This document shows positions 1 through 64,000 of a stretch of DNA of 64,000 nt, one piece after another; within the stretch, counting starts at the first letter, position 1; each line of letters begins with the position of its first letter. The notes under the pieces are model-generated. The model made no database searches and was not told the DNA's origin. It saw only the letters and a program-made list of their open reading frames with translations. This DNA is from a virus. Its lineage: Duplodnaviria; Caudoviricetes. Both the position numbers and the translations under genes were made by a program. The stretch is from the IMG/VR virus record IMGVR_UViG_3300007513_000003; one strand, written 5' to 3'.

Positions 1-1
1 G

Positions 2-3000
2 CAATTGGTGCAAAAGAATAATAAATTATCAAAACCAAACCAATACCTAGTAACTAAACTAGCAGATAGTTTAGTGGGTCTTGATTCTAAAAATCGATCC
101 GTACCGGATCCTACATTACAACCAGGATCAAAATATGGTATTTTAAACTATCCAAGGCAAACAATGTTTGTCAACAAAAACGATGCTATTAAAGTCTTAG
201 TTAATTATAGTAATTCAGTATTTGTTGAAAACAGAATGGCAATAGAATATAGTTTAAGTAAACTACAGACTGCAGAAGCATTGCCAATAGATGGCTTTGA
301 TGAAGTTGTAGAAACATATGCTGAATTAACTTATATAAACACCGCAACAATTTCTAATGGATATACAGTGGTAGTTAAAAAAGATGAAACAAGAGGTAAT
401 TATTGGACACAATACTCTTGGTCAACAGCTACACAACTTTGGGCTTTTGATAAAAAACAAAAATATGATACATCTAAATATTGGGATTATAGTGATTGGT
501 ATAAGACCGGATATAGTGTTAACACTGTTATTAATTATACTGTTGCCACTAGAAATGATTTAGATAAATTAACTACCAGCACGGGTGATATTGTCAAAGT
601 TCTTGACAATGGGCAAGGTCGTTGGGAACTTTATGAAAAAACAAACCCTTACGAATTAATAGGTGAAGAAAACGCAAGTATATCTTTAAAAACAGAATTA
701 TATACTTTACCTGGGCCATTAGAAGAAATAAGATATATTATTGATGCATTAAAAGATGATTTGTTTATTAATTCATTAGAAGAACATTTTAATAAAATCT
801 GGTTTCAATTGGTCCAATATGCATTAGTTGATCAAAATTTACAGGTCGATTGGGCGTTTAAAACTAGTTTCGTAGGAGTAAATCAAACAGTAAGAGAACT
901 TTCTGAAATTGTTAATTATAGTTATGATGTTCAGGATAGTATAGAAAGTTACATTGAAGAAGCAAAGCCATATAGAACAAATTTAAGAGAATATATCTAT
1001 AGATATCCATATCTTGAAATATCTCACAATGCAGTAACAGATTTTGATTTACCAGGTTATTGGGACGAGACACAACAGATATTCCGCTCACCAAATGTAT
1101 ACGAGGCAGATGATGATCAGCGTATGCAAACAGGGCCATGGGTTAACTGGTTTAACCATTATACAAAACACGTAGAATCTATTACAGTTACTGAAGGTGG
1201 CAGTGGTTATGGTAATAGTGATATTGATGAATATGCAGAATCTGCATATGATACCACAAAATATGATGGGGCAGCCGTATCAACAACGCCTCCGGTTGTC
1301 TTTATTGAAAGCGGAGCACAATGGGAACTTGGCTATAGTTATACTAGCGACACCGACCCAGGCGAAGCAGGCGCACAAGCAGTTCTTGTGGTTCCAGAAC
1401 ATAGTCCAGATACGCTATGGTATTATAGTAGTGACATAAAAGACATGGGTTGGAAAGTGAGAATAAAACCAGCATTAAATACTCCAGAATCAAAAACATT
1501 TGCTGTTACTGTAGTAGTTGATGGCGAAGGCAATCCAGATTTTTATATTGATGGTGTAGAGCGTCCTAATTTAATATTGTATAGAGGTTCAACATATACC
1601 TTTACACAAACAGATGCAAGTAACGCCACAAGAGGGGTCTTTAGATTCTCTGCACTAGAAGATGGAACACATAGAGATGGTTCAGGCGCAACCGCTGTTC
1701 CTGTAATGACCACACCTGGTTTAGATTCAGTAGCGTCTATTACAGTTACCAACGGTGGTACAGGATATGTAACTACACCAAAAGTAATAATAGAAGGTGG
1801 TGCAGGTACTGGCGCTATAGCATATGCTAATCTAGAAAACTTTAAAGTGAGAGATATTTTAGAAACAATTAAGTTTGACCGTGTTGATGGCCCTCGACAT
1901 GTAGAAACAGTTGCAGTAACTGACGGTGGTTCCGGGTATACTTCTATACCAAATATATCATTGGCCGGCGTCGTTGATACTATCACGATAACTGAAAAAG
2001 GTTTAGGATATACAGTAGCGCCAAAAGTGCTTATTTCTGCGCCAGATGAGTTAAATGGTACACAAGCAACCGCATCATTAACACTAGATGTAGATGGTTC
2101 AATTGCTTCTGTTACTATAACAGAACAAGGCAGTGGATATATTAATAAACCATTTGTACAATTTATTAAAAATAGTCCTGCAGATCCTAATCCAACAAAA
2201 AAGGCACATGCATCAGCAATAAACACAGGATTGGGGGGTAACGGAGCACAGGCTATAGCATCCATCTCAGGGGGAGCAGTAACAAGTATTACAGTAACTG
2301 AGCAGGGTAAAGGATATCAAACGGCTCCTACCGTTGTTATTAGTGGAGGAGGTGGTAGTAGTGCTACAGCAACAGCAACAGTTACGTATTCATCTTATAA
2401 TAGATTAGAGCCTGATCATGAATTAACAAGTAAAAAACATAGTGATAGATTAACTCTTTATTATGCAGGCGGGCAAACAGGCACAAATAGTAATAAGAAT
2501 TGGAAAAATGAATTAATAGATTTGCCCAATTATGAATCAATTATTTCAGAATCTGGTTTAGAATACAAAGCAAATAAAGTGTTAGGTGCAGAATTTAGTT
2601 TAGAACCCGGTTATGACAGAGCGGCGTATGCTAAAAACGCTTTTGATGATTATGCTGTAACAGAAGAAGGTATTAGAGTTATAGCAAGTGTCGACACTGA
2701 TTTAAGTGGTGGTGATTTTAGTACATCAGGAGGTATTGATCCTGCTAATGTTGTAGTAGATGGCGATGGCTTTGTAACCGTATATACATCACACGCTCCG
2801 GAAGAACAGATTCCTGGCAGAATGTTTGATACATTAGATATGAAAGTATATGAAATGCCTTCACCTAGGAATTCGGGAGTAACGGTTAAAAAATATACTT
2901 ACTATGGTAACGGTTCAACTACTAGTTATGATTTCAGTAGTGTAGGTGGATTGCCTACAACAGACTATGGTGCAGAAGTGTATATTGATAATGTTTTAAA

Positions 3001-4891
3001 AATACGTGGTACTGATTTTACATTAAATTATGAGATAAACACAGTTAACTTGAACACTCCTGCAAACCCGGGGCAATTAGTACACGTTGTTCTTGTTGAA
3101 ACAGGTGGCGAAAATATTAGCGCCTTTAAACAAGACTTTACAGGTGACGGGTCAACAACTCAATTTATTGTTAATATTCCTTATCAATATGCACAAAATT
3201 TGTATGTAACAGTCAACGGTGGGGATGCTACATATACAGCATCTAGTTATTACAAAAAGACAAAAGTTACATTTTCATCCGCGCCCGGCGCTAATAGTAG
3301 AATAAGAGTGCATACGTTTAATATGTCTGGATTAACATTGGTTAACCCAGGATCAGGATATAGTAAAGCAAGTCCACCAACTGTGACTATTACGGGAGTA
3401 GGATCAAACGCGGCCGCCGATGCTATAGTTAATGATAATGGCGAAGTAGAAGGCTTTATTATTACAAACTTAGGAACAGGATATACGACAGCACCAACAG
3501 TTACTATTGCTCCTCCTGCTTCAGGAGTCACAGCAACAGCAACCGCGCAAGTATATGATGATAAAATTGCTGTACCATCTCCATATATTAGAATTGACTC
3601 GGAGGAATTTACACTTTCATTGCCAGGCTCACCATCATGGCCAAGTGATTATACTATTACTTATCCGAGTTTATTTGAGGAACAGGGCCCAGATATGGCC
3701 AAAGCATTTGTTTATCTAAATGGCACACGTTTAATTCCGCCCGATACAGAATACTACACCGGTGATGGCACAACAACAGTATATGCAAGTCCAACTAATC
3801 CAACGGTTAATTATGCTTCAGCCACAGATGCAGATATACAAGTGCATGTTGCTGGTGAATTAAAAACACTCACATCAGATTATACGTTTACAGGAACCCC
3901 TTCTCGCGCAGAAGTAACATTCGTAACGGCTCCTGCAGATGGTGCAGAAGTTGCCATTACAGTTAGAAACGGAAAATATTGGATTGCAAACAATCAACAG
4001 GTTATATTAGAAAATGGTAGTGGATTGTCAACGGATGCCGGTGCAGTTAATGGAGACAAGGTGTTTGTACAATCATTTGCTAACCAAACGTATAGCCAAG
4101 GGAAAACCATAACTATTGAAGGTTCGTCAATAGCAACATCTACTTCATTAGAAAGATTTGACGCTATAATTTATGATACTTCCGGATACGCAGGCGATGT
4201 AAGTGTTAGCATTGCTACGCCGGTTTATGATATTAGATTATTACAAGAAGAATATAATACCAACTATGCTTGGGTATGGTTAAATGGCGTTTATCAGATT
4301 GCTAACCATGATTATTATATTACAGATGATGGTTATTTAGTTATGACTCCTCGCACTGGAGTAATTCTAGCGACAGATAAAATTACAGTATCGACTATGC
4401 GCGGTGCTGAAGCAGAACAAGAACAAAGCATTGGATTTAGAATTTGGAAAGATATGTTCGACCAAATTGCTTATTATAGAATTGCAACAGACAATATTAC
4501 TACGCTTGCTGATACACTTGAATATACTGATTTAGAAATTCATGTAACAGACGCTTCTAAATTATTAACGCCTAATCCAAGTGATGGCATACCAGGTGTT
4601 ATATTCATTGGTGGTGAACGTATTGAGTATTGGGAAATTGATAGCAACAAACTAAAAAGAATTCGCAGAGGTACATGGGGCACAGGTGTTGTTACTACAC
4701 ATGCGTCAGGTACAGAAGTAGTAGATAGCAGTAAGCAACAAATTGTTCCGGGCGGGTCAGACTCACATACAAAGGTATGGTATGACCAAGGAACAAGCAC
4801 AGCAACAAATGGATTAGGGTTGGGAATGGCAACCACACAACAAGTAAAATTCTTAAAAGAAGGGCCGTTAACTATTCCAAAGGCATATTAA
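2..4891 (+). CDS. large virion structural protein (baseplate wedge/tail), 5' truncated by the window
   Basis: Frame open from the window edge; repeated ITVTxGGSGYxxxPxVxI motifs and F/YTGDGxTTxF motifs typical of large T4-like phage structural proteins; upstream of tail-fibre genes. Confidence 0.75.
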   Translation, partial: QLVQKNNKLSKPNQYLVTKLADSLVGLDSKNRSVPDPTLQPGSKYGILNYPRQTMFVNKNDAIKVLVNYSNSVFVENRMAIEYSLSKLQTAEALPIDGFDEVVETYAELTYINTATISNGYTVVVKKDETRGNYWTQYSWSTATQLWAFDKKQKYDTSKYWDYSDWYKTGYSVNTVINYTVATRNDLDKLTTSTGDIVKVLDNGQGRWELYEKTNPYELIGEENASISLKTELYTLPGPLEEIRYIIDALKDDLFINSLEEHFNKIWFQLVQYALVDQNLQVDWAFKTSFVGVNQTVRELSEIVNYSYDVQDSIESYIEEAKPYRTNLREYIYRYPYLEISHNAVTDFDLPGYWDETQQIFRSPNVYEADDDQRMQTGPWVNWFNHYTKHVESITVTEGGSGYGNSDIDEYAESAYDTTKYDGAAVSTTPPVVFIESGAQWELGYSYTSDTDPGEAGAQAVLVVPEHSPDTLWYYSSDIKDMGWKVRIKPALNTPESKTFAVTVVVDGEGNPDFYIDGVERPNLILYRGSTYTFTQTDASNATRGVFRFSALEDGTHRDGSGATAVPVMTTPGLDSVASITVTNGGTGYVTTPKVIIEGGAGTGAIAYANLENFKVRDILETIKFDRVDGPRHVETVAVTDGGSGYTSIPNISLAGVVDTITITEKGLGYTVAPKVLISAPDELNGTQATASLTLDVDGSIASVTITEQGSGYINKPFVQFIKNSPADPNPTKKAHASAINTGLGGNGAQAIASISGGAVTSITVTEQGKGYQTAPTVVISGGGGSSATATATVTYSSYNRLEPDHELTSKKHSDRLTLYYAGGQTGTNSNKNWKNELIDLPNYESIISESGLEYKANKVLGAEFSLEPGYDRAAYAKNAFDDYAVTEEGIRVIASVDTDLSGGDFSTSGGIDPANVVVDGDGFVTVYTSHAPEEQIPGRMFDTLDMKVYEMPSPRNSGVTVKKYTYYGNGSTTSYDFSSVGGLPTTDYGAEVYIDNVLKIRGTDFTLNYEINTVNLNTPANPGQLVHVVLVETGGENISAFKQDFTGDGSTTQFIVNIPYQYAQNLYVTVNGGDATYTASSYYKKTKVTFSSAPGANSRIRVHTFNMSGLTLVNPGSGYSKASPPTVTITGVGSNAAADAIVNDNGEVEGFIITNLGTGYTTAPTVTIAPPASGVTATATAQVYDDKIAVPSPYIRIDSEEFTLSLPGSPSWPSDYTITYPSLFEEQGPDMAKAFVYLNGTRLIPPDTEYYTGDGTTTVYASPTNPTVNYASATDADIQVHVAGELKTLTSDYTFTGTPSRAEVTFVTAPADGAEVAITVRNGKYWIANNQQVILENGSGLSTDAGAVNGDKVFVQSFANQTYSQGKTITIEGSSIATSTSLERFDAIIYDTSGYAGDVSVSIATPVYDIRLLQEEYNTNYAWVWLNGVYQIANHDYYITDDGYLVMTPRTGVILATDKITVSTMRGAEAEQEQSIGFRIWKDMFDQIAYYRIATDNITTLADTLEYTDLEIHVTDASKLLTPNPSDGIPGVIFIGGERIEYWEIDSNKLKRIRRGTWGTGVVTTHASGTEVVDSSKQQIVPGGSDSHTKVWYDQGTSTATNGLGLGMATTQQVKFLKEGPLTIPKAY

Positions 4892-4908
4892 TAGGATAAA
4901 TATACAAG

Positions 4909-5574
4909 ATGGAAAACGAACAAATCAACAACAGTGAAGAACAAAAAGATATGGAAGTGAAACAACCTAATGAAATTCCTAATGTGCATATCGAAGGCCA
5001 CATTAAAATCTTTGATCCTGAAACAGATGAAGTTTTTGTAGATAAGCGTAACGCTATTCATTATGAAAACTTTTCTTTGGCATTAGCGAAAAGTGTTGCT
5101 AATAAAACAACAGGATTTATTCACGAAATGCATTTTGGCAACGGCGGTACTTCAGTATCAACTACTGGTATTATCACTTACTTGCCTGCAAATAACTCAG
5201 GTAGTTCTGCAGATTTATATAACAAAACCTACTACAAAGTTATTGATGATACAAGTAGTTCTAATCCAGATCCAATTCGTAACAAAATGACAGTGGGCCA
5301 TACTGCTGGCACAGTTTATTCTGATATCCTAGTTACATGTTTGTTAGATTACGGTGAACCTGCAGGTCAAGAAGCATTTGATAACTCCGCTTCACTAGAC
5401 GGTACATATGTATTTGACGAACTAGGCTTAAAGAGTTGGGAAGGCACAATTGGTGAAGGCAATTTGCTTACACACGTAGTTTTCCACCCTGTACAGAAGT
5501 CATTAAACCGTTTGATTCAAATTGACTACACAATACGTATTCAAACGCTTACAAACCTAAGTTCTGCTACATAA
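4909..5574 (+). CDS. putative baseplate/tail-associated protein
   Basis: 221 aa, between structural genes; FDELGL...LLTHVVFHPVQKS..IDYTIRI resembles phage tail/baseplate proteins; GATAAATA at 4895-4902 upstream. Confidence 0.55.
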   Translation: MENEQINNSEEQKDMEVKQPNEIPNVHIEGHIKIFDPETDEVFVDKRNAIHYENFSLALAKSVANKTTGFIHEMHFGNGGTSVSTTGIITYLPANNSGSSADLYNKTYYKVIDDTSSSNPDPIRNKMTVGHTAGTVYSDILVTCLLDYGEPAGQEAFDNSASLDGTYVFDELGLKSWEGTIGEGNLLTHVVFHPVQKSLNRLIQIDYTIRIQTLTNLSSAT

Positions 5575-5618
5575 GGGCCCTAAAAAACCACTTTTTCTGC
5601 TCTATTATTCCACATTAC

Positions 5619-5637
5619 TATAAATAGAATATAAATA
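5619..5637 (+). promoter_or_regulatory. tandem T4-type late promoters (TATAAATA x2)
   Basis: Exact TATAAATA at 5619-5626 and 5630-5637 in the intergenic gap before the tail-fibre gene. Confidence 0.7.
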
Positions 5638-5727
5638 ATAGTAGCATATTATATATGTAATGCCAAATCAATTACGGCAATAATAGCCGCGGCAAACACA
5701 TAATCGATTATACATGGAGAAATAAAA

Positions 5728-7269
5728 GTGGCATATACAGTTAATAAAACAGACGGTTCAGTCTTAACTACGGTTGCAGACTCAACGCTGGATACAACAA
5801 CCGACCTGACGCTTATTGGTAAGAATTATGCTGGATATGGCGAGATTCAAAATGAAAATTTTGTCTTTATGCTAGAAAATTTTGCAAATACTTCAGCACC
5901 AAGTTCACCGGTGGCGGGTCAACTTTGGTGGGACACTGCCAATACGTTATTGAATGTTTACACTGGATCAAATTGGAAAGGTGCAGGTGGAATAACAATT
6001 AGGGCATCAGCACCATCCGGTCCTTCAGAAGGTGAATTGTGGTTTGATACAGTAAATGATCAACTATTTGCATACGACGGTGGTTCATGGATTCTTGTTG
6101 GTCCATTGTATGCAGGTGGTGTTAAAACGGGACCCGTTATAGAAACAATTACTGATACATTGGCAGTTGATCATACTGTAATTACAATGTATGTAGGAAA
6201 TTCAAGAGTTTCTATTATATCTAAAGATACGTCCTTTACACCAAACGTTGCTATTTCTGGTTTTGCAACAGTTGAACCAGGATACAATTTAAGTACAACA
6301 GTAGCAGGTGCTAAATGGCACGGAACCGCAACAAACTCAGATAAATTAGGAAGTGTTGCGGCCGCTAGCTACATGCGTTCAGATACTAATGAATCTACAT
6401 CAGGATCAATTAGTATTTTAAATGACAATGGTATAGTAGTTGGTGTTGATTCTGATTTTAGCGCAACAGTAGCAGGTGATGATGTATCACTTAAGAACAA
6501 TACAAGTAATGGTAATGTATACATTAATGTTAATCAAGGCGGTACTCCAACAAACGCTATTACTGTTGATGGTTCAACAACCGCTGTAACAATCGCGGGC
6601 GATTTATCAGTTGGTGGAACTACTACAACAATTAATACTAACAACTTGTTGGTAGAAGATCCGTTAATTGTTCTTTCTAAGAACGTAACAGGCGCGGGCC
6701 CGCATCCGGACGCAGGCTTAATAGTAGAAAGAGGATCTACTTCAAATGTTGGATTTATTTGGGATCGATCAGGTACTGAATGGGCGGCTGTCGTTACAGC
6801 AGAAACAGGTAGTACATCAGGTGATGTAACAATTGATAGTTATGCCAATATTCATTGTGGAACCTTAACCGGTCTAGCAACATCAGCACAATACGCTGAC
6901 TTGGCAGAAAAGTTTGTAGCAGACTATGACTACGATGCAGGTACTGTTGTTCAAATTGGTGGCGAATGTGAAGTTACAATGTGTGAAACAAGCGCATCTG
7001 AAGATGTATTGGGCGTTGTAAGTTCATATCCGGCGTACTTGATGAATAGTGATCAAGAAGATGGTGTTCAAATAGCATTAGCAGGCAGAGTTGCAGTTAA
7101 AATTACTGGTTCTATTGCAAAAGGTGACAGGATTGTGGCCGCTGGCAACGGAACTGCTAGAAAGGCAACAAGAAAAGAAATGACTGCATTTAACGTTATT
7201 GGAAGGGCCCTTGAAAGCAATTCTGATGAAGATGAAAAGTTAGTTCTTTGTATTGTTCGAGCAGTCTAA
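5728..7269 (+). CDS. tail fibre protein with C-terminal intramolecular-chaperone (peptidase G2-like) domain
   Basis: GTG start with GGAG RBS; N-terminal ENF/GQLWWD/GELWFD fibre motifs; C-terminal ADLAEKF...GVVS..PAYLMN...IALAGRV.VK...GD.IV...IGRALE. Confidence 0.75.
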   Translation: MAYTVNKTDGSVLTTVADSTLDTTTDLTLIGKNYAGYGEIQNENFVFMLENFANTSAPSSPVAGQLWWDTANTLLNVYTGSNWKGAGGITIRASAPSGPSEGELWFDTVNDQLFAYDGGSWILVGPLYAGGVKTGPVIETITDTLAVDHTVITMYVGNSRVSIISKDTSFTPNVAISGFATVEPGYNLSTTVAGAKWHGTATNSDKLGSVAAASYMRSDTNESTSGSISILNDNGIVVGVDSDFSATVAGDDVSLKNNTSNGNVYINVNQGGTPTNAITVDGSTTAVTIAGDLSVGGTTTTINTNNLLVEDPLIVLSKNVTGAGPHPDAGLIVERGSTSNVGFIWDRSGTEWAAVVTAETGSTSGDVTIDSYANIHCGTLTGLATSAQYADLAEKFVADYDYDAGTVVQIGGECEVTMCETSASEDVLGVVSSYPAYLMNSDQEDGVQIALAGRVAVKITGSIAKGDRIVAAGNGTARKATRKEMTAFNVIGRALESNSDEDEKLVLCIVRAV

Positions 7270-7280
7270 GTTACAAACGA

Positions 7281-7288
7281 TATAAATA
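7281..7288 (+). promoter_or_regulatory. T4-type late promoter TATAAATA
   Basis: Exact match upstream of 7395. Confidence 0.7.
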
Positions 7289-7306
7289 AGTATATATATA
7301 ACTATA

Positions 7307-7340
7307 TATTCTCTCCCTTCCTAACAGTAGGGGGAGAATA
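7307..7340 (+). other. GC-containing stem-loop in the 5' leader of the 303-aa structural gene
   Basis: TATTCTCTCCCT / AGGGGGAGAATA arms (with G-U pairs) just downstream of the late promoter. Confidence 0.45.
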
Positions 7341-7394
7341 GTGAGTTAAAACTCGAGTTTAAAAACGAAAAATCCTTAAGGAGAATTAAAAAAG

Positions 7395-8306
7395 ATGGCA
7401 TATTCAACCGGTGATACAATTCTCGCTACACACTATAATGGCTTTGTGACTAGTGTTAACACCATCTGGGGAACAGGCGGTGGTGACGATGGTTATGGTC
7501 AAAGTAATGTAATTTCAACCGTAAGCGCATCTGACACAGTAACAGCAACCCAGTGGGCAACGTTGTTAGCAAGAATTTCTTCAGCCGCGTCCCATCAAGG
7601 CAGTTCAATTACCGCTATTTCAACACCAAGTGCAGGTGATACAATTAGCGCATACGCCGCTCTATCAACAAACATTGGCACAATTGATACAAGCAAGTTA
7701 AACATTACTTCACCTAACTATGATGATACTACTAGCACTGGTAGTGGATCAGCTAGCTGGACAACAAGTACTGTTGACGAGTTTACATTAACATGGTCAA
7801 GTGGCGACGAAGCAAGATATTATTATAATGCAGGTGGTAGCACCCGTCTTACGTTTAGTAGATCAGGCGGTACATCACATACAAAAAATACAGAATGGGC
7901 AAACTTGGCAACTGCATGTGGCACAGTTATTTTTGCCGCACAAGGCACAACCAAGTCAGGCGGATCTGGTACAGTAGATACAGAAGCAACAACAATTGGT
8001 TATCATGACATGTCAACAAGCAACCAGTTAATATTTAGACAGTATGAAGGCGATAGTCCTTACACATCTAACTATATTTCTGTACAGGCAAAGTCAAATG
8101 GTACACAAGGTTCAAACAGCGACAAAGGTAGTGTTTTAACATTTACTATTACTTGGGCTGACGCGGCCGCAGATGACTTTGATGATACAGTAGACGGTAC
8201 AGTAACTAATACTGTTACACATAGAACACCAAACACAACTCAATTAAACAATGCGAGTTGGACTGGCGCGCCTACGTATGCTAGTTCAAGTTTCGCACAA
8301 TCATAA
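7395..8306 (+). CDS. Ser/Thr-rich virion structural protein (short fibre/collar-like)
   Basis: AAGGAG RBS, late promoter, MAYxxGDxIxAxxYN start typical of phage fibre proteins, S/T/G-rich. Confidence 0.65.
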   Translation: MAYSTGDTILATHYNGFVTSVNTIWGTGGGDDGYGQSNVISTVSASDTVTATQWATLLARISSAASHQGSSITAISTPSAGDTISAYAALSTNIGTIDTSKLNITSPNYDDTTSTGSGSASWTTSTVDEFTLTWSSGDEARYYYNAGGSTRLTFSRSGGTSHTKNTEWANLATACGTVIFAAQGTTKSGGSGTVDTEATTIGYHDMSTSNQLIFRQYEGDSPYTSNYISVQAKSNGTQGSNSDKGSVLTFTITWADAAADDFDDTVDGTVTNTVTHRTPNTTQLNNASWTGAPTYASSSFAQS

Positions 8307-8320
8307 CTTGACAATTTAAA

Positions 8321-8349
8321 TTGACAATTAAAAGCATTTAATATATAAT
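8321..8349 (+). promoter_or_regulatory. sigma70-type promoter for the modification cluster
   Basis: TTGACA (8321-8326), 17 bp, TATATA; a second TTGACA at 8308-8313. Confidence 0.5.
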
Positions 8350-8356
8350 AATGTAT

Positions 8357-8707
8357 ATGAGTGCAAAAGAAGTAGTAAAGAAAAAGTTTAACCAAAAGGT
8401 GGCTCATGCAACAAAGCGTGAGACCACCCTAGGTTTACTTTCCCTTCCTTATAACGGTGGCTTATTTAAAGTAACACAGGAGTTAATAAGTTTTGGTGAA
8501 TTAATGTCTTTAAGACACCAAATAGCCACACAAAATGACTTAGATGCAAATCCAACAGTAGTTTTAGATTCATTTGAAAACCCAATTTTAATTGAGGATC
8601 CAGTAGATTTTACACAGAAGTTATGGCAACGGTATTACGAAGTAACAAACGAATACTATGCCGAACTAGAAAAAATTCGACAAATTAGAAAACCAGACCA
8701 AATTTAA
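8357..8707 (+). CDS. hypothetical protein
   Basis: ORF (alternative ATG 8351), stop overlaps the next start. Confidence 0.6.
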   Translation: MSAKEVVKKKFNQKVAHATKRETTLGLLSLPYNGGLFKVTQELISFGELMSLRHQIATQNDLDANPTVVLDSFENPILIEDPVDFTQKLWQRYYEVTNEYYAELEKIRQIRKPDQI

Positions 8708-9549
8708 TGCCAGATGAAAAAGGCGTATTATTATTTGCGTATGATAACGAATCAATAAGTTACACAAATCTCGCCATTATTTGTGCTTTATTAGTACGCA
8801 AACACTTACCAGGAACAGGAATAGCGTTAGTTACTAACAATCCTGTCGATGGCCCCTTCGATCATATTATACACGTTGACGCTGGGAACAGCGGAAGAAG
8901 AACATTTAGAGGCCCGGAGGGAGAACTCGAAGAACTTACATGGCACAATAAAACTAGACCCTTAGCATACGATATTTCTCCATTCCACAAAACTTTATTA
9001 TTAGATGTAGATTATCTTATGTTTAATAATTCGTTGCAAGGGATATTTCAAACACAAGAAGAACTAATATGTCATAAAGATGTGTTTGATATAACAGAAA
9101 ATCATAGTTTTATTGATGATAAGTTATTGCATTGGAGTAGCATACCGATGCTGTGGGCAACTGTATTATATTTTACTAAAGGAGAAACTGCTAAAGCATT
9201 TTTCGATTTAATGAAAATGATACAAGAAAATTATATGTATTATTATAATCTATATAATTTCAAGAAAGGCCCATACAGAAACGACTATGCTATAAGTATT
9301 GCATATAACCTTCTAAGCTTAGAAGGTTACTTCGACAACTCCCTCCTTACCTTACCTTCTCAATATATTGTTAGTGATGTTAGAGAAGATGGTACGGTAG
9401 TGTATGAGTTTGATAATTGTTTATCAACAATAACAAATGCTAATTTACACATTATGAACAAGCACAGTATATTAGAAAATGCAAATAATATTATACGATA
9501 CGCAACACAACCTACTTTAATCCACACAGCACATGAAGCGAATCAATGA
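8707..9549 (+). CDS. GT-A fold glycosyltransferase-like protein (paralogue 1)
   Basis: SPFxKTLLLDVD DxD motif, W.T.LYF.K, RND/YAxSIA motifs; similar to the next gene. Confidence 0.6.
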   Translation: MPDEKGVLLFAYDNESISYTNLAIICALLVRKHLPGTGIALVTNNPVDGPFDHIIHVDAGNSGRRTFRGPEGELEELTWHNKTRPLAYDISPFHKTLLLDVDYLMFNNSLQGIFQTQEELICHKDVFDITENHSFIDDKLLHWSSIPMLWATVLYFTKGETAKAFFDLMKMIQENYMYYYNLYNFKKGPYRNDYAISIAYNLLSLEGYFDNSLLTLPSQYIVSDVREDGTVVYEFDNCLSTITNANLHIMNKHSILENANNIIRYATQPTLIHTAHEANQ

Positions 9550-10396
9550 TCACAGTGAGCAAATAGGTTACTTTACATTTGTTCAAAACAATGAAACAAC
9601 AGACTATTTAAAACTTGCGTATGCGTGTGGTTTAAGTTTAAAGGCAACACAAAGCATAAACAAGTTTGCTATAGCAGTAGACGAAGCAACTAAAGAATGT
9701 TTGGAAGACAAACATTATAAAGTATTTGATTATGTTATAGATATACCGTGGGGAGATGATAGCGAAGAAGATAGTTGGAAGTTAGGCAACGAATGGAAGG
9801 CGTGGGCAATAACACCATTTAAAGAAACAGTTAAATTAGACTGTGATATGGTGTTTACCAGAAACGTTGACCATTGGTGGACATTTATGCGAGAGCAAGA
9901 AATACTAATTGCGACGAATGTACGTAAATTAAATGGACACATTGCCACATCACGCAAATATAGAAGTGTATTTGATGAAAATAATTTACCAAACGTATAT
10001 AGTGGGTTTATGTATTTTCGTTACGGTGAGGAAAGTTTAAAACTGTTTAAAACACTCAAATGGGTTTACAAAAACTGGAATACAGTAACAGAGAATATTA
10101 AAAACTGTAGAGATAATAAACCCACAACAGATGTTGCGTTAGCTATTGCGTTAGTATTGCAAGAGCAAGAATATACATATACAAATAAAATTATAGATTA
10201 CCCAACATTTGTACATTTAAAACCAAGCATTCTAGAATGGCCAGAGCAACACAAAATAGAGGATGTTGTTAATATAAGTTATAGTGATGATGTGGGATTA
10301 CTTATTGGTGTTGAGCCACAGTTATACCCAGTACATGGTGCTGATTGTAAAGAATACTTGGCTGATAAAACAATAGAGTACTATGAAAGGACTTAA
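9533..10396 (+). CDS. GT-A fold glycosyltransferase-like protein (paralogue 2)
   Basis: TPFKETVKLDCD DxD motif, YSGFMYF, TTDVALAIA. Confidence 0.6.
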   Translation: MKRINDHSEQIGYFTFVQNNETTDYLKLAYACGLSLKATQSINKFAIAVDEATKECLEDKHYKVFDYVIDIPWGDDSEEDSWKLGNEWKAWAITPFKETVKLDCDMVFTRNVDHWWTFMREQEILIATNVRKLNGHIATSRKYRSVFDENNLPNVYSGFMYFRYGEESLKLFKTLKWVYKNWNTVTENIKNCRDNKPTTDVALAIALVLQEQEYTYTNKIIDYPTFVHLKPSILEWPEQHKIEDVVNISYSDDVGLLIGVEPQLYPVHGADCKEYLADKTIEYYERT

Positions 10397-10772
10397 TGAG
10401 TTTTTAGAAGCATTAGAAGGCTTTAACTATAGTGAAAAGGAAAAGCCAGATTATTGTTTATATTATGATGACTCAGGCAGAATATACGAAGCATCAACAG
10501 AAGAACGAGAAGGATTAAGTTATATAAAAGTTCCATGGAACTGGCCAAACGATAACTTTATTACAGATTGGACTGTTGAAGATGGTAAGTTAAAGCCTAT
10601 AGAAAAATATAATAGCGCAATATCAAAATATAAACAAATAACACATGCTTCAGAGTTAGACCATACTCGTCCTGTATTAGTTACTAATAAAGATCATAGG
10701 TTAATTAAACGTGTTATTAATCCAGACCAAGTCAAATTTATTAAAGATGAAAGTTATTACCAATTACAATAG
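10383..10772 (+). CDS. hypothetical protein
   Basis: 129-aa ORF overlapping the previous stop. Confidence 0.6.
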   Translation: MKGLNEFLEALEGFNYSEKEKPDYCLYYDDSGRIYEASTEEREGLSYIKVPWNWPNDNFITDWTVEDGKLKPIEKYNSAISKYKQITHASELDHTRPVLVTNKDHRLIKRVINPDQVKFIKDESYYQLQ

Positions 10773-10780
10773 GAGGAAAA

Positions 10781-11008
10781 ATGGTGACATCACATGCAAA
10801 GTTTCCGTGGAAAGTTGAAAAGGGAGACGTAATTAAAAATCAAGAGTTTAAAGAGGCAGTTAAAATATATAAAAGTGTAAAAGTATGGTGTGAATCAAAC
10901 TGTAAGGGTGAATATAAAGTCGACGACCGAGTTTATGCCCACGGCGTAAGGGTAGATTTTAAACGCCCAACAGAAGCATCATTATTTGAAGAACACTTTA
11001 ACTCATGA
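10781..11008 (+). CDS. hypothetical protein
   Basis: AGGAGG RBS; ATGA overlap with the next gene. Confidence 0.65.
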   Translation: MVTSHAKFPWKVEKGDVIKNQEFKEAVKIYKSVKVWCESNCKGEYKVDDRVYAHGVRVDFKRPTEASLFEEHFNS

Positions 11009-11931
11009 CTGAAATCATCGACATTGCGGACTTAGACTGCATATATCTAACATACGATGAACCACAAAAGGATGAGTTTTGGGCAAAGATACTTAATATG
11101 GTTCCGTGGGCAAAACACGTTGACGGTGTTTATGGTTCTGATGCGGCACATAAAGCGGCGGCAGAAGCAAGTGACACAGAACGGTTTGTTTTGATTGACG
11201 GAGACAATATGCCTGACCCGGAGTTCTTTAACCTTCAAATTACATTAGATAACGATACAAAAGATTGCGTTTTTAGATGGAAGGGACGTAATGTTATAAA
11301 CGGACTAATGTACGGCAATGGTGGTTTAAGTTGTTGGCCAGTTGAGTTTGTAATGAACATGAAATCACATGAAAACACTGATGGCAGAGATGAAACATTG
11401 GTTGAATTTTGTTTTGATGACAAATATAGAGCAATGCATAACTGCTACAGTACAACATATCCAAATGGATCCGAACTTCATGCGTGGAGGGCAGGCTTTA
11501 GAGAAGGCGTCAAGATGGTGCTGGATAAAGGATCCCGCCCCAGTCTCGATACATTTGAGAAACAAATACATGCTCGTAATTACGATAATCTATGTATTTG
11601 GCAAACAGTAGGACGCGATGTTGAACACGGCATTTGGGCAATATATGGAGCACGTTTAGGCACGTTTTTAACCATGCTTGCAGATTGGGATTATATAAAT
11701 GTAAGAGACTTTAAGTATCTTACAGAATTGTTTAATGCGGAACACGCAGACAAAGATCCAGAAGCAGAAGCAAGAAGGTTGGGCGAAATACTACAAAACA
11801 AATTAGGTATGCCTATATGCGAAATGGATGCTGAATCAAGTAAGTTTTTTAAAGAGCACTATAGCACACACAAAAACTATGATATCATGATCCAGGAGTT
11901 AGATGTAATACGCCAAATTGAAGGCTGGTAA
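11005..11931 (+). CDS. glycosyltransferase family 2-like protein
   Basis: IYLTYDEP...HKAAA..S.TERFVLIDGDN (DxD) GT-A pattern. Confidence 0.6.
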   Translation: MTEIIDIADLDCIYLTYDEPQKDEFWAKILNMVPWAKHVDGVYGSDAAHKAAAEASDTERFVLIDGDNMPDPEFFNLQITLDNDTKDCVFRWKGRNVINGLMYGNGGLSCWPVEFVMNMKSHENTDGRDETLVEFCFDDKYRAMHNCYSTTYPNGSELHAWRAGFREGVKMVLDKGSRPSLDTFEKQIHARNYDNLCIWQTVGRDVEHGIWAIYGARLGTFLTMLADWDYINVRDFKYLTELFNAEHADKDPEAEARRLGEILQNKLGMPICEMDAESSKFFKEHYSTHKNYDIMIQELDVIRQIEGW

Positions 11932-13373
11932 TGGAACTATACAAGGACAATAAGGGCGATAAAGTAGAAGTTGAAGATGGGAAATTTAAATCGGACTTTT
12001 ACAAAAGCGCAGAAAATATTACAGAGCAATTAGACTCTGTATCACCGTCCTTTTGCCTTGCTAAATGGAATCAAGTTAGTTTACATTTACCAACTGGATT
12101 AAACAACAGTTGCTACCACCCACCACTACACAAAATAGACGCAGAAGAAGTTAAACAAAATCCATCTGCTTTACATAATACGCAACACAAGAAACAAATG
12201 CGTAAGTTAATGCTAGAAGGAGAACGTCCAAAAGAATGCCAGTATTGTTGGAACATTGAAGATACTGGGCATATGAGCGACAGGCATTATAGAAGTGGCG
12301 AGCCATGGGCACACATGGACTTTGAAACTATACTTAATGCTCCGTGGAATGCAGACAAAAACCCACGCTATGTTGAAGTTAACTTTAATCATAATTGCAA
12401 TCTAAAGTGTAGTTACTGTTCACCACAGTTTAGCACATCGTGGGAAAAGGAAATGAAGCAGTATGGTGCATGGCCCACAAAAACACCACATAACGCACCT
12501 GAACATTTTACTGGCGACAGAGCATGTATTCCACATAGTCATTATAATCCACATGTAGAAGCATTTTGGAAATGGTGGCCCGACTTATATAAAGATTTAA
12601 AACACTTTAGAATGACTGGCGGCGAACCAATGATGGATAAAAATACTTACAAAGTATTTGATTACATTAATGAGCATCCAAAAAGCGATTTACATCTTAA
12701 CGTAACGAGTAACTTCTCAGTAGAGGATAAACTGTTTAACAAATATATTGAAGCAATTAAACCTATTTGCTTAGATGAAAAAGTAGAACACTTTATGCAA
12801 TATGTTAGCGTTGACACGTGGATGGAGCAAGCGGAATATATACGCAATGGATTAGATTTTAATAGAATGTGGGACAACGTTAATAGATTTTTAACAGAAG
12901 TTCCATATAGAAACAGCGTTACGTTTATTATTACATATAATAATTTAAGTGTAACAGGCATGGATAAACTGTTAGCCGCTATACATGGTTTAAGACAAAT
13001 ATATAGCGAGACTTACCAACGAGTGTGGTTTGATACTCCACTGTTGAGACAACCACGTTGGCAAAGCATACAATTATTGCCCGAAGCATACCAAATGATA
13101 CATGACGACAACATTTGTTGGATGTTGGATAATATGGAAGACGAAAAAACACGCTTTAAGGGATTTAAAGATTATGAAGTTCAACGTATGCAACGTGACT
13201 TGGCGTGGTGGCAAGAAGGTAGTAATTTAGACGAGCACTATGTAAAAGACTGTAAAGCAGATTTTTATAGGTTTTTTAACGAACACGATAAACGCCGAGG
13301 AACAAACTTCCTCGAAACTTTCCCCGAAATGATAGATTGGTGGGAAGAATGTAAGAGGTTGGCGCAATCGTGA
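11931..13373 (+). CDS. radical SAM protein with N-terminal SPASM/twitch domain
   Basis: CNLKCSYC; FRMTGGEP; N-terminal FCLAKW..SC..P...CQYCW. Confidence 0.9.
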   Translation: MELYKDNKGDKVEVEDGKFKSDFYKSAENITEQLDSVSPSFCLAKWNQVSLHLPTGLNNSCYHPPLHKIDAEEVKQNPSALHNTQHKKQMRKLMLEGERPKECQYCWNIEDTGHMSDRHYRSGEPWAHMDFETILNAPWNADKNPRYVEVNFNHNCNLKCSYCSPQFSTSWEKEMKQYGAWPTKTPHNAPEHFTGDRACIPHSHYNPHVEAFWKWWPDLYKDLKHFRMTGGEPMMDKNTYKVFDYINEHPKSDLHLNVTSNFSVEDKLFNKYIEAIKPICLDEKVEHFMQYVSVDTWMEQAEYIRNGLDFNRMWDNVNRFLTEVPYRNSVTFIITYNNLSVTGMDKLLAAIHGLRQIYSETYQRVWFDTPLLRQPRWQSIQLLPEAYQMIHDDNICWMLDNMEDEKTRFKGFKDYEVQRMQRDLAWWQEGSNLDEHYVKDCKADFYRFFNEHDKRRGTNFLETFPEMIDWWEECKRLAQS

Positions 13374-14389
13374 AAAATGAATTTAACTGGCCACTGTGGC
13401 ATTGGCATATTGAACTTAGTAGTTTATGTACGTTAAAATGTCCTAGATGTTCTAGAACAGAAAAACCACAAACATTAGAAAGAGATAATTTAACATTAGG
13501 CTTTTTTACAAAAAACTTTACTAAGGATATCTTAACACAAATAAAAAGAATTACATTGTGTGGCTACGACGGTGATCCAATTTACAATAGAGAATTTATA
13601 GAGATTTGTGAATATTTTAAAACTATTAATCCTAAAATAGAGTTAAGTATTGTTACCAATGGTAGTTACAAACCAGTAGTATGGTGGGAAAGATTGGCTA
13701 AAGTATTAAACAAATACGATCAGGTGCATTTTAGTTTGGATGGTTATGATCAAGAAAGTAATGAGAAATATAGAATAAATTGTGATTGGAATAGTATAAT
13801 GGAAGGCGTAAATGCATTAAGAAAAAAACCTGTTAGATTAGTATGGGATATGATATATTTTTCTTTTAATTATAAACATGAAGATCATATGATAGCACTT
13901 GCAAAGGAACTAAATTTTGATGCTATAAGACAAACTAAAAGTAATAAGTTTAATTTTTATTATCAACACTATGATAATTCTTTAGATCCTATAGAAGATT
14001 ACATTAGTAAATCTGGTAGATACGAAAGTAATACCATACGTCTTACAAAAAGGAAAATATACGATGATAGTTTTAAGACAGCAGTACAGTTATATAAAAA
14101 GCAATCTTTGGTGGGTGATTTAATACCTTATTGCTTTATAGGTACAAAAGGGTTATTCATTGATAGCAGAGGATATTTTTATCCGTGTTGCTGGATTATT
14201 AATAGATATAATGATGAGGCATATAAAAACTGGTTGACGCATGACAAGAACATAAAACAACGTGGGTTAGAATCAGTATTAAACAATCCTTGTTGGAAAG
14301 AATTTATAGAAAACATACCTAAGTTGGATATATGTAATTTAAAATGTAAATCAACTGAGGTTAATAAAGAAACAGTAATGAGGTTTTAA
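13370..14389 (+). CDS. radical SAM protein with C-terminal SPASM/twitch domain
   Basis: CTLKCPRC near the N-terminus; GDP, TNGS, SLDG; C-terminal PYC..IDSRG..YPCC. Confidence 0.9.
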   Translation: MKNEFNWPLWHWHIELSSLCTLKCPRCSRTEKPQTLERDNLTLGFFTKNFTKDILTQIKRITLCGYDGDPIYNREFIEICEYFKTINPKIELSIVTNGSYKPVVWWERLAKVLNKYDQVHFSLDGYDQESNEKYRINCDWNSIMEGVNALRKKPVRLVWDMIYFSFNYKHEDHMIALAKELNFDAIRQTKSNKFNFYYQHYDNSLDPIEDYISKSGRYESNTIRLTKRKIYDDSFKTAVQLYKKQSLVGDLIPYCFIGTKGLFIDSRGYFYPCCWIINRYNDEAYKNWLTHDKNIKQRGLESVLNNPCWKEFIENIPKLDICNLKCKSTEVNKETVMRF

Positions 14390-15757
14390 ATGACACTAAG
14401 AAAACCGGGTAGAGAGACCGATTTAGAGGTCAAAAAATGGCTAAATAATACTATAAGTCCATCTTTTTGTATGGCAAAATGGAGGAACGCTACAATATGG
14501 TTAGGAAGTGGAATGACAACAAGTTGTCATCACCCGCCTGCCCACGAAATAGATGTAACAGAACTTCAATCCAATCCAGCCGCTATCCATAACACATTCC
14601 AAAAAAAGAAAGATCGACACAATATGCTAATGGGACAACGTCCTGCTGGCTGTGAGTATTGTTGGAAGATTGAAGATATTGGGCCCGATGCTATTTCGGA
14701 TCGTGTCCATAAATCAGTCATTTATGACGAGGAGGATGTTAATTATGTCAAAGACAAATTACCGACAGAAAATTTTGCACTTCGCACTCTTGAGACCGCC
14801 TTTGATCGGACTTGCAACTTTAGCTGTTCTTACTGTAATCCTGCTTTTAGTAGTTCCTGGGTAAAGGATATCAAAAAAGATGGACCGTACGAAAATCTAA
14901 TTAGCGACGGTCGTAATCATTTTACTCATACCCACCCTTCTGCTCAATTATACAAAAAGGATGAAACTAATCCTTATGTTGAAGCGTTCTGGAAGTGGTG
15001 GGATGAGGAATTACACGAAACACTTGATGAACTTCGTATTACTGGTGGCGAACCATTGATGTCTGACGACATATGGAAACTATTTGAATGGTTTAAAAAT
15101 AGTGACAGGCAAACAAATATGCGTTTTGCTATTAACAGTAATCTGGGTGCCAAAGACGAACTATTAGATAGATTTATTGAAAATGCACAGCATGTTCCGC
15201 ACTTGCATTTATATACAAGTTGTGAAGCGATGGGCGTACAAGCAGAATATATACGTGATGGATTAGAGTGGAATAGATGGGTGAGTAATTGCCACAGAGC
15301 CTGTACCGAAGGAAACCTTGAAGGTTTTCATATGATGTGTACAATTAACGCATTGTGTTTAAACTCTCTTCCACAATTTTTACAGCAACAATTGGAATTT
15401 AAAGAAGAGTACGGATCGAGCTTTCCAACATTTACATTAAATATTTTACGTTTTCCAAGTTTCCAATCTCCGTTGGTATTGCCGAAAGAAATACTTGCGG
15501 AGTTTAGAGGGGATATACAAGGTTGGTATAGAAAAGCAAAGAAAAATAAGTTGATGCATGAAATGGAACGCAATCACGTAGAGCGTTTAATAGATTATTT
15601 AGATGTGGTAGAAACACCGCACAGCGATACATTTGAAAAACCAGCATTGCATAATGATTTTTATCATTTCTACAAACAATATGATGAGCGTAGAAGAAAG
15701 AATTTTGTAGAAACGTTTCCACGCCTAGCAGATTGGTATAATAGTTTAAATGGATAA
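14390..15757 (+). CDS. radical SAM protein with N-terminal twitch domain
   Basis: CNFSCSYC; ITGGEP; FCMAKW..SCHHP..CEYCW. Confidence 0.9.
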   Translation: MTLRKPGRETDLEVKKWLNNTISPSFCMAKWRNATIWLGSGMTTSCHHPPAHEIDVTELQSNPAAIHNTFQKKKDRHNMLMGQRPAGCEYCWKIEDIGPDAISDRVHKSVIYDEEDVNYVKDKLPTENFALRTLETAFDRTCNFSCSYCNPAFSSSWVKDIKKDGPYENLISDGRNHFTHTHPSAQLYKKDETNPYVEAFWKWWDEELHETLDELRITGGEPLMSDDIWKLFEWFKNSDRQTNMRFAINSNLGAKDELLDRFIENAQHVPHLHLYTSCEAMGVQAEYIRDGLEWNRWVSNCHRACTEGNLEGFHMMCTINALCLNSLPQFLQQQLEFKEEYGSSFPTFTLNILRFPSFQSPLVLPKEILAEFRGDIQGWYRKAKKNKLMHEMERNHVERLIDYLDVVETPHSDTFEKPALHNDFYHFYKQYDERRRKNFVETFPRLADWYNSLNG

Positions 15758-17063
15758 AGGATTTTTAGACGAAGATAATCCGTTTGATAGTAAGACGTTG
15801 TTACTTGATAGAAACAAACAACGATTACAAAAGAGTGATTTTACGCAATTACAGTATGAACTGTTAGCACATAGTAAACACTTCTGTATGCTGCCGTGGA
15901 TACATTTACACGGTTGGTCACAAGGCGAAGCATATCCTTGCTGTATGGCAGAGATGAATGAAACAGTAGGAAATTTACGCGACAATACTTTAGAAGAAGT
16001 ATGGAACGGTGAAAGCATGAGACAAATGCGTCTTAATATGCTACAAGATAAACCTAGCGAGCAATGCGTAAAATGTTATGAGAAAGAGGACAATGGCTTT
16101 TTTAGTTTGCGTAATGAAAGCAATAGAAACTTTGCGTATGCTGTAGATTATATAGATAGCACACAAACAGATGGCAGTGCTGATCCGAATATTATATATT
16201 GGGATATGCGGTTTAATAATTTATGTAATTTTAGTTGTAGAATGTGTGGCCCGCAGTTTAGTAGTAATTGGGTTAAAGAGTTTAATCGCATATATGGGCA
16301 AGACTTAAAGATTGAATATACACGTGGCAATAAAGAATTAAATTGGGAAATGGTAGAACCATATATAGATAACTTACATAAAATATACTTTGCTGGCGGA
16401 GAACCGCTAATGATGGAAGAACACTGGCGCTTAATAGATGAACTATTAAAACGCGGCAAAACAAATGTAGAGTTAATGTATAACACAAACTTTAGTGAAA
16501 CGAAGTATAAAAGCAGAAACGTATTTGAAATATGGAAAGAGTTTGAAACAGTATCAGTAGGTGCAAGTTTAGACGCGATAGGTGCAAGAGCAGAGTATAT
16601 ACGCAAAGGAACTAATTGGGATAAAATAGTTCGCAACAGAGAAGAAATGTTGGATATATGTCCTACAGTAGACTTTTTTCCAAGTGCTACACTGCAGGTA
16701 TTAAATGCATATCATATTGTAGATTTCCATAATGATTGGATGCATCGTGGCCTTATTAAGGCGTATGACTTTCATATTAATATATTACAAGGACCAGACT
16801 ATTATAGACTAACTATCTTGCCACAACATATGAGAGAAGAAGTAATAAAATTATATAAAGAGCATTTAGTAAACATTGCCGAAGCAGATGATATCAAACG
16901 TGCTACAAATGGATTTGAAGGCGCCATACACTTTTTAGAGAACGAAGATAGAACAGACTTATTACCAAAGTTTAGAGAGGAAATACATAAGTTTGATAGA
17001 TTTAGAAATGAAGATATGGTAGAAGTATTTCCAGAATTAAAGGAGTTAATGGATGGATTATAA
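15750..17063 (+). CDS. radical SAM protein with N-terminal twitch domain
   Basis: CNFSCRMC; FAGGEP; FCMLPW..YPCC..CVKCY. Confidence 0.9.
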   Translation: MDKGFLDEDNPFDSKTLLLDRNKQRLQKSDFTQLQYELLAHSKHFCMLPWIHLHGWSQGEAYPCCMAEMNETVGNLRDNTLEEVWNGESMRQMRLNMLQDKPSEQCVKCYEKEDNGFFSLRNESNRNFAYAVDYIDSTQTDGSADPNIIYWDMRFNNLCNFSCRMCGPQFSSNWVKEFNRIYGQDLKIEYTRGNKELNWEMVEPYIDNLHKIYFAGGEPLMMEEHWRLIDELLKRGKTNVELMYNTNFSETKYKSRNVFEIWKEFETVSVGASLDAIGARAEYIRKGTNWDKIVRNREEMLDICPTVDFFPSATLQVLNAYHIVDFHNDWMHRGLIKAYDFHINILQGPDYYRLTILPQHMREEVIKLYKEHLVNIAEADDIKRATNGFEGAIHFLENEDRTDLLPKFREEIHKFDRFRNEDMVEVFPELKELMDGL

Positions 17064-18306
17064 TGAAAAAAAGCCGTTGAAAGTTCAACTTGAGGATCTA
17101 TCACCACAAGAACAATTCAATCTCTTAGAAAATCCTACGTTTTGTATCTATCCCTGGACTCATATACATGCTTATCCTGATTCCTCTGTGCATCTTTGCT
17201 GTATGTCAGATATGAATATGCCAGTTGGTGATTTAAAAGATAATACTTTGGAAGAGATTTGGCACGGCGAGAAAATGCAAAATATACGTGATAGAATGTT
17301 TAAAGGATTGCACCTTAAAGAATGTAGTAAATGCTATGAACAAGATAAAAACGGATTCATGAGTGGTAGAGTAAGTGCAAATAAACATTTTGGACATCAT
17401 ATTAATAAAACAAAATCACATAACGTTGATCCAAATTTTGAAATTGTGTATTGGGACGTTCGCTTTAGTAATATGTGTAACTTCCGTTGTCGCACTTGCG
17501 GACCACTGTTTAGTTCTAATTGGTATAGTGATGCCGTTAAGTTAGGACAAACGCCAAATCATCCCAAAGTAATACGATGTGGTGATGACAAAGACTTTTA
17601 TGAAGAAGCAAAGCGACATATGCCATACATTGAGCAATTTTATTTTGCGGGTGGTGAACCACTTACAATGGTTGAGCATTGGAAAATTTTAGAAGAACTT
17701 ATACGACAAGAGCGTTTTGATGTAAAACTTATTTACAACACTAATATGAGCGAAATGAAGTTTAAAGGAAAAAGTATTTTTGAAATGTGGAAACATTTTG
17801 ATAGTGTTAGTGTCGGCGCAAGTTTGGATGGCATGGGCAAACGTGCCGAGTATATACGTAAAGGAACTATTTGGAAAGAGACTGAACAAAATAGATTTGA
17901 AATGTTAGAAATTTGTCCTAACGTGGATTTTTATATTAGTTGCACGTTAAGCATAATGAACAGTTTCCATATGCCAGACTTTCATCGTGATTGGATGGAT
18001 AGAGGTTTAATACAAGCACAAGACTTTAACATAAACATATTAATGAATCCACCACACTATCGCATAGACAATCTACCAAATAATCTTAAAGAAAAACTAA
18101 TCGCTAAATACAAAGAGCATATTGAATATATTAGACCGTTGGACGGCTTGCAACGAGCAACAAACGGTTATGAAAGTGCTATTAACTTTATTAATCAACC
18201 TGCCAACGAACAATTGCTACAAGACTTTTTAAAACTAACCAACCAAGTAGACGATGTAAGAAATGAAAACTTTAAAGAAACATTTCCAGAGTTGAGTGAA
18301 CTATGA
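17053..18306 (+). CDS. radical SAM protein with N-terminal twitch domain
   Basis: CNFRCRTC; FAGGEP; FCIYPW..LCC..CSKCY. Confidence 0.9.
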   Translation: MDYNEKKPLKVQLEDLSPQEQFNLLENPTFCIYPWTHIHAYPDSSVHLCCMSDMNMPVGDLKDNTLEEIWHGEKMQNIRDRMFKGLHLKECSKCYEQDKNGFMSGRVSANKHFGHHINKTKSHNVDPNFEIVYWDVRFSNMCNFRCRTCGPLFSSNWYSDAVKLGQTPNHPKVIRCGDDKDFYEEAKRHMPYIEQFYFAGGEPLTMVEHWKILEELIRQERFDVKLIYNTNMSEMKFKGKSIFEMWKHFDSVSVGASLDGMGKRAEYIRKGTIWKETEQNRFEMLEICPNVDFYISCTLSIMNSFHMPDFHRDWMDRGLIQAQDFNINILMNPPHYRIDNLPNNLKEKLIAKYKEHIEYIRPLDGLQRATNGYESAINFINQPANEQLLQDFLKLTNQVDDVRNENFKETFPELSEL

Positions 18307-19649
18307 ATGAAAAACTAAAAACTGTTATACATAAAGTAGACTCTTTTAAGGAAACACCTACACTATGCTACTTGCCCTTTATGCATATGGAAGCAGATGC
18401 TAAAGGATGGCTTAAACCTTGTTGTATGACAGAAGGGCCTGTGCGTAAAGAAGGAACAAATGAGCCGTATAATTTAAACAATGGCGACAATATTACAAAT
18501 GCGTTTAATAGTCCTGATATGCAAAAGTTACGACAAGACTTCTTAGACGGCAAAAAGCCTGAGATTTGCAAAAAGTGTTGGGATGAGGAAGACGCTGGAT
18601 TGGAAAGTAAACGTATAAATTGGGCACACTACTTTACACATCACTTGCCTGAAATGCGTGATATTTTTAGTAAAGATATTACAGAAAATGATATTGCATA
18701 TTTAGACTTAAAGTTAGGAACTATTTGTAATTTAAAATGTAGAATATGCGGATCATGGAGTAGTAGCAAATGGGCGCAAGAAGAAATAGAATTAGATATA
18801 AAGTTCCATGGACTTAAAAAAGAAGATGCAAAAAAATCATCAGCATATTACTATCTAAAGCAAGGCGAATGGCCACGCAAAAGTCCGCAATTTTGGGAAG
18901 ACCTAAAGGAAATATTGCCTAACGTAAAGCATTTAGAGTTTACAGGCGGTGAACCCTGGATGATTAAAGAACACTTTACAGTATTAGAAACATTAATTGA
19001 ATCCGGACACGCAAAAAATATAAATATTCATTATAATACAAATGGCACTCAGTTGCCAAAAGATGAATTTCATGATATTTTACCACATTTTAAACATTGT
19101 AGAATATCTTTTAGTGTAGATGATATTGGCGATAAATTTGAATACCAACGTTATGGTGCAAAATGGGATGAAGTAAACAGTAATATACTGTATATTTCTG
19201 AGAACAAAACCAGTAACATGGAAACAGAAATATGCACTACATTTAACTTGTTTAATTTCCATAACATAACAGATGTTGCAGACTGGGTTAAAGAAATTAA
19301 AGACTTAGATTCTTGGTATCTAAATTTAATGCATTATCCCAAACATTTTAATATACAAATGCATTCACCTGAAGTAAAAGATATTATTGCAAATAAGTTA
19401 AGAGCATATAATTGGCAAGAGTTAATAGATAAAAACTTTGATAACGTAAAAGAAGTAGAGTCTTTAATTTCTTATATGTATAGTGAAGATCTTAGAAAGG
19501 AAAAAGATGGTGAAGAATATCTAGACACCATGTTACATACCATTATCTGTAAAGTAGATAGTGTAAGAAGCAAAACTTTAAATGATGTTGATTCTGTGTT
19601 AGCAGAATTCATAAATTATGACTATAAAAAATGGATACAAAATATTTAA
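18303..19649 (+). CDS. radical SAM protein with N-terminal twitch domain
   Basis: CNLKCRIC; FTGGEP; LCYLPF..KPCC..CKKCW. Confidence 0.9.
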   Translation: MNEKLKTVIHKVDSFKETPTLCYLPFMHMEADAKGWLKPCCMTEGPVRKEGTNEPYNLNNGDNITNAFNSPDMQKLRQDFLDGKKPEICKKCWDEEDAGLESKRINWAHYFTHHLPEMRDIFSKDITENDIAYLDLKLGTICNLKCRICGSWSSSKWAQEEIELDIKFHGLKKEDAKKSSAYYYLKQGEWPRKSPQFWEDLKEILPNVKHLEFTGGEPWMIKEHFTVLETLIESGHAKNINIHYNTNGTQLPKDEFHDILPHFKHCRISFSVDDIGDKFEYQRYGAKWDEVNSNILYISENKTSNMETEICTTFNLFNFHNITDVADWVKEIKDLDSWYLNLMHYPKHFNIQMHSPEVKDIIANKLRAYNWQELIDKNFDNVKEVESLISYMYSEDLRKEKDGEEYLDTMLHTIICKVDSVRSKTLNDVDSVLAEFINYDYKKWIQNI

Positions 19650-20767
19650 CCCTTGTTCGAAAAACCGGCGGTAATTTCTCCTTAAAAAATAAGTATAGAA
19701 ATAAAGTCGACTTATCTGCTAAAAATTTTACATGTATTCTTCCTGAAACCAACATGACGATGGATAAAGATGGATATATTTTTATATGTAGTTGTGAAGG
19801 ATTCTTACCTTATCCTGTTGGCCATATTTTTGATTTTTATAGATTGCATGATATATGGAACAACCCAGTTGCTAAAAAACTACAAGAAAACACAAAAGCA
19901 GGATCAACATTTAAATTTTGTGATCTAAAACATTGTCATGGCCCTTTTGAGGAGGAGGATCCATTTCATGATTTTACAATTAATATAACAACGGATGATA
20001 GTTGCAATTTACAGTGCCCTAGTTGCAGAAATGAACTGATGTATTATAAATCTGGAAAACAGTTTGAAAAGAAAAAAAGTTATGTAAAAAAATTCTTAGA
20101 ACTTTTGGACAAATATAAAGGATCAGTACTTATAGAATTCGCCGGCGGTGAACCTTTTGCTAGTAAAATATATAGTGAAATTATATATAATTATAAACCA
20201 AATCCAAAACATCGTTTTACAATTAGATCAAATGCAACATTAATAGATCAATCCAAGTTTGAAACATCTACTATGTTAAAAAATAATATACAAGAATTTT
20301 CAATAAGCATTGATGCAGGCACTAAGGACGTATATAACATTGTTAGACCTCCTGGCAAATGGGAAACTGTTCTAGATAATTTACAATTTTTGAAAGATAA
20401 TAATTATGTATTTCATATGACTTTTGTTGTGCAAAAAAATAATTTTAAAGATATTATAAATTTTATAAATCTTTGCGAAAAGTTTGAAGTTAAAGGATTT
20501 CTTAACCCTGTACACGATTGGGGCACGGCGTGGGGCATAACATGGCCAGTGGTAGATCAGAATAACGGCTTGACGGAAGCAGACCGCTACACAAATTTTA
20601 AAAGACAACAAGTATTCATGCCTGACCACGAATTATATGATGAATGGGTTAAAATCTATAATAATATCATAACACATCCGTGGTTTCACGCTCCGGAAGT
20701 ACCTCCGATCACTTTCAACAGAAATATAAGCATTAGTAAAGATTCATTATTAATACCCAAAAAATAA
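19631..20767 (+). CDS. radical SAM protein with N-terminal SPASM-like domain
   Basis: CNLQCPSC; FAGGEPF; SIDAG; N-terminal TC.LP..FICSC. Confidence 0.88.
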   Translation: MDTKYLTLVRKTGGNFSLKNKYRNKVDLSAKNFTCILPETNMTMDKDGYIFICSCEGFLPYPVGHIFDFYRLHDIWNNPVAKKLQENTKAGSTFKFCDLKHCHGPFEEEDPFHDFTINITTDDSCNLQCPSCRNELMYYKSGKQFEKKKSYVKKFLELLDKYKGSVLIEFAGGEPFASKIYSEIIYNYKPNPKHRFTIRSNATLIDQSKFETSTMLKNNIQEFSISIDAGTKDVYNIVRPPGKWETVLDNLQFLKDNNYVFHMTFVVQKNNFKDIINFINLCEKFEVKGFLNPVHDWGTAWGITWPVVDQNNGLTEADRYTNFKRQQVFMPDHELYDEWVKIYNNIITHPWFHAPEVPPITFNRNISISKDSLLIPKK

Positions 20768-20768
20768 A

Positions 20769-22082
20769 ATGAAAAAAATACAAAAACCAGAAACAATGTG
20801 TATGGCACCGTGGGTGCATACTTACCTAAGTCCACAAACAGAACGTAGATTGTGTTGCGCTTCACGCGAGCCTGCACAAAGCTTTAAGCAATATATAGAC
20901 ACTGAAGCCGGCACAGGTGAATATAATCCAATATCATTAGAAGAACATTGGAATAGTGAATATATGAAAAGTGTACGTAGAGCACACATGGCGGGAGAAG
21001 AAATAGATGCTTGCCAAGTATGTAATAAAAAATTACTAAACACTGACGTATATAGAGATTATTTTTGGAATTTATTTAAACACAAATACGACGAAGTGAT
21101 AGCAAGTACAGACGAAACAGGCTACACTACAATGAAGCCAGTAAGTTGGGATTATCGCTTTAGTAATTTATGTAATTTTAAATGTCGTATGTGTGGCGAT
21201 ATGTTAAGTAGTAGTTGGGAAACAGAACAACGTAACAACAACATGATTGATTACAGTAATCCAAAAAATAATTGGATGGACCCAACTGTAAGAAAACAAA
21301 TAAGCGAGGTTCAATCGCAAGTAGTAGAAAAAGAATTTGCTGATGCAGTAGCAAATGGCAAAGTAGAAGAGATATACTGGGTAGGTGGCGAACCTCTAAT
21401 GTTTGAAGAACATTGGAAGTATATGAAACAAATTATAGAACAAGGACACGGAAGTAAAGTATACGCAAGATATAATACAAACTTATCTCGTATAGAGTAT
21501 AAAGGAACGCATTTGTTTAGAAATATACTAGACAATATACGCGACTGGCAAATATGTGCATCAATTGATGGTACAGGTGCTATAGGAGAATACATACGCG
21601 ATGGTTTAGATTGGAGTAAGTTTTTACACTATTATAAACAAGGTATGGCGGCACAAAAGCATCCAAACCAAATGCGTTTAGACTTTACTTTAACCTTACC
21701 TGGATTATATGAAGTAAAAAATATGTTTGAATTAAGTAAGGAGTTAGATACGATGTTATTAGCAAAAGTTACTTTTGCTTTTACACCGGACATTATAATG
21801 AGTCCATTGTGTTTACCACGTAACTTATTAAACGACAAAGTAGATCAATTATTAGAAGAATGTAAGGAGGCAACATGGAAACAACAACCGCTAATAGATG
21901 TATTAAAAAATCTAAAAGAAAGACCAACTTTCCAAGAAGAGTGGTCCGACGAGTACGAACAAGGCATCTTGAAAGGCAAACAACGCATGGCAAAAATTGA
22001 CAATCTGCGTAAAACCAGTTATACTATAGATAATATTTTGAATGGCGAGATTTTAGAATGGTGGAAGACGATAAAAGTTTAG
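20769..22082 (+). CDS. radical SAM protein with N-terminal twitch domain
   Basis: CNFKCRMC; VGGEP; MCMAPW..LCC..CQVC. Confidence 0.9.
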   Translation: MKKIQKPETMCMAPWVHTYLSPQTERRLCCASREPAQSFKQYIDTEAGTGEYNPISLEEHWNSEYMKSVRRAHMAGEEIDACQVCNKKLLNTDVYRDYFWNLFKHKYDEVIASTDETGYTTMKPVSWDYRFSNLCNFKCRMCGDMLSSSWETEQRNNNMIDYSNPKNNWMDPTVRKQISEVQSQVVEKEFADAVANGKVEEIYWVGGEPLMFEEHWKYMKQIIEQGHGSKVYARYNTNLSRIEYKGTHLFRNILDNIRDWQICASIDGTGAIGEYIRDGLDWSKFLHYYKQGMAAQKHPNQMRLDFTLTLPGLYEVKNMFELSKELDTMLLAKVTFAFTPDIIMSPLCLPRNLLNDKVDQLLEECKEATWKQQPLIDVLKNLKERPTFQEEWSDEYEQGILKGKQRMAKIDNLRKTSYTIDNILNGEILEWWKTIKV

Positions 22083-22606
22083 AAACAAATTTTACTACAG
22101 TAGACGCAATACATATTGTTGAAAATTTAATAACTGCTGATAGTGGTTTTATGTATATGGCCACTTCATTAGGAAATGGTCATGATGCATTACAAACTCA
22201 TCCATATGTAAGTTTGGTTCAGTCATGCTTTATTAGAAAAGTTCCTTATATTTTTATATCAGATTTGTCAGACCATAGTAAAAATATTCAAACATACAAA
22301 AAGATATCTTTATTATTAGATGGCACAATTGACGGTAGTTTACATGGACGTATGAGAATGAATAGTCCCAGAGCCACTTTTATAGGCAGAGTAGAATTAG
22401 TAGACAAGAATGAACACAAATCAAAGTTTTTAGAAAAGCATAAGAAAGCAAGAGGATTTTTTGACTTTTTAGACTTTAATATGTATAGACTCAATGTCGA
22501 GTCTATTAGGTTAAATGGAGGATTTGCTAAGGCAGCTTGGATACGCACCAGTATTGATGAACAAGAATTTCTAAAGTTTGATACTACAACAATAGGAGGA
22601 ATATAA
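22058..22606 (+). CDS. HugZ/pyridoxamine 5'-phosphate oxidase-like (split-barrel) protein
   Basis: PYVSLV..IFISDLSDHSKNI...SLL...RATFIG...F.DF..YRL......GGFAKA pattern of the HugZ/HutZ family. Confidence 0.75.
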   Translation: MVEDDKSLETNFTTVDAIHIVENLITADSGFMYMATSLGNGHDALQTHPYVSLVQSCFIRKVPYIFISDLSDHSKNIQTYKKISLLLDGTIDGSLHGRMRMNSPRATFIGRVELVDKNEHKSKFLEKHKKARGFFDFLDFNMYRLNVESIRLNGGFAKAAWIRTSIDEQEFLKFDTTTIGGI

Positions 22607-22607
22607 A

Positions 22608-23384
22608 ATGGATAAGATATTAGACAAATCTGAACCATGGGTTGGTTCACAACACATTGATTTTAACGACAAATATGACATGTTTGATATTGCTAAGTTA
22701 AGAGAAGTTTTTTCTATACTTAGAAAATATAGAGAAACATATTATTCAGTTGAGGAAAAAGATAAATCTAAAGCACTGAAAAAAGTCTTAGATCTAATAG
22801 TAAAAAACAAAGATTATTATGATTCTATAGATATGGAAAAAATTCGCCCACTAGTTACTGACAAAAAAGGAACAGAAGGAGTTATATTAGTAGGGCAAGC
22901 AGATAATCCGTTGTACTCTCGTTTTAATGTTCTTGAGGACCAACACAGTATTAAAGAGTTTACTGATAATAAAAAATACATGCAAGAAATAGGAAAACAA
23001 TTAATTGAACATTTAAATTTGCAAGACTTTATTTTAGATTATGATGTAAATTACGTATGGTCAGCAAAAAATACTAGCATCGACTGGCATGTGGATAATG
23101 TTATAACAGTTCCGGATAGATTGTTAAAGTCTAATAACACTACTTTTACACCTATTGTTATAGCTATTAACTTAGATAGCGAAACTAGTAAACGTGGAGC
23201 AACAGAGTTTAGAGAAGGTGACAATTATTATAAAGTAGATACCTACAAGGTAGCGTTAATTAATAGTGGTATAGAACATCGTGTAGAAGCAACACCAAAT
23301 GAAAGACTTACGCTTAGAGTATGCCTATATGGTAAAACATTTGAAGAAGTAAAGGAGAAACTAATCAATGAAAAAATTAGATGA
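22608..23384 (+). CDS. 2OG-Fe(II) oxygenase-like protein
   Basis: WHVD...GATEF...N.G.EHRV....R.TLR (HxD...H...R) in the C-terminal half. Confidence 0.7.
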   Translation: MDKILDKSEPWVGSQHIDFNDKYDMFDIAKLREVFSILRKYRETYYSVEEKDKSKALKKVLDLIVKNKDYYDSIDMEKIRPLVTDKKGTEGVILVGQADNPLYSRFNVLEDQHSIKEFTDNKKYMQEIGKQLIEHLNLQDFILDYDVNYVWSAKNTSIDWHVDNVITVPDRLLKSNNTTFTPIVIAINLDSETSKRGATEFREGDNYYKVDTYKVALINSGIEHRVEATPNERLTLRVCLYGKTFEEVKEKLINEKIR

Positions 23385-24474
23385 AATTGTAATGACGTTA
23401 AGAACAAGATATCATAGTACTATGGATGTCTATATTGACGTATATGATACAGGGTTAAGTCGCAAATGGCTTACAGCGTTAAACGGAATACTTAACGACA
23501 ATTTAATACTTGAAAAAAACTATTGCTTTTTGGGTTTTGTAAACGGAAAACGATCAGGGCAATTGATTCTTGATGAAATCAACGATACGATAGACTTTAT
23601 TAACAGTAGTTCATTAAACTATAATATAGAAACAGCGCCATATACATTAGAAAATTGTATTAATTATGGTGAAGTAGGGTTTGGCCATCCAGGACTATCC
23701 ATTAAACATGAAAAGTTTAATTGGTTACATAGATGGTTTGAAGAATTACAAGGCATTGATACAGGTGATACGTCAACGTCAATGTCTCGGCATTTTAAAA
23801 ACGCCACACCTGAAGAAAAGTATCATATAAGGCAACTTAATTTGTTATGTCACGAGTTTGAAACATGGGCATTAACTAATCGTAAGTTAGTACAGGCGCC
23901 TGAGTGGATGCAGAAGTCACAATTAATGTGTTGGTTAAATGCACCACGCTTTGATTTAGTAGATGAATCAGACTTCGAAGGGTTTGGAATTGGTAGCTTA
24001 GACAAAGTGTTTGGCGGTGTTTATGTAGGTGTTAATAAAGCAGTTGGTAAAACGCATTGGGAAGTTTTTATAGATGAAGGTGGTGCATTAGATATCAGTG
24101 GTGGCAATACAATGACATTGGGTGAAATTACTATTGCATGCCGATCACAAACAAAAGCCGCAGGTGATTTTGATATTAGTTGGTCAAGGAAGTCAGATTT
24201 CCCACATCATAATGAACGAATTAATGAATTTATAAATTGGTTAAGGCAAAACGGATTAGATCCTGATGATCCAACATTAACATTGGGGCATCCACAGGTA
24301 GGACAAGTTAACTTACAAAAGTCTTTTAATACTGACATACCTTATCTAACTTGGTATATTATGAATGACTATTTAGATGTTTATAAGTTACAAACATCTG
24401 ACGCAAGTGCTACATTCGATTATTTTTGGCACGATAGTAACTTTAAACAATTACAAATAGATCAAATACGTTAA
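23368..24474 (+). CDS. hypothetical protein (paralogue of 29714..30640)
   Basis: 368-aa ORF; shares LHRxF, LNxxxH(E/D)x(E/D), GK, W and LGxV/I motifs with the 309-aa ORF. Confidence 0.65.
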   Translation: MKKLDEIVMTLRTRYHSTMDVYIDVYDTGLSRKWLTALNGILNDNLILEKNYCFLGFVNGKRSGQLILDEINDTIDFINSSSLNYNIETAPYTLENCINYGEVGFGHPGLSIKHEKFNWLHRWFEELQGIDTGDTSTSMSRHFKNATPEEKYHIRQLNLLCHEFETWALTNRKLVQAPEWMQKSQLMCWLNAPRFDLVDESDFEGFGIGSLDKVFGGVYVGVNKAVGKTHWEVFIDEGGALDISGGNTMTLGEITIACRSQTKAAGDFDISWSRKSDFPHHNERINEFINWLRQNGLDPDDPTLTLGHPQVGQVNLQKSFNTDIPYLTWYIMNDYLDVYKLQTSDASATFDYFWHDSNFKQLQIDQIR

Positions 24475-24482
24475 ATAAGAAT

Positions 24483-25310
24483 ATGAAAATATGCATCTCA
24501 TCCGGAGATAGTTTTACTTATGGTGCTGAATTACCAAATGATAGTATTGGACCTAGTAAATATGCTTGGAGTAATTTAGTATCTAATAAACTAGGAGCCA
24601 AGCACATAAACACGGCAGCTAGTGGAAGAGGCAATGCATTTATGGCACGGCGAGTGTTATATTATACTATTGAATTCTTAAAGAAGTATGATCCTGAAGA
24701 TGTTTTTGTACAAGTCATGTATACATTTATTGCAAGGCGCGAGTTCAAATTAATAAATGGAACATTGAATGACCAAATGTATAAAGTAGATTCAGAGTGG
24801 TTATCGTTAGATCCTTATGCCGCAACCAATGAAGTAAAATCTGAATGGTTTAAAAAGGTTAGTTCTGATGCTCCCAATTACGAAAGTACTAAAGCCACTT
24901 TAGAAAGAAAATATAATATATATAAAGAAGCAGGCATTGTAGACTTAGCAAAAGCATGGTATTATACTGTAAGCGATGAAGACGATGTATATACCAGTTT
25001 AAAAGAAATATTATTACTTCAAGAATTTTTGAATAGTAAAAATATTAAATACTTATTCACATACGTAGGACATCATACGCCTTCGCAATTATTTGAAGAT
25101 CATACTAATCAATATACTATTAATTTAAGAACATTAATTGATAAAGATGTATGGTTTCATTTTCCCGGAGCATGGCCAACAAGTAAGTATTTGGGATTCA
25201 ATGACTGGGCACTTATAAATAATTATGAATTTGCAACTTCGCATCCTTTAGAGAAAGCACACGAAGACGCGGCAGAGATAATTTATGAACACATTAAAAA
25301 AATACTATAA
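24483..25310 (+). CDS. SGNH/GDSL hydrolase-like protein
   Basis: GDSFTYG block I, G.GN block, C-terminal HP.E.AH. Confidence 0.75.
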   Translation: MKICISSGDSFTYGAELPNDSIGPSKYAWSNLVSNKLGAKHINTAASGRGNAFMARRVLYYTIEFLKKYDPEDVFVQVMYTFIARREFKLINGTLNDQMYKVDSEWLSLDPYAATNEVKSEWFKKVSSDAPNYESTKATLERKYNIYKEAGIVDLAKAWYYTVSDEDDVYTSLKEILLLQEFLNSKNIKYLFTYVGHHTPSQLFEDHTNQYTINLRTLIDKDVWFHFPGAWPTSKYLGFNDWALINNYEFATSHPLEKAHEDAAEIIYEHIKKIL

Positions 25311-25419
25311 AAAAGCAAAGTATCAAGCTATGCGTCCTATTAACGCAATTAAGCGTGAGATACGATATAGAAAGCGTTTAAAAGAACTTAAAAAGAGAGA
25401 TCCATTTATATACAAATAA
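25285..25419 (+). CDS. small basic protein (44 aa, ...KRLKELKKRDPFIYK)
   Basis: Not in the ORF track; read by hand; fills the gap between two genes. Confidence 0.5.
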   Translation: MNTLKKYYKKAKYQAMRPINAIKREIRYRKRLKELKKRDPFIYK

Positions 25420-25449
25420 ATATTTAAATATTTATTAATAAATATTTAA

Positions 25450-26520
25450 ATGAAAGTTGATTACTTACGTTATATAAGAAGCACACCTTCAATAAGTTCT
25501 ATTAGACACAAGTATAAATTGGGAGATAACCAATTACATCCTTTTAAAGAAGATGTTTATTGTATAATGCCAAGCAGTTCAATTCTTGTTAACAAACTTG
25601 GCCACGTATTCATCTGTTCATGCCATGGTCATTTACCTTATCTAATTGGTAATATAAAAGATTTTAACACTATAGAAGAAATATGGAACAATTCAATTGC
25701 TAAAAAACTACAAGAACATACTTCAGCAGGAAGCAGTTTTAAGTTTTGTAATACAGCAAAATGCACCGGGCCTATACGATTCGGTGATTTCCCTCAAAGG
25801 TATTCATTTATATTTGCTATTGATGATAGTTGCAATTTACAATGTCCAAGTTGCCGGCCAGAATTTAGGTTTATTAATAAGGGTCCTGAATTTGAGTTAA
25901 GAAAAAGTTATGCAATGCATTTTTTAGATTTGGTGTCAAACTTTGAACACGCGTCTTTAATAGAATTGGGAGGCGACGGAGAACCATTTGCTAGTGGAAT
26001 TTATGGTGATATAATCTATAATTATATTCCTAGAAAAAATCATAAATTTACAATTCGGTCAAACGCCACACGCATAAATTATAAAAAGCTTTTAAATTCA
26101 AAAGTTATGGATCAAGTAACATCTTTTGCAGTTAGTATTGATGCAGGAAGTGAAGAAGTATATAGAAAAGTGCGTTACCCAGGTAACTGGAGTACTGTTA
26201 TTGATAGTCTAGACTTTTTGAAAGAGAACAATCGTTATTTTCATTTATCATTCGTATTACAAAAAAATAATTATAGGGATGTTATAAATTTTGCAAACCT
26301 ATGTCAAAAGTACAATGTTGGTGCCACTATTAGTAGTATAGAAGATTGGGGTTCTTGGTGGGTTAACAATTACAATACCAACTTATTTTTAGAGCAAGCA
26401 GTTTTTTTGCCAAACAATTCATTGTACAGTGATTGCATAAACATGTTAAACAAACTTAAAAATCACCAACATTATAAAAATGGATATATAACATTAAAGG
26501 GTTCATTAATTAATATATGA
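25450..26520 (+). CDS. radical SAM protein, close paralogue of 19631..20767
   Basis: DDSCNLQCPSCR; GDGEPFAS; SIDAG; shares identical 20-bp DNA blocks with 19631 gene. Confidence 0.88.
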   Translation: MKVDYLRYIRSTPSISSIRHKYKLGDNQLHPFKEDVYCIMPSSSILVNKLGHVFICSCHGHLPYLIGNIKDFNTIEEIWNNSIAKKLQEHTSAGSSFKFCNTAKCTGPIRFGDFPQRYSFIFAIDDSCNLQCPSCRPEFRFINKGPEFELRKSYAMHFLDLVSNFEHASLIELGGDGEPFASGIYGDIIYNYIPRKNHKFTIRSNATRINYKKLLNSKVMDQVTSFAVSIDAGSEEVYRKVRYPGNWSTVIDSLDFLKENNRYFHLSFVLQKNNYRDVINFANLCQKYNVGATISSIEDWGSWWVNNYNTNLFLEQAVFLPNNSLYSDCINMLNKLKNHQHYKNGYITLKGSLINI

Positions 26521-26750
26521 TAGTAATCGACTACCACGGCTATTCCATACAAGAAGCATATGATGACATTATTGCTACTATTAAAGAATGCCATGAAGAA
26601 AGAATTAAAAAAATAAAAATAATTACAGGCAAAGGAAGTATTTGCCAAGAATTCCCACTGTGGATCGAATGTAGCCCACTAGTAAGAAAAATAGAACAAA
26701 GCGACGACGGCGGGTGCTTTTACCTATGGATATTAGTCAAGAAAAAATAA
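26517..26750 (+). CDS. Smr (small MutS-related) domain protein
   Basis: IDYHGYSIQEA...IKIITGKG motif. Confidence 0.75.
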   Translation: MIVIDYHGYSIQEAYDDIIATIKECHEERIKKIKIITGKGSICQEFPLWIECSPLVRKIEQSDDGGCFYLWILVKKK

Positions 26751-27373
26751 TATTCACAAACGGTGATAGTTTTACGTTTGGGGATGAGTTAGAACATCCG
26801 TTTTCTGAATGTTGGCCAGCCAAGTTGGGTGAAATAACTAGACTTCAAGTAGTTAATTTTGCACGTTCCGGTGCCGCAAATAATCGTATAGTAGAAACTA
26901 CCAAAAACTTTTTTAACGATTTGGCCAGACTATCTGTTTTTAATACTGGTAAAAGGAAATCATTGAATTCAGTAACTGAAATAGAATGTGCTGTAATACA
27001 ATGGACTTCGTATATTCGATTGGGGCCAAACGAAACTATACCAAAGAATATTGTGTTAGGAGAGAATGAAAAAAATTATCTATTAGATAATTTTTTTGTA
27101 CAAATAAGAGAATTACAGGATTTTTTCGAGTCTAGACGTATACCTTATTTGATGCTTAATGCTTTTGATAATGAAAAAGTAATACCACAATGTAATTCTG
27201 AGTTTAAAGACCTAGTTGACGATAAGTATTTTATAGGGTGGCCAAACCAAGCAATAGTTAATTGGGTGTATGGTATGGATCACGGTCCTAAAGGCCATCC
27301 AGGAAAATTGGCACATGCTGAAATAGCAGAGATTATCTATGAAAATATTAGGAATAAGTTGCGGGTTTCATGA
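26726..27373 (+). CDS. SGNH/GDSL hydrolase-like protein
   Basis: NGDSFTFGDEL, N.A.SGAAN, GHPG..AH; ATG 26726 preferred over TTG 26714. Confidence 0.75.
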   Translation: MDISQEKIIFTNGDSFTFGDELEHPFSECWPAKLGEITRLQVVNFARSGAANNRIVETTKNFFNDLARLSVFNTGKRKSLNSVTEIECAVIQWTSYIRLGPNETIPKNIVLGENEKNYLLDNFFVQIRELQDFFESRRIPYLMLNAFDNEKVIPQCNSEFKDLVDDKYFIGWPNQAIVNWVYGMDHGPKGHPGKLAHAEIAEIIYENIRNKLRVS

Positions 27374-29006
27374 CGCTGCCGCCAGTTTAATAGACGATTC
27401 TGGAAATATACTTTTTGCTGGACACGCGGAAAGATATAGTAAGCAAAAACACGACAATAACTTAAATTATGAATTAATAATTGACGCACTTAAACATGGA
27501 TTTCCCGAAGTTGTTTCGTATTACGAAAATCCATGGATTAAAAAAACTCGCCAAGCATATTCCGGACAATGGAAAGATGCATTAAGTTTAAAAAATCTTT
27601 CCATTAAAAAAATGCTTGTTAAGCAAACTGAATTAAGTTGGAATTTTACCAAACATTTTAATTATCATAATCACCATTTATCCCATGCCGCCGCGGGCTT
27701 TCAAACAAGTCCATTTAATGATGCAACTATAGTAGTTATTGACGCGATAGGAGAATGGGATACTATTACAATATGGAATGCACAATACAATCACAATGGT
27801 TATGCAAAATACGAAAAAGTTTGGGGTGCAAAATATCCAAATAGTATTGGTTTGTTTTATAGTGCTATGACTGATCGCGTAGGCCTACGCCCACTAGATG
27901 AAGAATACATTTTAATGGGAATGGCCGCATATGGATTTCCAATATATTCGCGAGACTTAATTGATACCTTTTGGGAAACAAATAACTTAAATAAAATAGT
28001 TTTTAAACTAAAAGAGAACTTACACGCTGGTACAAATTGGCGAAGTAATGAACTTCGGTACGGCGCACGGCTCGCGGCCAATTACTTGGCAGAAATGGAA
28101 GATCAAGATAATTATGACATTGCGGCATCTTCGCAACAAGTTTTAGAGTTTATGGTAGGCCATATTATGACTCACGCTAAAAAACATTGCAAATCTACAA
28201 ATTTAGTTTATATGGGCGGCGTTGCATTAAATTGCGTTGCAAATACAAAAGTAGCAAATAACTGGAATAATATTTGGATTATGCCTAATCCAGGAGATGC
28301 TGGTAGCAGTTTAGGTGCCGCCGCATTAACATATGGTAAAAAATTAAATTGGGAGCATCCATATCTCGGCTATGATATTAGTGGCCAATATCCAGAAGCA
28401 GAGATTATAAAAGAGTTGTTAGAAGGAAACATCGTGGGTGTTGCTAACGGTAAAGCAGAGTTTGGTCCAAGAGCATTAGGCAATAGAAGTTTATTAGCAG
28501 ATCCACGCGGTGATGATATTAAAGATAAAGTAAATGAAATAAAACGCAGACAAAAGTTTCGTCCATTTGCGCCAATGATATTAGAAGAAAGAGCACATGA
28601 GTATTTTGATATGCCAGATACTTTATTGTTTGAAACAGCAACTAGAGCAGATTATGCAAACAAACATGGCGTAATACTACATCGCAATAAAAGGAAATTA
28701 GCATCTCCTTATATGCAGTTTGTAGCCAAATGTAAGAAGCCAAAAGAGTTCCCGGCTATTGTACATGCAGACGGAACAAGTAGAGTGCAAACAGTAGGCC
28801 CAAATGATAATCCAAATGTAAGAAATTTACTTAAAATGTGGGAATACTATACAGGTTGTCCAATGTTATTAAATACCAGTTTAAATATTAGAGGTGAGCC
28901 AATGGTAAATGATGTTGCCGATGCTATAAGATTTACTAAAAAATATGGCATTCCTGTATATACTGCCGCCGGTGCAGTTACCATGGGTAGGCATGTGAGG
29001 TTTTAA
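27339..29006 (+). CDS. carbamoyltransferase (NodU/CmcH/TobZ family)
   Basis: ILGISCGFHDAAA, HHLSHAA, IDAIGE, GGVALN, DAG, EFGPRALGNRS, RPFAP, LLNTSLN.RGEP. Confidence 0.93.
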   Translation: MKILGISCGFHDAAASLIDDSGNILFAGHAERYSKQKHDNNLNYELIIDALKHGFPEVVSYYENPWIKKTRQAYSGQWKDALSLKNLSIKKMLVKQTELSWNFTKHFNYHNHHLSHAAAGFQTSPFNDATIVVIDAIGEWDTITIWNAQYNHNGYAKYEKVWGAKYPNSIGLFYSAMTDRVGLRPLDEEYILMGMAAYGFPIYSRDLIDTFWETNNLNKIVFKLKENLHAGTNWRSNELRYGARLAANYLAEMEDQDNYDIAASSQQVLEFMVGHIMTHAKKHCKSTNLVYMGGVALNCVANTKVANNWNNIWIMPNPGDAGSSLGAAALTYGKKLNWEHPYLGYDISGQYPEAEIIKELLEGNIVGVANGKAEFGPRALGNRSLLADPRGDDIKDKVNEIKRRQKFRPFAPMILEERAHEYFDMPDTLLFETATRADYANKHGVILHRNKRKLASPYMQFVAKCKKPKEFPAIVHADGTSRVQTVGPNDNPNVRNLLKMWEYYTGCPMLLNTSLNIRGEPMVNDVADAIRFTKKYGIPVYTAAGAVTMGRHVRF

Positions 29007-29010
29007 TATA

Positions 29011-29583
29011 ATGGATAAAAATACAATAGTAATATATGGCGCAAAAAGGAGTGGTAATCATTATTTGCAAAGTTATTTTAAAAACCAAGGGCATGAGTGC
29101 GAATTTAGACATGAAGCAGATTACGCTAAAAAATTATATGATGAAAAAGGAAAACATCTAATAGTTTTAGTGCGTAATCCTAGAGACCAAATTATATCTA
29201 ACTCTTATAGTATGTTTAATGCTGATAAAGATGGGTATAGCGTGGGCACAAAAAATCGACCATTAACAGATTTATCTCCGCAAGAAATACCATATCAAGT
29301 TGTTGGTTCAGCATGCCAATACCTTAAAGATTTTACAGATACCATGGTACCGCTTATAGCAACTCGCCCATACCAGTTCATATTATATGATACCATAGCA
29401 CAGAAAAATTTAAACAGTATATACACAAAACGCGATCTAGAATATTATAAAAAAGCAATCTTAAATTATGATGGTATTTTAGATGTGCTTAATAGAAGCG
29501 ACATAGAAGAATATTGTTTAAAAATATGGCGAGCGTTTAATCTTCAACAAACAGTTTTTTATCCTGAATTAGCAAATGTATGA
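29011..29583 (+). CDS. sulfotransferase-like (P-loop) protein
   Basis: IYGAKRSGNHYL 5'-PSB-like motif and LVRNPRD 3'-PB-like motif. Confidence 0.6.
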   Translation: MDKNTIVIYGAKRSGNHYLQSYFKNQGHECEFRHEADYAKKLYDEKGKHLIVLVRNPRDQIISNSYSMFNADKDGYSVGTKNRPLTDLSPQEIPYQVVGSACQYLKDFTDTMVPLIATRPYQFILYDTIAQKNLNSIYTKRDLEYYKKAILNYDGILDVLNRSDIEEYCLKIWRAFNLQQTVFYPELANV

Positions 29584-29588
29584 CATAA

Positions 29589-29596
29589 TATAAATA
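29589..29596 (+). promoter_or_regulatory. T4-type late promoter TATAAATA
   Basis: Exact match in an AT-rich intergenic gap. Confidence 0.55.
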
Positions 29597-29713
29597 TAAT
29601 TAATACTATAAAAATTTCTATAAAATTAATATAAACAAGTTCAATCAAATAATATTTTCAATTAATTAATAATTAAATTCGATCAAATAGTTTTTCGATT
29701 AGGAAAACATTTG

Positions 29714-30640
29714 ATGAACAGGATTGAACTAGTTAGCCAAGGGCGTTCTTTGGCAGTTATTGAGTTTCGGAATCATCCATTTGTTAACAAATGGTTCGAA
29801 CATTGGAAATATATAAACTCTAATTTCCAAGCATATACGCTAAATTATCTATATCCAACAAATTCGTGGAAGCCAGCACCGTCTATAGACATAGTTAAAA
29901 AATCAATTGATTCTATTAGAGACGCGGGGTTATACCTAAACTCTATTACAAATACACATATATTCCCATATGATTCAGATAATTTTCCAAGTTATGATAT
30001 TTTCTTAGAAAATGGATTAGAAGCACAGCAATATTTAAACACATTCCATAGGCATTTTACTAATGGTATTCGCGAACCTCATGGAAGAGATTTATTAAAA
30101 AATGGAATGATTAAAAAAGAAGAGGATACATCCAATTGGATTAACAGAATACAAGAAATCAACCAAGCAGTTCATGACTTAGATAGTTATACAAGAACTC
30201 CCCATTTGCAAAGTATTCCTATTTTAGATTATTTCAGTATACAGTATCATTTATATAATGAAAACATGTATCTGTCAGAAAGTGTTCATTGTCCTATTAC
30301 ACCCGAAGAATGTTTAAGTGCGGCAGATGATAGTAATAATTGGAATGTGTGGCTAAAAGTAGATTTACTAGGCAAAGATTACATAACAGGATTTATAAAT
30401 CATGATAATCCTACTGAATGGGATATACAATATTTAAATAATTATACTGGTATGTTTGTACTTTATCCTAACAAAACGCCAGTAGATTTTTGCAAAAACA
30501 AAATATTTTACAAATGGTTGCAACAATATAACTTAGAATATGATCCTAGAATGTGTGGCATTCCGCTTGGTAAAATAAACTATATTGTAGATGATTATCA
30601 TAATTATCATAATTCAGATTTATTGATTCAAGAATTGTAG
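29714..30640 (+). CDS. hypothetical protein (paralogue of 23368..24474)
   Basis: AGGA RBS; shared motifs with the 368-aa ORF. Confidence 0.65.
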   Translation: MNRIELVSQGRSLAVIEFRNHPFVNKWFEHWKYINSNFQAYTLNYLYPTNSWKPAPSIDIVKKSIDSIRDAGLYLNSITNTHIFPYDSDNFPSYDIFLENGLEAQQYLNTFHRHFTNGIREPHGRDLLKNGMIKKEEDTSNWINRIQEINQAVHDLDSYTRTPHLQSIPILDYFSIQYHLYNENMYLSESVHCPITPEECLSAADDSNNWNVWLKVDLLGKDYITGFINHDNPTEWDIQYLNNYTGMFVLYPNKTPVDFCKNKIFYKWLQQYNLEYDPRMCGIPLGKINYIVDDYHNYHNSDLLIQEL

Positions 30641-30688
30641 TAAATTCTATTAACAAAATTAAATATTATATACAGTAAGATTTCCCAC

Positions 30689-33600
30689 ATGTATGACATA
30701 ATAAGCAGGGATGACATCGATGACATTCACGAGGCGGCCGCCAAATGCAAAACGAGATATTTTTGGTACGTTGATCATGGTGTTGATTGTACTGGGTTTG
30801 ATTTCAATTGGGTTCCTGTACCATGGGAATCCGAGTTTGTACATATCTTCCCAAGCAAATGGCAACGTGACGGCGGAATAAGATTAGTCAATAAGCAACA
30901 TCCCGAAGAACAAATAAAATTACATAATAGTAATGTTGTTCCACGAGAATCTACGAAAAGAAATTGGATTCTCAATGACGATACTGATTACAGTAACTTC
31001 GACTTCAGTTGGCATCCTGACAATTTGGATGACGATTTTACATACGTCTTTCCTTCGCAGTGGCAAAGAGATGGTGGCACGTACTATGTTACAGAGCCTG
31101 GCGCGCCTAAGAAGTATGTTAGTGATCAGGTAACAAAACGCACAAACTGTTTGGATAACTGGAAACTACCGAATGTAGACACAACTGAGTTCGACTTTAG
31201 TTGGCACCCCGATCCTGCTGAAAAACCTTACACGTATGTTTTCGCTTCGCAATGGCAACGTGATAGTGGAACACACTATATTACAGAACCCGGCGCACCG
31301 CGTAAGTACGCTAATGACCAAACAACAATAAGAGATGTTCCTGTTAGTTCCGATACTAGTGTTGTGTCTGCAGATAATATTAAACATACTAGCGATATTA
31401 AACACGGTTGGAAACTACATGAAGATACAGACTACAGTAACTTTGACTTTAGTTGGCATCCTGATCCATCACACGGAGATTTTACTTATGTGTTTCCTTC
31501 ACAATGGCAAAGAGATGGCGGTACATACTATGTTACAAGTCCTAATGCACCGCGTAAGTATGTTAGTGATCAGGTAACAAAAAGAATACCAAATAAAGAT
31601 AATTGGAGTCTCAACAAATATACTGACTATACTAATTTCGATTTTAGCTGGCATCCTGACCCATCATATGGTAACTACACGTATGTTTTCCCTTCGCAAT
31701 GGCAACGTGATGGCGGCACATATTATGTAACTGCCCTCGATTCGCCTAAAAAGTATATTAGCGACCAAGTAACAAAACGTACCAACTGTCTAGATAATTG
31801 GGAATTGCCAGACAATATAGACACAAGTGAGTTTGACTTTAGTTGGCATCCTGATCCCTCGCACGGCGACTACACATATGTATTTCCTTCATTATGGCAA
31901 CGTAATAGCAATGTTTGTTATACTACAAAAGAAGGTGCACCAAAGAAATACGTAAGCGACCAGGTTATTAGACCACTACCTAAAAAAGAAGATTGGATTA
32001 TTCCTAGTAATATAGACGAAGATAGTTTTGATTTTAGTTGGATGCCTGATCCAGATGATCCCCCATACATATATGTTTTTGGTACACAATGGCAGGAAGA
32101 TGGTGGACCTATATATGAAGTAGAAGGTGCGACTAAAATAAATTATATTGATGAACCAAGAGCAAAAGCATTGCCCACTACAGAACATTGGCATACAGAT
32201 AGTGAAACAGACTATAGCACATTTGATTTTAGCTGGCATCCAGAAGAGTCACAAAAAGACTTTAAACATGTGTTTGGATCACAATGGCAAAAGACTAGTA
32301 AGACGTTTTACTACAATGGCAATAATTCTAATCCAAAAATAAACTATGTAACAGACCAACGTGTAACAAGTAAAAGCGACACATTGCCTCGTTATAATAT
32401 TGAAACAACACTAGAGGATTTAATAAACGATCATCCTACTGAACGCTTTTGGGCGTTGAATTCAGAAATGGATTATGAAGAGTTTGACTTTAGTTGGCAC
32501 CCAGACGCAAGCCAAATGGATTATGTTCACGTGTTTGGGTCTCAATGGCAAAAGCATAGCCAAACATTCTACGTAAATGCTCCTGCCTACTTAAAAGGCA
32601 ATACCCACTTAAATTTTGTGGGAGATCAGAAGGTAGTAGCGAATAGCACCCTGGATATCTTCTATATCGACAAGGGAGGAGAAAATAGCGCAGAACGCTT
32701 TAAATCACTGCTTCTAAGACACCCACAGATGGTCAAGACACGGTTCTTTGGGAATATACGTGATACACTACTACGGTGTGCTAAAAAATCCAATACAGGG
32801 CGATTCTGGGCGATTTCGAGCGAGAACAATTATGACAGTTTTAACTTTGATTGGCATTGCGAACCATGGCAAAATGGAATGCTACATGTATTTGGCAGTA
32901 AGTGGAACAAGTGGAGTAACACGTTTTTAGTAAATGCTGATGATTTTATTCGCACCTTTGACTGGGCAGAAAATATTGAAGATGTTTATAATTTAAATTT
33001 TGTAGAAGATCAACAGGTACAATTGTACGACGACAATAGAGAAATATGGTATGTTGATTTTGGTAACAACGTAGATTTTGCGCCATTACTAGAATATAAT
33101 AAAGCAAGATTCTTTGGTAATTGGTTAGAAACATTAACACGTATTGTAGAAAGAACAGACGAAGATTATATATGGGTATGCGGGAGTATATGTGATTATT
33201 CATTATTTGACTTCGGCTGGGAACCTGAGCCATGGCAACAAGACATGCTTCATGTATTTCCTAGTAATAAGCAACTTGAAGGCGACACTTTTTATGTACC
33301 TGTTAAAAAGTTTAAAGAACAATCTAGTAATTTAAAAGTATTGGGTTGGTTTGATACAGTTAACTATGTTAAAGATATTAATGTTTCGCGTTGTAGTTGG
33401 CCTATAGTTAATAATATACATGAACTAGATACATTATATGGATGGATTTTACACAACAATCAAAAGACTATAGATTATGATCCTCCTTTCTGGAAAACGC
33501 CAGAACTTCACGTTTTTAACAGGAGTGGTAGCGTGTCCTTAGTACCCCGTGACTGTAAAAGGGAATTTCGAACACAATTATATGACTACCCGCATATATT

Positions 33601-34363
33601 GCGCCATTCGGGGTTCAAATGCGAAGATAAACCACTAGATATTGTGTTTATTTCCAATGGAGAAAAAAACGCCAATAAAAATTGGGATCACTTAGTAGAA
33701 GTATATAAGAATAACAACTGTACAAATACACTATTAAGAAGTAGCGGCGTGAATGGTAGAACACAGGCATATCAAGCGGCCGCGAATCTTAGCAGAACAG
33801 AATGGTTTTATGCTGTATTTGCAAAAACAGAAGTGATGCCAGATTTTAAATTTGACCTAGTTCCTAATTATTTAGAAGAAACAAAACATTATATGTTACA
33901 CAGTCGTAATCCTCTTAACGGATTAGAATATGGTGCTATGAATATTAACATGTATAATAGACAGTTAACTTTAGATACTAAGCCCGGATTAGACTTTACT
34001 TTAAGTAGCAATCACGACACTATTCCTATTGTTGCTAGTATTAGTAGATTCAATGAAGATCCATGGGTAACTTGGAGAAGTGCATTTAGAGAAGTATTAA
34101 AACTTAAACGTGAAGTAGATTTAGGTGATCCTAGACCAGAAATTGCATATAGACTTAAAGTATGGTGTACTATTGCAGAAGGGCAGAACGCGGAATGGTG
34201 CTTGGCAGGAGCAAATGATGCATTAGAGTATTACGAACAAGAAAATGGTGATTATAACGCATTGTTAAACAGTTATGATTGGCCATGGTTAAAAGCCTTT
34301 TTCGAAGAACGTTATTCTAATATTAGCAACCCATTACCTCTTGATACCGAGGAAGAGTTTTAA
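30689..34363 (+). CDS. 1224-aa repeat protein with C-terminal GT2-like domain
   Basis: 11 FDFxWxP...VFxxxWQ repeats; C-terminal DIVFISNGE...AYQAAA..S.TEWF similar to 11005 gene. Confidence 0.75.
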   Translation: MYDIISRDDIDDIHEAAAKCKTRYFWYVDHGVDCTGFDFNWVPVPWESEFVHIFPSKWQRDGGIRLVNKQHPEEQIKLHNSNVVPRESTKRNWILNDDTDYSNFDFSWHPDNLDDDFTYVFPSQWQRDGGTYYVTEPGAPKKYVSDQVTKRTNCLDNWKLPNVDTTEFDFSWHPDPAEKPYTYVFASQWQRDSGTHYITEPGAPRKYANDQTTIRDVPVSSDTSVVSADNIKHTSDIKHGWKLHEDTDYSNFDFSWHPDPSHGDFTYVFPSQWQRDGGTYYVTSPNAPRKYVSDQVTKRIPNKDNWSLNKYTDYTNFDFSWHPDPSYGNYTYVFPSQWQRDGGTYYVTALDSPKKYISDQVTKRTNCLDNWELPDNIDTSEFDFSWHPDPSHGDYTYVFPSLWQRNSNVCYTTKEGAPKKYVSDQVIRPLPKKEDWIIPSNIDEDSFDFSWMPDPDDPPYIYVFGTQWQEDGGPIYEVEGATKINYIDEPRAKALPTTEHWHTDSETDYSTFDFSWHPEESQKDFKHVFGSQWQKTSKTFYYNGNNSNPKINYVTDQRVTSKSDTLPRYNIETTLEDLINDHPTERFWALNSEMDYEEFDFSWHPDASQMDYVHVFGSQWQKHSQTFYVNAPAYLKGNTHLNFVGDQKVVANSTLDIFYIDKGGENSAERFKSLLLRHPQMVKTRFFGNIRDTLLRCAKKSNTGRFWAISSENNYDSFNFDWHCEPWQNGMLHVFGSKWNKWSNTFLVNADDFIRTFDWAENIEDVYNLNFVEDQQVQLYDDNREIWYVDFGNNVDFAPLLEYNKARFFGNWLETLTRIVERTDEDYIWVCGSICDYSLFDFGWEPEPWQQDMLHVFPSNKQLEGDTFYVPVKKFKEQSSNLKVLGWFDTVNYVKDINVSRCSWPIVNNIHELDTLYGWILHNNQKTIDYDPPFWKTPELHVFNRSGSVSLVPRDCKREFRTQLYDYPHILRHSGFKCEDKPLDIVFISNGEKNANKNWDHLVEVYKNNNCTNTLLRSSGVNGRTQAYQAAANLSRTEWFYAVFAKTEVMPDFKFDLVPNYLEETKHYMLHSRNPLNGLEYGAMNINMYNRQLTLDTKPGLDFTLSSNHDTIPIVASISRFNEDPWVTWRSAFREVLKLKREVDLGDPRPEIAYRLKVWCTIAEGQNAEWCLAGANDALEYYEQENGDYNALLNSYDWPWLKAFFEERYSNISNPLPLDTEEEF
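30990..32320 (+). repeat. intragenic ~195-bp (65-aa) tandem repeats
   Basis: Repeated TT(C/T)GA(C/T)TT(C/T)AG(C/T)TGG...CAATGGCAA blocks; protein FDFSWHPDP..YTYVFPSQWQRDGG. Confidence 0.85.
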
Positions 34364-35318
34364 CAAATGGTTGTTCTAAAAACCAATTTAAATAAGTAGG
34401 AATTCCTATCTCAATATCCATTGTAGGATTCCAGTCTGTATATTCTTTTAGTTTGTTGCTGTTTAATGTGTCTCTATTAGGATAAAAACTGTCATGTGGC
34501 AATATTTCCATATCTCCACCTAATCTTTCTTGTACCCGCATGGCTGCTTCTAAAATAGTTTTTCCATTACCACGGGTGCAATTAAAAATTTCGTTAGTGG
34601 TGTTTTCATTTATAGCACAGACAGCAAATGCACTAGCGACATCTTCTACCCAACTAAAATCTAATTTATTTTCTGCGCCGTGGACATGTATTTTTCCTGT
34701 AGTTAACGCAGATTCTGCCATTTTACTAATTACTCTAACTATCATATCTCTTGTGCCATACAAAGCACTAGGTCGAAGTATAGCATAGTTTAATCTTTTT
34801 TCTCTATGCCATATTTCGCACATACGTTCGCCTTGTAGTTTATAACTCCCGTACAATGTTTTAGGATCTGTCTTGCTTGTTTCATCTGGCGCTTCACTTT
34901 CAAAATTACCATAAACCATACTACTGCTAGAAAACACAATCTTTTCTACGTTATATTCTGTACATAAATCTAGTGTTGTTGCTGTTGCTGTAATCATATT
35001 GTTGGTAGCATCAACAACATTGCGTTTTACCATGTAAGCGTTTGGATATGTTGCTAGATGTATTACTATATTTGGTTTAAAAGTAGAAAAAACACCGGAC
35101 ATAAACTCTGTATCTTCTATTTTTCCTTGAAACATATGATCAGCACAAGCAAGTTCTTGTCGTTGTTGCAATATACAAAAGTATTCATCGTCTGGAAAAA
35201 TATAATACTGGTGGTAACAGTCTACTACCGCTATTTCGTGACCTTGTTTACGTAGTATGTCGCTAGTATGCGATCCAATAAAACCGTGGCCACCTAATAT
35301 TAAAATTCTTTTAGACAT
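34323..35318 (-). CDS. NAD-dependent epimerase/dehydratase
   Basis: GGHGFIG, SSSMVYG, YGSYK catalytic motif, DFSWVED. Confidence 0.9.
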   Translation of the reverse strand: MSKRILILGGHGFIGSHTSDILRKQGHEIAVVDCYHQYYIFPDDEYFCILQQRQELACADHMFQGKIEDTEFMSGVFSTFKPNIVIHLATYPNAYMVKRNVVDATNNMITATATTLDLCTEYNVEKIVFSSSSMVYGNFESEAPDETSKTDPKTLYGSYKLQGERMCEIWHREKRLNYAILRPSALYGTRDMIVRVISKMAESALTTGKIHVHGAENKLDFSWVEDVASAFAVCAINENTTNEIFNCTRGNGKTILEAAMRVQERLGGDMEILPHDSFYPNRDTLNSNKLKEYTDWNPTMDIEIGIPTYLNWFLEQPFVKTLPRYQEVMGC

Positions 35319-36358
35319 TGTATAACTCTTTCTATTTCATTATTTGTCATATAAGGACAATTGGGTATTGTTAGACTAGTTTGTTGTAAACTTAAACTAT
35401 TATTATATTCTTTTATATTAATATTGAACAGTTTTTCTTGTATAGGTAAAATACTATAATGTATTTGTGTTAATATACCATTAGATTTAAGATGTTTTAT
35501 TAATTTATCTCTGCTTTCGCACTTAATTACAAATTTACTATAGGTACAATCTTCTTTATATACAGGAAGTTCATACTTGTTGCCTATTTCTGTGGTATAT
35601 AGTTTAGCAATATATCGTCTTTTATTTTTATGTTCTGTTAATAAATCTAACGTGTTATTTAATACCACAGATTCTGTGGTACTAATCATGCTATTCATTC
35701 CTAAAACTTCACTAGGAGTAGAATTGTTTATTTTTCCGTGTAATCTTCCTAGAGTTGCTAACTTAGCAAAGTTATCGCTATTAGTAACTAATGCGCCGCC
35801 GCTTCCTAATGTAGTACAGGGCTTGGTAGGACTAAAACTTAGCACACTAAACGCAGAATTACTTAATGGTGCTCCTAGACTTTGCGCCGCGTCTTCGACT
35901 AGTAATAAGTTATTATCATTACAAAACGTTTCAACTAGTTTATTTGCGGGGCTTCCCCATAATGTAACATATAATAATACCTTTGTGTTGTTAGTGATTT
36001 TTTCTTTTGCTTTAGTTAAATCTAGATGATAATCATCCCCAACATCTACAAACACGGGTTTTAGTCCCGCAAGTAAAATGCTAGATGCTGTTGCAATAAA
36101 CGTATAAGCAGGAACAATTACTTCGCTATTGCTAGGTAAATTTAGATTGCGTAAACCTTGTACAAGGGCGTCTGTACAACTATGGAACAATGTTGTATTT
36201 TTTGTATTAATTAAAAAAGATATTTTATTTTCGACTTGTTTAGTTATATCTCCACCCTGACATACTCCGGTAGACAAAACTGAATCTATATCTTGCTTAA
36301 CATTAGACCCTATTTCATTCCAAAGTCTATCAAGATTAAATACTTTTACATCGTCCAT
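35300..36358 (-). CDS. DegT/DnrJ/EryC1/StrS PLP-dependent sugar aminotransferase
   Basis: SCTDAL, TFIATA, EDAAQS.G, SFSPTK (Schiff-base Lys), G.GGA. Confidence 0.92.
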   Translation of the reverse strand: MDDVKVFNLDRLWNEIGSNVKQDIDSVLSTGVCQGGDITKQVENKISFLINTKNTTLFHSCTDALVQGLRNLNLPSNSEVIVPAYTFIATASSILLAGLKPVFVDVGDDYHLDLTKAKEKITNNTKVLLYVTLWGSPANKLVETFCNDNNLLLVEDAAQSLGAPLSNSAFSVLSFSPTKPCTTLGSGGALVTNSDNFAKLATLGRLHGKINNSTPSEVLGMNSMISTTESVVLNNTLDLLTEHKNKRRYIAKLYTTEIGNKYELPVYKEDCTYSKFVIKCESRDKLIKHLKSNGILTQIHYSILPIQEKLFNINIKEYNNSLSLQQTSLTIPNCPYMTNNEIERVIQCLKEF

Positions 36359-36918
36359 TTAACTAGTTCAAAACTCTCCGCATAAGGATTTTTCGTAGAT
36401 GTCCCCCGTAATATAGCAAGAGCACGAGTTTGTTCTAATAATTCATCACTTACATCAATAAATGATGAGCACCAATCTAACTTATCTTGTATAGTATTCA
36501 TTCCAAAAAACACATTTGGATTAAATGATTTATTATTGTTTACATAAGCAGTAACTTCATATTGCAATATAATGCCAGAAAATTTTCTACTACTTGCTAA
36601 TGCTAGTTGATTTACAGTTTGATGGTCTTGATGGCTGTCGCCGTAATGAGGTATTAACAAATAATCGTAATTATTATTGTATAATATATCGTCTAGTCTA
36701 GAAATACTATCACTACTAAAGAAGGGTCTTTGGACATCGTCAAAAAATTCATATTCATATTTTAAATTAAAAGAATTAATGTCAACCGATTCTTCTTTTT
36801 CCTTATAAAAATAAACAATTTTAACAAAACTATTATTGCTAAGTTCGCTTAACAAAAATCCGCCGGCTCCTAACTCTACATCATCTGGGTGCGGACTAAG
36901 AGCTAAGATAGTTTTCAT
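36346..36918 (-). CDS. PIG-L/LmbE family deacetylase
   Basis: LALSPHPDDVELGAGG and DSHQDH motifs; ATGA overlap with the thyX stop. Confidence 0.88.
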   Translation of the reverse strand: MKTILALSPHPDDVELGAGGFLLSELSNNSFVKIVYFYKEKEESVDINSFNLKYEYEFFDDVQRPFFSSDSISRLDDILYNNNYDYLLIPHYGDSHQDHQTVNQLALASSRKFSGIILQYEVTAYVNNNKSFNPNVFFGMNTIQDKLDWCSSFIDVSDELLEQTRALAILRGTSTKNPYAESFELVKWTM

Positions 36919-37826
36919 AATTCCCACTTGTCTTTAAATTCAGAAAGTTCACGCTTGCTCATATCAAAGTGTTTCGCGAGAAGTTCTTCAGATCTATAAT
37001 CTTCTAAAATATCAAACCAGCGTTTACCTGACATAATACGTTTAATAAGACTTTTTTCCATGCGACTCACAGTAGTTGCGTTTTCAATATAATCTTCATA
37101 TGCCTCACACGCCAATGGAAACTTATTTACAATTAAACCATACATTGCTTTTGCTAGTTCTTGTATCTCCCATTGTGCATGGTAGTCTGCTCTTAGTTTT
37201 ACATAATGAAAAAAGTTGTTTAAATCTATTTTCCAATATAATTCTGTATAGTTGTTGAGAGGCAACACCGCACGGGCCAACTCTCTTGATAATCCTTGCC
37301 TAAGATCACTATCAATATTATAATTGTCATTGGGATTCTCCCCTAATAGAGACAAATAATCTTTATAGTTCTCTCTTCCAATTCGCTTAATAGTGTTATG
37401 GCACATAGTTTCTTCAATGGGAATTAACGTACCGTCCCTACCTTGCTTATTGATGACACTTTGTGGTTTAAGGTTTGCTTTATCAGGAACATAAAACTCA
37501 TCTGACATAATACTATATCTGCCAGAATATTCATTCAAGTTTGCCGTTCTGTGTCTTACGTGTTGCCTCATAACAAAAATGGGCATTTTCAAATGGAATT
37601 TAACCTCACACATCTCGAGCGGTGATGTGTGTCGGTGCTTAACTAGATATCTGATAAGTGCCCTGTCGTTACGAGTACCTTTGGTACCATTACCATATGA
37701 TACTCTTGCAGCTTGGACAATTGCTTCGTCTGAACCCATAGTGTCAACGAGTCCTACAAAACCATAGTCCAAATACTTTACATAGTTTTCATCTTTTTCA
37801 AAATTAATGTCTGAAATTTTTGTCAT
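36915..37826 (-). CDS. thyX: flavin-dependent thymidylate synthase
   Basis: AARVSYG, HTSPLE, RQHVRHRTANLNEYSGRY (RHRx7S), LARAVLP, HAQWEI. Confidence 0.95.
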   Translation of the reverse strand: MTKISDINFEKDENYVKYLDYGFVGLVDTMGSDEAIVQAARVSYGNGTKGTRNDRALIRYLVKHRHTSPLEMCEVKFHLKMPIFVMRQHVRHRTANLNEYSGRYSIMSDEFYVPDKANLKPQSVINKQGRDGTLIPIEETMCHNTIKRIGRENYKDYLSLLGENPNDNYNIDSDLRQGLSRELARAVLPLNNYTELYWKIDLNNFFHYVKLRADYHAQWEIQELAKAMYGLIVNKFPLACEAYEDYIENATTVSRMEKSLIKRIMSGKRWFDILEDYRSEELLAKHFDMSKRELSEFKDKWEL

Positions 37827-37832
37827 ATTAAT

Positions 37833-37861
37833 ATTATATGATTATAATTGATTTTTGTCAA
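37833..37861 (-). promoter_or_regulatory. consensus sigma70 promoter, probably leaderless thyX mRNA
   Basis: TTGACA, 17 bp, TATAAT, then 6 nt to the ATG; no SD. Confidence 0.75.
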
Positions 37862-37868
37862 TGCAATA

Positions 37869-38186
37869 TTATAAGTTTTTTAAAACTTTATTTGTTGATG
37901 ATTGTATATCTGTAGTAACTTTTTCAATGTTTAAAACATAGTCAATTGAAAGTACACCATCATAACTTTCTATGCGGTGTGTAAGTTCTTCTTCTAAATC
38001 ACGCGGATCTACTCCTTCTGCTAGGAGATCTATCACACTAACCACAAATTCCTTGCCTTTTTCGTCGTGTAATATTAAGTGATCAATATATTCGATGGGA
38101 ACATTAGTGATATTAATGTTTTCAATAATGTTTTCCCATCGCTTTTTGAAAGATTCGGTTAAGAAAACTTCGTTATGCTGAGACAC
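37869..38186 (-). CDS. hypothetical protein
   Basis: GTG start at 38186 overlapping the upstream stop is preferred over the track start 38330. Confidence 0.55.
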   Translation of the reverse strand: MSQHNEVFLTESFKKRWENIIENINITNVPIEYIDHLILHDEKGKEFVVSVIDLLAEGVDPRDLEEELTHRIESYDGVLSIDYVLNIEKVTTDIQSSTNKVLKNL

Positions 38187-38721
38187 GGGCCTTGGTAGCC
38201 TTCTTCTTGGAAGTTTTCTTTTTAGTTGTCTTTTTTGCTTTCTTAGTAGGTGAAAGTTCTTCTGCTTTAGTAAGTAATCTTTCTGCTTCTGCTTGTAGTC
38301 CTGCGGCTTGCCTACGCAAATCAGACGCAATATTTTCGTCTGTTAAGGCGCCGTCCGTATCTTCTGAAGTTGTGGCTTCCTGTCCGCGTATTGCGGCATT
38401 AACTTCATTTAAAGCAATACTAGTTTTTGTGTCTGGCGTAAGTGCAACATCAGATGCTGGAAGTTTCATAATTCGTCCGCTTGTATGCAAACTTTCTAAA
38501 ATTGGTCTCCCTGCACCATTCATTCTAGTATGTAATACTTCTGCTAGTGTGTTGGCTTGTTGACCTTCATCACTTTCTAAAACTGTTATTAAAGAATCGT
38601 GATCATCTTGAGATAATGATGCTGTTCGCGCTACCAAACAATTATCTGGCTCGCCGGGTACTTCCCTAAAAAGTAATACGATTTTATCGTTAGTTGAAAT
38701 TTGCTTGCCAACGTGTTTCAT
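38173..38721 (-). CDS. hypothetical phage protein
   Basis: GGAG RBS; MKHVGK...LFREVPGEPDNCLV; Lys-rich tail. Confidence 0.7.
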   Translation of the reverse strand: MKHVGKQISTNDKIVLLFREVPGEPDNCLVARTASLSQDDHDSLITVLESDEGQQANTLAEVLHTRMNGAGRPILESLHTSGRIMKLPASDVALTPDTKTSIALNEVNAAIRGQEATTSEDTDGALTDENIASDLRRQAAGLQAEAERLLTKAEELSPTKKAKKTTKKKTSKKKATKARVSA

Positions 38722-38745
38722 ATATTTCTCCGTTTATATTATTGA

Positions 38746-39036
38746 TTATTCAGCAGTCGCGTCTGGTGCGTCTGCTTGTACTTCTTGTTCTGCTGGTTCT
38801 GTTGTAGGAATATGATGTCTTAAAAATAGTACTAGTCTATCATAAGTTACACCCACAGCAGTCATTTCTGCGGCATTCCATGCGCCACGGCGTGCTCCGA
38901 CTTCAATGATTTGCTTTACAGCGGCCAAATCTTTAAGATTAAATTCTGGTGCTTGTCCTGCATCAGGGGATGCTTGTGACGTGCCATCAAGAACATCTAC
39001 TGGGGTTTCTGTTGCATTTTCAGTATTGTCCGACAT
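38746..39036 (-). CDS. hypothetical protein
   Basis: AGGAG RBS; 96 aa. Confidence 0.65.
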   Translation of the reverse strand: MSDNTENATETPVDVLDGTSQASPDAGQAPEFNLKDLAAVKQIIEVGARRGAWNAAEMTAVGVTYDRLVLFLRHHIPTTEPAEQEVQADAPDATAE

Positions 39037-39062
39037 TAGTTTTTCTCCTGATAATTAATTGT

Positions 39063-39566
39063 ATGAAAAGAACCATATTAACTATAATCCTTTCACTAGT
39101 ATTTATTACTATATCATCAGCACAAGAAAATTCTGAACCAGAGCAACCATCGACAGAAACAGTACTAAAATTCTTTACATATGCTCAAGAAGGTTTAGAA
39201 TGTTTATACGCTAACGAAGAACTTATACGATTAATGGATACATATAAGTCATTTAACGAAATATTTCAAGTAATGGCGCCAGATAGAATAAATGATGTTG
39301 ATGTAAGGCTAGGTAAAAATATAGAATTGTTTGAACAATTTGTTTATAGTACAATTGGATATCTAGATAGTATTCCAGATGTTACTGAAGAACAATTAAC
39401 AGAGTTTATTAATGAAAACAGAGATAAAACTTATGAAAAGTTATATTATCGCCGCGACGTTACGGATCCAATACAAATTCGAAAACAAATAATAGAAACG
39501 TTTGAATATGTAAGATGGTGCAGAAACTGGATTAAAGAAGGTTTGGGCGAAACTGCTATTAATTAA
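39063..39566 (+). CDS. putative exported protein (signal peptide)
   Basis: MKRTILTIILSLVFITISSA-Q Sec-type signal; start 39063 preferred over the track start 38949. Confidence 0.6.
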   Translation: MKRTILTIILSLVFITISSAQENSEPEQPSTETVLKFFTYAQEGLECLYANEELIRLMDTYKSFNEIFQVMAPDRINDVDVRLGKNIELFEQFVYSTIGYLDSIPDVTEEQLTEFINENRDKTYEKLYYRRDVTDPIQIRKQIIETFEYVRWCRNWIKEGLGETAIN

Positions 39567-39939
39567 TTTCATTTAAAAGTGGGCATGTTAAAACAAAATA
39601 ACTTGCTTCACTGGGTTCTTCAAACCCCACTACCCATTCCAATGACCAAAGCATATCAAATGTACTAGTTTGATTCTTAATTGGTGAGGTTATTTCTATT
39701 GTTTTATTAAGTGATATTTTAGTATCAAAGCTCAATAAAACCTTTTTTGTAATACAGTAGCGTCCATTGAGTGTAAGATAAATCCATCTATCTATGTCTT
39801 GTACTAGGTCTAATTTTGTGGCAAATGATTTAGATCTAATAGGAATTGTTACAGGTGTGAAATAAGGTGGAATGTTTTCACACTTTCTAGTGTTTAAAAC
39901 ATTGTGTGGATTAACCGTTCTTGTATTATATAGACCCAT
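39559..39939 (-). CDS. hypothetical protein
   Basis: 126-aa ORF behind a TTGACA promoter (39971-39976). Confidence 0.6.
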   Translation of the reverse strand: MGLYNTRTVNPHNVLNTRKCENIPPYFTPVTIPIRSKSFATKLDLVQDIDRWIYLTLNGRYCITKKVLLSFDTKISLNKTIEITSPIKNQTSTFDMLWSLEWVVGFEEPSEASYFVLTCPLLNEIN

Positions 39940-40047
39940 ATATAATATATAGCAAAAATAGTACAGAACCTGTCAATAAACATATTGCAAGAGAGAAAAT
40001 AATCCTTTCAATATTGCTAAAAAGTTTCCAGATCTGTTTTATTTTAT

Positions 40048-40269
40048 CTACCATAACATTCCAATAACGTATATCAGCGTAAGACCTGCGTTAAGAACTA
40101 CAAGGCTGGTTTCCTTCCATAATATACCTGTGAGCGTCCACATACTATTAGCAACAATAAACATCCAAACATACTGCGGATGTATATTAAAGGCCGCTAA
40201 TGTAGCCGCCAGTATTAATATCGCAGTACTCATCCATGCAAGTGTTTGATAAGGTTTTTTAGTACTCAT
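40048..40269 (-). CDS. small membrane protein (PnuC/DUF6552-like)
   Basis: Three hydrophobic segments, W..G..WK..SL...N pattern. Confidence 0.55.
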   Translation of the reverse strand: MSTKKPYQTLAWMSTAILILAATLAAFNIHPQYVWMFIVANSMWTLTGILWKETSLVVLNAGLTLIYVIGMLW

Positions 40270-40271
40270 GT

Positions 40272-41555
40272 TTATTCGAATAATCTCTCAAATTGTGTTA
40301 AAGTATTGTCATTGGAAGAACTGTAAACCCAAATTGGCTCAATAAAACAATCTTTCATATGCTCTTTATTGCCGCCTTCTTCATTTTTTGGTCTCTGTTT
40401 CATTCGCATACCAATAACTTCTTGTAACGGCATCCCAACACTAGCCATAAAGTCTGTCATTGGATCACAAACATAATGTCTTTTGTTTTTAATATTGGCA
40501 TCTATTATATTTACTGCTATAACACCTGTTTGCGGATTAATTAGATTACTAACATTTTCTAATGTCACAAATAAAAAGTCTTTAAGCCAACTGTCAAACT
40601 CTTTATACTTAAACCAACTTTGTGTTTCCTCTTTAATGCCCTCTGCGTAACGCTCTGTATTATAATATGGCGGACTAGTAAATGCTAAATCATAGTTTAG
40701 TTTGGGGAAGTCTTTTATATCTTCAGCAGGCGCATTGAAAATGGTTACTGTTTTTGCACCTGTGTAGGTAAACCATTCTAATCCATTACAGGCATTAAAC
40801 TGCATCAACTGTCCATCGTTGTTAAAAATATGCTTGTCATAAAACTTACATTGTTCCATATATGCTTTATAAACATCAGGATTTGGATCACACCCTACAT
40901 AAACTTCCGCATTACTTGCCCAAAAGCCTGCTAATCTATCTCCCCACCCACAACTAGTATCCAAAACTGTTTTAGCATTAAATCTGTTATAAATGTATTT
41001 TGCTACAGTTGGTTTAAATTGGGTAGCAACATAAGCACCGAGTCTGAATGCTTCTCTGTATTTGCTTTCATCTACAAACTTTACAACACCATCACGCCAA
41101 AATGTCCAGTTAAGGGATTTTAATGCTTCTTTACTGCTCCATATATCTAATGGACTATTGTGTGACCAGCCACCACATTTTAGTCTGTTCTGTTGCTGAA
41201 AATAATTGCTAATGTCATTATAATAATGATTAATGTCTATAACGTCTTTACAATAGTCTTGGCAGGAATATTTGTAATCATTAAATTTATCTGTGATGCT
41301 TGTAGTGTAACCATATAATAGTTTGTTATGGTCCATTCCTTTAAGTTTTTTAAACTTTTCTATTACATCGTTTTCAGTTATATCTTGAAATGGAAATGGA
41401 ATGTTATTTTCTGTGATATAATGAGCGAGTGCTTCTATTGCTTCTTTCTTTTCGTAGTGCTCTTTAAACTCCTGCCATTCACTCGTAGAAAAAACAGGCA
41501 ACCCTGAAGGAGTTGCCTGATTCTCTAGGGCTTTTAGTATCTCCAGATTTACCAT
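40272..41555 (-). CDS. DNA amino-methyltransferase (m4C/m6A type)
   Basis: VLDTSCGWGDRL SAM motif and FTSPPY catalytic motif. Confidence 0.75.
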   Translation of the reverse strand: MVNLEILKALENQATPSGLPVFSTSEWQEFKEHYEKKEAIEALAHYITENNIPFPFQDITENDVIEKFKKLKGMDHNKLLYGYTTSITDKFNDYKYSCQDYCKDVIDINHYYNDISNYFQQQNRLKCGGWSHNSPLDIWSSKEALKSLNWTFWRDGVVKFVDESKYREAFRLGAYVATQFKPTVAKYIYNRFNAKTVLDTSCGWGDRLAGFWASNAEVYVGCDPNPDVYKAYMEQCKFYDKHIFNNDGQLMQFNACNGLEWFTYTGAKTVTIFNAPAEDIKDFPKLNYDLAFTSPPYYNTERYAEGIKEETQSWFKYKEFDSWLKDFLFVTLENVSNLINPQTGVIAVNIIDANIKNKRHYVCDPMTDFMASVGMPLQEVIGMRMKQRPKNEEGGNKEHMKDCFIEPIWVYSSSNDNTLTQFERLFE

Positions 41556-43636
41556 ATACCCTTAACCGCCGCCATTAGACGAGCGTTATTATCGCCTTGC
41601 ACATGGTTAACATCGTCCGTATACTTAAGGCTCAACTCAAAGTTACTGTTCTTAGAAACTTTTTCCTCGTATGACATAGTATAATCAATGTGCCGGCCAT
41701 TTGGCTCCATGTCTGCAATAAAGTCTGAAAATTGCAATCCACCTTGCTCAATGCGTAGTGGTTGTGCGATTTTAAGTTTTAACTTCTTGTAAGACATGTT
41801 AGCACCAAAACCCATAGCATGAAAGTCTTCTACGTCTTTGACGTAACCATAACTGCCGTTTGCTGTACCAAATGCATAAGTGGCATTAGCACTAAAGTTC
41901 CATTCACCAATGCTTTTCTTACGGCTAATATTAATATAACGAGTGTTAGGATTATTAATATGCATCAGGCTCTGTCCAGGTGACCAACCCAAAAGGCTGT
42001 TATCCATACCAATTGCGACATCAACTTCTCCGTAACGCAAACCCACGACGGCATTGTCAATCTCACCATATTCGTCTGCTTTAGTAGCACCAAACGTTAG
42101 AGCAGTATTGCCATTAAAATCAAACACAGGAACCATATTAATGTCACTAAAGGACATGATTTTGCTGTTATCTACAAAACTATTTTGCATATTTAATAGT
42201 TGATCCTGCACAAAACTTAACTGCCAAAAATTCGGCCCGCCTTGCATCACTTCAGCAAACCTGAATCGATGAAACCCGCCGCCAGTATCTTGCTCTTCTG
42301 TCTCGTCGTCGCTAGATGTCGACACAGCCGCAGGTGCAGGAGAAAGTAACGTTCCGAAGGAACCGTCTTCATACACAATAATCCAATCCATGCGGCCGTC
42401 GTTGTTAGCATGAGTGGGAAACAACGCGCCTTTGGATCCTGCCTTCGGCACGTTTGCAAAGATAGGAGTGCCAAGTTGTCGGAATGTTCCATTTCCGTTG
42501 TTTAACCAGATCCCTCCGTGTTGTGAACCAACATTGCCTCCATAATTAAAAAAATGGTTAATAAAAAGGTCGTTTCTACCGTCGCCGTTTAGGTCAACCA
42601 GCATCGGCGCTTGGCCCTTTGTGTGTGGGACAACACCATTTAGACCAAATTGCTGTTTTAAACTCACACCGCCTGGGCCTGTAGCAAAAACACGAATCCA
42701 ACTATTTGTGGCACATACGTCACCGCATTCGTCATGCACAATGATGTCGCGGCCGTTGTTATAGACGGCCCTCAGTCCTGCTACGCCGGGAATCGTATCT
42801 GGATATATTTGCATCAATGAGAATGATTTACCCCCATTGTTCTTATACACGTTAATAGCGCCACGCCTTGCTGACACACCATCCAACGCAATAGTTGAGT
42901 GATCATCCATGTAGCCTCCCGAGGAACGAGAGTCCATATCTCCGGAAATAAGTTCAGGATACCCGTCACCGTCCAGATCCATAAGTGTTCCTGCAAAAGC
43001 CTGGTTCATCATCCTTATTTGTCCGAGGTCACTGATCTCCCCGTTTACGTTCATTCCTCTTGCGCCAGGATTGAAGCCAAGATAAACCACCGTACCACCA
43101 GAGAAGCCAACAATATCTAAACGCCCGTCTTTATTGACATCTCCTATTGCTGAACCGTGCCAATGAAAACTAGGGCCAGGGGCCGCATTAATGCCGTTAT
43201 AGATTAAAGCAGGACGTAGGTCTCCACCCCAACCATTTCCTAGCGCAATAGGCCCTTGGGCAAAATAATTTCCAGTCCATTCGCTTACTGTCGAAGCAGA
43301 GGGAACACCCCCGGCTCTCGTCGGACTATAAGATCCGTCTGGATTACTGAGAAACACAAAAGGTGGAACACTCTTAGTCCAGCCCATCGGACAGCCTTGA
43401 TTACAGTAAACGCCATGGGCCGCTGGAAAAACCATCACATCAGTTTTTCCATCACCGTTCCAATCTCTTGCAACGGCATTCCCGCTATCCGCAAAGTGCT
43501 CAAGCCACGGGACGGTTCCGTGACCTGCTTTGAAACTATACGGTCCCTCTAATGCATCTGCTGTACTATGGTAACCAATTACCAAATGGTAACCAATTAC
43601 CAAAGCCATTAGAGCGACCACCTTTATTATCTTCAT
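41549..43636 (-). CDS. FG-GAP/VCBS repeat protein with signal peptide and C-terminal beta-barrel-like domain
   Basis: AAGGAG RBS, ATG 43636; DWNGDGKTD, DVNKDGRLD, DLDGDGYPE, DLNGDGRND, NNDGRMD repeats; amphipathic C-terminus ending in W. Confidence 0.75.
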   Translation of the reverse strand: MKIIKVVALMALVIGYHLVIGYHSTADALEGPYSFKAGHGTVPWLEHFADSGNAVARDWNGDGKTDVMVFPAAHGVYCNQGCPMGWTKSVPPFVFLSNPDGSYSPTRAGGVPSASTVSEWTGNYFAQGPIALGNGWGGDLRPALIYNGINAAPGPSFHWHGSAIGDVNKDGRLDIVGFSGGTVVYLGFNPGARGMNVNGEISDLGQIRMMNQAFAGTLMDLDGDGYPELISGDMDSRSSGGYMDDHSTIALDGVSARRGAINVYKNNGGKSFSLMQIYPDTIPGVAGLRAVYNNGRDIIVHDECGDVCATNSWIRVFATGPGGVSLKQQFGLNGVVPHTKGQAPMLVDLNGDGRNDLFINHFFNYGGNVGSQHGGIWLNNGNGTFRQLGTPIFANVPKAGSKGALFPTHANNDGRMDWIIVYEDGSFGTLLSPAPAAVSTSSDDETEEQDTGGGFHRFRFAEVMQGGPNFWQLSFVQDQLLNMQNSFVDNSKIMSFSDINMVPVFDFNGNTALTFGATKADEYGEIDNAVVGLRYGEVDVAIGMDNSLLGWSPGQSLMHINNPNTRYINISRKKSIGEWNFSANATYAFGTANGSYGYVKDVEDFHAMGFGANMSYKKLKLKIAQPLRIEQGGLQFSDFIADMEPNGRHIDYTMSYEEKVSKNSNFELSLKYTDDVNHVQGDNNARLMAAVKGIW
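43568..43603. repeat. perfect 18-bp tandem duplication (LVIGYH x2) in the signal peptide
   Basis: ATGGTAACCAATTACCAA x2. Confidence 0.9.
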
Positions 43637-43646
43637 TCCTATCTCC

Positions 43647-44945
43647 TTAACTGTAAGATGTTTCATAGTATGCATGAGCACCAAACGGTGGTGTCGGTGC
43701 TCCCTCTAAATTGTGAGTATGAATAATCCAGCATACGTCACAATACTGTTCATCGCCCCAAGAACCCCACGGATAACCATCCGTGAACATAACAAGTTTC
43801 TTAGGTTCGATTGCGTTTTCCTTTAGGTATTCATATACTGCTTCAAAACTTGTACCGCCACCGCCAACAATTTCATACTCGTTTATTTCGAAGAGATTGT
43901 CAGCAGTGAAATCTTTGACGCTGTATATGTCAGTATCAAAGCAAAACACCTTGATATTGAATGTAGTGTAGGCATCCATAATGCCTTTGATTTCTGACAA
44001 GAAGTCTCGAACCATATCTTCACTGATACTGCCGCTTACGTCGATACCTATTACAATATCGATCGTATCATCAGGCATCATACCAGGCAACATCACGCCA
44101 GTATGCCAGGCCTTTCGATTGGGTTTCATCCAGGAAAAGTCGCTTTTAATAGTGCTCTTAATTTGGACGTCCAACAGATCTCGCCAATTCATCTTAGGCT
44201 CTGTGAGTTCCCTGAGCATACGTTTGACGCCTGCCGGCACATTACCAGCACCAGCAGTCTGAGCCGCTGACATGATTGCTTCTTTCATCTCATCACGGAT
44301 TTCTTTTCTTTCCTTTTCCGAAAGTACCGGACGCTTGCCGCTTTCATTACCATCTTCGGAATCACCAGATCCGTCTTCGCTATCTCCATCCTGATCAAGA
44401 TGGTCATCCAGTACACGATTTAATAGATCGTCAATATCGATCTTTTCAGCGTTCTCATACAGATCGTCATATACTTCTTCATATGACCAATCATCGTATT
44501 TTCGGTCGTATACGATAGGAACTACGTCAATCGGCTCACCGATTCTGTATCTGATCAAATCACCATTAACGCAATAATCTGCGGCGATGTTTGACAACTG
44601 CGGATCTCGGTCGTTTCTACGACCAATGTGATCGTATACAACATGAAGAACTTCGTGTCCAAACAGAAATTCCATATTTTTAGATGACAGCATTTTGCAG
44701 AATTCAGTATTGTAGTAGAACCTGCGGCCATCTGTGGCGGCAGTAGGACACCATGCGTCAGCGTTTACAAGGGTTAAGCGAGTAGCCAAATTACCAAAAA
44801 ACGGTTCTTTGAGCAACAAGCCAATTCTTGCTGTAGTAAGGGCTTCGCGAATCTCTTTGTCTAGATCCGGATCTGTTTCAAACCCGACCTTAAGGTTGGG
44901 ATTATTCTTCAGTTTTTTGTCAGCGGTAGTAGAATTATCGGACAT
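43647..44945 (-). CDS. VWA domain protein with N-terminal HExxH metallopeptidase-like domain (DUF2201 type)
   Basis: TAATDGRR, GHEVLHVV, NIAADY, DVSGSIS MIDAS, GGGT, FTDGY. Confidence 0.88.
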   Translation of the reverse strand: MSDNSTTADKKLKNNPNLKVGFETDPDLDKEIREALTTARIGLLLKEPFFGNLATRLTLVNADAWCPTAATDGRRFYYNTEFCKMLSSKNMEFLFGHEVLHVVYDHIGRRNDRDPQLSNIAADYCVNGDLIRYRIGEPIDVVPIVYDRKYDDWSYEEVYDDLYENAEKIDIDDLLNRVLDDHLDQDGDSEDGSGDSEDGNESGKRPVLSEKERKEIRDEMKEAIMSAAQTAGAGNVPAGVKRMLRELTEPKMNWRDLLDVQIKSTIKSDFSWMKPNRKAWHTGVMLPGMMPDDTIDIVIGIDVSGSISEDMVRDFLSEIKGIMDAYTTFNIKVFCFDTDIYSVKDFTADNLFEINEYEIVGGGGTSFEAVYEYLKENAIEPKKLVMFTDGYPWGSWGDEQYCDVCWIIHTHNLEGAPTPPFGAHAYYETSYS

Positions 44946-44978
44946 TTTTGTACTCGAGTTTTTACTTTCTATACTAAT

Positions 44979-45032
44979 ATTTTAGCATTTTTCGGGCGAT
45001 TTGTCACGAAAAATGGTGCTCTAAGTGCTTGA
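44979..45032 (-). promoter_or_regulatory. sigma70-type promoter with upstream IHF-consensus box
   Basis: AATCAAGCACTTA, 14 bp, GTGACA, 17 bp, TAAAAT. Confidence 0.65.
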
Positions 45033-45043
45033 TTTAAATGAGT

Positions 45044-45083
45044 CCCCCTGGAGTTATTCCAGCATTGCGCTGGCTCCAGGGGG
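45044..45083. terminator. long GC-rich stem-loop after the AAA ATPase gene
   Basis: CCCCCTGGAG/CTCCAGGGGG outer stem plus CCAGC/GCTGG inner stem; no clear U-tract. Confidence 0.5.
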
Positions 45084-45098
45084 TTCCCAAGTACTCTG

Positions 45099-46223
45099 TC
45101 AGCCCTCCATCGCTGAGATCACATACTTGCCGAAGCGTTTATGAAACTCGTCGAACGACTTGAGTTTGCCCGGCACTAGCGGGAGGTTATAGTTAGTGAG
45201 CGCCATCTTAGCACCCATTACCGTAACTTCTGTAAGGAAGTTATCCATCATAAAGCGGAAGAAGTTATCGCACATTTCATGCCACTCTTTGCCCGGATTG
45301 GCTTTCTTTGACTTCTTAAAAGCATCACGCAACTCGTAGCACATGGCAATCGTCAGTGAGTACATCGCTGACACTTCCTTTACCGTAAGGCTTTTCACCT
45401 TCCCTTCCAAAATGTCGGTTGGGTTAGGCAATTTGCCAGAATGTTTACGATGGGCGTTGAACTTGATCGCCATACCTTCGCCTACAGTACCGGCAACGAG
45501 ATCCGAAACTTCGCTTTCAGTCATTTCAGGATCGCCATCTTCATCCTGAAGCAATTCACTCACGAACACCCAGGATCTGGGAGTAGCAAAGGACCGCTCA
45601 TTTGAGCCCGGATCAAAGTTATAAAGGTCGTTTTTGGCGAATGTAAGGTAACCAAGAACGTCACGATGTATTTGATTTTCGATCGCCCAATCCTGCCAGG
45701 TCTCAAAATCAGCCGCCACTTCAACATGAACGAAGCGATTAGCCAACGGTGCTGGCATACGATAAGTGACACCACGGTCAGTCTCGCGGTTACCAGCCGC
45801 CACAATAACGACATTATCGGGCAGGTTGTAAGTACCAATTCTGCGGTTAAGCACCAACTGGTAAGCGGCCGCCTGAGTAGCCATGGGAGCAGAGTTCATC
45901 TCGTCCAAAAACAGGACGACGACATCATACTGGCTAGCCAATTCTTCTGAAGGAAGATCAACTGGCTGAGCCCATGACATATTGTTTTCTGTCTGGTTGT
46001 AGTAAGGAATACCACGGAGATCAGTAGGCTCCATAAGAGCCATACGCAGGTCCAACATGAGACCATTGACGTCATCGGCCAACTGACTCACGAGATCAGA
46101 CTTGCCAACTCCGGGAGGTCCCCAAAGGAATACGGGTCGCTTACGAAGCATCGCGCGACGAATCGCCTTCTTGGCCTCCTTCAGGGTATTAGTGCGAACT
46201 TCGCTTGTTTGATTTTTGCTCAT
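45099..46223 (-). CDS. MoxR-like AAA+ ATPase
   Basis: GPPGVGKS Walker A, LFLDE Walker B, AAGNR, PLANRF; ATG 46223 with AGGAG RBS. Confidence 0.9.
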   Translation of the reverse strand: MSKNQTSEVRTNTLKEAKKAIRRAMLRKRPVFLWGPPGVGKSDLVSQLADDVNGLMLDLRMALMEPTDLRGIPYYNQTENNMSWAQPVDLPSEELASQYDVVVLFLDEMNSAPMATQAAAYQLVLNRRIGTYNLPDNVVIVAAGNRETDRGVTYRMPAPLANRFVHVEVAADFETWQDWAIENQIHRDVLGYLTFAKNDLYNFDPGSNERSFATPRSWVFVSELLQDEDGDPEMTESEVSDLVAGTVGEGMAIKFNAHRKHSGKLPNPTDILEGKVKSLTVKEVSAMYSLTIAMCYELRDAFKKSKKANPGKEWHEMCDNFFRFMMDNFLTEVTVMGAKMALTNYNLPLVPGKLKSFDEFHKRFGKYVISAMEG

Positions 46224-46243
46224 TGTACTTGGGTCTCCTTGAG

Positions 46244-46606
46244 TTATCGTCTGAGGTATACGCAACCATGCTCGGTGATGACACTCTCACCACAGTCATC
46301 GCTGAAGATGTTGCCACGAACTCCGTTCTTGACAGGCGCTTTCCACGAGCCCTTAAGAATGTCGCCGTTGTTCATATCAACAAAACTGTGGACAGACTGG
46401 CTTCGGTCACGCAACACTTCATTGCCGTTGTCGTCGTAATCGCGACTGACTTTGATAACCTTCGCATAGCGATTACCAAAATTGACAGTGATGTAGTCTG
46501 ACGGAGAATGAGTAAATTTCATGCGCTCAAAATACTCATCTTGCAGTCTCTGGACCAAATCGCAATATTCATAGATTCGGTCATTCATTTCACGGGTGTT
46601 TTTCAT
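46244..46606 (-). CDS. hypothetical phage early protein
   Basis: GNRYAKV...VHSFVD..NGDILK.SWKAP..GVRGNI. Confidence 0.7.
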   Translation of the reverse strand: MKNTREMNDRIYEYCDLVQRLQDEYFERMKFTHSPSDYITVNFGNRYAKVIKVSRDYDDNGNEVLRDRSQSVHSFVDMNNGDILKGSWKAPVKNGVRGNIFSDDCGESVITEHGCVYLRR

Positions 46607-46643
46607 GTACTTGGGTTACCTTATTTCTTTAGCCTATACATAT

Positions 46644-46732
46644 ATTATATCGTATTTTGGTGCAAAAGTCTAATATTTTGAACACCTAAGTGCTTGAAAA
46701 ATAAGGGCTTTTTAGATAACGTAAATGCTTGA
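46644..46732 (-). promoter_or_regulatory. sigma70-type promoter with duplicated IHF-like box
   Basis: TTCAAGCACTTA, 14 bp, TAGACT, 17 bp, TATAAT; second box copy 35 bp further upstream within a ~26-bp direct repeat. Confidence 0.65.
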
Positions 46733-46749
46733 AAAATAAGGGTTTTTTT

Positions 46750-46780
46750 AAAAAGAAAGAAAAAGGGGCGATTCGCCCCT
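46750..46780 (-). terminator. Rho-independent terminator
   Basis: AGGGGCG-aat-CGCCCCT stem followed by a T-tract on the - strand, right after the HNH stop. Confidence 0.8.
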
Positions 46781-46785
46781 TCTTC

Positions 46786-47298
46786 CTAGCCTAGTTTTTC
46801 ATTAATTGCTTGAATAATATGCTCAGCATATTTTCCAGGATTCTCTAAATCAGAAATCATATCCAGAATACTAGCAACAAATTCTATATCTGTATTAGTG
46901 TCTCCTTTATTTTGATTTAGCCTGGCAGCCCTTATACGCATATTACTAGGATGGTCTGTGCCTCCTTCTGCTTTGGGTATAATATGATCCAATTGGGGAC
47001 TGTACATTTTGTCCTTGGTAATGGAATTCAATCCACTGCCCCAATCATATGAAAACCATTCGTCAATTACGTAATGACCTCTACTTTTTTCTAGATTATT
47101 CTCAATAAATTCTAATGCTTCTTCTTTAGTCCACTTATACTTTTGTTTATAAAATCCTAAAATTTTATGCTTGAAAAGTATATCGGGATCGTTAATATTA
47201 TCTATTAAGTAATCATAAAGGTCTTGAGTATAATACGTGTCATCATCATACTGAGTAGTAAAGACTCTGTTTTGTATTTGCTCATTTAACGTAGGCAT
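46786..47298 (-). CDS. HNH endonuclease-domain protein
   Basis: LDHIIPKAEGGTDHPSNM......N..KG. Confidence 0.8.
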   Translation of the reverse strand: MPTLNEQIQNRVFTTQYDDDTYYTQDLYDYLIDNINDPDILFKHKILGFYKQKYKWTKEEALEFIENNLEKSRGHYVIDEWFSYDWGSGLNSITKDKMYSPQLDHIIPKAEGGTDHPSNMRIRAARLNQNKGDTNTDIEFVASILDMISDLENPGKYAEHIIQAINEKLG

Positions 47299-47299
47299 A

Positions 47300-48520
47300 T
47301 TAGGCCGCCTTTTGTAAGGGCATTACGCGAAAGTCTTTAAGGTACTTGTCGGCAATTACCTTGTTGTTAAATGTAATCGGCTTCCATTTAACATGCGGTG
47401 CAGTAGTTTTTATCAACTTATGCAATGCGCCTGCAATAATAGAGGGCTCTGGAATGTTTAGTTCTTCTCCAACTCCCTCCTTTTTGGCACGTTTGGCATC
47501 AAGGTGCAAACCATTCCTACTAGGAAGGTACTTATGGTTAATGGCTTGCCCTATTTCATAGTCTATTTGATAGATGTCTAAATCAAGTCCTTCTTGATTC
47601 TTAATAAACTCACAAATGCCCCAAATATTAGGACTAGCAATAGGACTACTGCTAAGGGCGCCAACGTGGATTCTTACAGCACGTTCAAATATTTCCTGGC
47701 CATAATCATCATAGTGACGTGACATATTGAACACACCTGTACACTCTTTTGATTTTGCTTTTTCTCCACCTTTCTCTATCATCTTAGCCTGTACACGCTT
47801 TAAAATGTTATAGATGTTCCAAGCAGTTGTGTACGCTGGTTTAGTATCTTCTAAAGCCTGTACCTCATCCTTTGCGCCTTCTTCTATTAAAGATTTAACT
47901 GCTTGTACCATGTTGCGGTATCTATCGTAATGGCTAGCCACAAGGCTGTTTAGATTAACTGCGGCATATTGCCATACATCAACACTACGGCGCTCACTCT
48001 CTTCGTACTCTAAAGGAATGTCACGAACGCCTAATATCACGCATGACAGATAACGATGTTGTGCATCATTAAGATAAAATAGATCTTCTTTTTTACTATA
48101 CCGCGCGGTTCCCATAAGGACCCATTTGGGGTCAAATACAAAAAGAATATCTAATAGCAAATGGCGTAGTTGTATACCGCGTTGAACTTGGTTATTCTTT
48201 ACTACTTTTATGACTGGCTTAAAGGCATCAGGATGCCTTTTTAATCCTTTTTCTATTAAGTCATTAGAGGTTAACCAATCTAAATCAATACCAAGCAATG
48301 CCTGTGAGTTCTTCAGTACTGTTAGAATTTGATTGGCAATTTGAAATAGGGATGGATCATCGCCTAATCCGCTTGTGTCTACATATTCAGGTACTTTACT
48401 ACAAAGTTCAATTCTTTCAGAAGTAGTAAGTTTGCTGATATGCTTACGCTTTGTCTTCGGTCCGAAGACCTGAAGTAGGTCTTCGCCGAAAATCTCTTTC
48501 GGATCTTTGTCTGGATACAT
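47300..48520 (-). CDS. ParB-like/DUF6551-type protein
   Basis: VQR.....H....FDP....YLNDAQHR (DGQHR-like) motif; AAGGAG RBS. Confidence 0.55.
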   Translation of the reverse strand: MYPDKDPKEIFGEDLLQVFGPKTKRKHISKLTTSERIELCSKVPEYVDTSGLGDDPSLFQIANQILTVLKNSQALLGIDLDWLTSNDLIEKGLKRHPDAFKPVIKVVKNNQVQRGIQLRHLLLDILFVFDPKWVLMGTARYSKKEDLFYLNDAQHRYLSCVILGVRDIPLEYEESERRSVDVWQYAAVNLNSLVASHYDRYRNMVQAVKSLIEEGAKDEVQALEDTKPAYTTAWNIYNILKRVQAKMIEKGGEKAKSKECTGVFNMSRHYDDYGQEIFERAVRIHVGALSSSPIASPNIWGICEFIKNQEGLDLDIYQIDYEIGQAINHKYLPSRNGLHLDAKRAKKEGVGEELNIPEPSIIAGALHKLIKTTAPHVKWKPITFNNKVIADKYLKDFRVMPLQKAA

Positions 48521-48552
48521 GATACTGTCTCCTTAATAATCGATAACGGTCA

Positions 48553-48648
48553 TCAACCATCCGGGTGCTTTACCGGTGCCTGGCTGCGTTTCTTTATAAA
48601 GGGGATCCTTAGGATGTATCTTGGAAACAGTTTAGAATTGTATGCCAT
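48553..48648 (-). CDS. 31-aa small ORF upstream of the ParB-like gene
   Basis: AGGAG RBS; MAYNSKLFPRYILRIPFIKKRSQAPVKHPDG; read by hand. Confidence 0.35.
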   Translation of the reverse strand: MAYNSKLFPRYILRIPFIKKRSQAPVKHPDG

Positions 48649-48734
48649 CTTTTTTTCTCCTGTGGAATGATGATTTTGTTTACAACTTTGTTTACATGAT
48701 GTCTTCGGTCTAAGCCAACATCAGTTCAGGAGTA

Positions 48735-48753
48735 AGGGGGGCAGCGCCCCCCT
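48735..48753 (-). terminator. GC-rich hairpin after the HTH gene
   Basis: AGGGGGGC-agc-GCCCCCCT; weak U-tract. Confidence 0.55.
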
Positions 48754-48776
48754 GTGTCCTGTGTGGTTAGTAATGA

Positions 48777-49022
48777 TTACTGACCAGCAAGTGCGCGGTA
48801 ACCAGCGGCTACAACTGCGCGAGAAGGAGTACCCATGCGATACTTGTTGACAACACGACCTTTTGTGTCGGTGTGTGCATTCAAGTAAATCGAGTGACCT
48901 TTGAATCGAAGATTCTGAATGGTCGCACCCGGGTTACCAACTCCCCAACGAGCAGAGATCTGCGCCGCTGAAAGTTCCTGTCCTTCTTGAAGTGCGTTTA
49001 GTACTTTATCAGTATTGCTCAT
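48777..49022 (-). CDS. small winged-helix DNA-binding protein
   Basis: VLNALQEGQELSAAQISARWGVGNPGATIQNLR..GH.I HTH-like pattern. Confidence 0.65.
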   Translation of the reverse strand: MSNTDKVLNALQEGQELSAAQISARWGVGNPGATIQNLRFKGHSIYLNAHTDTKGRVVNKYRMGTPSRAVVAAGYRALAGQ

Positions 49023-49081
49023 TTTACATTTTCCTTGGGCTCGAGCCCTATTTACTATAGCAGAAAAGGTCTGCCAACCTC

Positions 49082-49147
49082 TTTCGCGATATCGCGAAAT
49101 TCTTTACAACTATATATAATGATATACTCACTACCATTATTTGTCAA
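49082..49147 (-). promoter_or_regulatory. sigma70 promoter with downstream 18-bp palindrome (candidate operator)
   Basis: TTGACA (49142-49147), 17 bp, TATCAT; TTTCGCGATATCGCGAAA at 49082-49099. Confidence 0.65.
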
Positions 49148-49166
49148 CCTTTTTTACTAACTTTTT

Positions 49167-49194
49167 GATTGCCCGGGATTAATCCCGGGCAATC
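49167..49194. repeat. perfect 28-bp palindrome (hairpin/terminator)
   Basis: GATTGCCCGGGATTAATCCCGGGCAATC. Confidence 0.8.
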
Positions 49195-49208
49195 TGTGTG
49201 GTTTCTAC

Positions 49209-49388
49209 TTAGTGTATTGTGACTTCCTCGTCTTCGTCGTGTCCTGTTAAAACTTGTACAAGGCTTTCTAGAGATTTTATCTCATTTTGTTGCAGCTCTA
49301 TGAGCAAGGCTTGTGTGTCTGCTAACCTTCCCCATACAATGCTTAATTCTGCTAATTGCTTTTGTCTTTTTTGTCTTTTAGTAGACAT
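49209..49388 (-). CDS. hypothetical protein (59 aa)
   Basis: GGAG RBS; below the track threshold; promoter TTGATT-17-TATATT at 49421-49449. Confidence 0.6.
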   Translation of the reverse strand: MSTKRQKRQKQLAELSIVWGRLADTQALLIELQQNEIKSLESLVQVLTGHDEDEEVTIH

Positions 49389-49492
49389 TTACGCTCCGTG
49401 TTGTGTTTATCGTATATAATAATATAGCAAAGACAATAACAGAAATCAAGCATTTCTACATAAAATAAACTTATAGCAATTATAAATTCTTT

Positions 49493-49738
49493 TTATGAAT
49501 TATTTTCAACTATTTCTACATCAGCGAAAGGCACTAGAAAAACCCAGCCTTTTTCATGGTCTTTTATTTCATAGACTTGAGTCTCAAGATCCATGGCCAT
49601 GATCATTCCTACTCGGTTTAGGGATTTTTCACCTGCTACTGGAAGATCGGATGTCGAATATGATCCGCCCGGGCGTCCAAACTGGTCCACAGGAAACTTC
49701 TTCTTGTACGTACATTTTGGTGTGTCATACATGCTCAT
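49493..49738 (-). CDS. hypothetical protein
   Basis: ATG 49738 preferred. Confidence 0.55.
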   Translation of the reverse strand: MSMYDTPKCTYKKKFPVDQFGRPGGSYSTSDLPVAGEKSLNRVGMIMAMDLETQVYEIKDHEKGWVFLVPFADVEIVENNS

Positions 49739-49922
49739 CTTGTTTTCTTTCAGACTTGTTAGAAAATTGGCCAAAGTCACTGGGTGAATCTATGCGAGCG
49801 TAGCCCAGCGTCTCGATAAACCACATCATCGCATCCGGATGAAGTGAGCATACTCGAGCACCATTCTCGTCATAGAACCCAGGACCTTGGTAATCGGTCA
49901 ACATTGTTAAATTAGTTCTCAT
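49725..49922 (-). CDS. hypothetical protein
   Basis: AAGGAG RBS. Confidence 0.6.
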   Translation of the reverse strand: MRTNLTMLTDYQGPGFYDENGARVCSLHPDAMMWFIETLGYARIDSPSDFGQFSNKSERKQDEHV

Positions 49923-49933
49923 TGTGCTTCTCC

Positions 49934-50104
49934 TTAATCTATATGTCCTGTGATGGCCAAAAGAATTATTACACCGATCGCAATTCCGAATACAGCAAAA
50001 GATTTAACGAGTCCTTTGAAAAACCCTTCGGGATCGTTTACTAGATAGTGGATATTAATACCAACACTTAACACTGGCACCACTAACAAAATGAATAACC
50101 ACAT
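49934..50104 (-). CDS. small two-helix membrane protein (56 aa)
   Basis: Read by hand; two hydrophobic stretches; fills the gap. Confidence 0.5.
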   Translation of the reverse strand: MWLFILLVVPVLSVGINIHYLVNDPEGFFKGLVKSFAVFGIAIGVIILLAITGHID

Positions 50105-50108
50105 TATG

Positions 50109-50438
50109 CTATGCCTCTACTGATAAACGAGTGCTAGGCACTCTCCATAAGCCGTGTTGCATACAATCCACAACAACCCTAGAGCGTTTTATTTCTCGTA
50201 CTACTCCAGACATTGTAGGGGGGACCTTTCCTCTATTAGTTTTGCGTCCTGTGTCAACAGTAACCTTATCTCCTACTTTTAGAGATTTTATTAATGTGTT
50301 ACCTTTCCGTCTGCGTTCTCGAATAATATTTTGATGAATCATATCCAACTCATCCATGGATAGATCTCGAAAATCAGTGTTCATGATTCGTTTGAACGCC
50401 GAACTCATTTCGTCATGATTGACATGAATATTATACAT
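50109..50438 (-). CDS. hypothetical protein (SH3/KOW-like C-terminus)
   Basis: LKVGDKVTV...GVVREIKRSRVVV pattern. Confidence 0.6.
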   Translation of the reverse strand: MYNIHVNHDEMSSAFKRIMNTDFRDLSMDELDMIHQNIIRERRRKGNTLIKSLKVGDKVTVDTGRKTNRGKVPPTMSGVVREIKRSRVVVDCMQHGLWRVPSTRLSVEA

Positions 50439-50439
50439 A

Positions 50440-50628
50440 TTACCACCTATCCTCTTTCCAGGTATAATAATTAAGACGCTTCTGCACCGTTTCGCCGGCG
50501 AAATTTTCTGAGATATATCTGTTAAACAGTTTTGTAGTCATTTCAGGGCAATCGTCTGCTATCCAGATGCGATCCATTTCAAAGTAAAGATCAACATCAG
50601 ACATTTTCTTTGGATTAATCTTGCTCAT
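50440..50628 (-). CDS. hypothetical protein
   Basis: ATG 50628 preferred. Confidence 0.5.
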   Translation of the reverse strand: MSKINPKKMSDVDLYFEMDRIWIADDCPEMTTKLFNRYISENFAGETVQKRLNYYTWKEDRW

Positions 50629-50694
50629 GGCTGTGTCAGTGTTGCCCACAAAGTCAGAACTAAGCCTGCCATAATAAACAACTCGATAATAACA

Positions 50695-51105
50695 TCAACC
50701 ATTGGTTAATACCTTTCGTTGTCGTTTAACCATATCGTTGATGTAGCCTTCTACACACGATTCGTGGCCACCGACGCGCCAATGGTAGTATCCCTTCATC
50801 GCGTCGTCAGATTTTTTCGGTTTCCAGTCGTATATAGTAGCGACTAGTTTATGCTTCCAATATTCTGGTTCAACATCATCTCCTGTAACGCTCATCTCTA
50901 CACGAAACTCGTTATGTACGTTTTGATATCCTCGCGAAGCGCGGATCCGCGCATCCTCAAATGAGTATTCGGGGTCTTTGTCCATACCTACATTAAAAAT
51001 AAAGAGAGATCGAATCTCCTCGTAGGTTGCGACAACTGCCCCTTGATAGGTTGTCAGGTGAATGTTAACGTCATCACCCAATGCTGTGATAGTGTAGTCA
51101 ACCAT
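50695..51105 (-). CDS. hypothetical protein
   Basis: 136-aa ORF, tightly packed. Confidence 0.6.
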   Translation of the reverse strand: MVDYTITALGDDVNIHLTTYQGAVVATYEEIRSLFIFNVGMDKDPEYSFEDARIRASRGYQNVHNEFRVEMSVTGDDVEPEYWKHKLVATIYDWKPKKSDDAMKGYYHWRVGGHESCVEGYINDMVKRQRKVLTNG

Positions 51106-51106
51106 T

Positions 51107-51397
51107 TTAAAAATACCTCACGCGAGTATTGTCAGTGTTTTCGAATTTATCCGCTTTGTTGCGCCGTATACCGGGCAATGCTCCTTTCGGAACTTCGTTT
51201 TCAGTCAAGTAGCCAAACCCCTTGTAATTGCCAGAGTCCATAAGGACTTGCTCAACCATCAACATCACGCCTTGGCGCCAGTAGCGATCAACAGGAACGT
51301 ATTTGCTTTCTACCTCGCTCCAACGCATAGATGCTTCAAGGGCTCGATTTGCCATACCCTTAACTTTCTCAACTTCGATTGTCTTTCGATGTGCCAT
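51107..51397 (-). CDS. hypothetical protein
   Basis: 96-aa ORF, TAATG overlap. Confidence 0.65.
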   Translation of the reverse strand: MAHRKTIEVEKVKGMANRALEASMRWSEVESKYVPVDRYWRQGVMLMVEQVLMDSGNYKGFGYLTENEVPKGALPGIRRNKADKFENTDNTRVRYF

Positions 51398-51963
51398 TAC
51401 GAGTTCAACTCCTGAATCATATCATACGCTTCTTGTCGCGAAAGTCCCATATCGCGATGGTCCTTCTTGGTGATACAAAACAAGGCCCACAACTGCTTCT
51501 TGGTCGCTTCGCCTTCGAGAGCAGTCCACTTCTTTACGGACTTCTTCTTGGCGGCCTTCTTTTTCTTGGATGACGCCTTCTTTACTCGATCGCTCGCACC
51601 AGGCTCGTAAACATACGGCTGGTTCCATTTGCCGAGATTAATGTCAACATACCAACCAACATCAAAGTAGTCTGTCATAATGTCGGAGTTATCGTAGTTA
51701 TCGATGTTGAGCAGATCGTTGGCCTTGGTCAAAAACTCCTTGGCTTTGCCAGTCCAATGACTATCGATCCAGTATACGTTTACCTGGTTATGGGTATGCT
51801 CTGCGGTTCTGGAATTTTCAAAGTCGATGGCACCAGACTTGATGGTAAGGACCACTGTGCTGTGATTTTGGACGGACAATGAACCTTTGAGTCCGTACTC
51901 CTTCAGCAGTTTTCGCATTGCGGGTTGAACTGCTTTCTTCCGTTCTTGATTATACCATGCCAT
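51397..51963 (-). CDS. hypothetical phage early protein
   Basis: GGAGG RBS; NYDNSDIMTDYFDVGWY motif; TAATG overlaps. Confidence 0.7.
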   Translation of the reverse strand: MAWYNQERKKAVQPAMRKLLKEYGLKGSLSVQNHSTVVLTIKSGAIDFENSRTAEHTHNQVNVYWIDSHWTGKAKEFLTKANDLLNIDNYDNSDIMTDYFDVGWYVDINLGKWNQPYVYEPGASDRVKKASSKKKKAAKKKSVKKWTALEGEATKKQLWALFCITKKDHRDMGLSRQEAYDMIQELNS

Positions 51964-52454
51964 TACGCGGCCTCCGCACGAAATTCTTCGAAAGTTTTGG
52001 TTTCACCGTCCTCATAAACATAAAGGACAGGATTGTATTTGTCCGCTTCACCAGCAACGATGGTCTTGGACGACCGCATTCCAATGACGCCTTCAGCGTC
52101 ATCGGACCAACTGTAGTCCCGAGCGCGGAACTGTTCAGCATAAAAGCCGATATCAGTTTCGACCAGGATCCAAGGAGTTTCCCACTCCTCGCCAACCGGC
52201 TCGCACTCGTCGAGCAAGTTACAACCGATCACATACTCCTCAAAGGCGGGATTGTCCCGGACGGTAACCGCGTCACCAACACGATCAGCAAGACCGCCGG
52301 GTTTAACAGCCTCAATGGCTTCCATGGGTGACAGGTTTTCAACCACATAAAGTTCGCCACCCTTGGCTTTCCAGTATTGAGGACATTCACCCTGGCCGTC
52401 CCAATCATGGGCGCCGTAGTTTTCGAGAATCTGTGTAGTAATAACGATTTTCAT
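51963..52454 (-). CDS. hypothetical protein
   Basis: ATG 52454 downstream of a promoter; TQILENYGAHDWDG.GECPQYWKAKGG. Confidence 0.65.
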   Translation of the reverse strand: MKIVITTQILENYGAHDWDGQGECPQYWKAKGGELYVVENLSPMEAIEAVKPGGLADRVGDAVTVRDNPAFEEYVIGCNLLDECEPVGEEWETPWILVETDIGFYAEQFRARDYSWSDDAEGVIGMRSSKTIVAGEADKYNPVLYVYEDGETKTFEEFRAEAA

Positions 52455-52485
52455 ATTTCTGCCTGTTTCTTTAGCGTATATATAC

Positions 52486-52539
52486 ATTATACGGGATCTG
52501 GGCGAAATTGTCATGAAAAAAGGTGATGTAAGTTGTTGA
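52486..52539 (-). promoter_or_regulatory. sigma70-type promoter with upstream IHF-consensus box
   Basis: AATCAACAACTTA, 14 bp, ATGACA, 17 bp, TATAAT. Confidence 0.65.
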
Positions 52540-52573
52540 TTTTAAAGGACTTTTAAAAAAATGCTAAAAAATA

Positions 52574-52990
52574 CTAGAATTCAAGCGATAATCGCATAGA
52601 TTCCACAATTTTATTAAGGGAATTTCCGCTTAAATAAAACATTGTAGCCAGTTTTTCTTCAAAAATCGAGATTTTCATTGCTTTATGTAATTTCCCTATT
52701 TTATTAGAATGTATGAAATACGGGCTTGGGATATAGTGGTCCAAATCTAGATACAGATGCAGTTTCCCTTCGTAATCATCTATATCTAGATCGAACTTGT
52801 ATTCCTTTATATCCAACTCTTTTGTTATTGTTAGATATCCCGGCTTAGTAAGTCGTAGTCCATTGCTAGATTCTCTAATATTATACCACCAGAAATCAAG
52901 ATATTTTTTTCTATTTTTTTGATTATCTGGTATATCTAGCAGACTAAAAAATTTTGTTGTGTAGTCTAATTTTGTTAATTGCTTACTCAC
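52574..52990 (-). CDS. hypothetical protein
   Basis: 138-aa ORF overlapping the upstream stop. Confidence 0.65.
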   Translation of the reverse strand: MSKQLTKLDYTTKFFSLLDIPDNQKNRKKYLDFWWYNIRESSNGLRLTKPGYLTITKELDIKEYKFDLDIDDYEGKLHLYLDLDHYIPSPYFIHSNKIGKLHKAMKISIFEEKLATMFYLSGNSLNKIVESMRLSLEF

Positions 52991-53276
52991 TAGGTTTTAC
53001 TTTTTTCCCTTTAGATAATAAAAACACTGAGAATTTATCTGTCTTAAATTGGGAATTTAATTTTTTAGCCAAGTTATGTGCGTGACCTGGATTACCAAAG
53101 GCTATTCTTTTGTATTTTGGCCCAGGGTAATTGACTAATAGATTACTTGTCTTAAGGTTGATTGGCTGACCGTCATAGAACACTGTCCAGATACCTTCTA
53201 CTTCTAAAATCTGGTCTGACTTATATGTGTCCTTGTTAATGTGTTCTAAAAGAACTTTAGGTTTTGGCCTGCTCAT
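52983..53276 (-). CDS. hypothetical phage protein
   Basis: GGAG RBS; GATAAATA at 53328-53335 upstream. Confidence 0.7.
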   Translation of the reverse strand: MSRPKPKVLLEHINKDTYKSDQILEVEGIWTVFYDGQPINLKTSNLLVNYPGPKYKRIAFGNPGHAHNLAKKLNSQFKTDKFSVFLLSKGKKVKPSE

Positions 53277-53353
53277 ATTTAATCTGCTTCTCCATTATAT
53301 GTACAAGGCATAATATGTACATATAACTATTTATCCGCAGATTAAATATTTTA

Positions 53354-53596
53354 TTACTCGAATTCTCCAGCGTCAAACTCTACTTTAATAACGTTGTCTT
53401 CAAGTTTTTCTTTTTGTAATCTAATGATTTCTTCTTGACAAGTTGCAATATGAGTCAAAAGTACAGCCAAACAATGTTCAAGATCTTGGCAATGTTGCTT
53501 GCCTATCCTTAACTCATTTTGTCCGGTGTGTCTAATTCCGGCAATTTGGTTAAGTAGATTTTCTACAGGGCGCAAATTAAGTTGAGGATTTGGCAT
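53354..53596 (-). CDS. hypothetical protein
   Basis: 80-aa ORF. Confidence 0.6.
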   Translation of the reverse strand: MPNPQLNLRPVENLLNQIAGIRHTGQNELRIGKQHCQDLEHCLAVLLTHIATCQEEIIRLQKEKLEDNVIKVEFDAGEFE

Positions 53597-54065
53597 ATCT
53601 TAATGCTTCCTTTGCCTTTTCAATCGTTTTAAACGGGCCTTTATATCCGTATCTATCTAATGTAATAAGTTTAGGACAAAACGCCGATGTCCATCCTATT
53701 TTTATAAAGTTAACAATATAATATCCGGCACAAAACCAACATTTACTATCCTCTCTTTTATTAAACATCGGAAGTTTTCTTTTAAGATCATATATAACAT
53801 TATATGCATTCTTAGAATTAATTGGATAGTTGTGTACTTCTTCAGATGCTTTTGTTGGTTTATCACTTGCTTTATATTTAATAAAGCGAAGTGGATACTT
53901 ATCTAACAATGTTTTTTTAGAATTGAATGCTATCTTTTTGCCGTGTTGCGTAACAACATAGTGAGAGTCTCCTATTCTGTTTAATAAGCCGACACTTTCA
54001 CCATTTCGTGATAGTATCCAAAATCTGTCTTTTACTAGTGGTTTTGCTACAGTGTCATCTGTCAT
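53577..54065 (-). CDS. hypothetical protein
   Basis: 162-aa ORF. Confidence 0.65.
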   Translation of the reverse strand: MTDDTVAKPLVKDRFWILSRNGESVGLLNRIGDSHYVVTQHGKKIAFNSKKTLLDKYPLRFIKYKASDKPTKASEEVHNYPINSKNAYNVIYDLKRKLPMFNKREDSKCWFCAGYYIVNFIKIGWTSAFCPKLITLDRYGYKGPFKTIEKAKEALRYAKSST

Positions 54066-54338
54066 TTATCTACCTATGTCCTTGATACAGTCTTTGCTGA
54101 TAACTTGATATGCTCCTTTATTATAAGCAGGAGCGATTGTATGATTTGTTGATTTCAATGAATCACGGCACGGGCCCAATGGGATTCGTGTGTCTAATGA
54201 AGGATAATTAGGGCTATTAGTTTCGTAATTGGGAAAGGGATTAACCGTAGAAGTTAATCTTATTTTCTTTTTCCGGCCAAATACCTTTAGACGCTTCTTC
54301 CGCGCCGCCCTTACTTGCCTTTCTTGATACGTGCTCAT
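54066..54338 (-). CDS. hypothetical basic protein
   Basis: TIAPAYNKGAYQVI C-terminal motif; TTGACT...TATAAT promoter directly upstream. Confidence 0.65.
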   Translation of the reverse strand: MSTYQERQVRAARKKRLKVFGRKKKIRLTSTVNPFPNYETNSPNYPSLDTRIPLGPCRDSLKSTNHTIAPAYNKGAYQVISKDCIKDIGR

Positions 54339-54380
54339 ATATAATATTATAATTGAAAAAGTTTATATAGTCAAGTGATA

Positions 54381-54626
54381 TTAATCGTCTTTGTTTATAT
54401 CACCAATATCTACTTTGAGGTTTATTCTGTATTCGTCCCAGTATTTCTTGTGTGCTTCAGTATGAATTAACTTAGCAAGTTTCGCTTGACGTTCACGATA
54501 TTCGCCTTGCTTGAGCCAATACTCTTCTTCAGTGTATCCACTTTTGTTAACGTTTTCCATGAACTCTCTTTGCTGTTTAATGAGTTCTTCGATTGCTTTT
54601 TGCTTTTCAGTTTTTTTGATCGTCAT
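54381..54626 (-). CDS. hypothetical protein
   Basis: 81-aa ORF. Confidence 0.6.
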   Translation of the reverse strand: MTIKKTEKQKAIEELIKQQREFMENVNKSGYTEEEYWLKQGEYRERQAKLAKLIHTEAHKKYWDEYRINLKVDIGDINKDD

Positions 54627-54810
54627 TTAAGTTATCGTTTGCTACTGATAATACAAAATCTTGTATTGTAACATCATCATTGTTTTGGAAATTATCACAA
54701 TATAAGTCCCAATAATAGTCCATATACATTACTGAAACTTCTCTTGGCATTTTTTGATAAAAATACCACTTTTCAAATTCTTCTATTTTTTCTTTTATAT
54801 CTGTAGTCAC
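54607..54810 (-). CDS. hypothetical protein
   Basis: GTG start overlapping the rnh stop. Confidence 0.5.
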   Translation of the reverse strand: MTTDIKEKIEEFEKWYFYQKMPREVSVMYMDYYWDLYCDNFQNNDDVTIQDFVLSVANDNLNDDQKN

Positions 54811-55775
54811 TGTGAATACCTTGCGTTTAATAAGTCGCTAAATTTGTTTGCTTCTTCGCCTAGTTTAAGTAAATTGTGCTTACCGCAAAATTTAAGAAAG
54901 TGTAGTCCAACGTTGCCATTGTCTTTTTGGACAATTTCTCCGATGGTTTCGACTATTTCATTACGAATTTCTTCAGGTTGTGCTGTAAGATCAATTAATA
55001 TACGATTACGCTCATAATCATCTTTTACGCGGTGTTCTATTTCGTTATGGTCTATCCATCGCTGTAACATCATATTGTTCCAAACATAACCCTTATTGTG
55101 CCTGTCCTCAAATGCTTCTTTTAACACAGTCTTACGAACACGTGGATAAGCAGTAAACACGTTATCGCTTGGATCACCACGCATACACTTTTCAAACAAT
55201 AACCATTCTGGATTAGGAATCTCTTTGGGCTCTTTAGTTTTCTTATCAATAACCATATTGCCCTTCTTGTCAAAAATGCCTTCGTTGGTTATTAACTGAT
55301 CCGTAATGCCATTATACTGTTTAACATTAGTATCTAGCAGTTGATAAAAATCACTGTCACTGCTAATGATAAAATGTTCGTCATCTGGATGTCCTTGTAT
55401 AAATCCAGCAATAAGATCATCCGCTTCAAGTGTTGGATTTTGAATTACAGTACAATTGGTTTTGCTTCTAAGAAATGCAGTAAAATCTTCAAACACTTCC
55501 CAAAACAATTCATCTTCTTCCTGTTCTTTTTCAGTAAGTGCTTGTCGTGCTACTACTCTATTCTTTTTGTATGGCTCATAAAAGGACTTGCGCCAACTTC
55601 TGCCTTCCAAACAAAATATAACATGGTCAGCATTAAACTCACGCCATACTTTGGCCACGGATCCAAGAGTTACATGGATAGCAAGACCTAGTTTAGTGTC
55701 AGTATCAACACTTTTGGCAACTACGTGCCTTGCTCTAAAAAACATATTAGCGGTGTCTATTAATAGATATTTCAT
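54807..55775 (-). CDS. rnh: T4-type RNase H / 5'-3' exonuclease
   Basis: LLIDTAN, EG..WRK..Y..YK.NR, LEADD.I, SSDSDFYQL, RGD.SDNV. Confidence 0.88.
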   Translation of the reverse strand: MKYLLIDTANMFFRARHVVAKSVDTDTKLGLAIHVTLGSVAKVWREFNADHVIFCLEGRSWRKSFYEPYKKNRVVARQALTEKEQEEDELFWEVFEDFTAFLRSKTNCTVIQNPTLEADDLIAGFIQGHPDDEHFIISSDSDFYQLLDTNVKQYNGITDQLITNEGIFDKKGNMVIDKKTKEPKEIPNPEWLLFEKCMRGDPSDNVFTAYPRVRKTVLKEAFEDRHNKGYVWNNMMLQRWIDHNEIEHRVKDDYERNRILIDLTAQPEEIRNEIVETIGEIVQKDNGNVGLHFLKFCGKHNLLKLGEEANKFSDLLNARYSQ

Positions 55776-55937
55776 TTAACCTTCTGCTTTTGCGATGGCT
55801 CTGGACCAATAACGAACAATAATTTCTTGTACATCTTTATCTGTCCAATCGCTGGGCATATCATAACCCTTAACAACTAGCCAGATTGTATTAGCTAATT
55901 CTCTGTCTAATTTTTTATCTAAATCTTTGTCCGTTAT
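55776..55937 (-). CDS. 53-aa ORF with possible ATA start
   Basis: Open frame ending TAA directly before the rnh ATG; no ATG/GTG/TTG near its 5' end. Confidence 0.35.
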   Translation of the reverse strand: MTDKDLDKKLDRELANTIWLVVKGYDMPSDWTDKDVQEIIVRYWSRAIAKAEG

Positions 55938-55956
55938 ATGTCCGATTAAAAAACAT

Positions 55957-55987
55957 GAAAAGTAGAACGGCTAGCTCTGCCTAGCCG
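55957..55987 (-). terminator. Rho-independent terminator
   Basis: CGGCTAG/CTAGCCG stem followed by TTCTACTTTT on the - strand. Confidence 0.7.
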
Positions 55988-56012
55988 AACCACTTTATCA
56001 GAGTAAGCGATA

Positions 56013-56246
56013 TTACTTCTTCGTAAATAGCCAATAAAGAACTGCAACCGCTACTAAGCCAACAAGTCCGTTGCTACCTAGTGCATTTACAAGTCCGATA
56101 ATGTTACCTACTACATCGCCTGGCAAAAACGCTACACCAGGGCCGAAAATGATTTGTAGGACTACTGCTAGTGAAACTAGAGCAACGCCTACTTCAGTCA
56201 ATTTTCTTACCCAGCCTAACGCTGTGTCAACGATATTTCCAGCCAT
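56013..56246 (-). CDS. small two-TM membrane protein
   Basis: AGGAGG RBS; hydrophobic; G..GLVGLVAVAVLYW. Confidence 0.7.
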   Translation of the reverse strand: MAGNIVDTALGWVRKLTEVGVALVSLAVVLQIIFGPGVAFLPGDVVGNIIGLVNALGSNGLVGLVAVAVLYWLFTKK

Positions 56247-56272
56247 ATCTTACCTCCTTTTTGGTTGTTTTT

Positions 56273-56363
56273 GATATAAAATATTTTATATCGTTGTTAC
56301 TCTGTATTACTACAGAATTTTTACAACACTTTCAGTATAACATTGTCATACTAACTGTGTCAA
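56273..56363 (-). promoter_or_regulatory. sigma70 promoter plus 20-bp palindrome in the leader
   Basis: TTGACA (56358-56363), 18 bp, TATACT; GATATAAAATATTTTATATC at 56273-56292. Confidence 0.5.
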
Positions 56364-56945
56364 GTATTTTAATAATATTCTCGCCCACTTTCTGTGTGCG
56401 GCAGGTCCGAAATACTGTGTTCCGGAGTTAAAATCAAAATTTTGTGCTTTTAACTGAGAAACCATGGTTTCATCGGAATCATATGGACTAATATAAGAAT
56501 CGCCAAAATCATATTGCTCGTCAGTAGAAACATCTAAGCAATTTTGTGCATTGAACATTAAATGTTTAACATCTAATGTTTTTAAATCTTCGTGTAATTG
56601 AATCACGTCTTTTAAGTGATCCTGTGGAGTAGCAAGGGAATAATTCCATTCCTCAAAACCTACTACCGCAACTGTGTCTTCTGGATTAGGCTTATTGCTA
56701 ATATATTTCATTACTTCATTTATAATGGTTTTATTTACCCAACCTGGTTTAGATATATTAAAAGTGCCTATTTTCATAACAGGCGTAAAATGTATCCAGA
56801 ACGCCTGTGCTTTATTTTCTGGGTGTGAGTCATCACCATGCGTTTTATATAATGAATCTTCGTTGGCATATATATGATCATTGACGCATTGAACGCCTGA
56901 TGTATGTGCCCCTCCTACGCATATGATAGAACTAATGGTATTCAT
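56346..56945 (-). CDS. degenerate SGNH hydrolase-like protein
   Basis: ICVGGAHTSG in place of GDS(F/H)TxG; N.S.PG; YFGPAAHRKWA in place of HPxxxAH. Confidence 0.5.
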   Translation of the reverse strand: MNTISSIICVGGAHTSGVQCVNDHIYANEDSLYKTHGDDSHPENKAQAFWIHFTPVMKIGTFNISKPGWVNKTIINEVMKYISNKPNPEDTVAVVGFEEWNYSLATPQDHLKDVIQLHEDLKTLDVKHLMFNAQNCLDVSTDEQYDFGDSYISPYDSDETMVSQLKAQNFDFNSGTQYFGPAAHRKWARILLKYLTQLV

Positions 56946-56950
56946 TTAAA

Positions 56951-57337
56951 TTATTTATATTCTTTTTTCCCGTTTTGTATGTCTCGCATTTGTATATTAA
57001 TATTGCTACCTACGACGTCTTCATCATATGTTTCCATAGCAATTTGTCTACATAAGTCTTGAAACCATTGATCCACCACTTCTTCGTCTGTTTCACCAGT
57101 TAATCCGTGACCACGTAACATTTTAACGAATGGGTCGTTCCAATCTAATTCAAACGCACCATTAAGTGGGTTCTCACTATTAATTTCTACATCCACAATG
57201 GTAAACCATGGTTCACCCTTTTTTGTCGCTTTCTCCTTTGGCGTCAATTTTTTCTTTGGTTCTTTAACTGGTTCTGGGGTTGGCTCAGAACCAAATGCAT
57301 TTTTTAGTTTTTCAAATATATCCATTATGTTCCCCAT
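56951..57337 (-). CDS. hypothetical phage protein
   Basis: EKAT..GEPW...G.FELDWN..F...L...G..GETDEEVVDQWF. Confidence 0.65.
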   Translation of the reverse strand: MGNIMDIFEKLKNAFGSEPTPEPVKEPKKKLTPKEKATKKGEPWFTIVDVEINSENPLNGAFELDWNDPFVKMLRGHGLTGETDEEVVDQWFQDLCRQIAMETYDEDVVGSNINIQMRDIQNGKKEYK

Positions 57338-58209
57338 GCATTACCAAACAGATCAGAGTGTAGTCTTGGACTATAACGTAATCCATGTTTCATAACTGCT
57401 TCTGCGACAATGCGTGTATTCTTTTTATAATCATCATATAAACCACCTACAGGCATACAATAAACAGGACAGTCAACGCCTGCTTCTTTATATACTGCAA
57501 TGGCTTTTTCTACTTCATCCATGCTTTCTTCGCTATCAATAACAAATTTAAAATACATGTCTGAGAAAGGCATTTTATAATATGCGGCCGCCACATCAGG
57601 CTTAATTGCTTTTCCCCATGGTTCGCCGCTTGCTGATAGTTTAGGAGAGCACGACCAGGTAACATATGGTCTGATAGGAGTCCTGTAATTAGCAAAATCA
57701 CCGGTCCAATTTCGCCAGTCGTAAAACCATTCAAAAATTTTGTCAGTTAAATTTCTAGTAGTATTAGTCTCGAATGTAACATTTTTTAAATCCTGCATAC
57801 GATCATGTGCAAATAAATCAGGATATATTTTTTGCCACATCATAGGCTCACCGCCCGTAATAACTAAATGTATGTCTTGCCCATTGGGCATTATCCAACT
57901 GCCATTGGGCGTTTTTGCCAATAGATCATCTACTAATTTGTCTAAGTCTACATCTGTTGCTAAATATTTAAATCGTGGATCCCAACTTGCATAACTGTCA
58001 CATCCTGTGCTAACTAATGGCAAATCATCAAAGTGTGTATAATCAGCGGCAAAAACGCCGAGTCGCTCTTTGCTTAACTCACCGCGTGGCATTCCAAAAC
58101 CTTGGCATTTTAAATTACAACCAAACAGTCGCAAGAAAACAGACGGCACGCCTGTAAACTTACCCTCTCCTTGTAAACTATAAAATATTTCTGTATATCT
58201 AATCTTCAT
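57325..58209 (-). CDS. queE: 7-carboxy-7-deazaguanine synthase (radical SAM)
   Basis: EIFYSLQGEG..TG.P.VFLR.FGCN..C (insert) CDS, ITGGEP, FETN, SPKL, R.H..L.G. Confidence 0.92.
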   Translation of the reverse strand: MKIRYTEIFYSLQGEGKFTGVPSVFLRLFGCNLKCQGFGMPRGELSKERLGVFAADYTHFDDLPLVSTGCDSYASWDPRFKYLATDVDLDKLVDDLLAKTPNGSWIMPNGQDIHLVITGGEPMMWQKIYPDLFAHDRMQDLKNVTFETNTTRNLTDKIFEWFYDWRNWTGDFANYRTPIRPYVTWSCSPKLSASGEPWGKAIKPDVAAAYYKMPFSDMYFKFVIDSEESMDEVEKAIAVYKEAGVDCPVYCMPVGGLYDDYKKNTRIVAEAVMKHGLRYSPRLHSDLFGNAWGT

Positions 58210-58534
58210 CGGGTTTATTTCCTTGCCATTTATCGCCAAATAATTTATGTAGTGGTATTGCTTGATGTTCTTCCTTAGTCATACCCCAACTAGGCCCCTT
58301 TAACATTCGCTGTATTTTAATTTGCATATCGTCGTATTCTTCTTTCCATTCTTGCTTTTCTTCTTCTAATCTTTTTGGAAGTTTATCTAATATTATAACA
58401 ATTTCTTTAAGATTGTCAAGTGTATTACGTTCAGTTCGTGATATGTATACACTGTGTCGAGGTATTTTAAAATTATCGAAGCATTTGTCTATTAGGTCTT
58501 TTGCCTTATTAATGTCATCTTGCATAACTCTCAA
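58199..58534 (-). CDS. hypothetical protein
   Basis: 111-aa helical ORF, overlaps on both sides. Confidence 0.55.
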   Translation of the reverse strand: MRVMQDDINKAKDLIDKCFDNFKIPRHSVYISRTERNTLDNLKEIVIILDKLPKRLEEEKQEWKEEYDDMQIKIQRMLKGPSWGMTKEEHQAIPLHKLFGDKWQGNKPDED

Positions 58535-59717
58535 TGCCTCCTTCCCTGTGTATGTCTAACGTTAAGCAATGCAATCCACCATCCCAAAAGAATCTATGCC
58601 TAAACGGAGTTACTATAGGCTCTACATTATGCTTTCTAAACCATTTAAATAATTCTTTATTTTCGGTTAGGCACAGTACAGTTTCAGGATTTACCATCAA
58701 TACATTAACGTCCCAAATTGTTTCTTCACAAAATCCTACCCACTCGCTAAACCATTTATCTACGTAGTCAATAAGTTCGTCGTTGTGTTCTTCGCCTGGA
58801 ATCCACCATTTTCCTTGTACTTTTTCTCTAACTTCTAAGAATGGTGACATATTAGACCATTGGGCGTCTGGCAAGTAGAATACGTCCCAATTTGGAAAAT
58901 ACTTTTTAAACTGTAGTGCTTCGCCATTTGATATAAATGCGCCGGGTTTTATTGGTGCGTATATACCATCCGAATGCCCGTCGTTAAAAGCAGTTATAAT
59001 ATTATAGTTGTCTTTAAAATGATTTTTAAAGTATTTGTAAACATGCGGCCGCAATCCATCTAATATTATTGTATCCCCAAGCCGCACAATATTTGGTCCC
59101 TCATTCAAATAATCGTCTTTCCACGGGAATTCAATAATATTTGCGCCTTGTTCTTTTAATTCTTTGAATAATGGTTCATAAAATATAGCAAGGGCCCGGC
59201 TGGCACCTCCCTGTGGATATAATGGATTAATAGTATTTATACAAGCCGGGTTTACTTCTGGCATGCTGTACGGTCTTAACTTATAAAAAGTTTCTCCTAC
59301 TATGATTTGATCGTCCCGTGGAAATAATGGCGGTCGGGTGAGTGCGCCTGGATCTGCATATATATCGTAGTTTGCTAAAAAACTTTCGACACCTTTCCTA
59401 TCAATTAATCTTGGAAAATAATTTAATACTTCATCAATAATAATGTTTAAGTTTTCATCAACACAAGCTCCACCAACTTTGTATATATTATATACTTGAT
59501 CAAAATCAAAAAGTTTCGGGCGTTTAACAGTTACGCCATAACTTTCTAATACTTCTTTAATGTTCTCTAAATCTTCTATGGTTTCTTCAGTAATTTGTTG
59601 CAGAATATTTTTTACTTTAATATTATCAACGTAGTCAAAGAACTCCGGACGATAGCAATCGCCTAACCAACATTCTTTTAGTGGTTGGAATCCTGTGTTA
59701 CAATTGATTACACCCAT
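58515..59717 (-). CDS. amidinotransferase (AGAT/StrB1, pentein superfamily)
   Basis: FQPLKEC.LG, PRD, EGP, HSDG, C-terminal DGGLHC.TLD..R catalytic Cys motif. Confidence 0.85.
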   Translation of the reverse strand: MGVINCNTGFQPLKECWLGDCYRPEFFDYVDNIKVKNILQQITEETIEDLENIKEVLESYGVTVKRPKLFDFDQVYNIYKVGGACVDENLNIIIDEVLNYFPRLIDRKGVESFLANYDIYADPGALTRPPLFPRDDQIIVGETFYKLRPYSMPEVNPACINTINPLYPQGGASRALAIFYEPLFKELKEQGANIIEFPWKDDYLNEGPNIVRLGDTIILDGLRPHVYKYFKNHFKDNYNIITAFNDGHSDGIYAPIKPGAFISNGEALQFKKYFPNWDVFYLPDAQWSNMSPFLEVREKVQGKWWIPGEEHNDELIDYVDKWFSEWVGFCEETIWDVNVLMVNPETVLCLTENKELFKWFRKHNVEPIVTPFRHRFFWDGGLHCLTLDIHREGGIESYAR

Positions 59718-60184
59718 CCATTAAACCCTGCTTCGGGGTTATGATAGGTTGAACTGTTCTTGTCATTTTCTCTTGCTTCTACACTAATAACCCATGCTCT
59801 GCCACCTGTTCTTTCGCGTAACCATCCATCAGCATAATTACAGATACGCATAGCAGTGCCTTCCATACCTGGCCCTTCTTCTTGTACAATTAATTTACAT
59901 ACACCCGCATCGTGTAGCATTTGGAATGTTTCCATATATGGGTCATCGTGATCAATAACAAACGTATGGTCATAATTCTCTTCTAACCATCTCTTTAGTT
60001 CTTTCAAGTCACTATAATCAACAAGAAATCCTTCTTTTGTCATAGTGTGTGCGCCAAACGTAAAATGAAAACTACGGCTATAGCCGTGTATCATAGCGCA
60101 GTTTCCGTCATGCTTGTGTTGTCTATGAGCACACGGAAAGTTATAAAATGTTTTTGTAGATGTAAATTCAGGTACTCCGCTCAT
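59708..60184 (-). CDS. queD: 6-carboxytetrahydropterin synthase
   Basis: AHRQ..H.G.C..IHGY, VDY..LK, DH, E......V.V.E..KNS. Confidence 0.9.
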   Translation of the reverse strand: MSGVPEFTSTKTFYNFPCAHRQHKHDGNCAMIHGYSRSFHFTFGAHTMTKEGFLVDYSDLKELKRWLEENYDHTFVIDHDDPYMETFQMLHDAGVCKLIVQEEGPGMEGTAMRICNYADGWLRERTGGRAWVISVEARENDKNSSTYHNPEAGFNGWV

Positions 60185-60292
60185 TTATTTTTCTCCTTGC
60201 CATAAAAGATTATAGCCTAATACAATGGTGTGCATAATGACTAGATTGCGTACTAGCGTCTTATCAACACCTTCTAAATATTTTGATAACAT
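60185..60292 (-). pseudogene. probable remnant of a VUT/YhhQ-like deazaguanine-precursor transporter gene
   Basis: Strong GAGGAGG RBS, 35 aa MLSKYLEGVDKTLVRNLVIMHTIV..., resembling the LxxxHxxV first helix of YhhQ; stop abuts the queD ATG. Confidence 0.4.
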
Positions 60293-60326
60293 TCATTTCC
60301 TCCTCAGTTGATCTTTAATGTTTTTA

Positions 60327-60869
60327 TTACCAATTTTTATCACTCCACCAGTTTTCCCACGGAAAAACAATCCACGAGGGATCTTCAATTTTATTAATCA
60401 CTAATGAGGTGTAAGAGATTTCTGTAAATCTACTCTCCTCATTATTAACTAGCGAAGCAAAACGAACATTAGAGCCTACAACTTTGTCCCAAGACTTAAC
60501 ACCCGGTATCGGCGCATTCATCCAATCATTTACAATCCAATCAAATGTAGCACCAGAATCATTTATATCATCAACAACAAGTATATTTTTAGGTTCGATT
60601 ACTTCTTCATGACTAAAACTAGTTTTAGTTATGCCTGACGCGTCTGCCGCCATTTCTAAACTAGATTGTAGATTGTGTCCATCTCGTAATCTAACATCTA
60701 ATGTATGTAACGGTGTTTCTAAATAATGACTCAACATTGTAGCAGGAATTAGTCCTCCCCTTGTAATACCTACAATGTATTCAGGCCGCCAATTACCAGC
60801 ATAAATCTGTTGAGTAATATCTAAAACTTGCGACTTAATGTCTTGTGTATTTAGATAGATCATTTTCAT
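60327..60869 (-). CDS. type I phosphoribosyltransferase (Gpt/Hpt-like)
   Basis: VGITRGGLIPA..LSH, LVVDDINDSGAT PRPP motif, WIVFPWE. Confidence 0.88.
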   Translation of the reverse strand: MKMIYLNTQDIKSQVLDITQQIYAGNWRPEYIVGITRGGLIPATMLSHYLETPLHTLDVRLRDGHNLQSSLEMAADASGITKTSFSHEEVIEPKNILVVDDINDSGATFDWIVNDWMNAPIPGVKSWDKVVGSNVRFASLVNNEESRFTEISYTSLVINKIEDPSWIVFPWENWWSDKNW

Positions 60870-60886
60870 ATATTTAAGTCTCCTTG

Positions 60887-61573
60887 CTATCGCGGAGCAA
60901 ATTCTTGCTGAAGTTTGATATTGTCAAAGAACTCTTTTTTAGTAGAAGCATCTTCTTTAAATGATCCTTTAAGCACTGTTGTTTGTGTTAGACTAGAGTG
61001 TGCCATGACACCCCTATTTTCTACGCAACCATGCGTTGCTTGTACGTAAACACCTACATTACTAGAACCTGTTGCTTTAATAATTTCATGTGCTATGTCG
61101 TTGGCAAGTTCTTCTTGTAGTGTTCCCCGTCTGGCACACCATTGTGCTATACGTGTATATTTGGATAATCCTATAAGTGTGTCTGCCGCGATAATGCCAA
61201 TATATGCAACTCCGGTTACTGGTTGAAAATGATGGGAGCAAACGCTACGTATTTCACTTCTTACAACAAGCATGCCTTCGTAACCATCCTCTACATGATT
61301 AGGAAATGCGGTTGCATTGGGCATGTTATCAAAACGGCCGCTCATAAGTTCTCTTATATACATTTTTGCTAAACGACGCGGCGTGTCAATAGAGTTAGGA
61401 TCACTATGCCTATCAATAAGCAGAGTGTCCAATACTCCTTCAAACTTTTCCGTTAGTTCATCAATGAGCAGATCTTTTTCTTCTTCTTCGATAAATTCTG
61501 ATATATTGTCTCCTGCCCAAAAACGTCCACCGTGTTCTAGCATTCTGTTTCTAATTGTTTTACTAATGCTCAT
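60887..61573 (-). CDS. folE: GTP cyclohydrolase I
   Basis: DTPRRLAK, SVCSHHF, GLSKY.R, LQE, HGCVENRG; GGAG RBS before ATG 61573. Confidence 0.95.
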   Translation of the reverse strand: MSISKTIRNRMLEHGGRFWAGDNISEFIEEEEKDLLIDELTEKFEGVLDTLLIDRHSDPNSIDTPRRLAKMYIRELMSGRFDNMPNATAFPNHVEDGYEGMLVVRSEIRSVCSHHFQPVTGVAYIGIIAADTLIGLSKYTRIAQWCARRGTLQEELANDIAHEIIKATGSSNVGVYVQATHGCVENRGVMAHSSLTQTTVLKGSFKEDASTKKEFFDNIKLQQEFAPR

Positions 61574-61594
61574 ATATTTCTCCAAGTACTATAT

Positions 61595-61623
61595 ATTATA
61601 AAGATTATTTAGGCAAATGTCAA
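61595..61623 (-). promoter_or_regulatory. consensus sigma70 promoter for folE-PRTase-queD-amidinotransferase-queE
   Basis: TTGACA, 17 bp, TATAAT. Confidence 0.8.
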
Positions 61624-61630
61624 TTATTTG

Positions 61631-62830
61631 TTAAAATTTAGACTCCGCAACATGGTCTCTATATCTATTTCCATCACGGCGCCACTGTTCTCCGTTGCCC
61701 TCCATAATATCACATATGCGATCAATAGTACCATTCGTCCAATCGGATATTCTTCCCATGTTAAAACTTGGCATTCTTAGAGCAGTATCAATTTTTTCAA
61801 TAGCAGAGTGCATACTCCAAGGAATATACAAACGATCTGCATCATTAGCAAAAGTTTCAGGGAAACTGCGATATGCAGGATATACTACATTACACCCTAG
61901 TGTATCCGCTTCACTTACAGTATTGCTTACCCAATCTTGTAGCGCACAATTGAATAATACCTTACTGTCGTTAACGATATTATAATAATCATTCTTATTT
62001 AGGTCAGTATAAATTTTTAGAACTCCTTCTGCTTGTAATTTCAATGCACGATCTAAATATTTTTGATTGTTACTGCGTAAAGGCCCGCCGCTTAGAACAG
62101 CGAACTCAACATCAGTTATACTATCTACATATTGATTTTGGTGCTTTAGATGGCCAGTTACTGTTTCAACAATATCCATAAAGAAGTCAGGTTGTTTTTC
62201 TTGATCAAATCTTGCCGCAAATACAACACGATTAGATCTTTCACTCCACTTCTTTACCTTATTTCCTACTCTTTCAAGAACTTCACTTTTGCCAAAACTC
62301 AATCCTGATATGTTGTATATAGGAGCAGTCCAGTTAGCAATACGCATATGGGCAACCATTTCTTCATTAGTAGCCAATACTGTAGCAAACTCATTAACCA
62401 TTTGCTCATACAAACTCATCCACTTGGACATACCCCATACATGGACAAAGTCATCAGGATCTACCGCCTGGGCAAGACAACGGACATAAACTTTGGGGCG
62501 TTGATTTTCGGGAATCTGGTTCATAATATACGGAAGTGATTCTATACCAGGTTGAAACATATCCTCAAAGAAGATAGCATCCTCCCCTGTCACAGTTCCA
62601 TCACGCATCATTTGGACTAGGTTCATCATTTGGCTCATACCAAAATAACTGCGTCCATGTGCGTCTAACACTTGTCCTACAGATATTGCTTTAGTATTGT
62701 CAATAGTCTCACCGGGCACAACTATATAGTCTATGCCTCTGCGTTTAAATACACGCTCACTCCATTCTTGTAATTGTAATGTATATCTTCCTTCATAAGG
62801 CTCAAGTCCCATGTATATTAATTTACGCAT
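61631..62830 (-). CDS. GT-B fold glycosyltransferase
   Basis: FAARFDQEKQPDFF and DWVSNTVSEA (D/E-x7-E) donor-binding motif, YPAYRSFPE. Confidence 0.75.
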   Translation of the reverse strand: MRKLIYMGLEPYEGRYTLQLQEWSERVFKRRGIDYIVVPGETIDNTKAISVGQVLDAHGRSYFGMSQMMNLVQMMRDGTVTGEDAIFFEDMFQPGIESLPYIMNQIPENQRPKVYVRCLAQAVDPDDFVHVWGMSKWMSLYEQMVNEFATVLATNEEMVAHMRIANWTAPIYNISGLSFGKSEVLERVGNKVKKWSERSNRVVFAARFDQEKQPDFFMDIVETVTGHLKHQNQYVDSITDVEFAVLSGGPLRSNNQKYLDRALKLQAEGVLKIYTDLNKNDYYNIVNDSKVLFNCALQDWVSNTVSEADTLGCNVVYPAYRSFPETFANDADRLYIPWSMHSAIEKIDTALRMPSFNMGRISDWTNGTIDRICDIMEGNGEQWRRDGNRYRDHVAESKF

Positions 62831-62919
62831 TGTGTTTTCCTTTAGTAATTAAGTAGATGGGCGTTACTGTAAGAACCATGCTATTAGCACAGTAAACATC
62901 GCCGTTGTTGGTATTACCT

Positions 62920-63068
62920 CTAAACAGTAACTCCATCTATGTTCGTTGTCTTAAGACCAGTTACATACCATTCAGGTGCAGGTCTTGCTTTGTTCCAGGC
63001 GGCAAATCTAGATTTTTCGCCCAAATAAAAATTTCTATTTGCATCTCTGCAAGTATAAACCTATTCAT
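62920..63068 (-). pseudogene. out-of-frame remnant resembling a pyrimidine-dimer glycosylase-like family gene
   Basis: MNRFIL start in one frame; NRNFYLGEKSRFAAWNKARPAPEWY in another. Confidence 0.35.
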
Positions 63069-63478
63069 TGATAAAGCCTTTCTATATCAACCTCATCACA
63101 AAATTCTCCATATTGTATTTCTACAATATGCAATGGTGTATAAGAAGGGTTCATGATTTGATGCCATTCTCCGGCTGGCACGTGGTAAGATTCATGCTTA
63201 TTTAATATAATAGTTCTAGCATCACGTTCTATAAAATTATGCCGATTGCTAAGATCTCCTTTGCTACAAGATTCAGTATAGTTTGGTGCTAATATAAGTC
63301 TTGCAACACCAGATTCTACAATCCAAAACTCATTTCTATGTTCATGACGTTGGAAACTCATACAGGAGTTAGGATTTACGACTAGCTCCTTAACCTTCAT
63401 ACTTTTGAAGTTAGCAAGAACATCATAAACTCCCCAATCTCGTTGGATATCAAATTTATTGTTGTCTTTGTTCTGCAT
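63065..63478 (-). CDS. cupin, mannose-6-phosphate isomerase type II C-terminal-like
   Basis: RDWG.Y.VL...VKELVV.P...SFQRH.HR.E.W.V..G ... EIQYG....E.DIER; ATG 63478 preferred. Confidence 0.8.
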   Translation of the reverse strand: MQNKDNNKFDIQRDWGVYDVLANFKSMKVKELVVNPNSCMSFQRHEHRNEFWIVESGVARLILAPNYTESCSKGDLSNRHNFIERDARTIILNKHESYHVPAGEWHQIMNPSYTPLHIVEIQYGEFCDEVDIERLYQ

Positions 63479-63677
63479 TGCTTTTTTTATAAGGTTTTCT
63501 AAAATGTGGATACCCTGGCCAATATCTTGCCTTGCCAGTCTCCTTCCAGCGTAAAAAGTCGCTATATGGACTCTTTTCCTTATATAAATGTGCCTCATCA
63601 AAGACTCGTCCAAATTCTCGACAGAAGTCACGATATGCATCCAAATCATCAAAGATTTGTTTCACTGCTTTTTTCAT
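63456..63677 (-). CDS. hypothetical protein
   Basis: 73 aa; IFDDLDAYRDFCREFG..FDEAHLY. Confidence 0.6.
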   Translation of the reverse strand: MKKAVKQIFDDLDAYRDFCREFGRVFDEAHLYKEKSPYSDFLRWKETGKARYWPGYPHFRKPYKKSNAEQRQQ

Positions 63678-63698
63678 AACAGTACCTTGTTATTGTTG

Positions 63699-63998
63699 TT
63701 AGTTAATGTTTTTATAAGCGATTACAGGATAGACGCAATGGCATCCATTCTCGTCATCTTCGCTTACGTCTATTTGGACTTCTCTGCCTTTATAGCGTTC
63801 GTTGATTGCTAGGTAGAGATCGTCTGCTATCATTTCACAGGACTTGTAGTCTAATTGTAAAGTGCCTGTGGAATAAAGATTTTCCAACCAACGTTTAAAT
63901 TGAATAAATTCAATATCTCTGTCGTCGTGGAATACTTGTATAGTAACCTTAAAGTGGAATGTGTGGCGATGTGGATATCCGAGAAAGGATACATCATA
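63699..63998 (-). CDS. second T-fold (QueD/PTPS-like) protein, 5' truncated
   Basis: Frame open to the window edge: HRHTFHFKV...DRDIEFIQFKR...SCEMIA....V.V.EDDENG. Confidence 0.6.
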   Translation of the reverse strand, partial: YDVSFLGYPHRHTFHFKVTIQVFHDDRDIEFIQFKRWLENLYSTGTLQLDYKSCEMIADDLYLAINERYKGREVQIDVSEDDENGCHCVYPVIAYKNIN

Positions 63999-64000
63999 CT

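Follow-up and report, generated by a model that had tools for sequence, protein, structure and literature searches.

A conserved glycosyltransferase and radical SAM gene block behind the tail-fiber genes of a marine jumbo phage, and its possible role in building and tailoring a glycan

Behind the tail-fiber genes of an uncultured marine jumbo phage lies a 29-kb block of glycosyltransferase (GT), radical SAM (rSAM) and other tailoring genes, whose product is probably a heavily edited sugar structure. A fixed core of this block, comprising two GT8-like genes, a GT2-like gene, five orthologous rSAM genes (A-B-C/D-E-F), and genes for a 368-aa protein and a repeat protein with a dead GT domain, recurs across hundreds of aquatic jumbo-phage contigs. 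We tentatively favor a reading in which the block specifies a cytoplasmic pathway that builds and tailors a glycan and decorates phage proteins, as part of the core genome of this aquatic lineage. It is gene order, collinear across the lineage, that suggests the virion as the glycan's target, and this part of the reading is equally tentative. The features below lie in the 64,000-nucleotide stretch of DNA that was analyzed (the window).

5728–7269 (+): 513-aa tail-fiber-like protein with a C-terminal intramolecular-chaperone-like domain (domain and PHROG matches); TATAAATA upstream at 5619 and 5630
7395–8306 (+): 303-aa protein, 33% Ser+Thr, found in viruses only, without family assignment; TATAAATA at 7281
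8321–8349 (+): perfect sigma70-type promoter (TTGACA-17-TATAAT) heading the enzyme operon
8351–8707 (+): conserved 118-aa small protein of unassigned role, first gene of the operon
8707–9549 (+): GT8-like (glycogenin-like) GT-A glycosyltransferase, 280 aa (family profile)
9533–10396 (+): GT8-like paralog, 287 aa (paralogy and family profile)
10383–11008 (+): two small, poorly conserved ORFs (129 and 75 aa)
11005–11931 (+): 308-aa GT2-like GT-A enzyme, invariant DxD, helical C-terminal half (predicted fold, conservation)
11931–13373 (+): N_Twi rSAM, paralog A (NF033640 at 328 bits; cut-off 170)
13370–14389 (+): canonical rSAM with C-terminal SPASM domain; accessory, in 13/80 loci
14390–15757 (+): N_Twi rSAM, paralog B; 51% identity to RsoM2USA gp202
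15750–17063 (+): N_Twi rSAM, paralog C; twitch domain aligns to that of BtrN
17053–18306 (+): N_Twi rSAM, paralog D; 45% identity to C
18303–19649 (+): N_Twi rSAM, paralog E (NF033640)
19631–20767 (+): rSAM with N-terminal SPASM-like domain, outside N_Twi; accessory
20769–22082 (+): N_Twi rSAM, paralog F (NF033640), last in the order A-B-C/D-E-F
22058–22606 (+): CREG/PNPOx-like flavin-binding protein, specific to this window
22608–23384 (+): 258-aa protein with an HxD...H motif, candidate cupin/2OG oxygenase, specific to this window
23368–24474 (+): 368-aa core protein, modeled as a barrel of the cyclophilin type that carries a helical insert; in 65/80 loci
24483–25310 (+): SGNH/GDSL-like protein (DUF6071); homologs in RsoM2USA
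25285–25419 (+): micro-ORF, 44 aa, ending RDPFIYK; only the last ~29 residues conserved, these near-invariant
25450–26520 (+): rSAM with N-terminal SPASM-like domain; accessory
26714–27373 (+): second SGNH-like protein, 219 aa; homologs in RsoM2USA
27339–29006 (+): NodU/CmcH/TobZ-type carbamoyltransferase; 45% identity to RsoM2USA gp199
29011–29583 (+): sulfotransferase-like protein, 190 aa; weak call, kept only in close relatives
29589–29596 (+): TATAAATA box in the intergenic gap ahead of the 309-aa and 1224-aa genes
29711–30640 (+): 309-aa protein, without assignment
30689–34363 (+): 1224-aa protein with 11 Trp-rich repeats of ~65 aa and a C-terminal GT2-like domain, DxD lost
34323–35318 (−): NAD-dependent sugar epimerase/dehydratase
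35300–36358 (−): DegT/DnrJ/EryC1 sugar aminotransferase
36346–36927 (−): PIG-L/LmbE-type deacetylase
36915–37861 (−): ThyX, first gene of the convergent operon (overlapping reading frames); sigma70 promoter at 37861–37833

A preliminary description had placed a fiber gene and a Ser/Thr-rich structural gene at the head of the block. The 513-aa protein is indeed fiber-like, with a weak Peptidase_G2/intramolecular-chaperone match, hits to tail-fiber PHROGs and a C-terminus 41% identical to that of a virion structural protein of PA5oct, and Ser and Thr make up a third of the 303-aa product. The box behind the late promoter claimed at 29589 is present and intergenic, but TATAAATA shows no overall enrichment (8 found versus 12 expected), and only this intergenic placement is notable. 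Of 78 loci with homologs of the 513-aa gene, 17 have the box upstream (background density, 0.03 per kb), and 8 of 18 loci have a sigma70-like site ahead of the 118-aa homolog. The earlier description had overlooked two perfect sigma70 promoters, one at 8321–8349 (+) and the other, ahead of ThyX, at 37861–37833 (−). The enzyme operons carry host-type sigma70 promoters and the fiber genes late-type TATAAATA boxes, a split that is as compatible with modification of DNA or takeover of the host as with glycosylation of the virion.

What had been described as three GT-A-like genes resolves into two GT8-like paralogs and one GT2-like enzyme with a predicted GT-A fold. The 280-aa protein and its 287-aa paralog (E 5e-12) share a family profile that matches glycogenin (GT8; E 4.6e-6); the 280-aa protein has no Pfam match. 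The 308-aa model adopts a GT-A fold (pLDDT 87; VIA Z 9.3, rmsd 3.1, 139 aligned), and its best Foldseek match is the peptide glycosyltransferase SunS (E 1e-3); these fold matches are only middling, with Z about 9. The GT-like repeat protein proves to be the 1224-aa product, whose C-terminal domain is paralogous to the 308-aa GT but no longer has the DxD motif. Its 18 complete homologs carry 2–9 repeat motifs each, and none (0/18) has DxD.

The rSAM genes reported previously number nine. Six belong to NCBIfam NF033640 (N_Twi_rSAM), a family in which we know of no characterized member. Matches to the carbamoyltransferase are unambiguous (178 and 136 bits), and the epimerase, DegT and PIG-L genes do converge as a minus-strand operon. 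Other assignments are weak. The supposed 2OG-Fe(II) oxygenase has the HxD...H motif, but its family is unconfirmed (cupin match, E 0.076); the SGNH calls draw on GDS motifs, one DUF6071 match (27.4 bits; cut-off 27) and sub-threshold GDSL matches; and the sulfotransferase-like protein has a match, but a weak one (E 0.006–0.012). No membrane segment was found in any cluster protein, and the phage cluster contains no flippase, polymerase or priming transferase, which argues for a soluble acceptor. Outside the cluster, the window also carries 7-deazaguanine genes of the FolE/QueD/QueE type.

Among 80 phage loci, the GT2-like gene is present in 77, the GT8-like in 68, the 368-aa gene in 65 and the carbamoyltransferase in 60, with 3–7 N_Twi paralogs per locus (five or six in 71/80). 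The proposed co-occurrence of cluster and fibers in relatives was found, in that GT and rSAM genes lie downstream in 58 of 59 loci centered on 303-aa homologs; collinearity spans the entire region across the lineage, fiber genes included, however, so this adjacency counts as one observation. RsoM2USA, an isolated Ralstonia phage, has an rSAM-B/SGNH/peptide/carbamoyltransferase sub-module with no homolog of these fiber genes within 14 kb. In close relatives, the sugar-nucleotide cassette has undergone non-orthologous replacement (24–30% versus 65–84% identity) and the accessory tailoring genes vary, as expected of exposed glycans. Four marine RNA libraries contain contigs of relatives that span the GT8, GT2-like and rSAM A–F genes (presence only).

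The same enzyme families, namely N_Twi rSAMs, carbamoyltransferase, sulfotransferase, GDSL proteins, 2OG/PhyH oxygenases, epimerase and GTs, sit on Bacteroidota chromosomes inside exported-glycoconjugate clusters, next to UbiA-like, GT4 and ABC-export genes. For example, a Crocinitomicaceae chromosome combines three N_Twi rSAMs with a carbamoyltransferase, a sulfotransferase, two GDSL proteins, PhyH and WelO5-like oxygenases, a UDP-sugar dehydrogenase, an epimerase, a UbiA+GT4 fusion and an ABC ATPase, and a Saprospiraceae contig has a similar set plus a Wzm-like ABC2 protein. By BLAST, GT or ABC neighbors occur in only 14–18 of 77 bacterial loci, and one solo bacterial copy has uninformative gene context. 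The fixed collinear core and this independent bacterial combination favor the earlier claim that the genes jointly build a decorated glycan; that claim had missed a peptide-centered alternative.

The alternative concerns the micro-ORF at 25285–25419, which was absent from the earlier gene list. A strict pattern finds it in 61 of 80 rSAM-centered loci, and four more have one-residue variants. Across 64 distinct DNA versions, in which every synonymous codon is used, residues 17–33 are invariant except for Lys/Arg swaps; at least 40 of the 64 have a Shine–Dalgarno-like site upstream, and public gene calls contain it as a 33–34-aa hypothetical protein. In RsoM2USA it lies, unannotated, between two SGNH genes and adjoins rSAM-B and the carbamoyltransferase; in contig L023 it overlaps the carbamoyltransferase start. 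Of the loci in which the interval is sequenced in full, 23 contain the peptide together with the carbamoyltransferase and 9 lack the two; in no case does one occur without the other. Within the loci sampled, the micro-ORF is an obligate companion of the carbamoyltransferase.

We propose that the two host-type sigma70 promoters would turn on the enzymes ahead of the late genes, with the convergent ThyX/PIG-L/DegT/epimerase operon providing an amino-sugar nucleotide. The glycogenin-like GT8 pair and the GT2-like enzyme could pass sugars to a soluble acceptor, and the five orthologous twitch-first rSAMs (A, B, C/D, E, F) may alter sugar C–H positions, perhaps by oxidation, epimerization or deoxygenation of the BtrN type. 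The SGNH/peptide/SGNH/carbamoyltransferase cassette could then attach carbamoyl and handle acyl groups, and in the present phage three more rSAMs and the flavoprotein, cupin-like and sulfotransferase-like proteins may add extra tailoring. The likeliest acceptors would be flanking phage proteins with late-type TATAAATA boxes: the 513-aa fiber, the 303-aa Ser/Thr-rich protein and the 1224-aa repeat protein.

The main rival, which we consider unlikely, makes the micro-ORF product the substrate of a RiPP-like or peptide-primed pathway. At least one twitch rSAM and the carbamoyltransferase would modify its invariant DPFIYK ending, in the marine lineage the GTs would add sugars to it, and a modified peptide or peptide-derived small molecule would result. 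The near-invariance of the peptide, the Shine–Dalgarno-like sites, its strict pairing with the carbamoyltransferase and its presence in RsoM2USA and L023 all count for this, as does the rank of SunS among matches to the GT2-like model. Moreover, HypF, of the same superfamily as the carbamoyltransferase, carbamoylates the HypE C-terminus, and glycogenin glucosylates a Tyr. Nevertheless, the core does not depend on the peptide as its acceptor, since the nine phages lacking both peptide and carbamoyltransferase retain the repeat protein, the 368-aa gene, rSAMs A–F and all GTs; this joint absence represents only one or two evolutionary events. Searches for a RiPP recognition element and a leader peptidase found neither, the micro-ORF was not found in true bacterial N_Twi clusters, and BtrN, whose twitch domain is the most similar to that of N_Twi, has a small-molecule substrate. 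Another role for the peptide would be that of a small subunit that activates the carbamoyltransferase, as MbtH-type proteins are partners of adenylating enzymes.

Other readings seem improbable to differing degrees. The soluble GT8/GT2-like and tailoring enzymes could remodel an LPS core or envelope precursor at the inner membrane face of the host. They would rely on the carriers and exporters of the host, and the benefit would be a block to superinfection or an altered cell surface; we give this reading little weight. GT8 includes soluble LPS-core transferases, so missing membrane segments are compatible with such a target, and both the early-type promoters, which suit action on a living host, and the homologous bacterial toolbox fit it; bacterial clusters, however, carry the UbiA-like, priming-transferase, flippase or ABC components that the phage lacks, the module is rigidly fixed in the core of a lineage of lytic-type jumbo phages, unlike a variable moron, and five rSAMs are costly for a short-lived surface change. 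It is slightly less probable still that the block makes a free aminoglycoside- or nucleoside-like carbamoylated amino-sugar metabolite during infection. Equivalent enzyme families are present, every protein is soluble and the N_Twi profile matches no PDB sequence other than BtrN, yet the annotated genes include no 2-deoxy-scyllo-inosose synthase or other scaffold-forming enzyme, an exporter or self-resistance gene is absent, DegT, PIG-L and epimerase are swapped for non-orthologs in close relatives, unlike a fixed pathway, and the repeat/dead-GT protein has no role. Least credible to us is DNA hypermodification, in which the GTs would glycosylate modified phage bases and the other enzymes tailor the DNA-linked sugar against restriction. 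Literature cited in PMC12619734 describes phage DNA glycosylation as widespread, and the early-type promoters, co-transcription of the sugar genes with ThyX and the need for a soluble acceptor would agree with it. Against this, neither a hydroxymethylase-type ThyA homolog nor TGT/DpdA was found in the 111-kb contig, a weak negative because the contig is only ~31% of the genome, and the window already has its 7-deazaguanine genes elsewhere. We also know of no DNA-bound sugar that receives carbamoyl, sulfo or rSAM tailoring.

Several known systems resemble parts of these schemes. Mycofactocin, with its C-terminal Val-Tyr peptide, rSAM/SPASM enzyme and GT2, and the glycocins resemble the peptide-centered scheme. 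For the small-molecule scheme, the counterparts of the block's enzymes would be BtrN (twitch rSAM), BtrR/S (DegT), BtrD (PIG-L), BtrM (GT) and TobZ (carbamoyltransferase). The favored reading of a glycan-tailoring pathway draws on the same likeness, in that the N_Twi profile has, among PDB sequences, a sole match in the BtrN twitch domain, with four Cys aligned (E 1.4e-3); BtrN acts on a sugar-type substrate, and its twitch resembles the four-Cys, single-cluster twitch domain of the N_Twi family.

The block of enzyme genes beside the tail-fibre genes likely forms a single system for building and tailoring a sugar, in which glycosyltransferase-like proteins, an array of radical SAM enzymes and a carbamoyltransferase cassette are kept together across phages. 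The parts of the window discussed here are as follows.

8321-8349: perfect TTGACA-17-TATAAT promoter, directly 5' of the first enzyme gene
11931-22082, plus strand: span containing radical SAM paralogs A-F
25285-25419: 44-aa open reading frame (micro-ORF), after the first SGNH gene and before an accessory radical SAM gene
34323-37861, minus strand: convergent operon of ThyX, PIG-L, DegT and epimerase genes
37861-37833: second perfect TTGACA-17-TATAAT promoter, before ThyX
41549-46265, minus strand: GC-rich island
57325-63652, minus strand: probable 7-deazaguanine gene set with its own sugar genes

The three genes called GT-A-like in the preliminary description lack a Pfam match, yet deeper tests uphold the assignment. 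The 280-aa and 287-aa proteins are paralogs whose family profile finds glycogenin-1, a GT8 enzyme (E 4.6e-6, positions 9-108), and one Asp of the DxD region is invariant in this GT8-like family; none of 31 members matches the Pfam GT8 model, and one member matches Nucleotid_trans at E 0.005. The 308-aa protein matches no Pfam family, Glycos_transf_2 included, even at E 5, and its family profile gives no usable sequence match in the PDB. Its AF2 model (pLDDT 87) comprises a GT-A domain and a helical half. It aligns best with B4GALNT1 (Z 9.3, rmsd 3.1, over 139 residues) and also with many GT2 chains (Z 7.5-9); Foldseek ranks SunS first, and chlorovirus A64R is also among the fold matches. D65 and D67 of the DxD motif are invariant in 25 sequences of the family. 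The model thus suggests a GT2-like, GT-A glycosyltransferase, for which we infer transfer activity with caution because the matches include both glycosyltransferases and nucleotidyltransferases, which score alike (Z about 8-9). The GT-like repeat protein also answers to its earlier label: its 1224 residues hold 11 Trp-rich repeats of ~65 residues and a C-terminal GT-like domain homologous to the 308-aa protein (E 1e-7), in which the DxD motif is replaced. The number of repeat copies in this protein with its dead GT domain varies.

Nine radical SAM genes are present. Six belong to the NCBIfam family NF033640 (N_Twi_rSAM; 289.8-406.5 bits against a cut-off of 170), and the accessory 378- and 356-aa proteins fall outside it (65 and 45 bits against the same cut-off). 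The six share a four-Cys N-terminal twitch that precedes the CxxxCxxC core; C46, C65, C106 and C109 of the twitch and C159/C163/C166 of the core are invariant in eight paralogs. In PDB sequence searches the N_Twi profile matches the twitch domain of BtrN and nothing else, and the four Cys align (E 1.4e-3). The substrate of BtrN is an aminocyclitol. On the MftC model, the radical SAM proteins score 25-40 bits against a cut-off of 265. N_Twi matches number more than 6,900 proteins in the public collection and at least 589 stretches in IMG/VR, no member above the cut-off occurs among 14 control genomes, and literature searches found no characterised member. The paralog order A-B-(C/D)-E-F is kept in 80 phage loci, 71 of which hold five or six copies, which argues that the paralogs are old orthologous sets rather than a recent expansion. 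Relatives carry further genes directly beside the array: a glutamine synthetase in locus L009 (18163-19233), and a ferredoxin-reductase-like gene with an Fe-S assembly protein in locus L011 (15695-18188), the latter two being possible reductant and cluster-supply helpers for the radical SAM enzymes. A distant cluster in Vibrio phage K566 (L171, 161.5-168.3 kb) has four N_Twi-like radical SAM genes at 20-26% identity, near a PagP-like gene and without carbamoyltransferase, peptide or GT-like genes.

The proposed association of the cluster with these fibre genes recurs in relatives. Within 10 kb of the radical SAM genes in the 80 loci lie the GT2-like gene (77 loci), the GT8-like genes (68), the 368-aa gene (65), the carbamoyltransferase (60), the 303-aa gene (57) and the repeat protein (44). 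When loci are centred instead on homologs of the 303-aa gene, the 513-aa fibre homolog lies upstream in 59/59, GT genes lie downstream in 58/59 and radical SAM genes in 57/59. This marks the block as a rigid part of the lineage's genome, so its adjacency to the fibre counts as a single, non-independent observation. Accessory in the window are the extra radical SAMs, the flavoprotein, the cupin-like protein and the 309-aa protein; the sulfotransferase-like gene is common to close relatives only. Three contigs filed under Legionellales and Haliscomenobacter metagenome-assembled genomes (L014, L016 and L017) carry the complete phage module, with fibre, 303-aa, GT, radical SAM, peptide and carbamoyltransferase genes, and are probably mis-binned jumbo-phage contigs.

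The window sits on a 111.8-kb IMG/VR viral contig that is only ~31% complete by CheckV, which implies a jumbo phage. Its gp47-type exonuclease shares 51% identity with the enzyme of Pseudomonas phage PA5oct and ~47% with its counterparts in Rak2-like phages. Searching the phage collection for near-identical DNA gave no match, no isolate sharing DNA with the window, and the sequencing runs whose DNA contains the stretch are seawater, marine and estuary metagenomes. Elsewhere in the window, the probable 7-deazaguanine set clusters a QueE-like radical SAM, QueD/PTPS, a phosphoribosyltransferase and GTP cyclohydrolase I with a weak GT-B (GT1-type) gene and a mannose-6-phosphate-isomerase/cupin gene; no TGT or DpdA was found across the 111-kb contig. 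The island at 41549-46265 encodes a 711-aa FG-GAP repeat protein, an HNH endonuclease-like protein (phrog_1314) and an ATPase (phrog_1297), and its GC-rich composition (0.46, against about 0.35) suggests recent acquisition.

On the fibre side of the block, Pfam, NCBIfam and PHROGs agree with the earlier reading of the 513-aa protein as fibre-like, and its C-terminus is 41% identical to a virion structural protein of PA5oct. Profiles of the 303-aa and 118-aa families found no usable match in PDB sequence searches, and the 303-aa and 368-aa proteins retrieve unnamed viral clusters or nothing from the ESM Atlas. Predicted as a trimer, the 303-aa protein scored 0.01, a 'no answer' that is informative neither way. 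The 368-aa family profile likewise has no usable PDB sequence match; the model of this protein has no Foldseek match in the PDB, matches only uncharacterised AFDB clusters and resembles a cyclophilin-like fold to a middling degree (Z 9.1, rmsd 3.6, 144 aligned). Paralogy between the 368-aa and 309-aa proteins was considered and is unsupported by BLASTP (E 0.96).

The tailoring enzymes fared unevenly. The carbamoyltransferase is secure, with clear matches to both Carbam_trans_N and Carbam_trans_C (136.1 and 178.2 bits against cut-offs of 24 and 27); it is not NodU itself (144.7 bits against the NF041651 equivalog cut-off of 1000) and shares only the superfamily. For the proteins labelled SGNH, sulfotransferase and 2OG-Fe(II) oxygenase, motifs and sub-threshold matches were recovered and clear family support was not. 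Both SGNH-like proteins have GDSFT motifs and reach 16.5 and 12.9 bits on Lipase_GDSL_2 (cut-off 32.9), the 275-aa protein also scoring 27.4 bits on DUF6071 (cut-off 27). The sulfotransferase-like protein stays below the Pfam Sulfotransfer cut-offs (17.4 and 15.5 bits against 27 and 22), its match being confined to a 3'-phosphate-binding-type stretch. The oxygenase candidate matches no 2OG family model and has a weak cupin match (AraC_binding, E 0.076), with an HxD and a distal His visible by eye. By contrast, the epimerase, DegT and PIG-L genes described on the minus strand stand; they share an operon with ThyX, and its reading frames overlap. In close relatives, the stretch between the repeat protein and ThyX holds non-orthologous DegT and epimerase genes (24-30% identity), so that this region appears to behave as a swappable sugar cassette.

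A gene absent from the preliminary description, the 44-aa micro-ORF, gives the cassette a further component. Over its final 24 residues it matches a 33-aa ORF of other loci, and a strict pattern finds it in 61/80 radical SAM-centred loci, with four more carrying one-residue variants; public gene predictions include it as a hypothetical protein. Peptide residues 17-33 are invariant save for Lys/Arg swaps while all synonymous codons are used (64 distinct DNA versions), and the final 18 codons show 15,144 synonymous codon differences against 3,652 non-synonymous ones, a pattern that points to purifying selection. Most copies follow a Shine-Dalgarno-like site. In the Ralstonia phage isolate RsoM2USA (MG752970.1; L172, 16156-16278), an unannotated ORF ending DPFIYK lies between gp201 and gp200 with an SGNH gene on either side, and a B-type N_Twi radical SAM (51% identity) and a carbamoyltransferase (45% identity) flank it as well; on contig L023, the micro-ORF overlaps the start of the carbamoyltransferase. 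In loci with the full interval from the 368-aa gene to the repeat protein, peptide and carbamoyltransferase are both present in 23, both missing in nine, and never found one without the other, although the nine belong essentially to one clade and their joint absence therefore represents one or two events. These counts and contexts tie the peptide to the carbamoyltransferase/SGNH cassette, and the same clade makes plain that the GT/radical SAM core can exist without it. The peptide may be a RiPP-like substrate of the cassette, a carrier or a small activating subunit.

The expected late promoter, TATAAATA, gave a mixed result: overall enrichment did not materialise (8 observed, 12 expected), and its intergenic placement did. 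Four of its six plus-strand copies lie between genes, a short way upstream of the 513-aa, 303-aa and 309-aa genes, and it precedes the fibre homolog in 17/78 loci against a background of 0.03 per kb. A copy upstream of the micro-ORF (25214 in the window) was considered as a conserved box and discarded, recurring in only 3/64. Sigma70-like sites precede the 118-aa homolog in 8/18 loci, and perfect sites of this type precede the first enzyme gene and ThyX in the window. Judged by these promoter motifs only, expression would be early or middle for the enzymes and late for the flanking fibre genes. Contigs of 90-97% relatives in four marine RNA libraries cover the GT8, GT2-like, radical SAM A-F and flavoprotein genes, with gaps (for example at 19-21 kb and 23.7-25 kb) that carry no inference; this coverage shows presence in RNA libraries, short of proven transcription.

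What does the system modify? No phage cluster protein has a membrane segment, and lipid-carrier and export parts are also absent, so the phage system must, to judge from its genes, act on a soluble acceptor. The full statement that the sugar-building and tailoring system acts on phage proteins as first-choice acceptor is one we favour tentatively, as possible rather than probable. Several features point this way: soluble enzymes, GT8-like proteins similar to a protein-priming transferase, late-type genes to either side of the block, a sugar cassette and accessory tailoring genes whose variation matches that of exposed glycans, and a dead-GT repeat protein that varies in repeat copy number. Precedents are the virion glycans of mycobacteriophages and the serine-rich repeat adhesins, which GT8 and GT2 enzymes glycosylate in the cytoplasm. 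Remodelling of the host envelope seems improbable. Modification of DNA is very improbable: the sugar genes could in principle serve hypermodified bases, but the window holds a separate 7-deazaguanine gene set, which weakens that reading.

Two further alternatives draw on known pathways. The module might make a free metabolite, as does the butirosin-type aminoglycoside toolkit (BtrN with BtrR/S, BtrD, BtrM and TobZ), which it resembles in twitch Cys, DegT, PIG-L, GT and carbamoyltransferase families; however, the twitch of BtrN is C-terminal and that of the window enzymes N-terminal, the match is weak (E 1.4e-3), the window has no cyclitol-forming enzyme and the setting is a phage, and we regard this reading as quite improbable. 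A pathway centred on the peptide, the leading rival, lies on the unlikely side. The micro-ORF is a precursor-like gene among modifying enzymes, as in RiPP clusters, and the mycofactocin and glycocin pathways likewise place a small ribosomal peptide with a Tyr-containing C-terminus among radical SAM (SPASM) and GT2-like genes; SunS, ranked first by Foldseek for the GT2-like model, belongs to this group of systems. Unlike in those pathways, neither an RRE nor a leader peptidase was detected among the small and unknown cluster proteins, and the GT/radical SAM core persists without the peptide in one clade. In its boldest form, which we consider unlikely, the module would make a viral natural product or cofactor of a new, peptide-linked class, in which the near-invariant mini-peptide is modified by radical SAM enzymes at its DPFIYK C-terminus, carbamoylated and, in the marine lineage, also glycosylated with radically edited amino sugars; if so, the twitch-first radical SAM family would perform several reactions new to enzymology.

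A product on virions would bear on host recognition and on the shielding of abundant marine phages; a peptide-derived product would represent a novel type of viral natural product. The combination of five or more radical SAMs, carbamoyltransferase and mini-peptide is a core feature of a widespread, uncultured aquatic jumbo-phage lineage, and the module supplies a defined genetic context for the N_Twi family with its thousands of members. The culturable RsoM2USA sub-module (radical SAM B, two SGNH genes, peptide and carbamoyltransferase) makes the system directly accessible to experiment.

In literature searches, no account of the radical SAM/GT/carbamoyltransferase/mini-peptide combination in phages came to light. 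Four core GT orthogroups and glutamine synthetases are described in aquatic jumbo phages in the 'moraphage' paper (PMC12619734), with radical SAMs unreported. NF033640 itself is a catalogue entry; here, five orthologous paralogs of the family form a fixed set within a phage GT module. The same toolbox recurs in Bacteroidota, lending independent support to glycan chemistry; two loci serve as examples. A Crocinitomicaceae chromosome (L050, OZ252050.1, 38439-59743) has three N_Twi radical SAMs, a carbamoyltransferase, a sulfotransferase, two GDSL domains, PhyH and WelO5-like oxygenases, a UDP-sugar dehydrogenase, an epimerase, a UbiA+GT4+GDSL fusion, an ABC ATPase and a CysN-like gene, and a Saprospiraceae contig (L032) has two N_Twi radical SAMs, UbiA, GT4, an epimerase, eight PhyH, a methyltransferase and Wzm/Wzt-like ABC parts. 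Shared with the window are the N_Twi radical SAMs, carbamoyltransferase (32% identity) and epimerase and, in the window as candidates, sulfotransferase, GDSL proteins and 2OG/PhyH oxygenases. By contrast, the UbiA-like, GT4 and ABC-transporter parts are peculiar to the Bacteroidota clusters, which lack the DPFIYK peptide, the GT8-like genes and the repeat protein. From these gene sets they look like exported glycoconjugate clusters, and these uncharacterised loci would be a separate target for finding the N_Twi family's reaction. The neighbourhood of a solo N_Twi gene in Reichenbachiella gave no further clue.

Mycobacteriophage capsid and tail-tube O-glycans, chlorovirus A64R and mimivirus fibril glycans resemble the window's candidate system in placing soluble GT genes beside structural genes and in having a virus-encoded amino-sugar pathway. 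Those systems lack radical SAMs, a carbamoyltransferase and a conserved mini-peptide. Phage-encoded glycosylation is known but, to our knowledge, not with at least five radical SAMs, a carbamoyltransferase and a conserved mini-peptide. The module could thus be a variant of virus-encoded glycosylation and tailoring systems, and something new if the peptide proves to be its substrate.

Follow-up and report, generated by a model that had tools for sequence, protein, structure and literature searches.

Which base is made by a phage locus that joins the genes of 7-deazaguanine synthesis to a glycosyltransferase (GT), a cupin, a phosphoribosyltransferase (PRTase) and an amidinotransferase, and do these additional enzymes act on that base? 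Such a locus occupies positions 57325-64000 of the window, the whole stretch of 64,000 nucleotides analysed here, on the minus strand throughout and at the extreme end of a 111.8-kb viral contig. The source is an uncultured T4-like giant marine phage, of whose genome the 111-kb contig represents about 31%. The locus comprises a DpdL-like T-fold protein, a PMI-type cupin, a GT4-like GT, FolE, a purine-type PRTase, QueD, an amidinotransferase homologue, a 111-aa ORF (p111) and QueE. The original prediction had placed folE, queD, queE, the PRTase, the amidinotransferase, a GT-B GT, the cupin and a second T-fold gene here, and their coordinates and minus-strand orientation were verified.

Three of these genes form the familiar start of the pathway. 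FolE, GTP cyclohydrolase I (60887-61585, minus strand), matched PF01227 at 1.8e-40 and phrog_2197 at 2.7e-45, and the QueD-like 6-carboxytetrahydropterin synthase (59708-60184, minus strand) matched PF01242 at 1.2e-20 and phrog_2389 at 1.9e-34, with the catalytic Cys retained (CxxxHGY) as in the QueDs of phiST, ACP17 and BUCT-ZZ01. The QueE-like radical SAM 7-carboxy-7-deazaguanine (CDG) synthase (57325-58239, minus strand; phrog_2076, 3.3e-55) likely starts at the ATG at 58209, and its N-terminus is matched by five NCBIfam QueE models. Comparison with the QueE of phage 9g and phiST showed no change in its QGEG, TGGEP, ETN and SPK motifs or in three Cys, and it has a 34-residue insert between the second and third Cys. 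By homology, FolE, QueD and QueE would convert GTP to CDG. QueC was not found in a search of the whole contig and of one 90%-complete 322-kb relative.

The fate of CDG turns on the second T-fold gene (63699-64000, minus strand; phrog_17812, 1.1e-27). Its C-terminal 99 aa lie inside the window, with the 5' end open (63699-63998), and the full gene of 148 aa reaches contig base 26, 154 nt beyond the window end. The sequence LGYPHRHTF fits the DpdL signature LxxxHRHxF (PMC10516641), and phiST DpdL matches phrog_17812 at 3.9e-69, which puts it in the same family. A QueC-independent, DpdL-type module that introduces 7-deazaguanine (dDG) into DNA was described in 2023 (Cui, Hutinet et al., NAR 2023, PMC10516641). 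With the DpdL signature present in the second T-fold gene, the locus is probably the larger part of such a module, accompanied by accessory genes. DpdL is the published candidate for the CDG decarboxylase; the authors' decarboxylase assays failed (PMC10516641). The pathway is therefore not expected to halt at CDG, and dDG, a base already known, is predicted as the core product. In this scheme, which follows the literature, DpdL would remove the carboxyl group of CDG to give 7-deazaguanine, and the module would serve to shield phage DNA from host nucleases. With extra enzymes in a known gene set, the true DNA base may exceed in complexity any described.

Cellulophaga phage phiST, the DNA of which is fully dDG, has a DpdL-type system, and the same is predicted for Acidovorax phage ACP17 (PMC10516641). 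phiST resembles the present phage in having FolE, QueD of the CxxxHGY type, QueE, DpdL with LxxxHRHxF and a PRTase homologue (33% identity), in the absence of QueC, and in the divergent TGT-like gene that lies close to DpdL in relatives of the present phage. In contrast, the transglycosylase of these relatives has about 500 aa as against the 259-aa DpdA3, phrog_20335 being absent; phiST lacks all three of the GT4-like GT, PMI-like cupin and amidinotransferase, and the present cluster lacks a MazG or kinase-like gene. PRTase and GT are not discussed in the published phiST pathway (PMC10516641). A closer arrangement is seen in PA5oct (Wroclawvirus, Pseudomonas jumbo phages), in which DpdA-like gp168, GT gp167, DpdL gp166, PRT-like gp163 and QueE gp162 follow the same order, whereas amidinotransferase and cupin are absent and the GT shares just 20% identity. 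The DNA of PA5oct is resistant to restriction enzymes with G in their sites; the chemical identity of its base was not reported (PMC12191111).

The original prediction had noted that no dpdA/tgt gene is in the window, which is correct, and had suggested that missing genes could lie beyond 64000; the record, however, extends merely 179 nt past the window end. A divergent TGT/DpdA-like gene is located 2.8 kb upstream of DpdL in 9/9 clade relatives with enough flank, just past the point at which the present contig ends, and hence the absence of a transglycosylase here is most likely a truncation artefact. The upstream protein of about 500 aa carries invariant TGT-like DSGGFQ, VLQG, H(Y/F)LGxG and (S/Y)DCA motifs, aligned with ACP17 gp123 by hhalign (87% probability, E 4e-6, 179 columns), and scored 0.93 for TGT and 0.89 for DpdA by Atlas language-model features. 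It gave no match with PF01702, PF23859 or the PDB profile search, and hhalign against phage 9g DpdA1 found nothing. Motifs, one hhalign match and language-model features make it a candidate DpdA-like protein. By analogy with the relatives, this gene would stand shortly beyond the break in the contig, with a ferredoxin before it as a possible QueE reductant, and its product would exchange guanine in phage DNA for 7-deazaguanine.

The same gene order was found again in 11 related viral contigs, the arrangement common to these clade relatives being ferredoxin-DpdL-cupin-GT-FolE-PRT-QueD-amidinotransferase-p111-QueE, and the core of DpdA-like protein, DpdL, GT and FolE recurs in 80 further viral loci. 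In this set of 80, which was picked by GT and in which denominators count loci with enough flank, a DpdA-like gene was present in 74/74, DpdL in 73/74, FolE in 50/51 and PRT in 33/51, so that the PRTase is a frequent companion of the module. DpdA-like protein, DpdL and GT occur together in 73-74 of the 74 further viral contigs, and also in the cultured phages PA5oct, ACP17 and BUCT-ZZ01. The arrangement is far beyond chance. Gene identities and conserved order bear out a 7-deazaguanine locus with non-canonical partners, and the proposed check on gene-order conservation showed the additional GT and PRTase genes to be syntenic with que genes elsewhere. As a whole, the original interpretation stands as to the deazaguanine locus, the tie to the GT and synteny, and is changed as to the pathway beyond CDG.

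The GT (61631-62830, minus strand) was assigned by AF2 model and fold search as a GT-B, GT4-like enzyme. The model is confidently GT-B (pLDDT 93.6), the best folds were MshA, BshA, glycogen synthase and PimA (E 5e-12, TM about 0.6), and Glycos_transf_1 was found in 31/48 members of its family; no particular acceptor was indicated by the fold search. The GT is 71% identical to the DpdL-adjoining GT of Synechococcus phage BUCT-ZZ01 and just 20% identical to those of its own clade relatives, and is a distant allele swapped in, a member of the same family having entered the same slot. A stub of a gene of phrog_624 (DenV-like 'DNA binding protein') at 62965-63057, minus strand (contig 1123-1215; 34 aa at 56% identity by tblastn with the L004 180-aa protein as query), is the recombination scar of this swap; the gene is intact between cupin and GT in relatives, the L004 copy matching at 2e-41. 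Adjacency of DpdL and GT holds in other phage types at 29-36% GT identity, as well as in ACP17, PA5oct and BUCT-ZZ01, and sugar-nucleotide genes stand beside the GT in other lineages.

The GT would glycosylate the deazaguanine, or the DNA that contains it; we place this at somewhat below an even chance, and a sugar-bearing deazaguanine is plausible. The point of attachment is unexplained, because 7-deazaguanine has no hydroxyl group. The alpha- and beta-GTs of T-even phages are DNA glucosyltransferases that sugar-coat a modified base. They resemble the present case in that a GT-B enzyme has a genetic link to a pathway of base replacement, and in that alleles and sugar-nucleotide helper genes differ by lineage, as an arms race would predict. 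In contrast, the GT4 small-molecule enzymes MshA and BshA, not the T4 enzymes, ranked first in the fold search, the predicted base here is a purine analogue lacking a hydroxymethyl handle, and action of the GT on DNA is putative.

Accompanying the GT in this module is a stand-alone type II phosphomannose-isomerase-like cupin (63065-63652, minus strand), that is, a mannose-6-phosphate-isomerase-like protein. It matched PF01050 (7.3e-27, 94 bits against a cut-off of 23.6) and Cupin_2, and in bifunctional GMP/PMI models it matches the C-terminal part only. It holds the same position in 11/11 clade relatives at 50-62% identity, and was found in only 1/80 other loci.

The amidinotransferase (58515-59717, minus strand) is a true member of the AGAT/StrB1/HsvA/SxtG family, as first claimed: the family profile gave 8e-19 for AGAT across most of the length and also matched HsvA, SxtG and StrB1, and Cys384, His248, Asp250 and Arg134-Asp135 are invariant. 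It is set apart by an invariant insert specific to phages (WW.PGEE...W..WVG..EE), and we know of no AGAT-family member in a deazapurine or DNA-modification pathway. Because most of its relatives in other phages are not located near que genes, its proposed link to the base can be rated as weak to moderate. Within the module it is confined to the present clade, and a second, distinct amidinotransferase is found in the module of another lineage. It would be an optional tailoring enzyme, and action on the base or its sugar seems improbable.

The type I purine (6-oxopurine-like) PRTase (60327-60869, minus strand) matched PF00156 at 4.7e-13 (49 bits against a cut-off of 26); its best NCBIfam match was XGPRT, far under the XGPRT cut-off. 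Homologues belong to the que clusters of BUCT-ZZ01, of marine phages and, as gp163, of PA5oct; phiST has one as well. A role in guanine salvage or nucleotide synthesis is more likely than the decoration of the base first proposed: most simply, the PRTase would turn displaced guanine into GMP and hence GTP for FolE, or alternatively make the deazaguanine nucleotide itself. Beside it, at 60185-60292 (minus strand), is a 35-codon 5' stub of a Vut_1/YhhQ-type 7-deazaguanine-precursor transporter gene, the first 24 codons of which are those of a 206-aa ORF of relative L004 that matches PF02592 Vut_1 at 5.8e-21; the gene is intact in L004 and L008.

A doubtful alternative is that the DNA contains plain dDG as in phiST, with GT, cupin and amidinotransferase as mere passengers that modify virion or host glycans or act in guanidino or polyamine metabolism, placed by the mosaicism of early/nucleotide-metabolism regions. 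phiST attains 100% dDG without any GT, amidinotransferase relatives (about 35% identity) adjoin baseplate or RNR genes rather than que genes, the cupin is nearly private to the clade, and 7-deazaguanine has no obvious sugar acceptor. Against passengers speak the replacement of the GT in the same slot by another member of its family, the recruitment of two different amidinotransferase lineages, and the position of the GT, which adjoins DpdL in 73/74 loci, in unrelated phage types too, at GT identities that range between 79% and 20%, as its claimed tie to the pathway would have it.

It is also unlikely that the base is made before replication, a route in which the PRTase would join CDG or 7-deazaguanine to PRPP, DpdL would decarboxylate base or nucleotide, and 7-deaza-GMP would be reduced, phosphorylated and incorporated by the phage polymerase, the DpdA-like protein having a lesser or different role. 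The model is tubercidin biosynthesis in Streptomyces tubercidicus, where TubE has proven CDG:PRPP transferase activity, precedes a decarboxylase and belongs to a FolE-QueD-QueE cluster (PMC6112128). By gene content TubC/TubA/TubB/TubE/TubF are alike, with GTP cyclohydrolase I, CPH4 synthase, CDG synthase, purine PRTase and decarboxylase clustered and leading to a 7-deazaguanine nucleotide, whereas the decarboxylase is a UbiD enzyme rather than a T-fold protein, the pathway yields an antibiotic in the form of a free nucleoside, and TGT-like gene and GT are lacking (PMC6112128). This route would explain complete G replacement more easily; the PRTase goes with DpdL modules in at least four lineages, the phiST cluster contains an NMP-kinase-like P-loop gene and MazG pyrophosphatase with its PRTase beside RNR, MazG is near L020-type loci, and PMC10516641 cites an ADG nucleoside from CP220-infected cells. 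However, the TGT/DpdA-like gene, present in 74/74 loci, would be superfluous in a pure nucleotide route, the PRTase was detected in only 33/51, and the 111-kb contig (about 31% of the genome) yielded no homologue of MazG or of a kinase. Very unlikely is an RNA target, with TGT-like enzyme, DpdL and GT placing glycosylated 7-deazaguanine in phage or host tRNA. The TGT superfamily is primarily tRNA-directed, the GT4-family enzyme QTMAN makes mannosyl-queuosine, a bacterial QTMAN cluster resembles the GT by language model (rank 48, score 0.97), and the PMI-like cupin could supply GDP-mannose. Yet the GT gave no match with PF12038 (QTMAN_N), in the nearest characterised systems (phiST) the base is in DNA, PA5oct DNA is itself restriction-resistant, and the module stands among replication genes in several lineages.

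The locus is tightly packed, with overlaps of 10-20 nt at QueD/amidinotransferase (10 nt, amidinotransferase start over QueD stop), amidinotransferase/p111, p111/QueE and QueE/p128. The TTG starts of cupin, FolE, p111 and QueE were probably called too long; the cupin perhaps begins at the ATG at 63478. A conserved 73-aa ORF between DpdL and cupin (63456-63677, minus strand) overlaps the cupin N-terminus as called; family searches gave no match, and homologues stand in the same place in the relatives L004 (4718-4969) and L009. Family searches likewise gave no match for p111 (58199-58534, minus strand), which is kept between amidinotransferase and QueE in all clade relatives, at 35-51% identity in the 11.

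The 7-deazaguanine locus forms the final 6.7 kb of the window, which corresponds to bases 180-64179, reverse-complemented, of a 111,813-bp IMG/VR viral contig, and it lies at the very start of that contig, with 179 nt remaining past position 64000. With the contig estimated by CheckV to be 31% complete, the whole genome would be roughly 350 kb. All genes of the locus are on the minus strand, and successive genes, from QueD through the next gene downstream of the locus, overlap by 10-20 nt. The original prediction had placed folE, queD and queE together with a PRTase, an amidinotransferase (AmT), a glycosyltransferase (GT), a cupin and a second T-fold gene, and each of these was identified here by family or fold evidence. 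Two small ORFs complete the locus: a conserved ORF of 73 aa (63456-63677, -), found at the same location in relatives, and p111, an ORF of 111 aa between AmT and QueE (58199-58534, -), which is without a family match. PHROG and Pfam scans returned nothing useful for p111, the 73-aa ORF or the downstream genes, and the locus had no megablast match among 50,697 phage records.

The locus encodes a complete trio of FolE (60887-61585, -; PF01227, 2e-40), QueD (59708-60184, -; PF01242, 1e-20) and a QueE-like radical SAM enzyme (57325-58239, -; phrog_2076, 3e-55). In an alignment of QueE with its counterparts from phage 9g and Cellulophaga phage phiST, the motifs QGEG, TGGEP, ETN and SPK and three cysteines were invariant. 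The cluster motif is split, with C-x3-C followed by a 34-residue insert and then the third cysteine, as it is also in kin of the window protein; the insert is common to BUCT-ZZ01 and PA5oct, and phage 9g has the canonical CxxxCxxC. The catalytic cysteine of QueD is retained as CxxxHGY, as in the QueDs of phiST, ACP17 and BUCT-ZZ01. The second T-fold protein (63699-63998, -, 5' end open in the window; phrog_17812, 1.1e-27) is encoded by a full gene of 148 aa contained in the contig. According to Cui, Hutinet et al. (PMC10516641), DpdL is defined by the change of the QueD motif CxxxHGH to LxxxHRHxF and is the proposed decarboxylase of 7-carboxy-7-deazaguanine (CDG) to 7-deazaguanine, and G in the DNA of phiST is fully replaced by 7-deazaguanine. 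The window protein carries LGYPHRHTF, which fits the DpdL signature, matches the same PHROG as the phiST DpdL and aligns with it throughout, and is also alignable with the DpdLs of ACP17, PA5oct and BUCT-ZZ01. QueC (PF06508) had been reported as missing from the window and was also absent from the rest of the contig (~31% of the genome) and from a 322-kb, 90%-complete relative, in searches whose controls were detected. Because the DpdL signature and PHROG are shared with phiST and QueC is absent, the second T-fold gene can be assigned as DpdL and the locus as the known QueC-independent DpdL-type pathway, the predicted core product of which is 7-deazaguanine in DNA (dDG), a base described in 2023.

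In all clade relatives, a 7Fe-type ferredoxin gene (Fer4 and DUF3470) lies directly upstream of DpdL (3900-4241 in L004 and 4901-5239 in L009, two viral contigs of this clade). In the window's phage this position is beyond the contig end; another ferredoxin occurs in the module type of L020, a contig of a different lineage. It is plausible that the ferredoxin is a dedicated QueE reductant. On a contig from a phage with a family A polymerase (L032, 5769-6956), the DpdL domain (LSYPHRHMF) forms the N-terminal part of a 395-aa protein encoded directly upstream of a 29%-identical GT, and DpdL may be fused to a second domain in this protein.

TGT, DpdA and DpdA3 were not found by HMM or sequence searches in the contig, the 322-kb relative or the complete BUCT-ZZ01 genome. 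PF01702, PF23859, the phiST DpdA3 (as protein and as phrog_20335), phrog_19058 and phrog_10773 were all negative against the contig and relatives. These negative searches are weak tests, because six-frame searches with PF01702 and PF23859 returned nothing even for phiST and ACP17, both published as DpdA carriers (PMC10516641); a lack of TGT by these two models is not evidence of absence for a divergent phage DpdA. A protein of ~500 aa is encoded 2.8 kb upstream of DpdL in relatives (1450-2937 in L004), and its homologues include PA5oct gp168 and proteins of L020 and L022, both from other lineages. Its DSGGFQ, VLQG, H(Y/F)LGxG and (S/Y)DCA motifs are invariant and have the order and spacing of TGT-family enzymes; we take these motifs to be TGT hallmarks, after the Z. 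mobilis enzyme. By hhalign, the family matched ACP17 gp123, which bears the identical motif set, with 87% probability (E 4e-6, 179 columns), phiST DpdA3 more weakly (29-56%) and phage 9g DpdA1 not at all. Its profile had no match in the PDB, and neither phiST DpdA3 nor the Pfam models for TGT and DpdA reached significance on the protein. Language-model look-alikes of the protein were clusters named TGT (0.93, 206 shared features) and DpdA (0.89). Taken from its motifs and profile match, the ~500-aa protein is very probably a DpdA-type transglycosylase. A portal protein, considered on account of the size and a protease-like neighbour, was rejected by the motif set and the hhalign result.

The original prediction noted no dpdA or tgt in the window, though they could lie past 64000. 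The searches found none in the contig either, but in the clade the TGT-like gene lies upstream of DpdL in nine of nine relatives with sufficient upstream DNA. The window's contig lacks it because only 25 nt of the contig precede DpdL. A reading in which the system has no DpdA was therefore rejected, since the same searches miss the phiST and ACP17 enzymes and the upstream protein is TGT-like; this supports truncation and detection artefacts as the cause of the seeming lack of DpdA. Surveys that use DpdA signatures to find deazaguanine DNA will miss phages with the divergent long protein.

Conservation of gene order, raised in the original prediction as a check, was found: the order ferredoxin-DpdL-cupin-GT-FolE-PRTase-QueD-amidinotransferase-p111-QueE is kept in eleven related viral contigs. 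Neighbours were further counted in 80 viral contigs encoding the closest GT relatives, with only loci having at least 6 kb of flank included. The DpdA-like gene was present in all 74 loci (74/74, median 3.2 kb upstream of the GT start) and DpdL in 73 of 74 (0.7 kb upstream); downstream, FolE was present in 50 of 51 (3.5 kb), the PRTase in 33 of 51 (5.0 kb) and QueE in 26 of 51 (7.1 kb, all medians). The DpdL-GT pair is maintained at 36% and 29% GT identity in other phage types, one with a family A polymerase, and occurs in the isolates ACP17 (gp124-gp125), PA5oct (gp167-gp166) and BUCT-ZZ01. The sugar-nucleotide genes beside the GT are variable in other lineages, and include an NDP-sugar epimerase/dehydratase, a cupin, a cytidylyltransferase-like gene and UDP-glucose dehydrogenase. 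In public metagenomes, the GT and the DpdA-like protein each form ~8000 or more clusters at 90% identity. PA5oct is the only GT-bearing carrier for which wet-lab data were found in the literature; its DNA resists several restriction enzymes whose sites contain G, in a report that does not name the base (PMC12191111).

An AlphaFold (AF2) model of the GT (61631-62830, -), built from 48 homologues (pLDDT 93.6, pTM 0.91), is predicted to have a GT-B fold with two Rossmann domains. The best Foldseek matches of the model were the retaining GT4 enzymes MshA, BshA, glycogen synthase and PimA (probability 1.00), LmbT was also among the closest folds, and T4 DNA glucosyltransferases were not among the top matches. 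Glycos_transf_1 scored 22.3 bits on the window GT against a cut-off of 26.4 and matched 31 of the 48 family members (best 4.5e-10), and sequence searches of the PDB gave noise or weak GT4 matches only. A likeness to QTMAN has as its sole support a language-model look-alike at rank 48, and QTMAN_N (PF12038) matched neither the window GT nor any of the 48 family members. The cupin (63065-63652, -) is of the C-terminal type II phosphomannose isomerase type (PF01050, 7e-27; 94.3 bits against a cut-off of 23.6), with the motif QRHEHRNEFW and without the guanylyltransferase half of bifunctional enzymes.

The window's phage shows two signs of recent remodelling, a GT swap and a transporter loss. Its GT is 20% identical to that of its clade relatives, though the flanking genes are 50-98% identical. 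Closer to it are the GT adjoining DpdL in BUCT-ZZ01, a Synechococcus phage (71% identity), and thousands of metagenomic proteins (~78%). A DenV-like gene (phrog_624) precedes the GT in relatives, and in the window's phage only a stub of 34 codons remains (62965-63057, -) in the 234-nt spacer between cupin and GT. This stub marks the replacement of the clade's GT cassette by a distant allele of the marine and BUCT-ZZ01 type. A different member of the same GT family thus took over the slot, which argues that the slot matters.

The 400-aa protein encoded at 58515-59717 (-) matched HsvA at 8e-10 as a single sequence. A profile of 25 homologues matched human AGAT at 8e-19, in two stretches spanning most of the protein, as well as HsvA, SxtG and StrB1. 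Arg134-Asp135, His248, Asp250 and Cys384 were invariant in the 25 homologues and aligned with AGAT catalytic residues, with Cys384 in the triad motif HC..LD and His248/Asp250 in GHxDG. Because of these profile matches and invariant catalytic residues, the protein can be regarded as a real amidinotransferase-family enzyme; AlphaFold on the single sequence gave a pLDDT of 34, and the family assignment rests on the profile evidence instead. Its relatives of ~35% identity in other T4-like and giant phages adjoin baseplate or RNR genes and not que genes. DpdL was found somewhere in 8 of 15 large AmT-bearing contigs and in both near-complete ones (2/2), a count that is non-discriminating since it covers AmT carriers only. 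Six of the 80 GT-selected loci encode a different, more canonical amidinotransferase of 352 aa (hhalign 99.5%), located within the module, with sugar-tailoring genes on one side and the PRTase on the other, which suggests a second, independent recruitment. On another lineage's contig (L097, 10164-14813), the region between GT and PRTase holds an NDP-sugar epimerase/dehydratase, a radical SAM/SPASM enzyme, two unknown ORFs and an amidinotransferase of the canonical type, and looks like a sugar-tailoring sub-cluster.

The role of the type I purine PRTase (60327-60869, -; PF00156, 5e-13; 49.2 bits against a cut-off of 26.3) bears on how the base enters DNA. The protein has the PRPP-binding acidic loop VVDDINDSG and is far under every NCBIfam equivalog cut-off (XGPRT, HGPRT). 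BUCT-ZZ01, PA5oct and marine phages encode homologues of it within their deazaguanine clusters, and phiST has one next to an RNR gene. The literature currently puts the entry of deazaguanine into DNA after replication. We favour a salvage role, in which the PRTase returns the guanine expelled in base exchange to GMP, and so to GTP for FolE. This role leaves no component of the module idle, the YhhQ-type base transporter of relatives among them, and it is favoured by the invariance of the DpdA-like gene. The transporter gene (Vut_1/YhhQ type, PF02592, 5.8e-21) is intact in L004 and L008, both from the clade; the spacer between PRTase and QueD in the window holds a 35-codon stub (60185-60292, -), the first 24 residues of which are identical to the start of the relatives' transporter; the window's phage has lost this gene.

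Alternatively, the PRTase may act like TubE and give 7-deaza-GMP for incorporation at replication. TubE is a proven CDG:PRPP transferase in the tubercidin pathway, in which the decarboxylase acts next (PMC6112128). The window PRTase is likened to this type of transferase by function alone, not by sequence. This nucleotide route is kept alive by kinase-like and MazG genes inside the phiST cluster. By tblastn of the 111-kb contig, no homologues of MazG, NMP-kinase or sugar enzymes were found near the locus, a negative of little weight since the contig covers ~31% of the genome. The frequency of the PRTase raises a testable question, namely whether deazaguanine enters DNA before or after replication. 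A P-loop kinase-like gene together with MazG is typical of dNTP-pool manipulation. In phiST, CGPG_00066 (10382-10861 in the phiST record, L011), between DpdA3 and DpdL, matches the P-loop kinase-like AAA_18 (9e-07) and adjoins the MazG pyrophosphatase, a pair that is undiscussed in the available text of the phiST paper (PMC10516641).

As judged from gene content, the locus appears to be a truncated version of an already described type of system, DpdL-type 7-deazaguanine DNA modification. It belongs to a widespread variant unexplained in the literature, with a divergent long DpdA-like protein, a constant GT4-like GT and a frequent PRTase, to which this clade adds the PMI-like cupin and the amidinotransferase. 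The original prediction went further, to an amidinated and/or glycosylated deazaguanine. Both are compatible with the evidence, glycosylation being fairly well motivated and amidination weakly motivated. It is possible, if on the unlikely side, that the GT adds a sugar to 7-deazaguanine in DNA or to its precursor, here mannose-derived according to the cupin and perhaps amidinated by AmT; 7-deazaguanine itself bears no hydroxyl group as an evident point of sugar attachment. We consider it improbable that AmT acts in tailoring the base or its sugar at all. If it amidinated C7 of 7-deazaguanine directly, this would be a QueC-independent route to archaeosine-type dG+.

Sugar-bearing DNA bases are known for pyrimidines, namely hmC in T-even phages, base J and hmU derivatives, and no report of a sugar-bearing purine or deazapurine base in DNA was found in the literature. 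Glycosylated 7-deazaguanine, if true, would have no precedent as a glycosylated purine analogue in natural DNA and, judged by the GT and DpdA-like cluster counts, would rank among the commonest DNA hypermodifications of marine and freshwater giant phages. Since the module is very common (~8000 or more clusters), seas and lakes would contain its product as a major form of DNA chemistry that has gone unrecognised, and sequencing bias, the evasion of restriction and CRISPR, and the dynamics between phages and hosts would all be affected. AmT, if participating, would be a new kind of DNA-modification tailoring enzyme. Carriers of the DpdA-like/DpdL/GT set are already in culture, which makes these ideas testable; they include Pseudomonas phage PA5oct, Acidovorax phage ACP17, BUCT-ZZ01, Rhizobium phage RHph_I1_18 and Sinorhizobium phage Phosso. 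The window itself contributes the amidinotransferase, the scars of a GT swap and a transporter loss, and the explanation of DpdA absence as an artefact.

Elsewhere in the window, G+C is 0.43-0.46 at 42000-52000, compared with ~0.35 in the rest. T4-late-promoter-like TATAAATA motifs were found on the minus strand at 59241 and 56959; of these TATAAATA motifs, one is within the amidinotransferase gene and one is a few bases 5' of the ATG of a downstream 199-aa gene.

Follow-up and report, generated by a model that had tools for sequence, protein, structure and literature searches.

The window, by which we mean the whole 64,000-nucleotide stretch of viral DNA analyzed here, carries a cluster of 7-deazaguanine (que) genes in the order DpdL, cupin, GT-B, FolE, PRTase, QueD, PEN, a 111-amino-acid ORF (orf111), and QueE (Table 1). 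PEN is the gene under study. It begins with an ATG codon that overlaps the queD stop by 10 nucleotides, within the string ATGGGTGTAA, and its PRD, HSDG, and GGLHC motifs start at residues 133, 248, and 380; the reading frame, the intact motifs, and the overlap are thus as the sequence-only reading had described them. That reading also placed PEN between queD and queE. The order queD, PEN, queE was confirmed, but the conserved orf111 separates PEN from queE. The probable ATG of orf111, at position 58525, overlaps the PEN stop, and the true start of QueE is probably an internal Met near position 58209. By hhalign, orf111 is unrelated to DUF6614 (probability 0.1), and it is also unrelated to the small ORF of Synechococcus phage BUCT-ZZ01. 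PEN is more than a chance ORF because 341 protein clusters match it at E ≤ 1e-3, the nearest with 64 to 86% identity over the full length. It is a real gene and a divergent, phage-specific relative of the arginine amidinotransferases.

Table 1. Features of the PEN locus, in window coordinates
Feature	Coordinates	Strand	Basis
QueE, 7-carboxy-7-deazaguanine synthase	57325..58239	-	phrog_2076 E 3e-55; QueE NCBIfam N-terminal hits
orf111, 111-aa ORF, no assigned function	58199..58534	-	ORF; every close relative has it behind PEN or ahead of queE
Sigma-70-like match within orf111 and ahead of queE	58392..58419	-	12/12, extended -10 TG; consensus match only
PEN, 400-aa amidinotransferase-family pentein protein (P0001)	58515..59717	-	ORF and translation
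GGLHC motif, PEN residues 380-384	58566..58580	-	alignments to AGAT
HSDG motif, PEN residues 248-251	58965..58976	-	alignments to AGAT
PRD motif, PEN residues 133-135	59313..59321	-	profile alignment to AGAT 'MPRD'
Insertion of ~40 residues (81-119) in PEN, specific to the window's clade	59361..59477	-	
QueD-like 6-carboxytetrahydropterin synthase (CxxxHGY)	59708..60184	-	PF01242 E 1.2e-20; phrog_2389
HGPRT-like phosphoribosyltransferase (PRTase)	60327..60869	-	PF00156
FolE, GTP cyclohydrolase I	60887..61585	-	PF01227 E 1.8e-40
Match to a sigma-70-like promoter directly before folE	61595..61623	-	12/12 hexamer matches; consensus match only
GT399, GT-B-like glycosyltransferase	61631..62830	-	weak PF00534 match
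Cupin / mannose-6-phosphate-isomerase-like protein	63065..63652	-	PF01050, PF07883
DpdL-type T-fold protein, proposed CDG decarboxylase	63699..63998	-	LGYPHRHTF motif

The PEN profile matched solely AGAT, HsvA, SxtG, and StrB1 in the PDB (E values of 1e-20 to 2e-13), and a single-sequence search of the same database returned amidinotransferases only. With the AF2 model of PEN (pLDDT 84.5), the seven top Foldseek matches were all amidinotransferases (E values of 5e-18 to 1e-16). VIA-align gave Z scores of 27.5 to 28.3 to SxtG, AGAT, StrB1, and HsvA, compared with at most 23.3 to the hydrolase arginine deiminase (ADI) and at most 20 to PAD, DDAH, and ArgZ. PEN shares the pentein fold with AGAT (1JDW), StrB1 (1BWD), SxtG (6U1R), and HsvA (5WPI), with 283 to 293 residues aligned at 20 to 23% identity; it also shares their PRD, HxD, and GGxHC motifs and keeps their Cys, their His, and both of their guanidinium-binding Asp residues. 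Unlike these four enzymes, PEN falls below all Pfam and NCBIfam thresholds, including that of PF02274: a Pfam scan up to E ≤ 10 yielded no family apart from a chance match to DUF1967, and an NCBIfam scan yielded no match. PF02274 is carried by one neighboring Atlas cluster only, and among the PHROGs PEN matches only phrog_25854, which has no assigned function. Judged by its sequence and its predicted fold, PEN belongs to the amidinotransferase branch of the pentein superfamily (five-fold alpha/beta propeller), and both lines upheld the earlier assignment to the AGAT/StrB1 type.

Conservation was assessed over 83 homologues. R134, H248, D250, and C384 are invariant, as are G380, G381, and H383 of the GGLHC motif, and D135 of the PRD motif is at least 90% conserved. 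D135 aligns with Asp170 of AGAT, H248 with His303, D250 with Asp305, and C384 with Cys407; in AGAT, Asp170 and Asp305 bind the guanidinium group and Cys407 is the nucleophile. Compared with AGAT, the PEN family has additional invariant residues near the catalytic Cys (H374, R375, and D379). The family profile shows no conservation in the column aligned with the AGAT triad residue Asp254 (about PEN residue 204 to 208). Moreover, AGAT residues 322 to 359, which hold Arg322 and Ser354/355 for binding of the arginine carboxylate, remained unaligned between two HMM domains; in the PEN family the place of this substrate-binding segment is taken by a Trp/Glu-rich stretch that exceeds it by about 30 residues and contains invariant Trp and Glu. 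Since the Asp254 counterpart is not conserved and the carboxylate-binding segment is replaced, the arginine donor and transfer, as opposed to hydrolysis, are assumptions. The insertion at residues 81 to 119, which is helical in the AF2 model, corresponds to gap columns in at least 80 to 100% of the other family members and is conserved within the window's six-member clade. This clade keeps all columns that are at least 85% conserved in the remaining family.

Taken together, sequence and model suggest that PEN is a functional enzyme and belongs to the arginine-type branch of the amidinotransferases. Going by the conserved residues, Asp135 and Asp250 would hold the guanidinium group, while His248 would activate Cys384 for an attack that leaves the amidino group covalently bound as an S-amidino (thiouronium) intermediate. 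A primary amine would then take up this group to yield a guanidine; arginine is the presumed donor. Fold, family placement, conserved catalytic residues, and gene neighborhoods were observed directly, whereas donor, acceptor, and product are inferred.

The surrounding cluster is of the DpdL type. As in Cellulophaga phage phiST, whose dDG system comprises FolE, QueD, QueE, DpdL, and DpdA3 (Cui et al. 2023, PMC10516641), it has FolE, QueD, QueE, and a gene with the DpdL signature; the published signature is LxxxHRHxF (PMC10516641), which LGYPHRHTF fits. The window's DpdL gene is without its 5' part, as the record ends 179 nucleotides past the window, and it is 68 to 71% identical to full-length copies in relatives, which in turn match the DpdL proteins of ACP17 and phiST. 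The PRTase is homologous to phiST gp064 and to a protein encoded beside QueE in BUCT-ZZ01, and QueC is absent from the window's cluster, as it is from the phiST system. The two differ in that the window's cluster adds a GT-B glycosyltransferase and a cupin, and that phiST has no amidinotransferase; the published phiST pathway contains no pentein enzyme and uses the word 'amidinotransferase' only in a citation of ArcS (PMC10516641). GT399 travels with the que cluster: distant relatives carry copies with 62 to 70% identity in theirs. A distant GT399 homologue, c15, is found in close relatives. Both c15 and a 321-amino-acid gene beside DpdL in one relative (G002) were considered as DpdA candidates and rejected, as they are not DpdA-like.

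We found no QueC or QueF above the cut-off in the 112-kb record (G000, a fragment in which an absence counts for little by itself), in G001 (100% complete), in G002 (95%), or in G003, G005, and G006. A weak match to the QueF model in G006 is probably not QueF, as it lies within a stretch that tblastn matched to FolE, likewise a T-fold protein. A Pfam-detectable TGT was absent from G000, G001, and G002, and no DpdA/TGT was detected in the 112-kb fragment by the Pfam model, by a six-frame search for the motif DSGG[FL]Q, or by tblastn with the DpdA of BUCT-ZZ01; a single weak match was rejected because it falls inside a giant structural ORF. As the record is a fragment that breaks off 179 nucleotides beyond the DpdL gene, this negative carries little weight. 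FolE, QueD, QueE, and DpdL would together lead to 7-deazaguanine, and because the cluster is of the DpdL type, without QueC or QueF, it would make no preQ1-type aminomethyl group. Given that QueC and QueF are missing from the record and from complete relatives, a preQ1-type acceptor is therefore left without a phage-encoded source. ArcS, QueF-L, and Gat-QueC act on preQ0, which the window's phage has no gene to make. No homology of these enzymes to PEN was found in the Pfam, NCBIfam, and PHROG searches, and they resemble PEN only in the broad theme, in that a cationic group rich in nitrogen occurs in connection with deazaguanines.

A positional link with que genes in related phages was looked for and is present in all close relatives: in the close clade (12 loci), PEN always lies between queD and queE. 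Across the whole family the association did not hold. Among records that are mostly 5 to 30% fragments, which makes statements of gene absence correspondingly weak, 5 of 29 PEN lineages (clusters at 60% identity) are que adjacent; the binomial p is about 0.03 against a background of 6% and 0.16 against one of 10%, these backgrounds being assumed and the values indicative only. On the family tree (a quick IQ-TREE version, unrooted and drawn with midpoint rooting), the gene came to adjoin que genes on at least 4 occasions, in several gene orders. Relatives have the window's que cluster without PEN, which lies 20 to 196 kb away from it; this holds for relatives of 329 to 332 kb and is the arrangement in G001, G002, G003, and G005. 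The queD-queE slot of G002 holds GT2-like, methyltransferase, and unassigned genes instead of PEN. PEN appears to be an accessory gene that can move and has come to lie in a 7-deazaguanine DNA-modification cluster. In the window it occupies the variable queD-queE slot, which in relatives holds glycosyltransferase and methyltransferase genes, and it is probably cotranscribed from a promoter before folE.

These observations bear on the proposal of the sequence-only reading that the acceptor could be a preQ1-type aminomethyl. In that case PEN would amidinate a 7-deazaguanine intermediate, as a base, as a nucleotide, or in DNA, to give guanidinomethyl-deazaguanine, a new DNA base. The constant position in the close clade, with the queD overlap and a possibly shared promoter, may point to a link to a deazaguanine product, and the recurrence of que adjacency on the tree argues in the same direction. 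In addition, the que clusters of three close relatives (L005 to L007) include a YhhQ/Vut_1 transporter gene; this family is known for the import of preQ0/preQ1, and the transporter could bring in a precursor. However, no QueC or QueF was found in the 112-kb record or in complete relatives, the que clusters of G001 and G002 work without PEN within them, que adjacency is only weakly enriched, and the active-site columns of PEN are identical to those of family members far from que genes. DpdL, furthermore, speaks for 7-deazaguanine itself, a base that lacks a side-chain amine (PMC10516641). We consider such an acceptor highly improbable.

Genes other than que are more frequent companions of PEN. 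At least one of three partner families, designated c1, c2, and c3, adjoins it in 18 of 29 lineages. The commonest neighbor is c2, an ATE-like GNAT; the other partners are DUF6875-like and DUF6614 (c3) genes. The matches of c2 to ATE_C (E 2e-5, at the Pfam cut-off) and to yeast ATE1 (E 1e-4) are marginal, and its model resembles the aminoacyl-tRNA-dependent GNAT transferases MprF, ATE1, FemX, L/F-transferase, and Sba18. Both c1 and c2 occur in 14 to 15 of the 23 PEN-carrying genomes, including four in which PEN is apparently solitary (G000, G002, G005, and G006). The window's own genome has c1 and c2 (G000:C1:88425-89927) at a distance of 83 kb from PEN, and c3 is absent there. The c1 and c3 profiles had no significant match in the PDB, and Pfam searches on further neighbors (k81, k80, k116, k52, and others) gave nothing usable.

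The prominence of c2 raises the alternative that the substrate of PEN is an arginyl group attached by this transferase, or that PEN is a guanidino hydrolase and not a transferase. AstA and AstB form an acyltransferase-plus-pentein pair in arginine catabolism, and c2 and PEN could follow a similar logic. Both families handle arginine, the two genes co-occur genome-wide, and neither the triad Asp nor the residues for the arginine carboxylate of AGAT are demonstrably kept in PEN. Nevertheless, PEN is about 5 Z units nearer to the transferases than to any hydrolase, in agreement with the sequence searches. The distance of c1 and c2 from PEN and the lack of c3 in the window's genome also speak against this alternative, as do the marginal E values of c2, and c1 and c2 could just be widespread in this phage lineage. 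We regard it as quite unlikely.

In many phages PEN family genes stand alone between core genes, either between terminase and UvsX or between RNR-glutaredoxin and PAAR. A further view is that PEN is a metabolic gene in its own right, whose enzyme uses ordinary host metabolites; its position among the que genes would then be an accident of insertion. It could be a polyamine enzyme like HsvA, the best match in the single-sequence PDB search (E 8e-10), or an arginine:glycine or arginine:lysine enzyme like AGAT; amidino-polyamines, for example, might help to pack a very large genome. The acidic and aromatic residues conserved in the family (E309, E310, E331, E332, and six Trp) would suit a cationic amine, and a PEN relative was detected in purified virions of the cultured cyanophage S-SCSM2R (PMC12801897). 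On the other hand, we saw no polyamine-synthesis genes near any PEN copy, and the solitary appearance may be deceptive where c1 and c2 lie elsewhere in the genome. Tandem PEN paralogues in some phages (L063 and L085) suggest several distinct substrates and not one housekeeping metabolite. This explanation appears unlikely.

The sequence-only reading had named, as a second candidate acceptor, the amino sugar made by the DegT enzyme. A DegT gene does exist (positions 35300 to 36358), clustered with an epimerase and a PIG-L deacetylase at 34.3 to 36.9 kb, but it lies 22 kb from PEN and does not adjoin it. No sugar gene is directly beside PEN in the window, where the GT-B and cupin genes are 2 to 4 kb away, and most members of the PEN family have no nearby sugar gene. 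One other lineage (L051 and L067) has the order epimerase, PEN, DegT, and two loci (L047 and L050) have the order PEN, nucleotidyltransferase, epimerase. An amino-sugar acceptor, as for StrB1, is possible.

The reading that we prefer, with a probability of about 0.4, is that PEN is an accessory amidinotransferase with a cationic-amine acceptor made by other phage genes, and not a step in the synthesis of the deazaguanine base. Our best guess for the acceptor would be an amino sugar or aminocyclitol-like compound, as for StrB1, or an aminoacylated intermediate supplied by the ATE-like transferase that most often accompanies the family. A very unlikely extension is that PEN adds the guanidino group to an amine eventually carried by the phage DNA, either an amino sugar attached by the conserved GT-B enzyme of the cluster to 7-deazaguanine-containing DNA or a salvaged preQ1-type base. 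If so, the product would be a positively charged, guanidino-bearing hypermodified purine of a kind described in no DNA, and a guanidino-type hypermodification would join the known phage DNA chemistries, with a bearing on restriction and CRISPR encounters. Should the accessory-enzyme reading hold, the interest would be in the protein family rather than in any novel DNA base: a guanidino compound of some kind is apparently produced by giant marine phages, and PEN represents a large phage-restricted amidinotransferase clade that has its own substrate-binding segment, no curated model, and often an aminoacyl-tRNA-transferase-like gene alongside. The queD-queE gap of DpdL-type clusters would be a slot in which tailoring genes come and go, useful for predicting which uncultured phages have elaborated 7-deazaguanine DNA.

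The family is almost purely viral. PEN relatives occur on at least 573 IMG/VR contigs, and 1,374 were found among the representatives of clusters at 50% identity. The viral share among the ESM Atlas neighbors was 53 to 100%, and only 10 MAG contigs with a PEN relative were found among 185,579 species genomes. Nearly all members of the PEN subfamily come from uncultured giant T4-like phages, most of them marine, and a megablast search with the 9-kb region around PEN gave no match in cultured phages. At the protein level, ORF266 of Synechococcus phage S-SCSM2R is 38% identical to PEN over the C-terminal 145 residues; this phage has a partial PEN relative, and QueD was not found in it. Proteins of the Campylobacter phages vB_CjeM_WX1 and CP20 match PEN weakly in sequence (21%) but clearly in fold (E 5e-17). 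The Campylobacter gene was considered as a second link to que genes and rejected, as the neighboring radical SAM genes are not QueE. The amidinotransferase genes of S-SCSM2R (ORF266 and ORF309) and of the Campylobacter phages adjoin radical SAM, aminotransferase, Kds, and 2OG-oxygenase genes and not que genes (PMC12801897).

PEN, the pentein gene in question, lies in a minus-strand operon ordered DpdL-like fragment, cupin, GT-B-like gene, folE, PRTase, queD, PEN, orf111, queE. The queD stop and the PEN ATG overlap by 10 nt (ATGGGTGTAA), as the sequence-only reading had reported. Its placement of PEN between queD and queE holds on the queD side; on the other side, orf111 separates PEN from queE, with the PEN stop overlapping the probable orf111 ATG. 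The pentein motifs it listed are also present, starting at residues 133 (PRD), 248 (HSDG) and 380 (GGLHC). Two perfect sigma-70 consensus matches, which are pattern matches only, precede folE and queE, respectively. Judged by its homologues, the PEN ORF is certainly a real gene, because it has matches in 341 protein clusters, of which the closest share 64-86% identity over the full length.

Coordinates of PEN, its operon and related features (window positions unless otherwise indicated)
Feature	Position	Strand	Remark
DpdL-like fragment, T-fold	63699-63998	-	LGYPHRHTF; record ends inside gene
cupin	63065-63652	-	
GT-B-like gene (GT399)	61631-62830	-	
folE	60887-61585	-	
PRTase, HGPRT-like	60327-60869	-	inside que operon
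queD, T-fold gene	59708-60184	-	directly upstream of PEN
PEN	58515-59717	-	ATG-started ORF, 400 aa
orf111, 111-aa ORF	58199-58534	-	between PEN and queE
queE	57325-58239	-	after orf111
Sugar-type cluster: NAD epimerase/dehydratase, DegT aminotransferase, PIG-L-family deacetylase, then ThyX	34323-37826	-	
c2 and c1, side by side	G000:C1:88425-89927 (L100 5426-6928)		outside window, 83 kb from PEN

PEN had no match in Pfam or NCBIfam, so that no curated model covers it, and its sole PHROG match is of unknown function. Using phmmer against the PDB, we retrieved amidinotransferases only (HsvA at 8e-10, SxtG, StrB1 and AGAT), and a profile of 83 homologues matched AGAT at E 1e-20 with most of the PEN length aligned. 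The AlphaFold model (pLDDT 84.5, pTM 0.88) gave amidinotransferases as its best seven Foldseek matches. VIA-align Z scores were 28.3 for SxtG, 28.2 for AGAT, 28.1 for StrB1 and 27.5 for HsvA, compared with 23.3 for arginine deiminase and at most 20 for PAD, DDAH and ArgZ. These searches bear out the earlier AGAT/StrB1-type assignment. PEN has the fold, Cys, His and two Asp of the amidinotransferase branch: in the profile alignment D135, H248, D250 and C384 correspond to AGAT D170, H303, D305 and C407, and across the family H248, D250 and C384 never vary, while D135 is conserved at 90% or more. The same alignment confirmed no counterpart of AGAT Asp254 or of the arginine-carboxylate residues Arg322 and Ser354/355. 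In place of the latter segment the PEN family has a longer stretch in which W277, W304, W305, W322, W326 and E332 are invariant and E309, E310 and E331 nearly so. Beside the catalytic Cys, H374, R375 and D379 are invariant in the family and absent from AGAT. This segment and the extra invariant residues argue that PEN is a divergent member of the branch with its own predicted substrate pocket, putatively working like AGAT, StrB1, SxtG and HsvA. It belongs to none of the described deazaguanine-pathway families.

The family is almost entirely viral. Relatives are encoded on no fewer than 573 IMG/VR contigs. When 1.84 billion representatives were searched with the profile, 1374 matched at E<=1e-3, of which 269 reached E<=1e-30, and the viral share among ESM Atlas neighbours was 53-100%. 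Among 185,579 species genomes, relatives occurred on 10 contigs only, all MAG-derived. Cultured phages are nearly devoid of the family, with a partial relative in cyanophage S-SCSM2R, where QueD was not found, and weak ones in Campylobacter phages. CheckV completeness implies carrier genomes of about 300-350 kb; the window's own record encodes a T4-type portal and baseplate. Sequence and model together identify PEN as a conserved, phage-specific enzyme of predicted amidinotransferase type.

The positional link with que genes anticipated for related phages is constant in the close clade (66-80% identity; loci L003-L007 and L015-L021), where the order is always queD, PEN, (x), orf111, queE. About 10 loci of distant members (30-37% identity) are likewise placed within que clusters, where the arrangements vary and include epimerase, PEN, DegT, FolE, QueD (L051, L067); QueD, c1, c2, PEN, c3, QueE (L064, L094); and PRT, cupin, PEN, c3, QueE (L065, L075). 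On the family tree, the copies next to que genes occupy four or more separate positions, and the window's clade has a long stem (1.49 substitutions per site). Of 29 lineages (clustered at 60% identity), just 5 include a que-adjacent member (p ~0.03 against a 6% background, 0.16 against 10%). In the related records G001, G002, G003 and G005 the que cluster lacks PEN, which is found at distances of 196, 22, 64 and 25 kb, respectively. The G002 cluster reads radical SAM, DpdL, x, GT-B, epimerase, DegT, FolE, HIT, QueD, GT2-like, methyltransferase, x, QueE; the differing gap contents of G002 and its relatives make the queD-queE gap a variable slot for different tailoring-type genes. In this lineage PEN is embedded in a DpdL-type deazaguanine cluster, with which it is probably co-transcribed. 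The window's clade differs mainly by a 40-residue insert (residues 81-119) and retains all columns whose conservation among the other family members is 85% or higher, so it probably uses the same chemistry as the wider family. Across the que clusters of distant relatives, GT399 identity is 62-70%, compared with only 46-62% for QueE and 26-39% for QueD; the window's closest relatives have a very divergent GT399 homologue (~20% identity) at the same position.

The pathway type bears on the acceptor. LGYPHRHTF matches LxxxHRHxF, the signature of DpdL, a proposed CDG decarboxylase (Cui et al., PMC10516641). The gene is cut by the record end and marks a phiST-like 7-deazaguanine cluster; full-length copies in relatives (68-71% identical) match DpdL of Acidovorax phage ACP17 and Cellulophaga phage phiST. 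QueC, QueF and a Pfam-detectable TGT were found neither in the 112-kb record G000 nor in the related G001 (329 kb, terminal repeats, 100% complete), G002 (95% complete), G003, G005 and G006. By gene content, the encoded pathway is therefore assigned to the phiST type, with 7-deazaguanine, which has no side-chain amine, as predicted endpoint, and the phage would encode no source of a preQ1-type acceptor. The preQ1-type acceptor favoured earlier is thus very unlikely, even though a YhhQ/Vut_1 transporter gene in the clusters of L005-L007 may permit precursor import.

The window cluster shares with phiST, a fully dDG-substituted phage, homologues of both DpdL and the PRTase. The latter's presence in the que operon hints at a pre-replicative base-to-nucleotide route for deazaguanine, a point unsettled in the literature. 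Past DpdL, outside the record, there may be a DpdA3-like gene. Another PRTase homologue adjoins QueE in the cultured cyanophage Synechococcus phage BUCT-ZZ01 (L014), whose cluster (7141-12908) reads QueE, PRTase, x, QueD, FolE, GT-like, DpdA, DpdL. Its DpdA carries a DSGGLQ motif, and all but three of the genes are annotated hypothetical. BUCT-ZZ01 could be a tractable model of this cluster type.

PEN would act by covalent catalysis via Cys384, taking the amidino group from arginine and passing it to a cationic primary amine. We tentatively favour (probability about 0.4) accessory tailoring in which the acceptor is an amino sugar, an aminocyclitol-like compound or an aminoacylated intermediate from other phage genes, because sugar-nucleotide genes flank PEN in two other lineages, que clusters in this group of phages are interspersed with sugar-tailoring genes, the window holds the epimerase, DegT and PIG-L cluster, and amidinotransferase genes of cultured phages are grouped with aminotransferase and radical SAM genes. 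A host metabolite such as a polyamine is a rather unlikely acceptor. Solitary PEN copies lie between core genes (terminase/UvsX, or NrdAB-glutaredoxin/PAAR), others adjoin radical SAM/SPASM genes, and in some phages the gene is present as two to four paralogues in tandem.

At least one of three small genes, c1, c2 and c3, adjoins the PEN-family gene in 18 of 29 lineages. c1 (~166 aa) matches DUF6875 and DUF1415 at about the Pfam cut-off, and c3 (~110 aa) is DUF6614 (E 3.5e-22). c2 (~143 aa) matches ATE_C (E 2e-5 for the window-genome copy, at the Pfam cut-off) and yeast arginyltransferase ATE1 (E 1e-4), and its model (core pLDDT >85) resembles the aminoacyl-tRNA-dependent GNATs MprF, ATE1, FemX, L/F-transferase and Sba18. 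That PEN acts on an arginyl group attached by c2, or is a hydrolase and not a transferase, appears improbable. Among 23 larger PEN-carrying records, c2 occurs in 14 and c1 in 15, both near-complete genomes included, the pair sometimes lying 65-90 kb from PEN; this co-occurrence may reflect genes that are widespread in the phage lineage as such. The window's genome has no c3; its c2 and c1 (235 and 189 aa), whose counterparts are the most frequent neighbours of the PEN family in other phages, lie between a PDDEXK nuclease gene and the T4-type baseplate and portal genes.

The window also carries a set of nine radical SAM paralogues (339-480 aa; 11931-22082 and 25450-26520, plus strand), eight of which form one unbroken tandem array. 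Several are similar to radical SAM/SPASM genes located beside PEN-family genes elsewhere and beside DpdL in G002, and the Campylobacter phage amidinotransferase likewise lies among multiple radical SAM genes. On the minus strand, 41549-46265 encodes an FG-GAP repeat protein (711 aa), a DUF2201 metallopeptidase/VWA protein (432 aa) and a MoxR-like AAA ATPase (388 aa), with G+C raised to 0.46 versus ~0.35. Positions 1-4891 (plus strand) hold the C-terminal part of a single 4949-aa ORF that extends to G000:C1:74138 and presumably encodes a giant structural or fibre protein.
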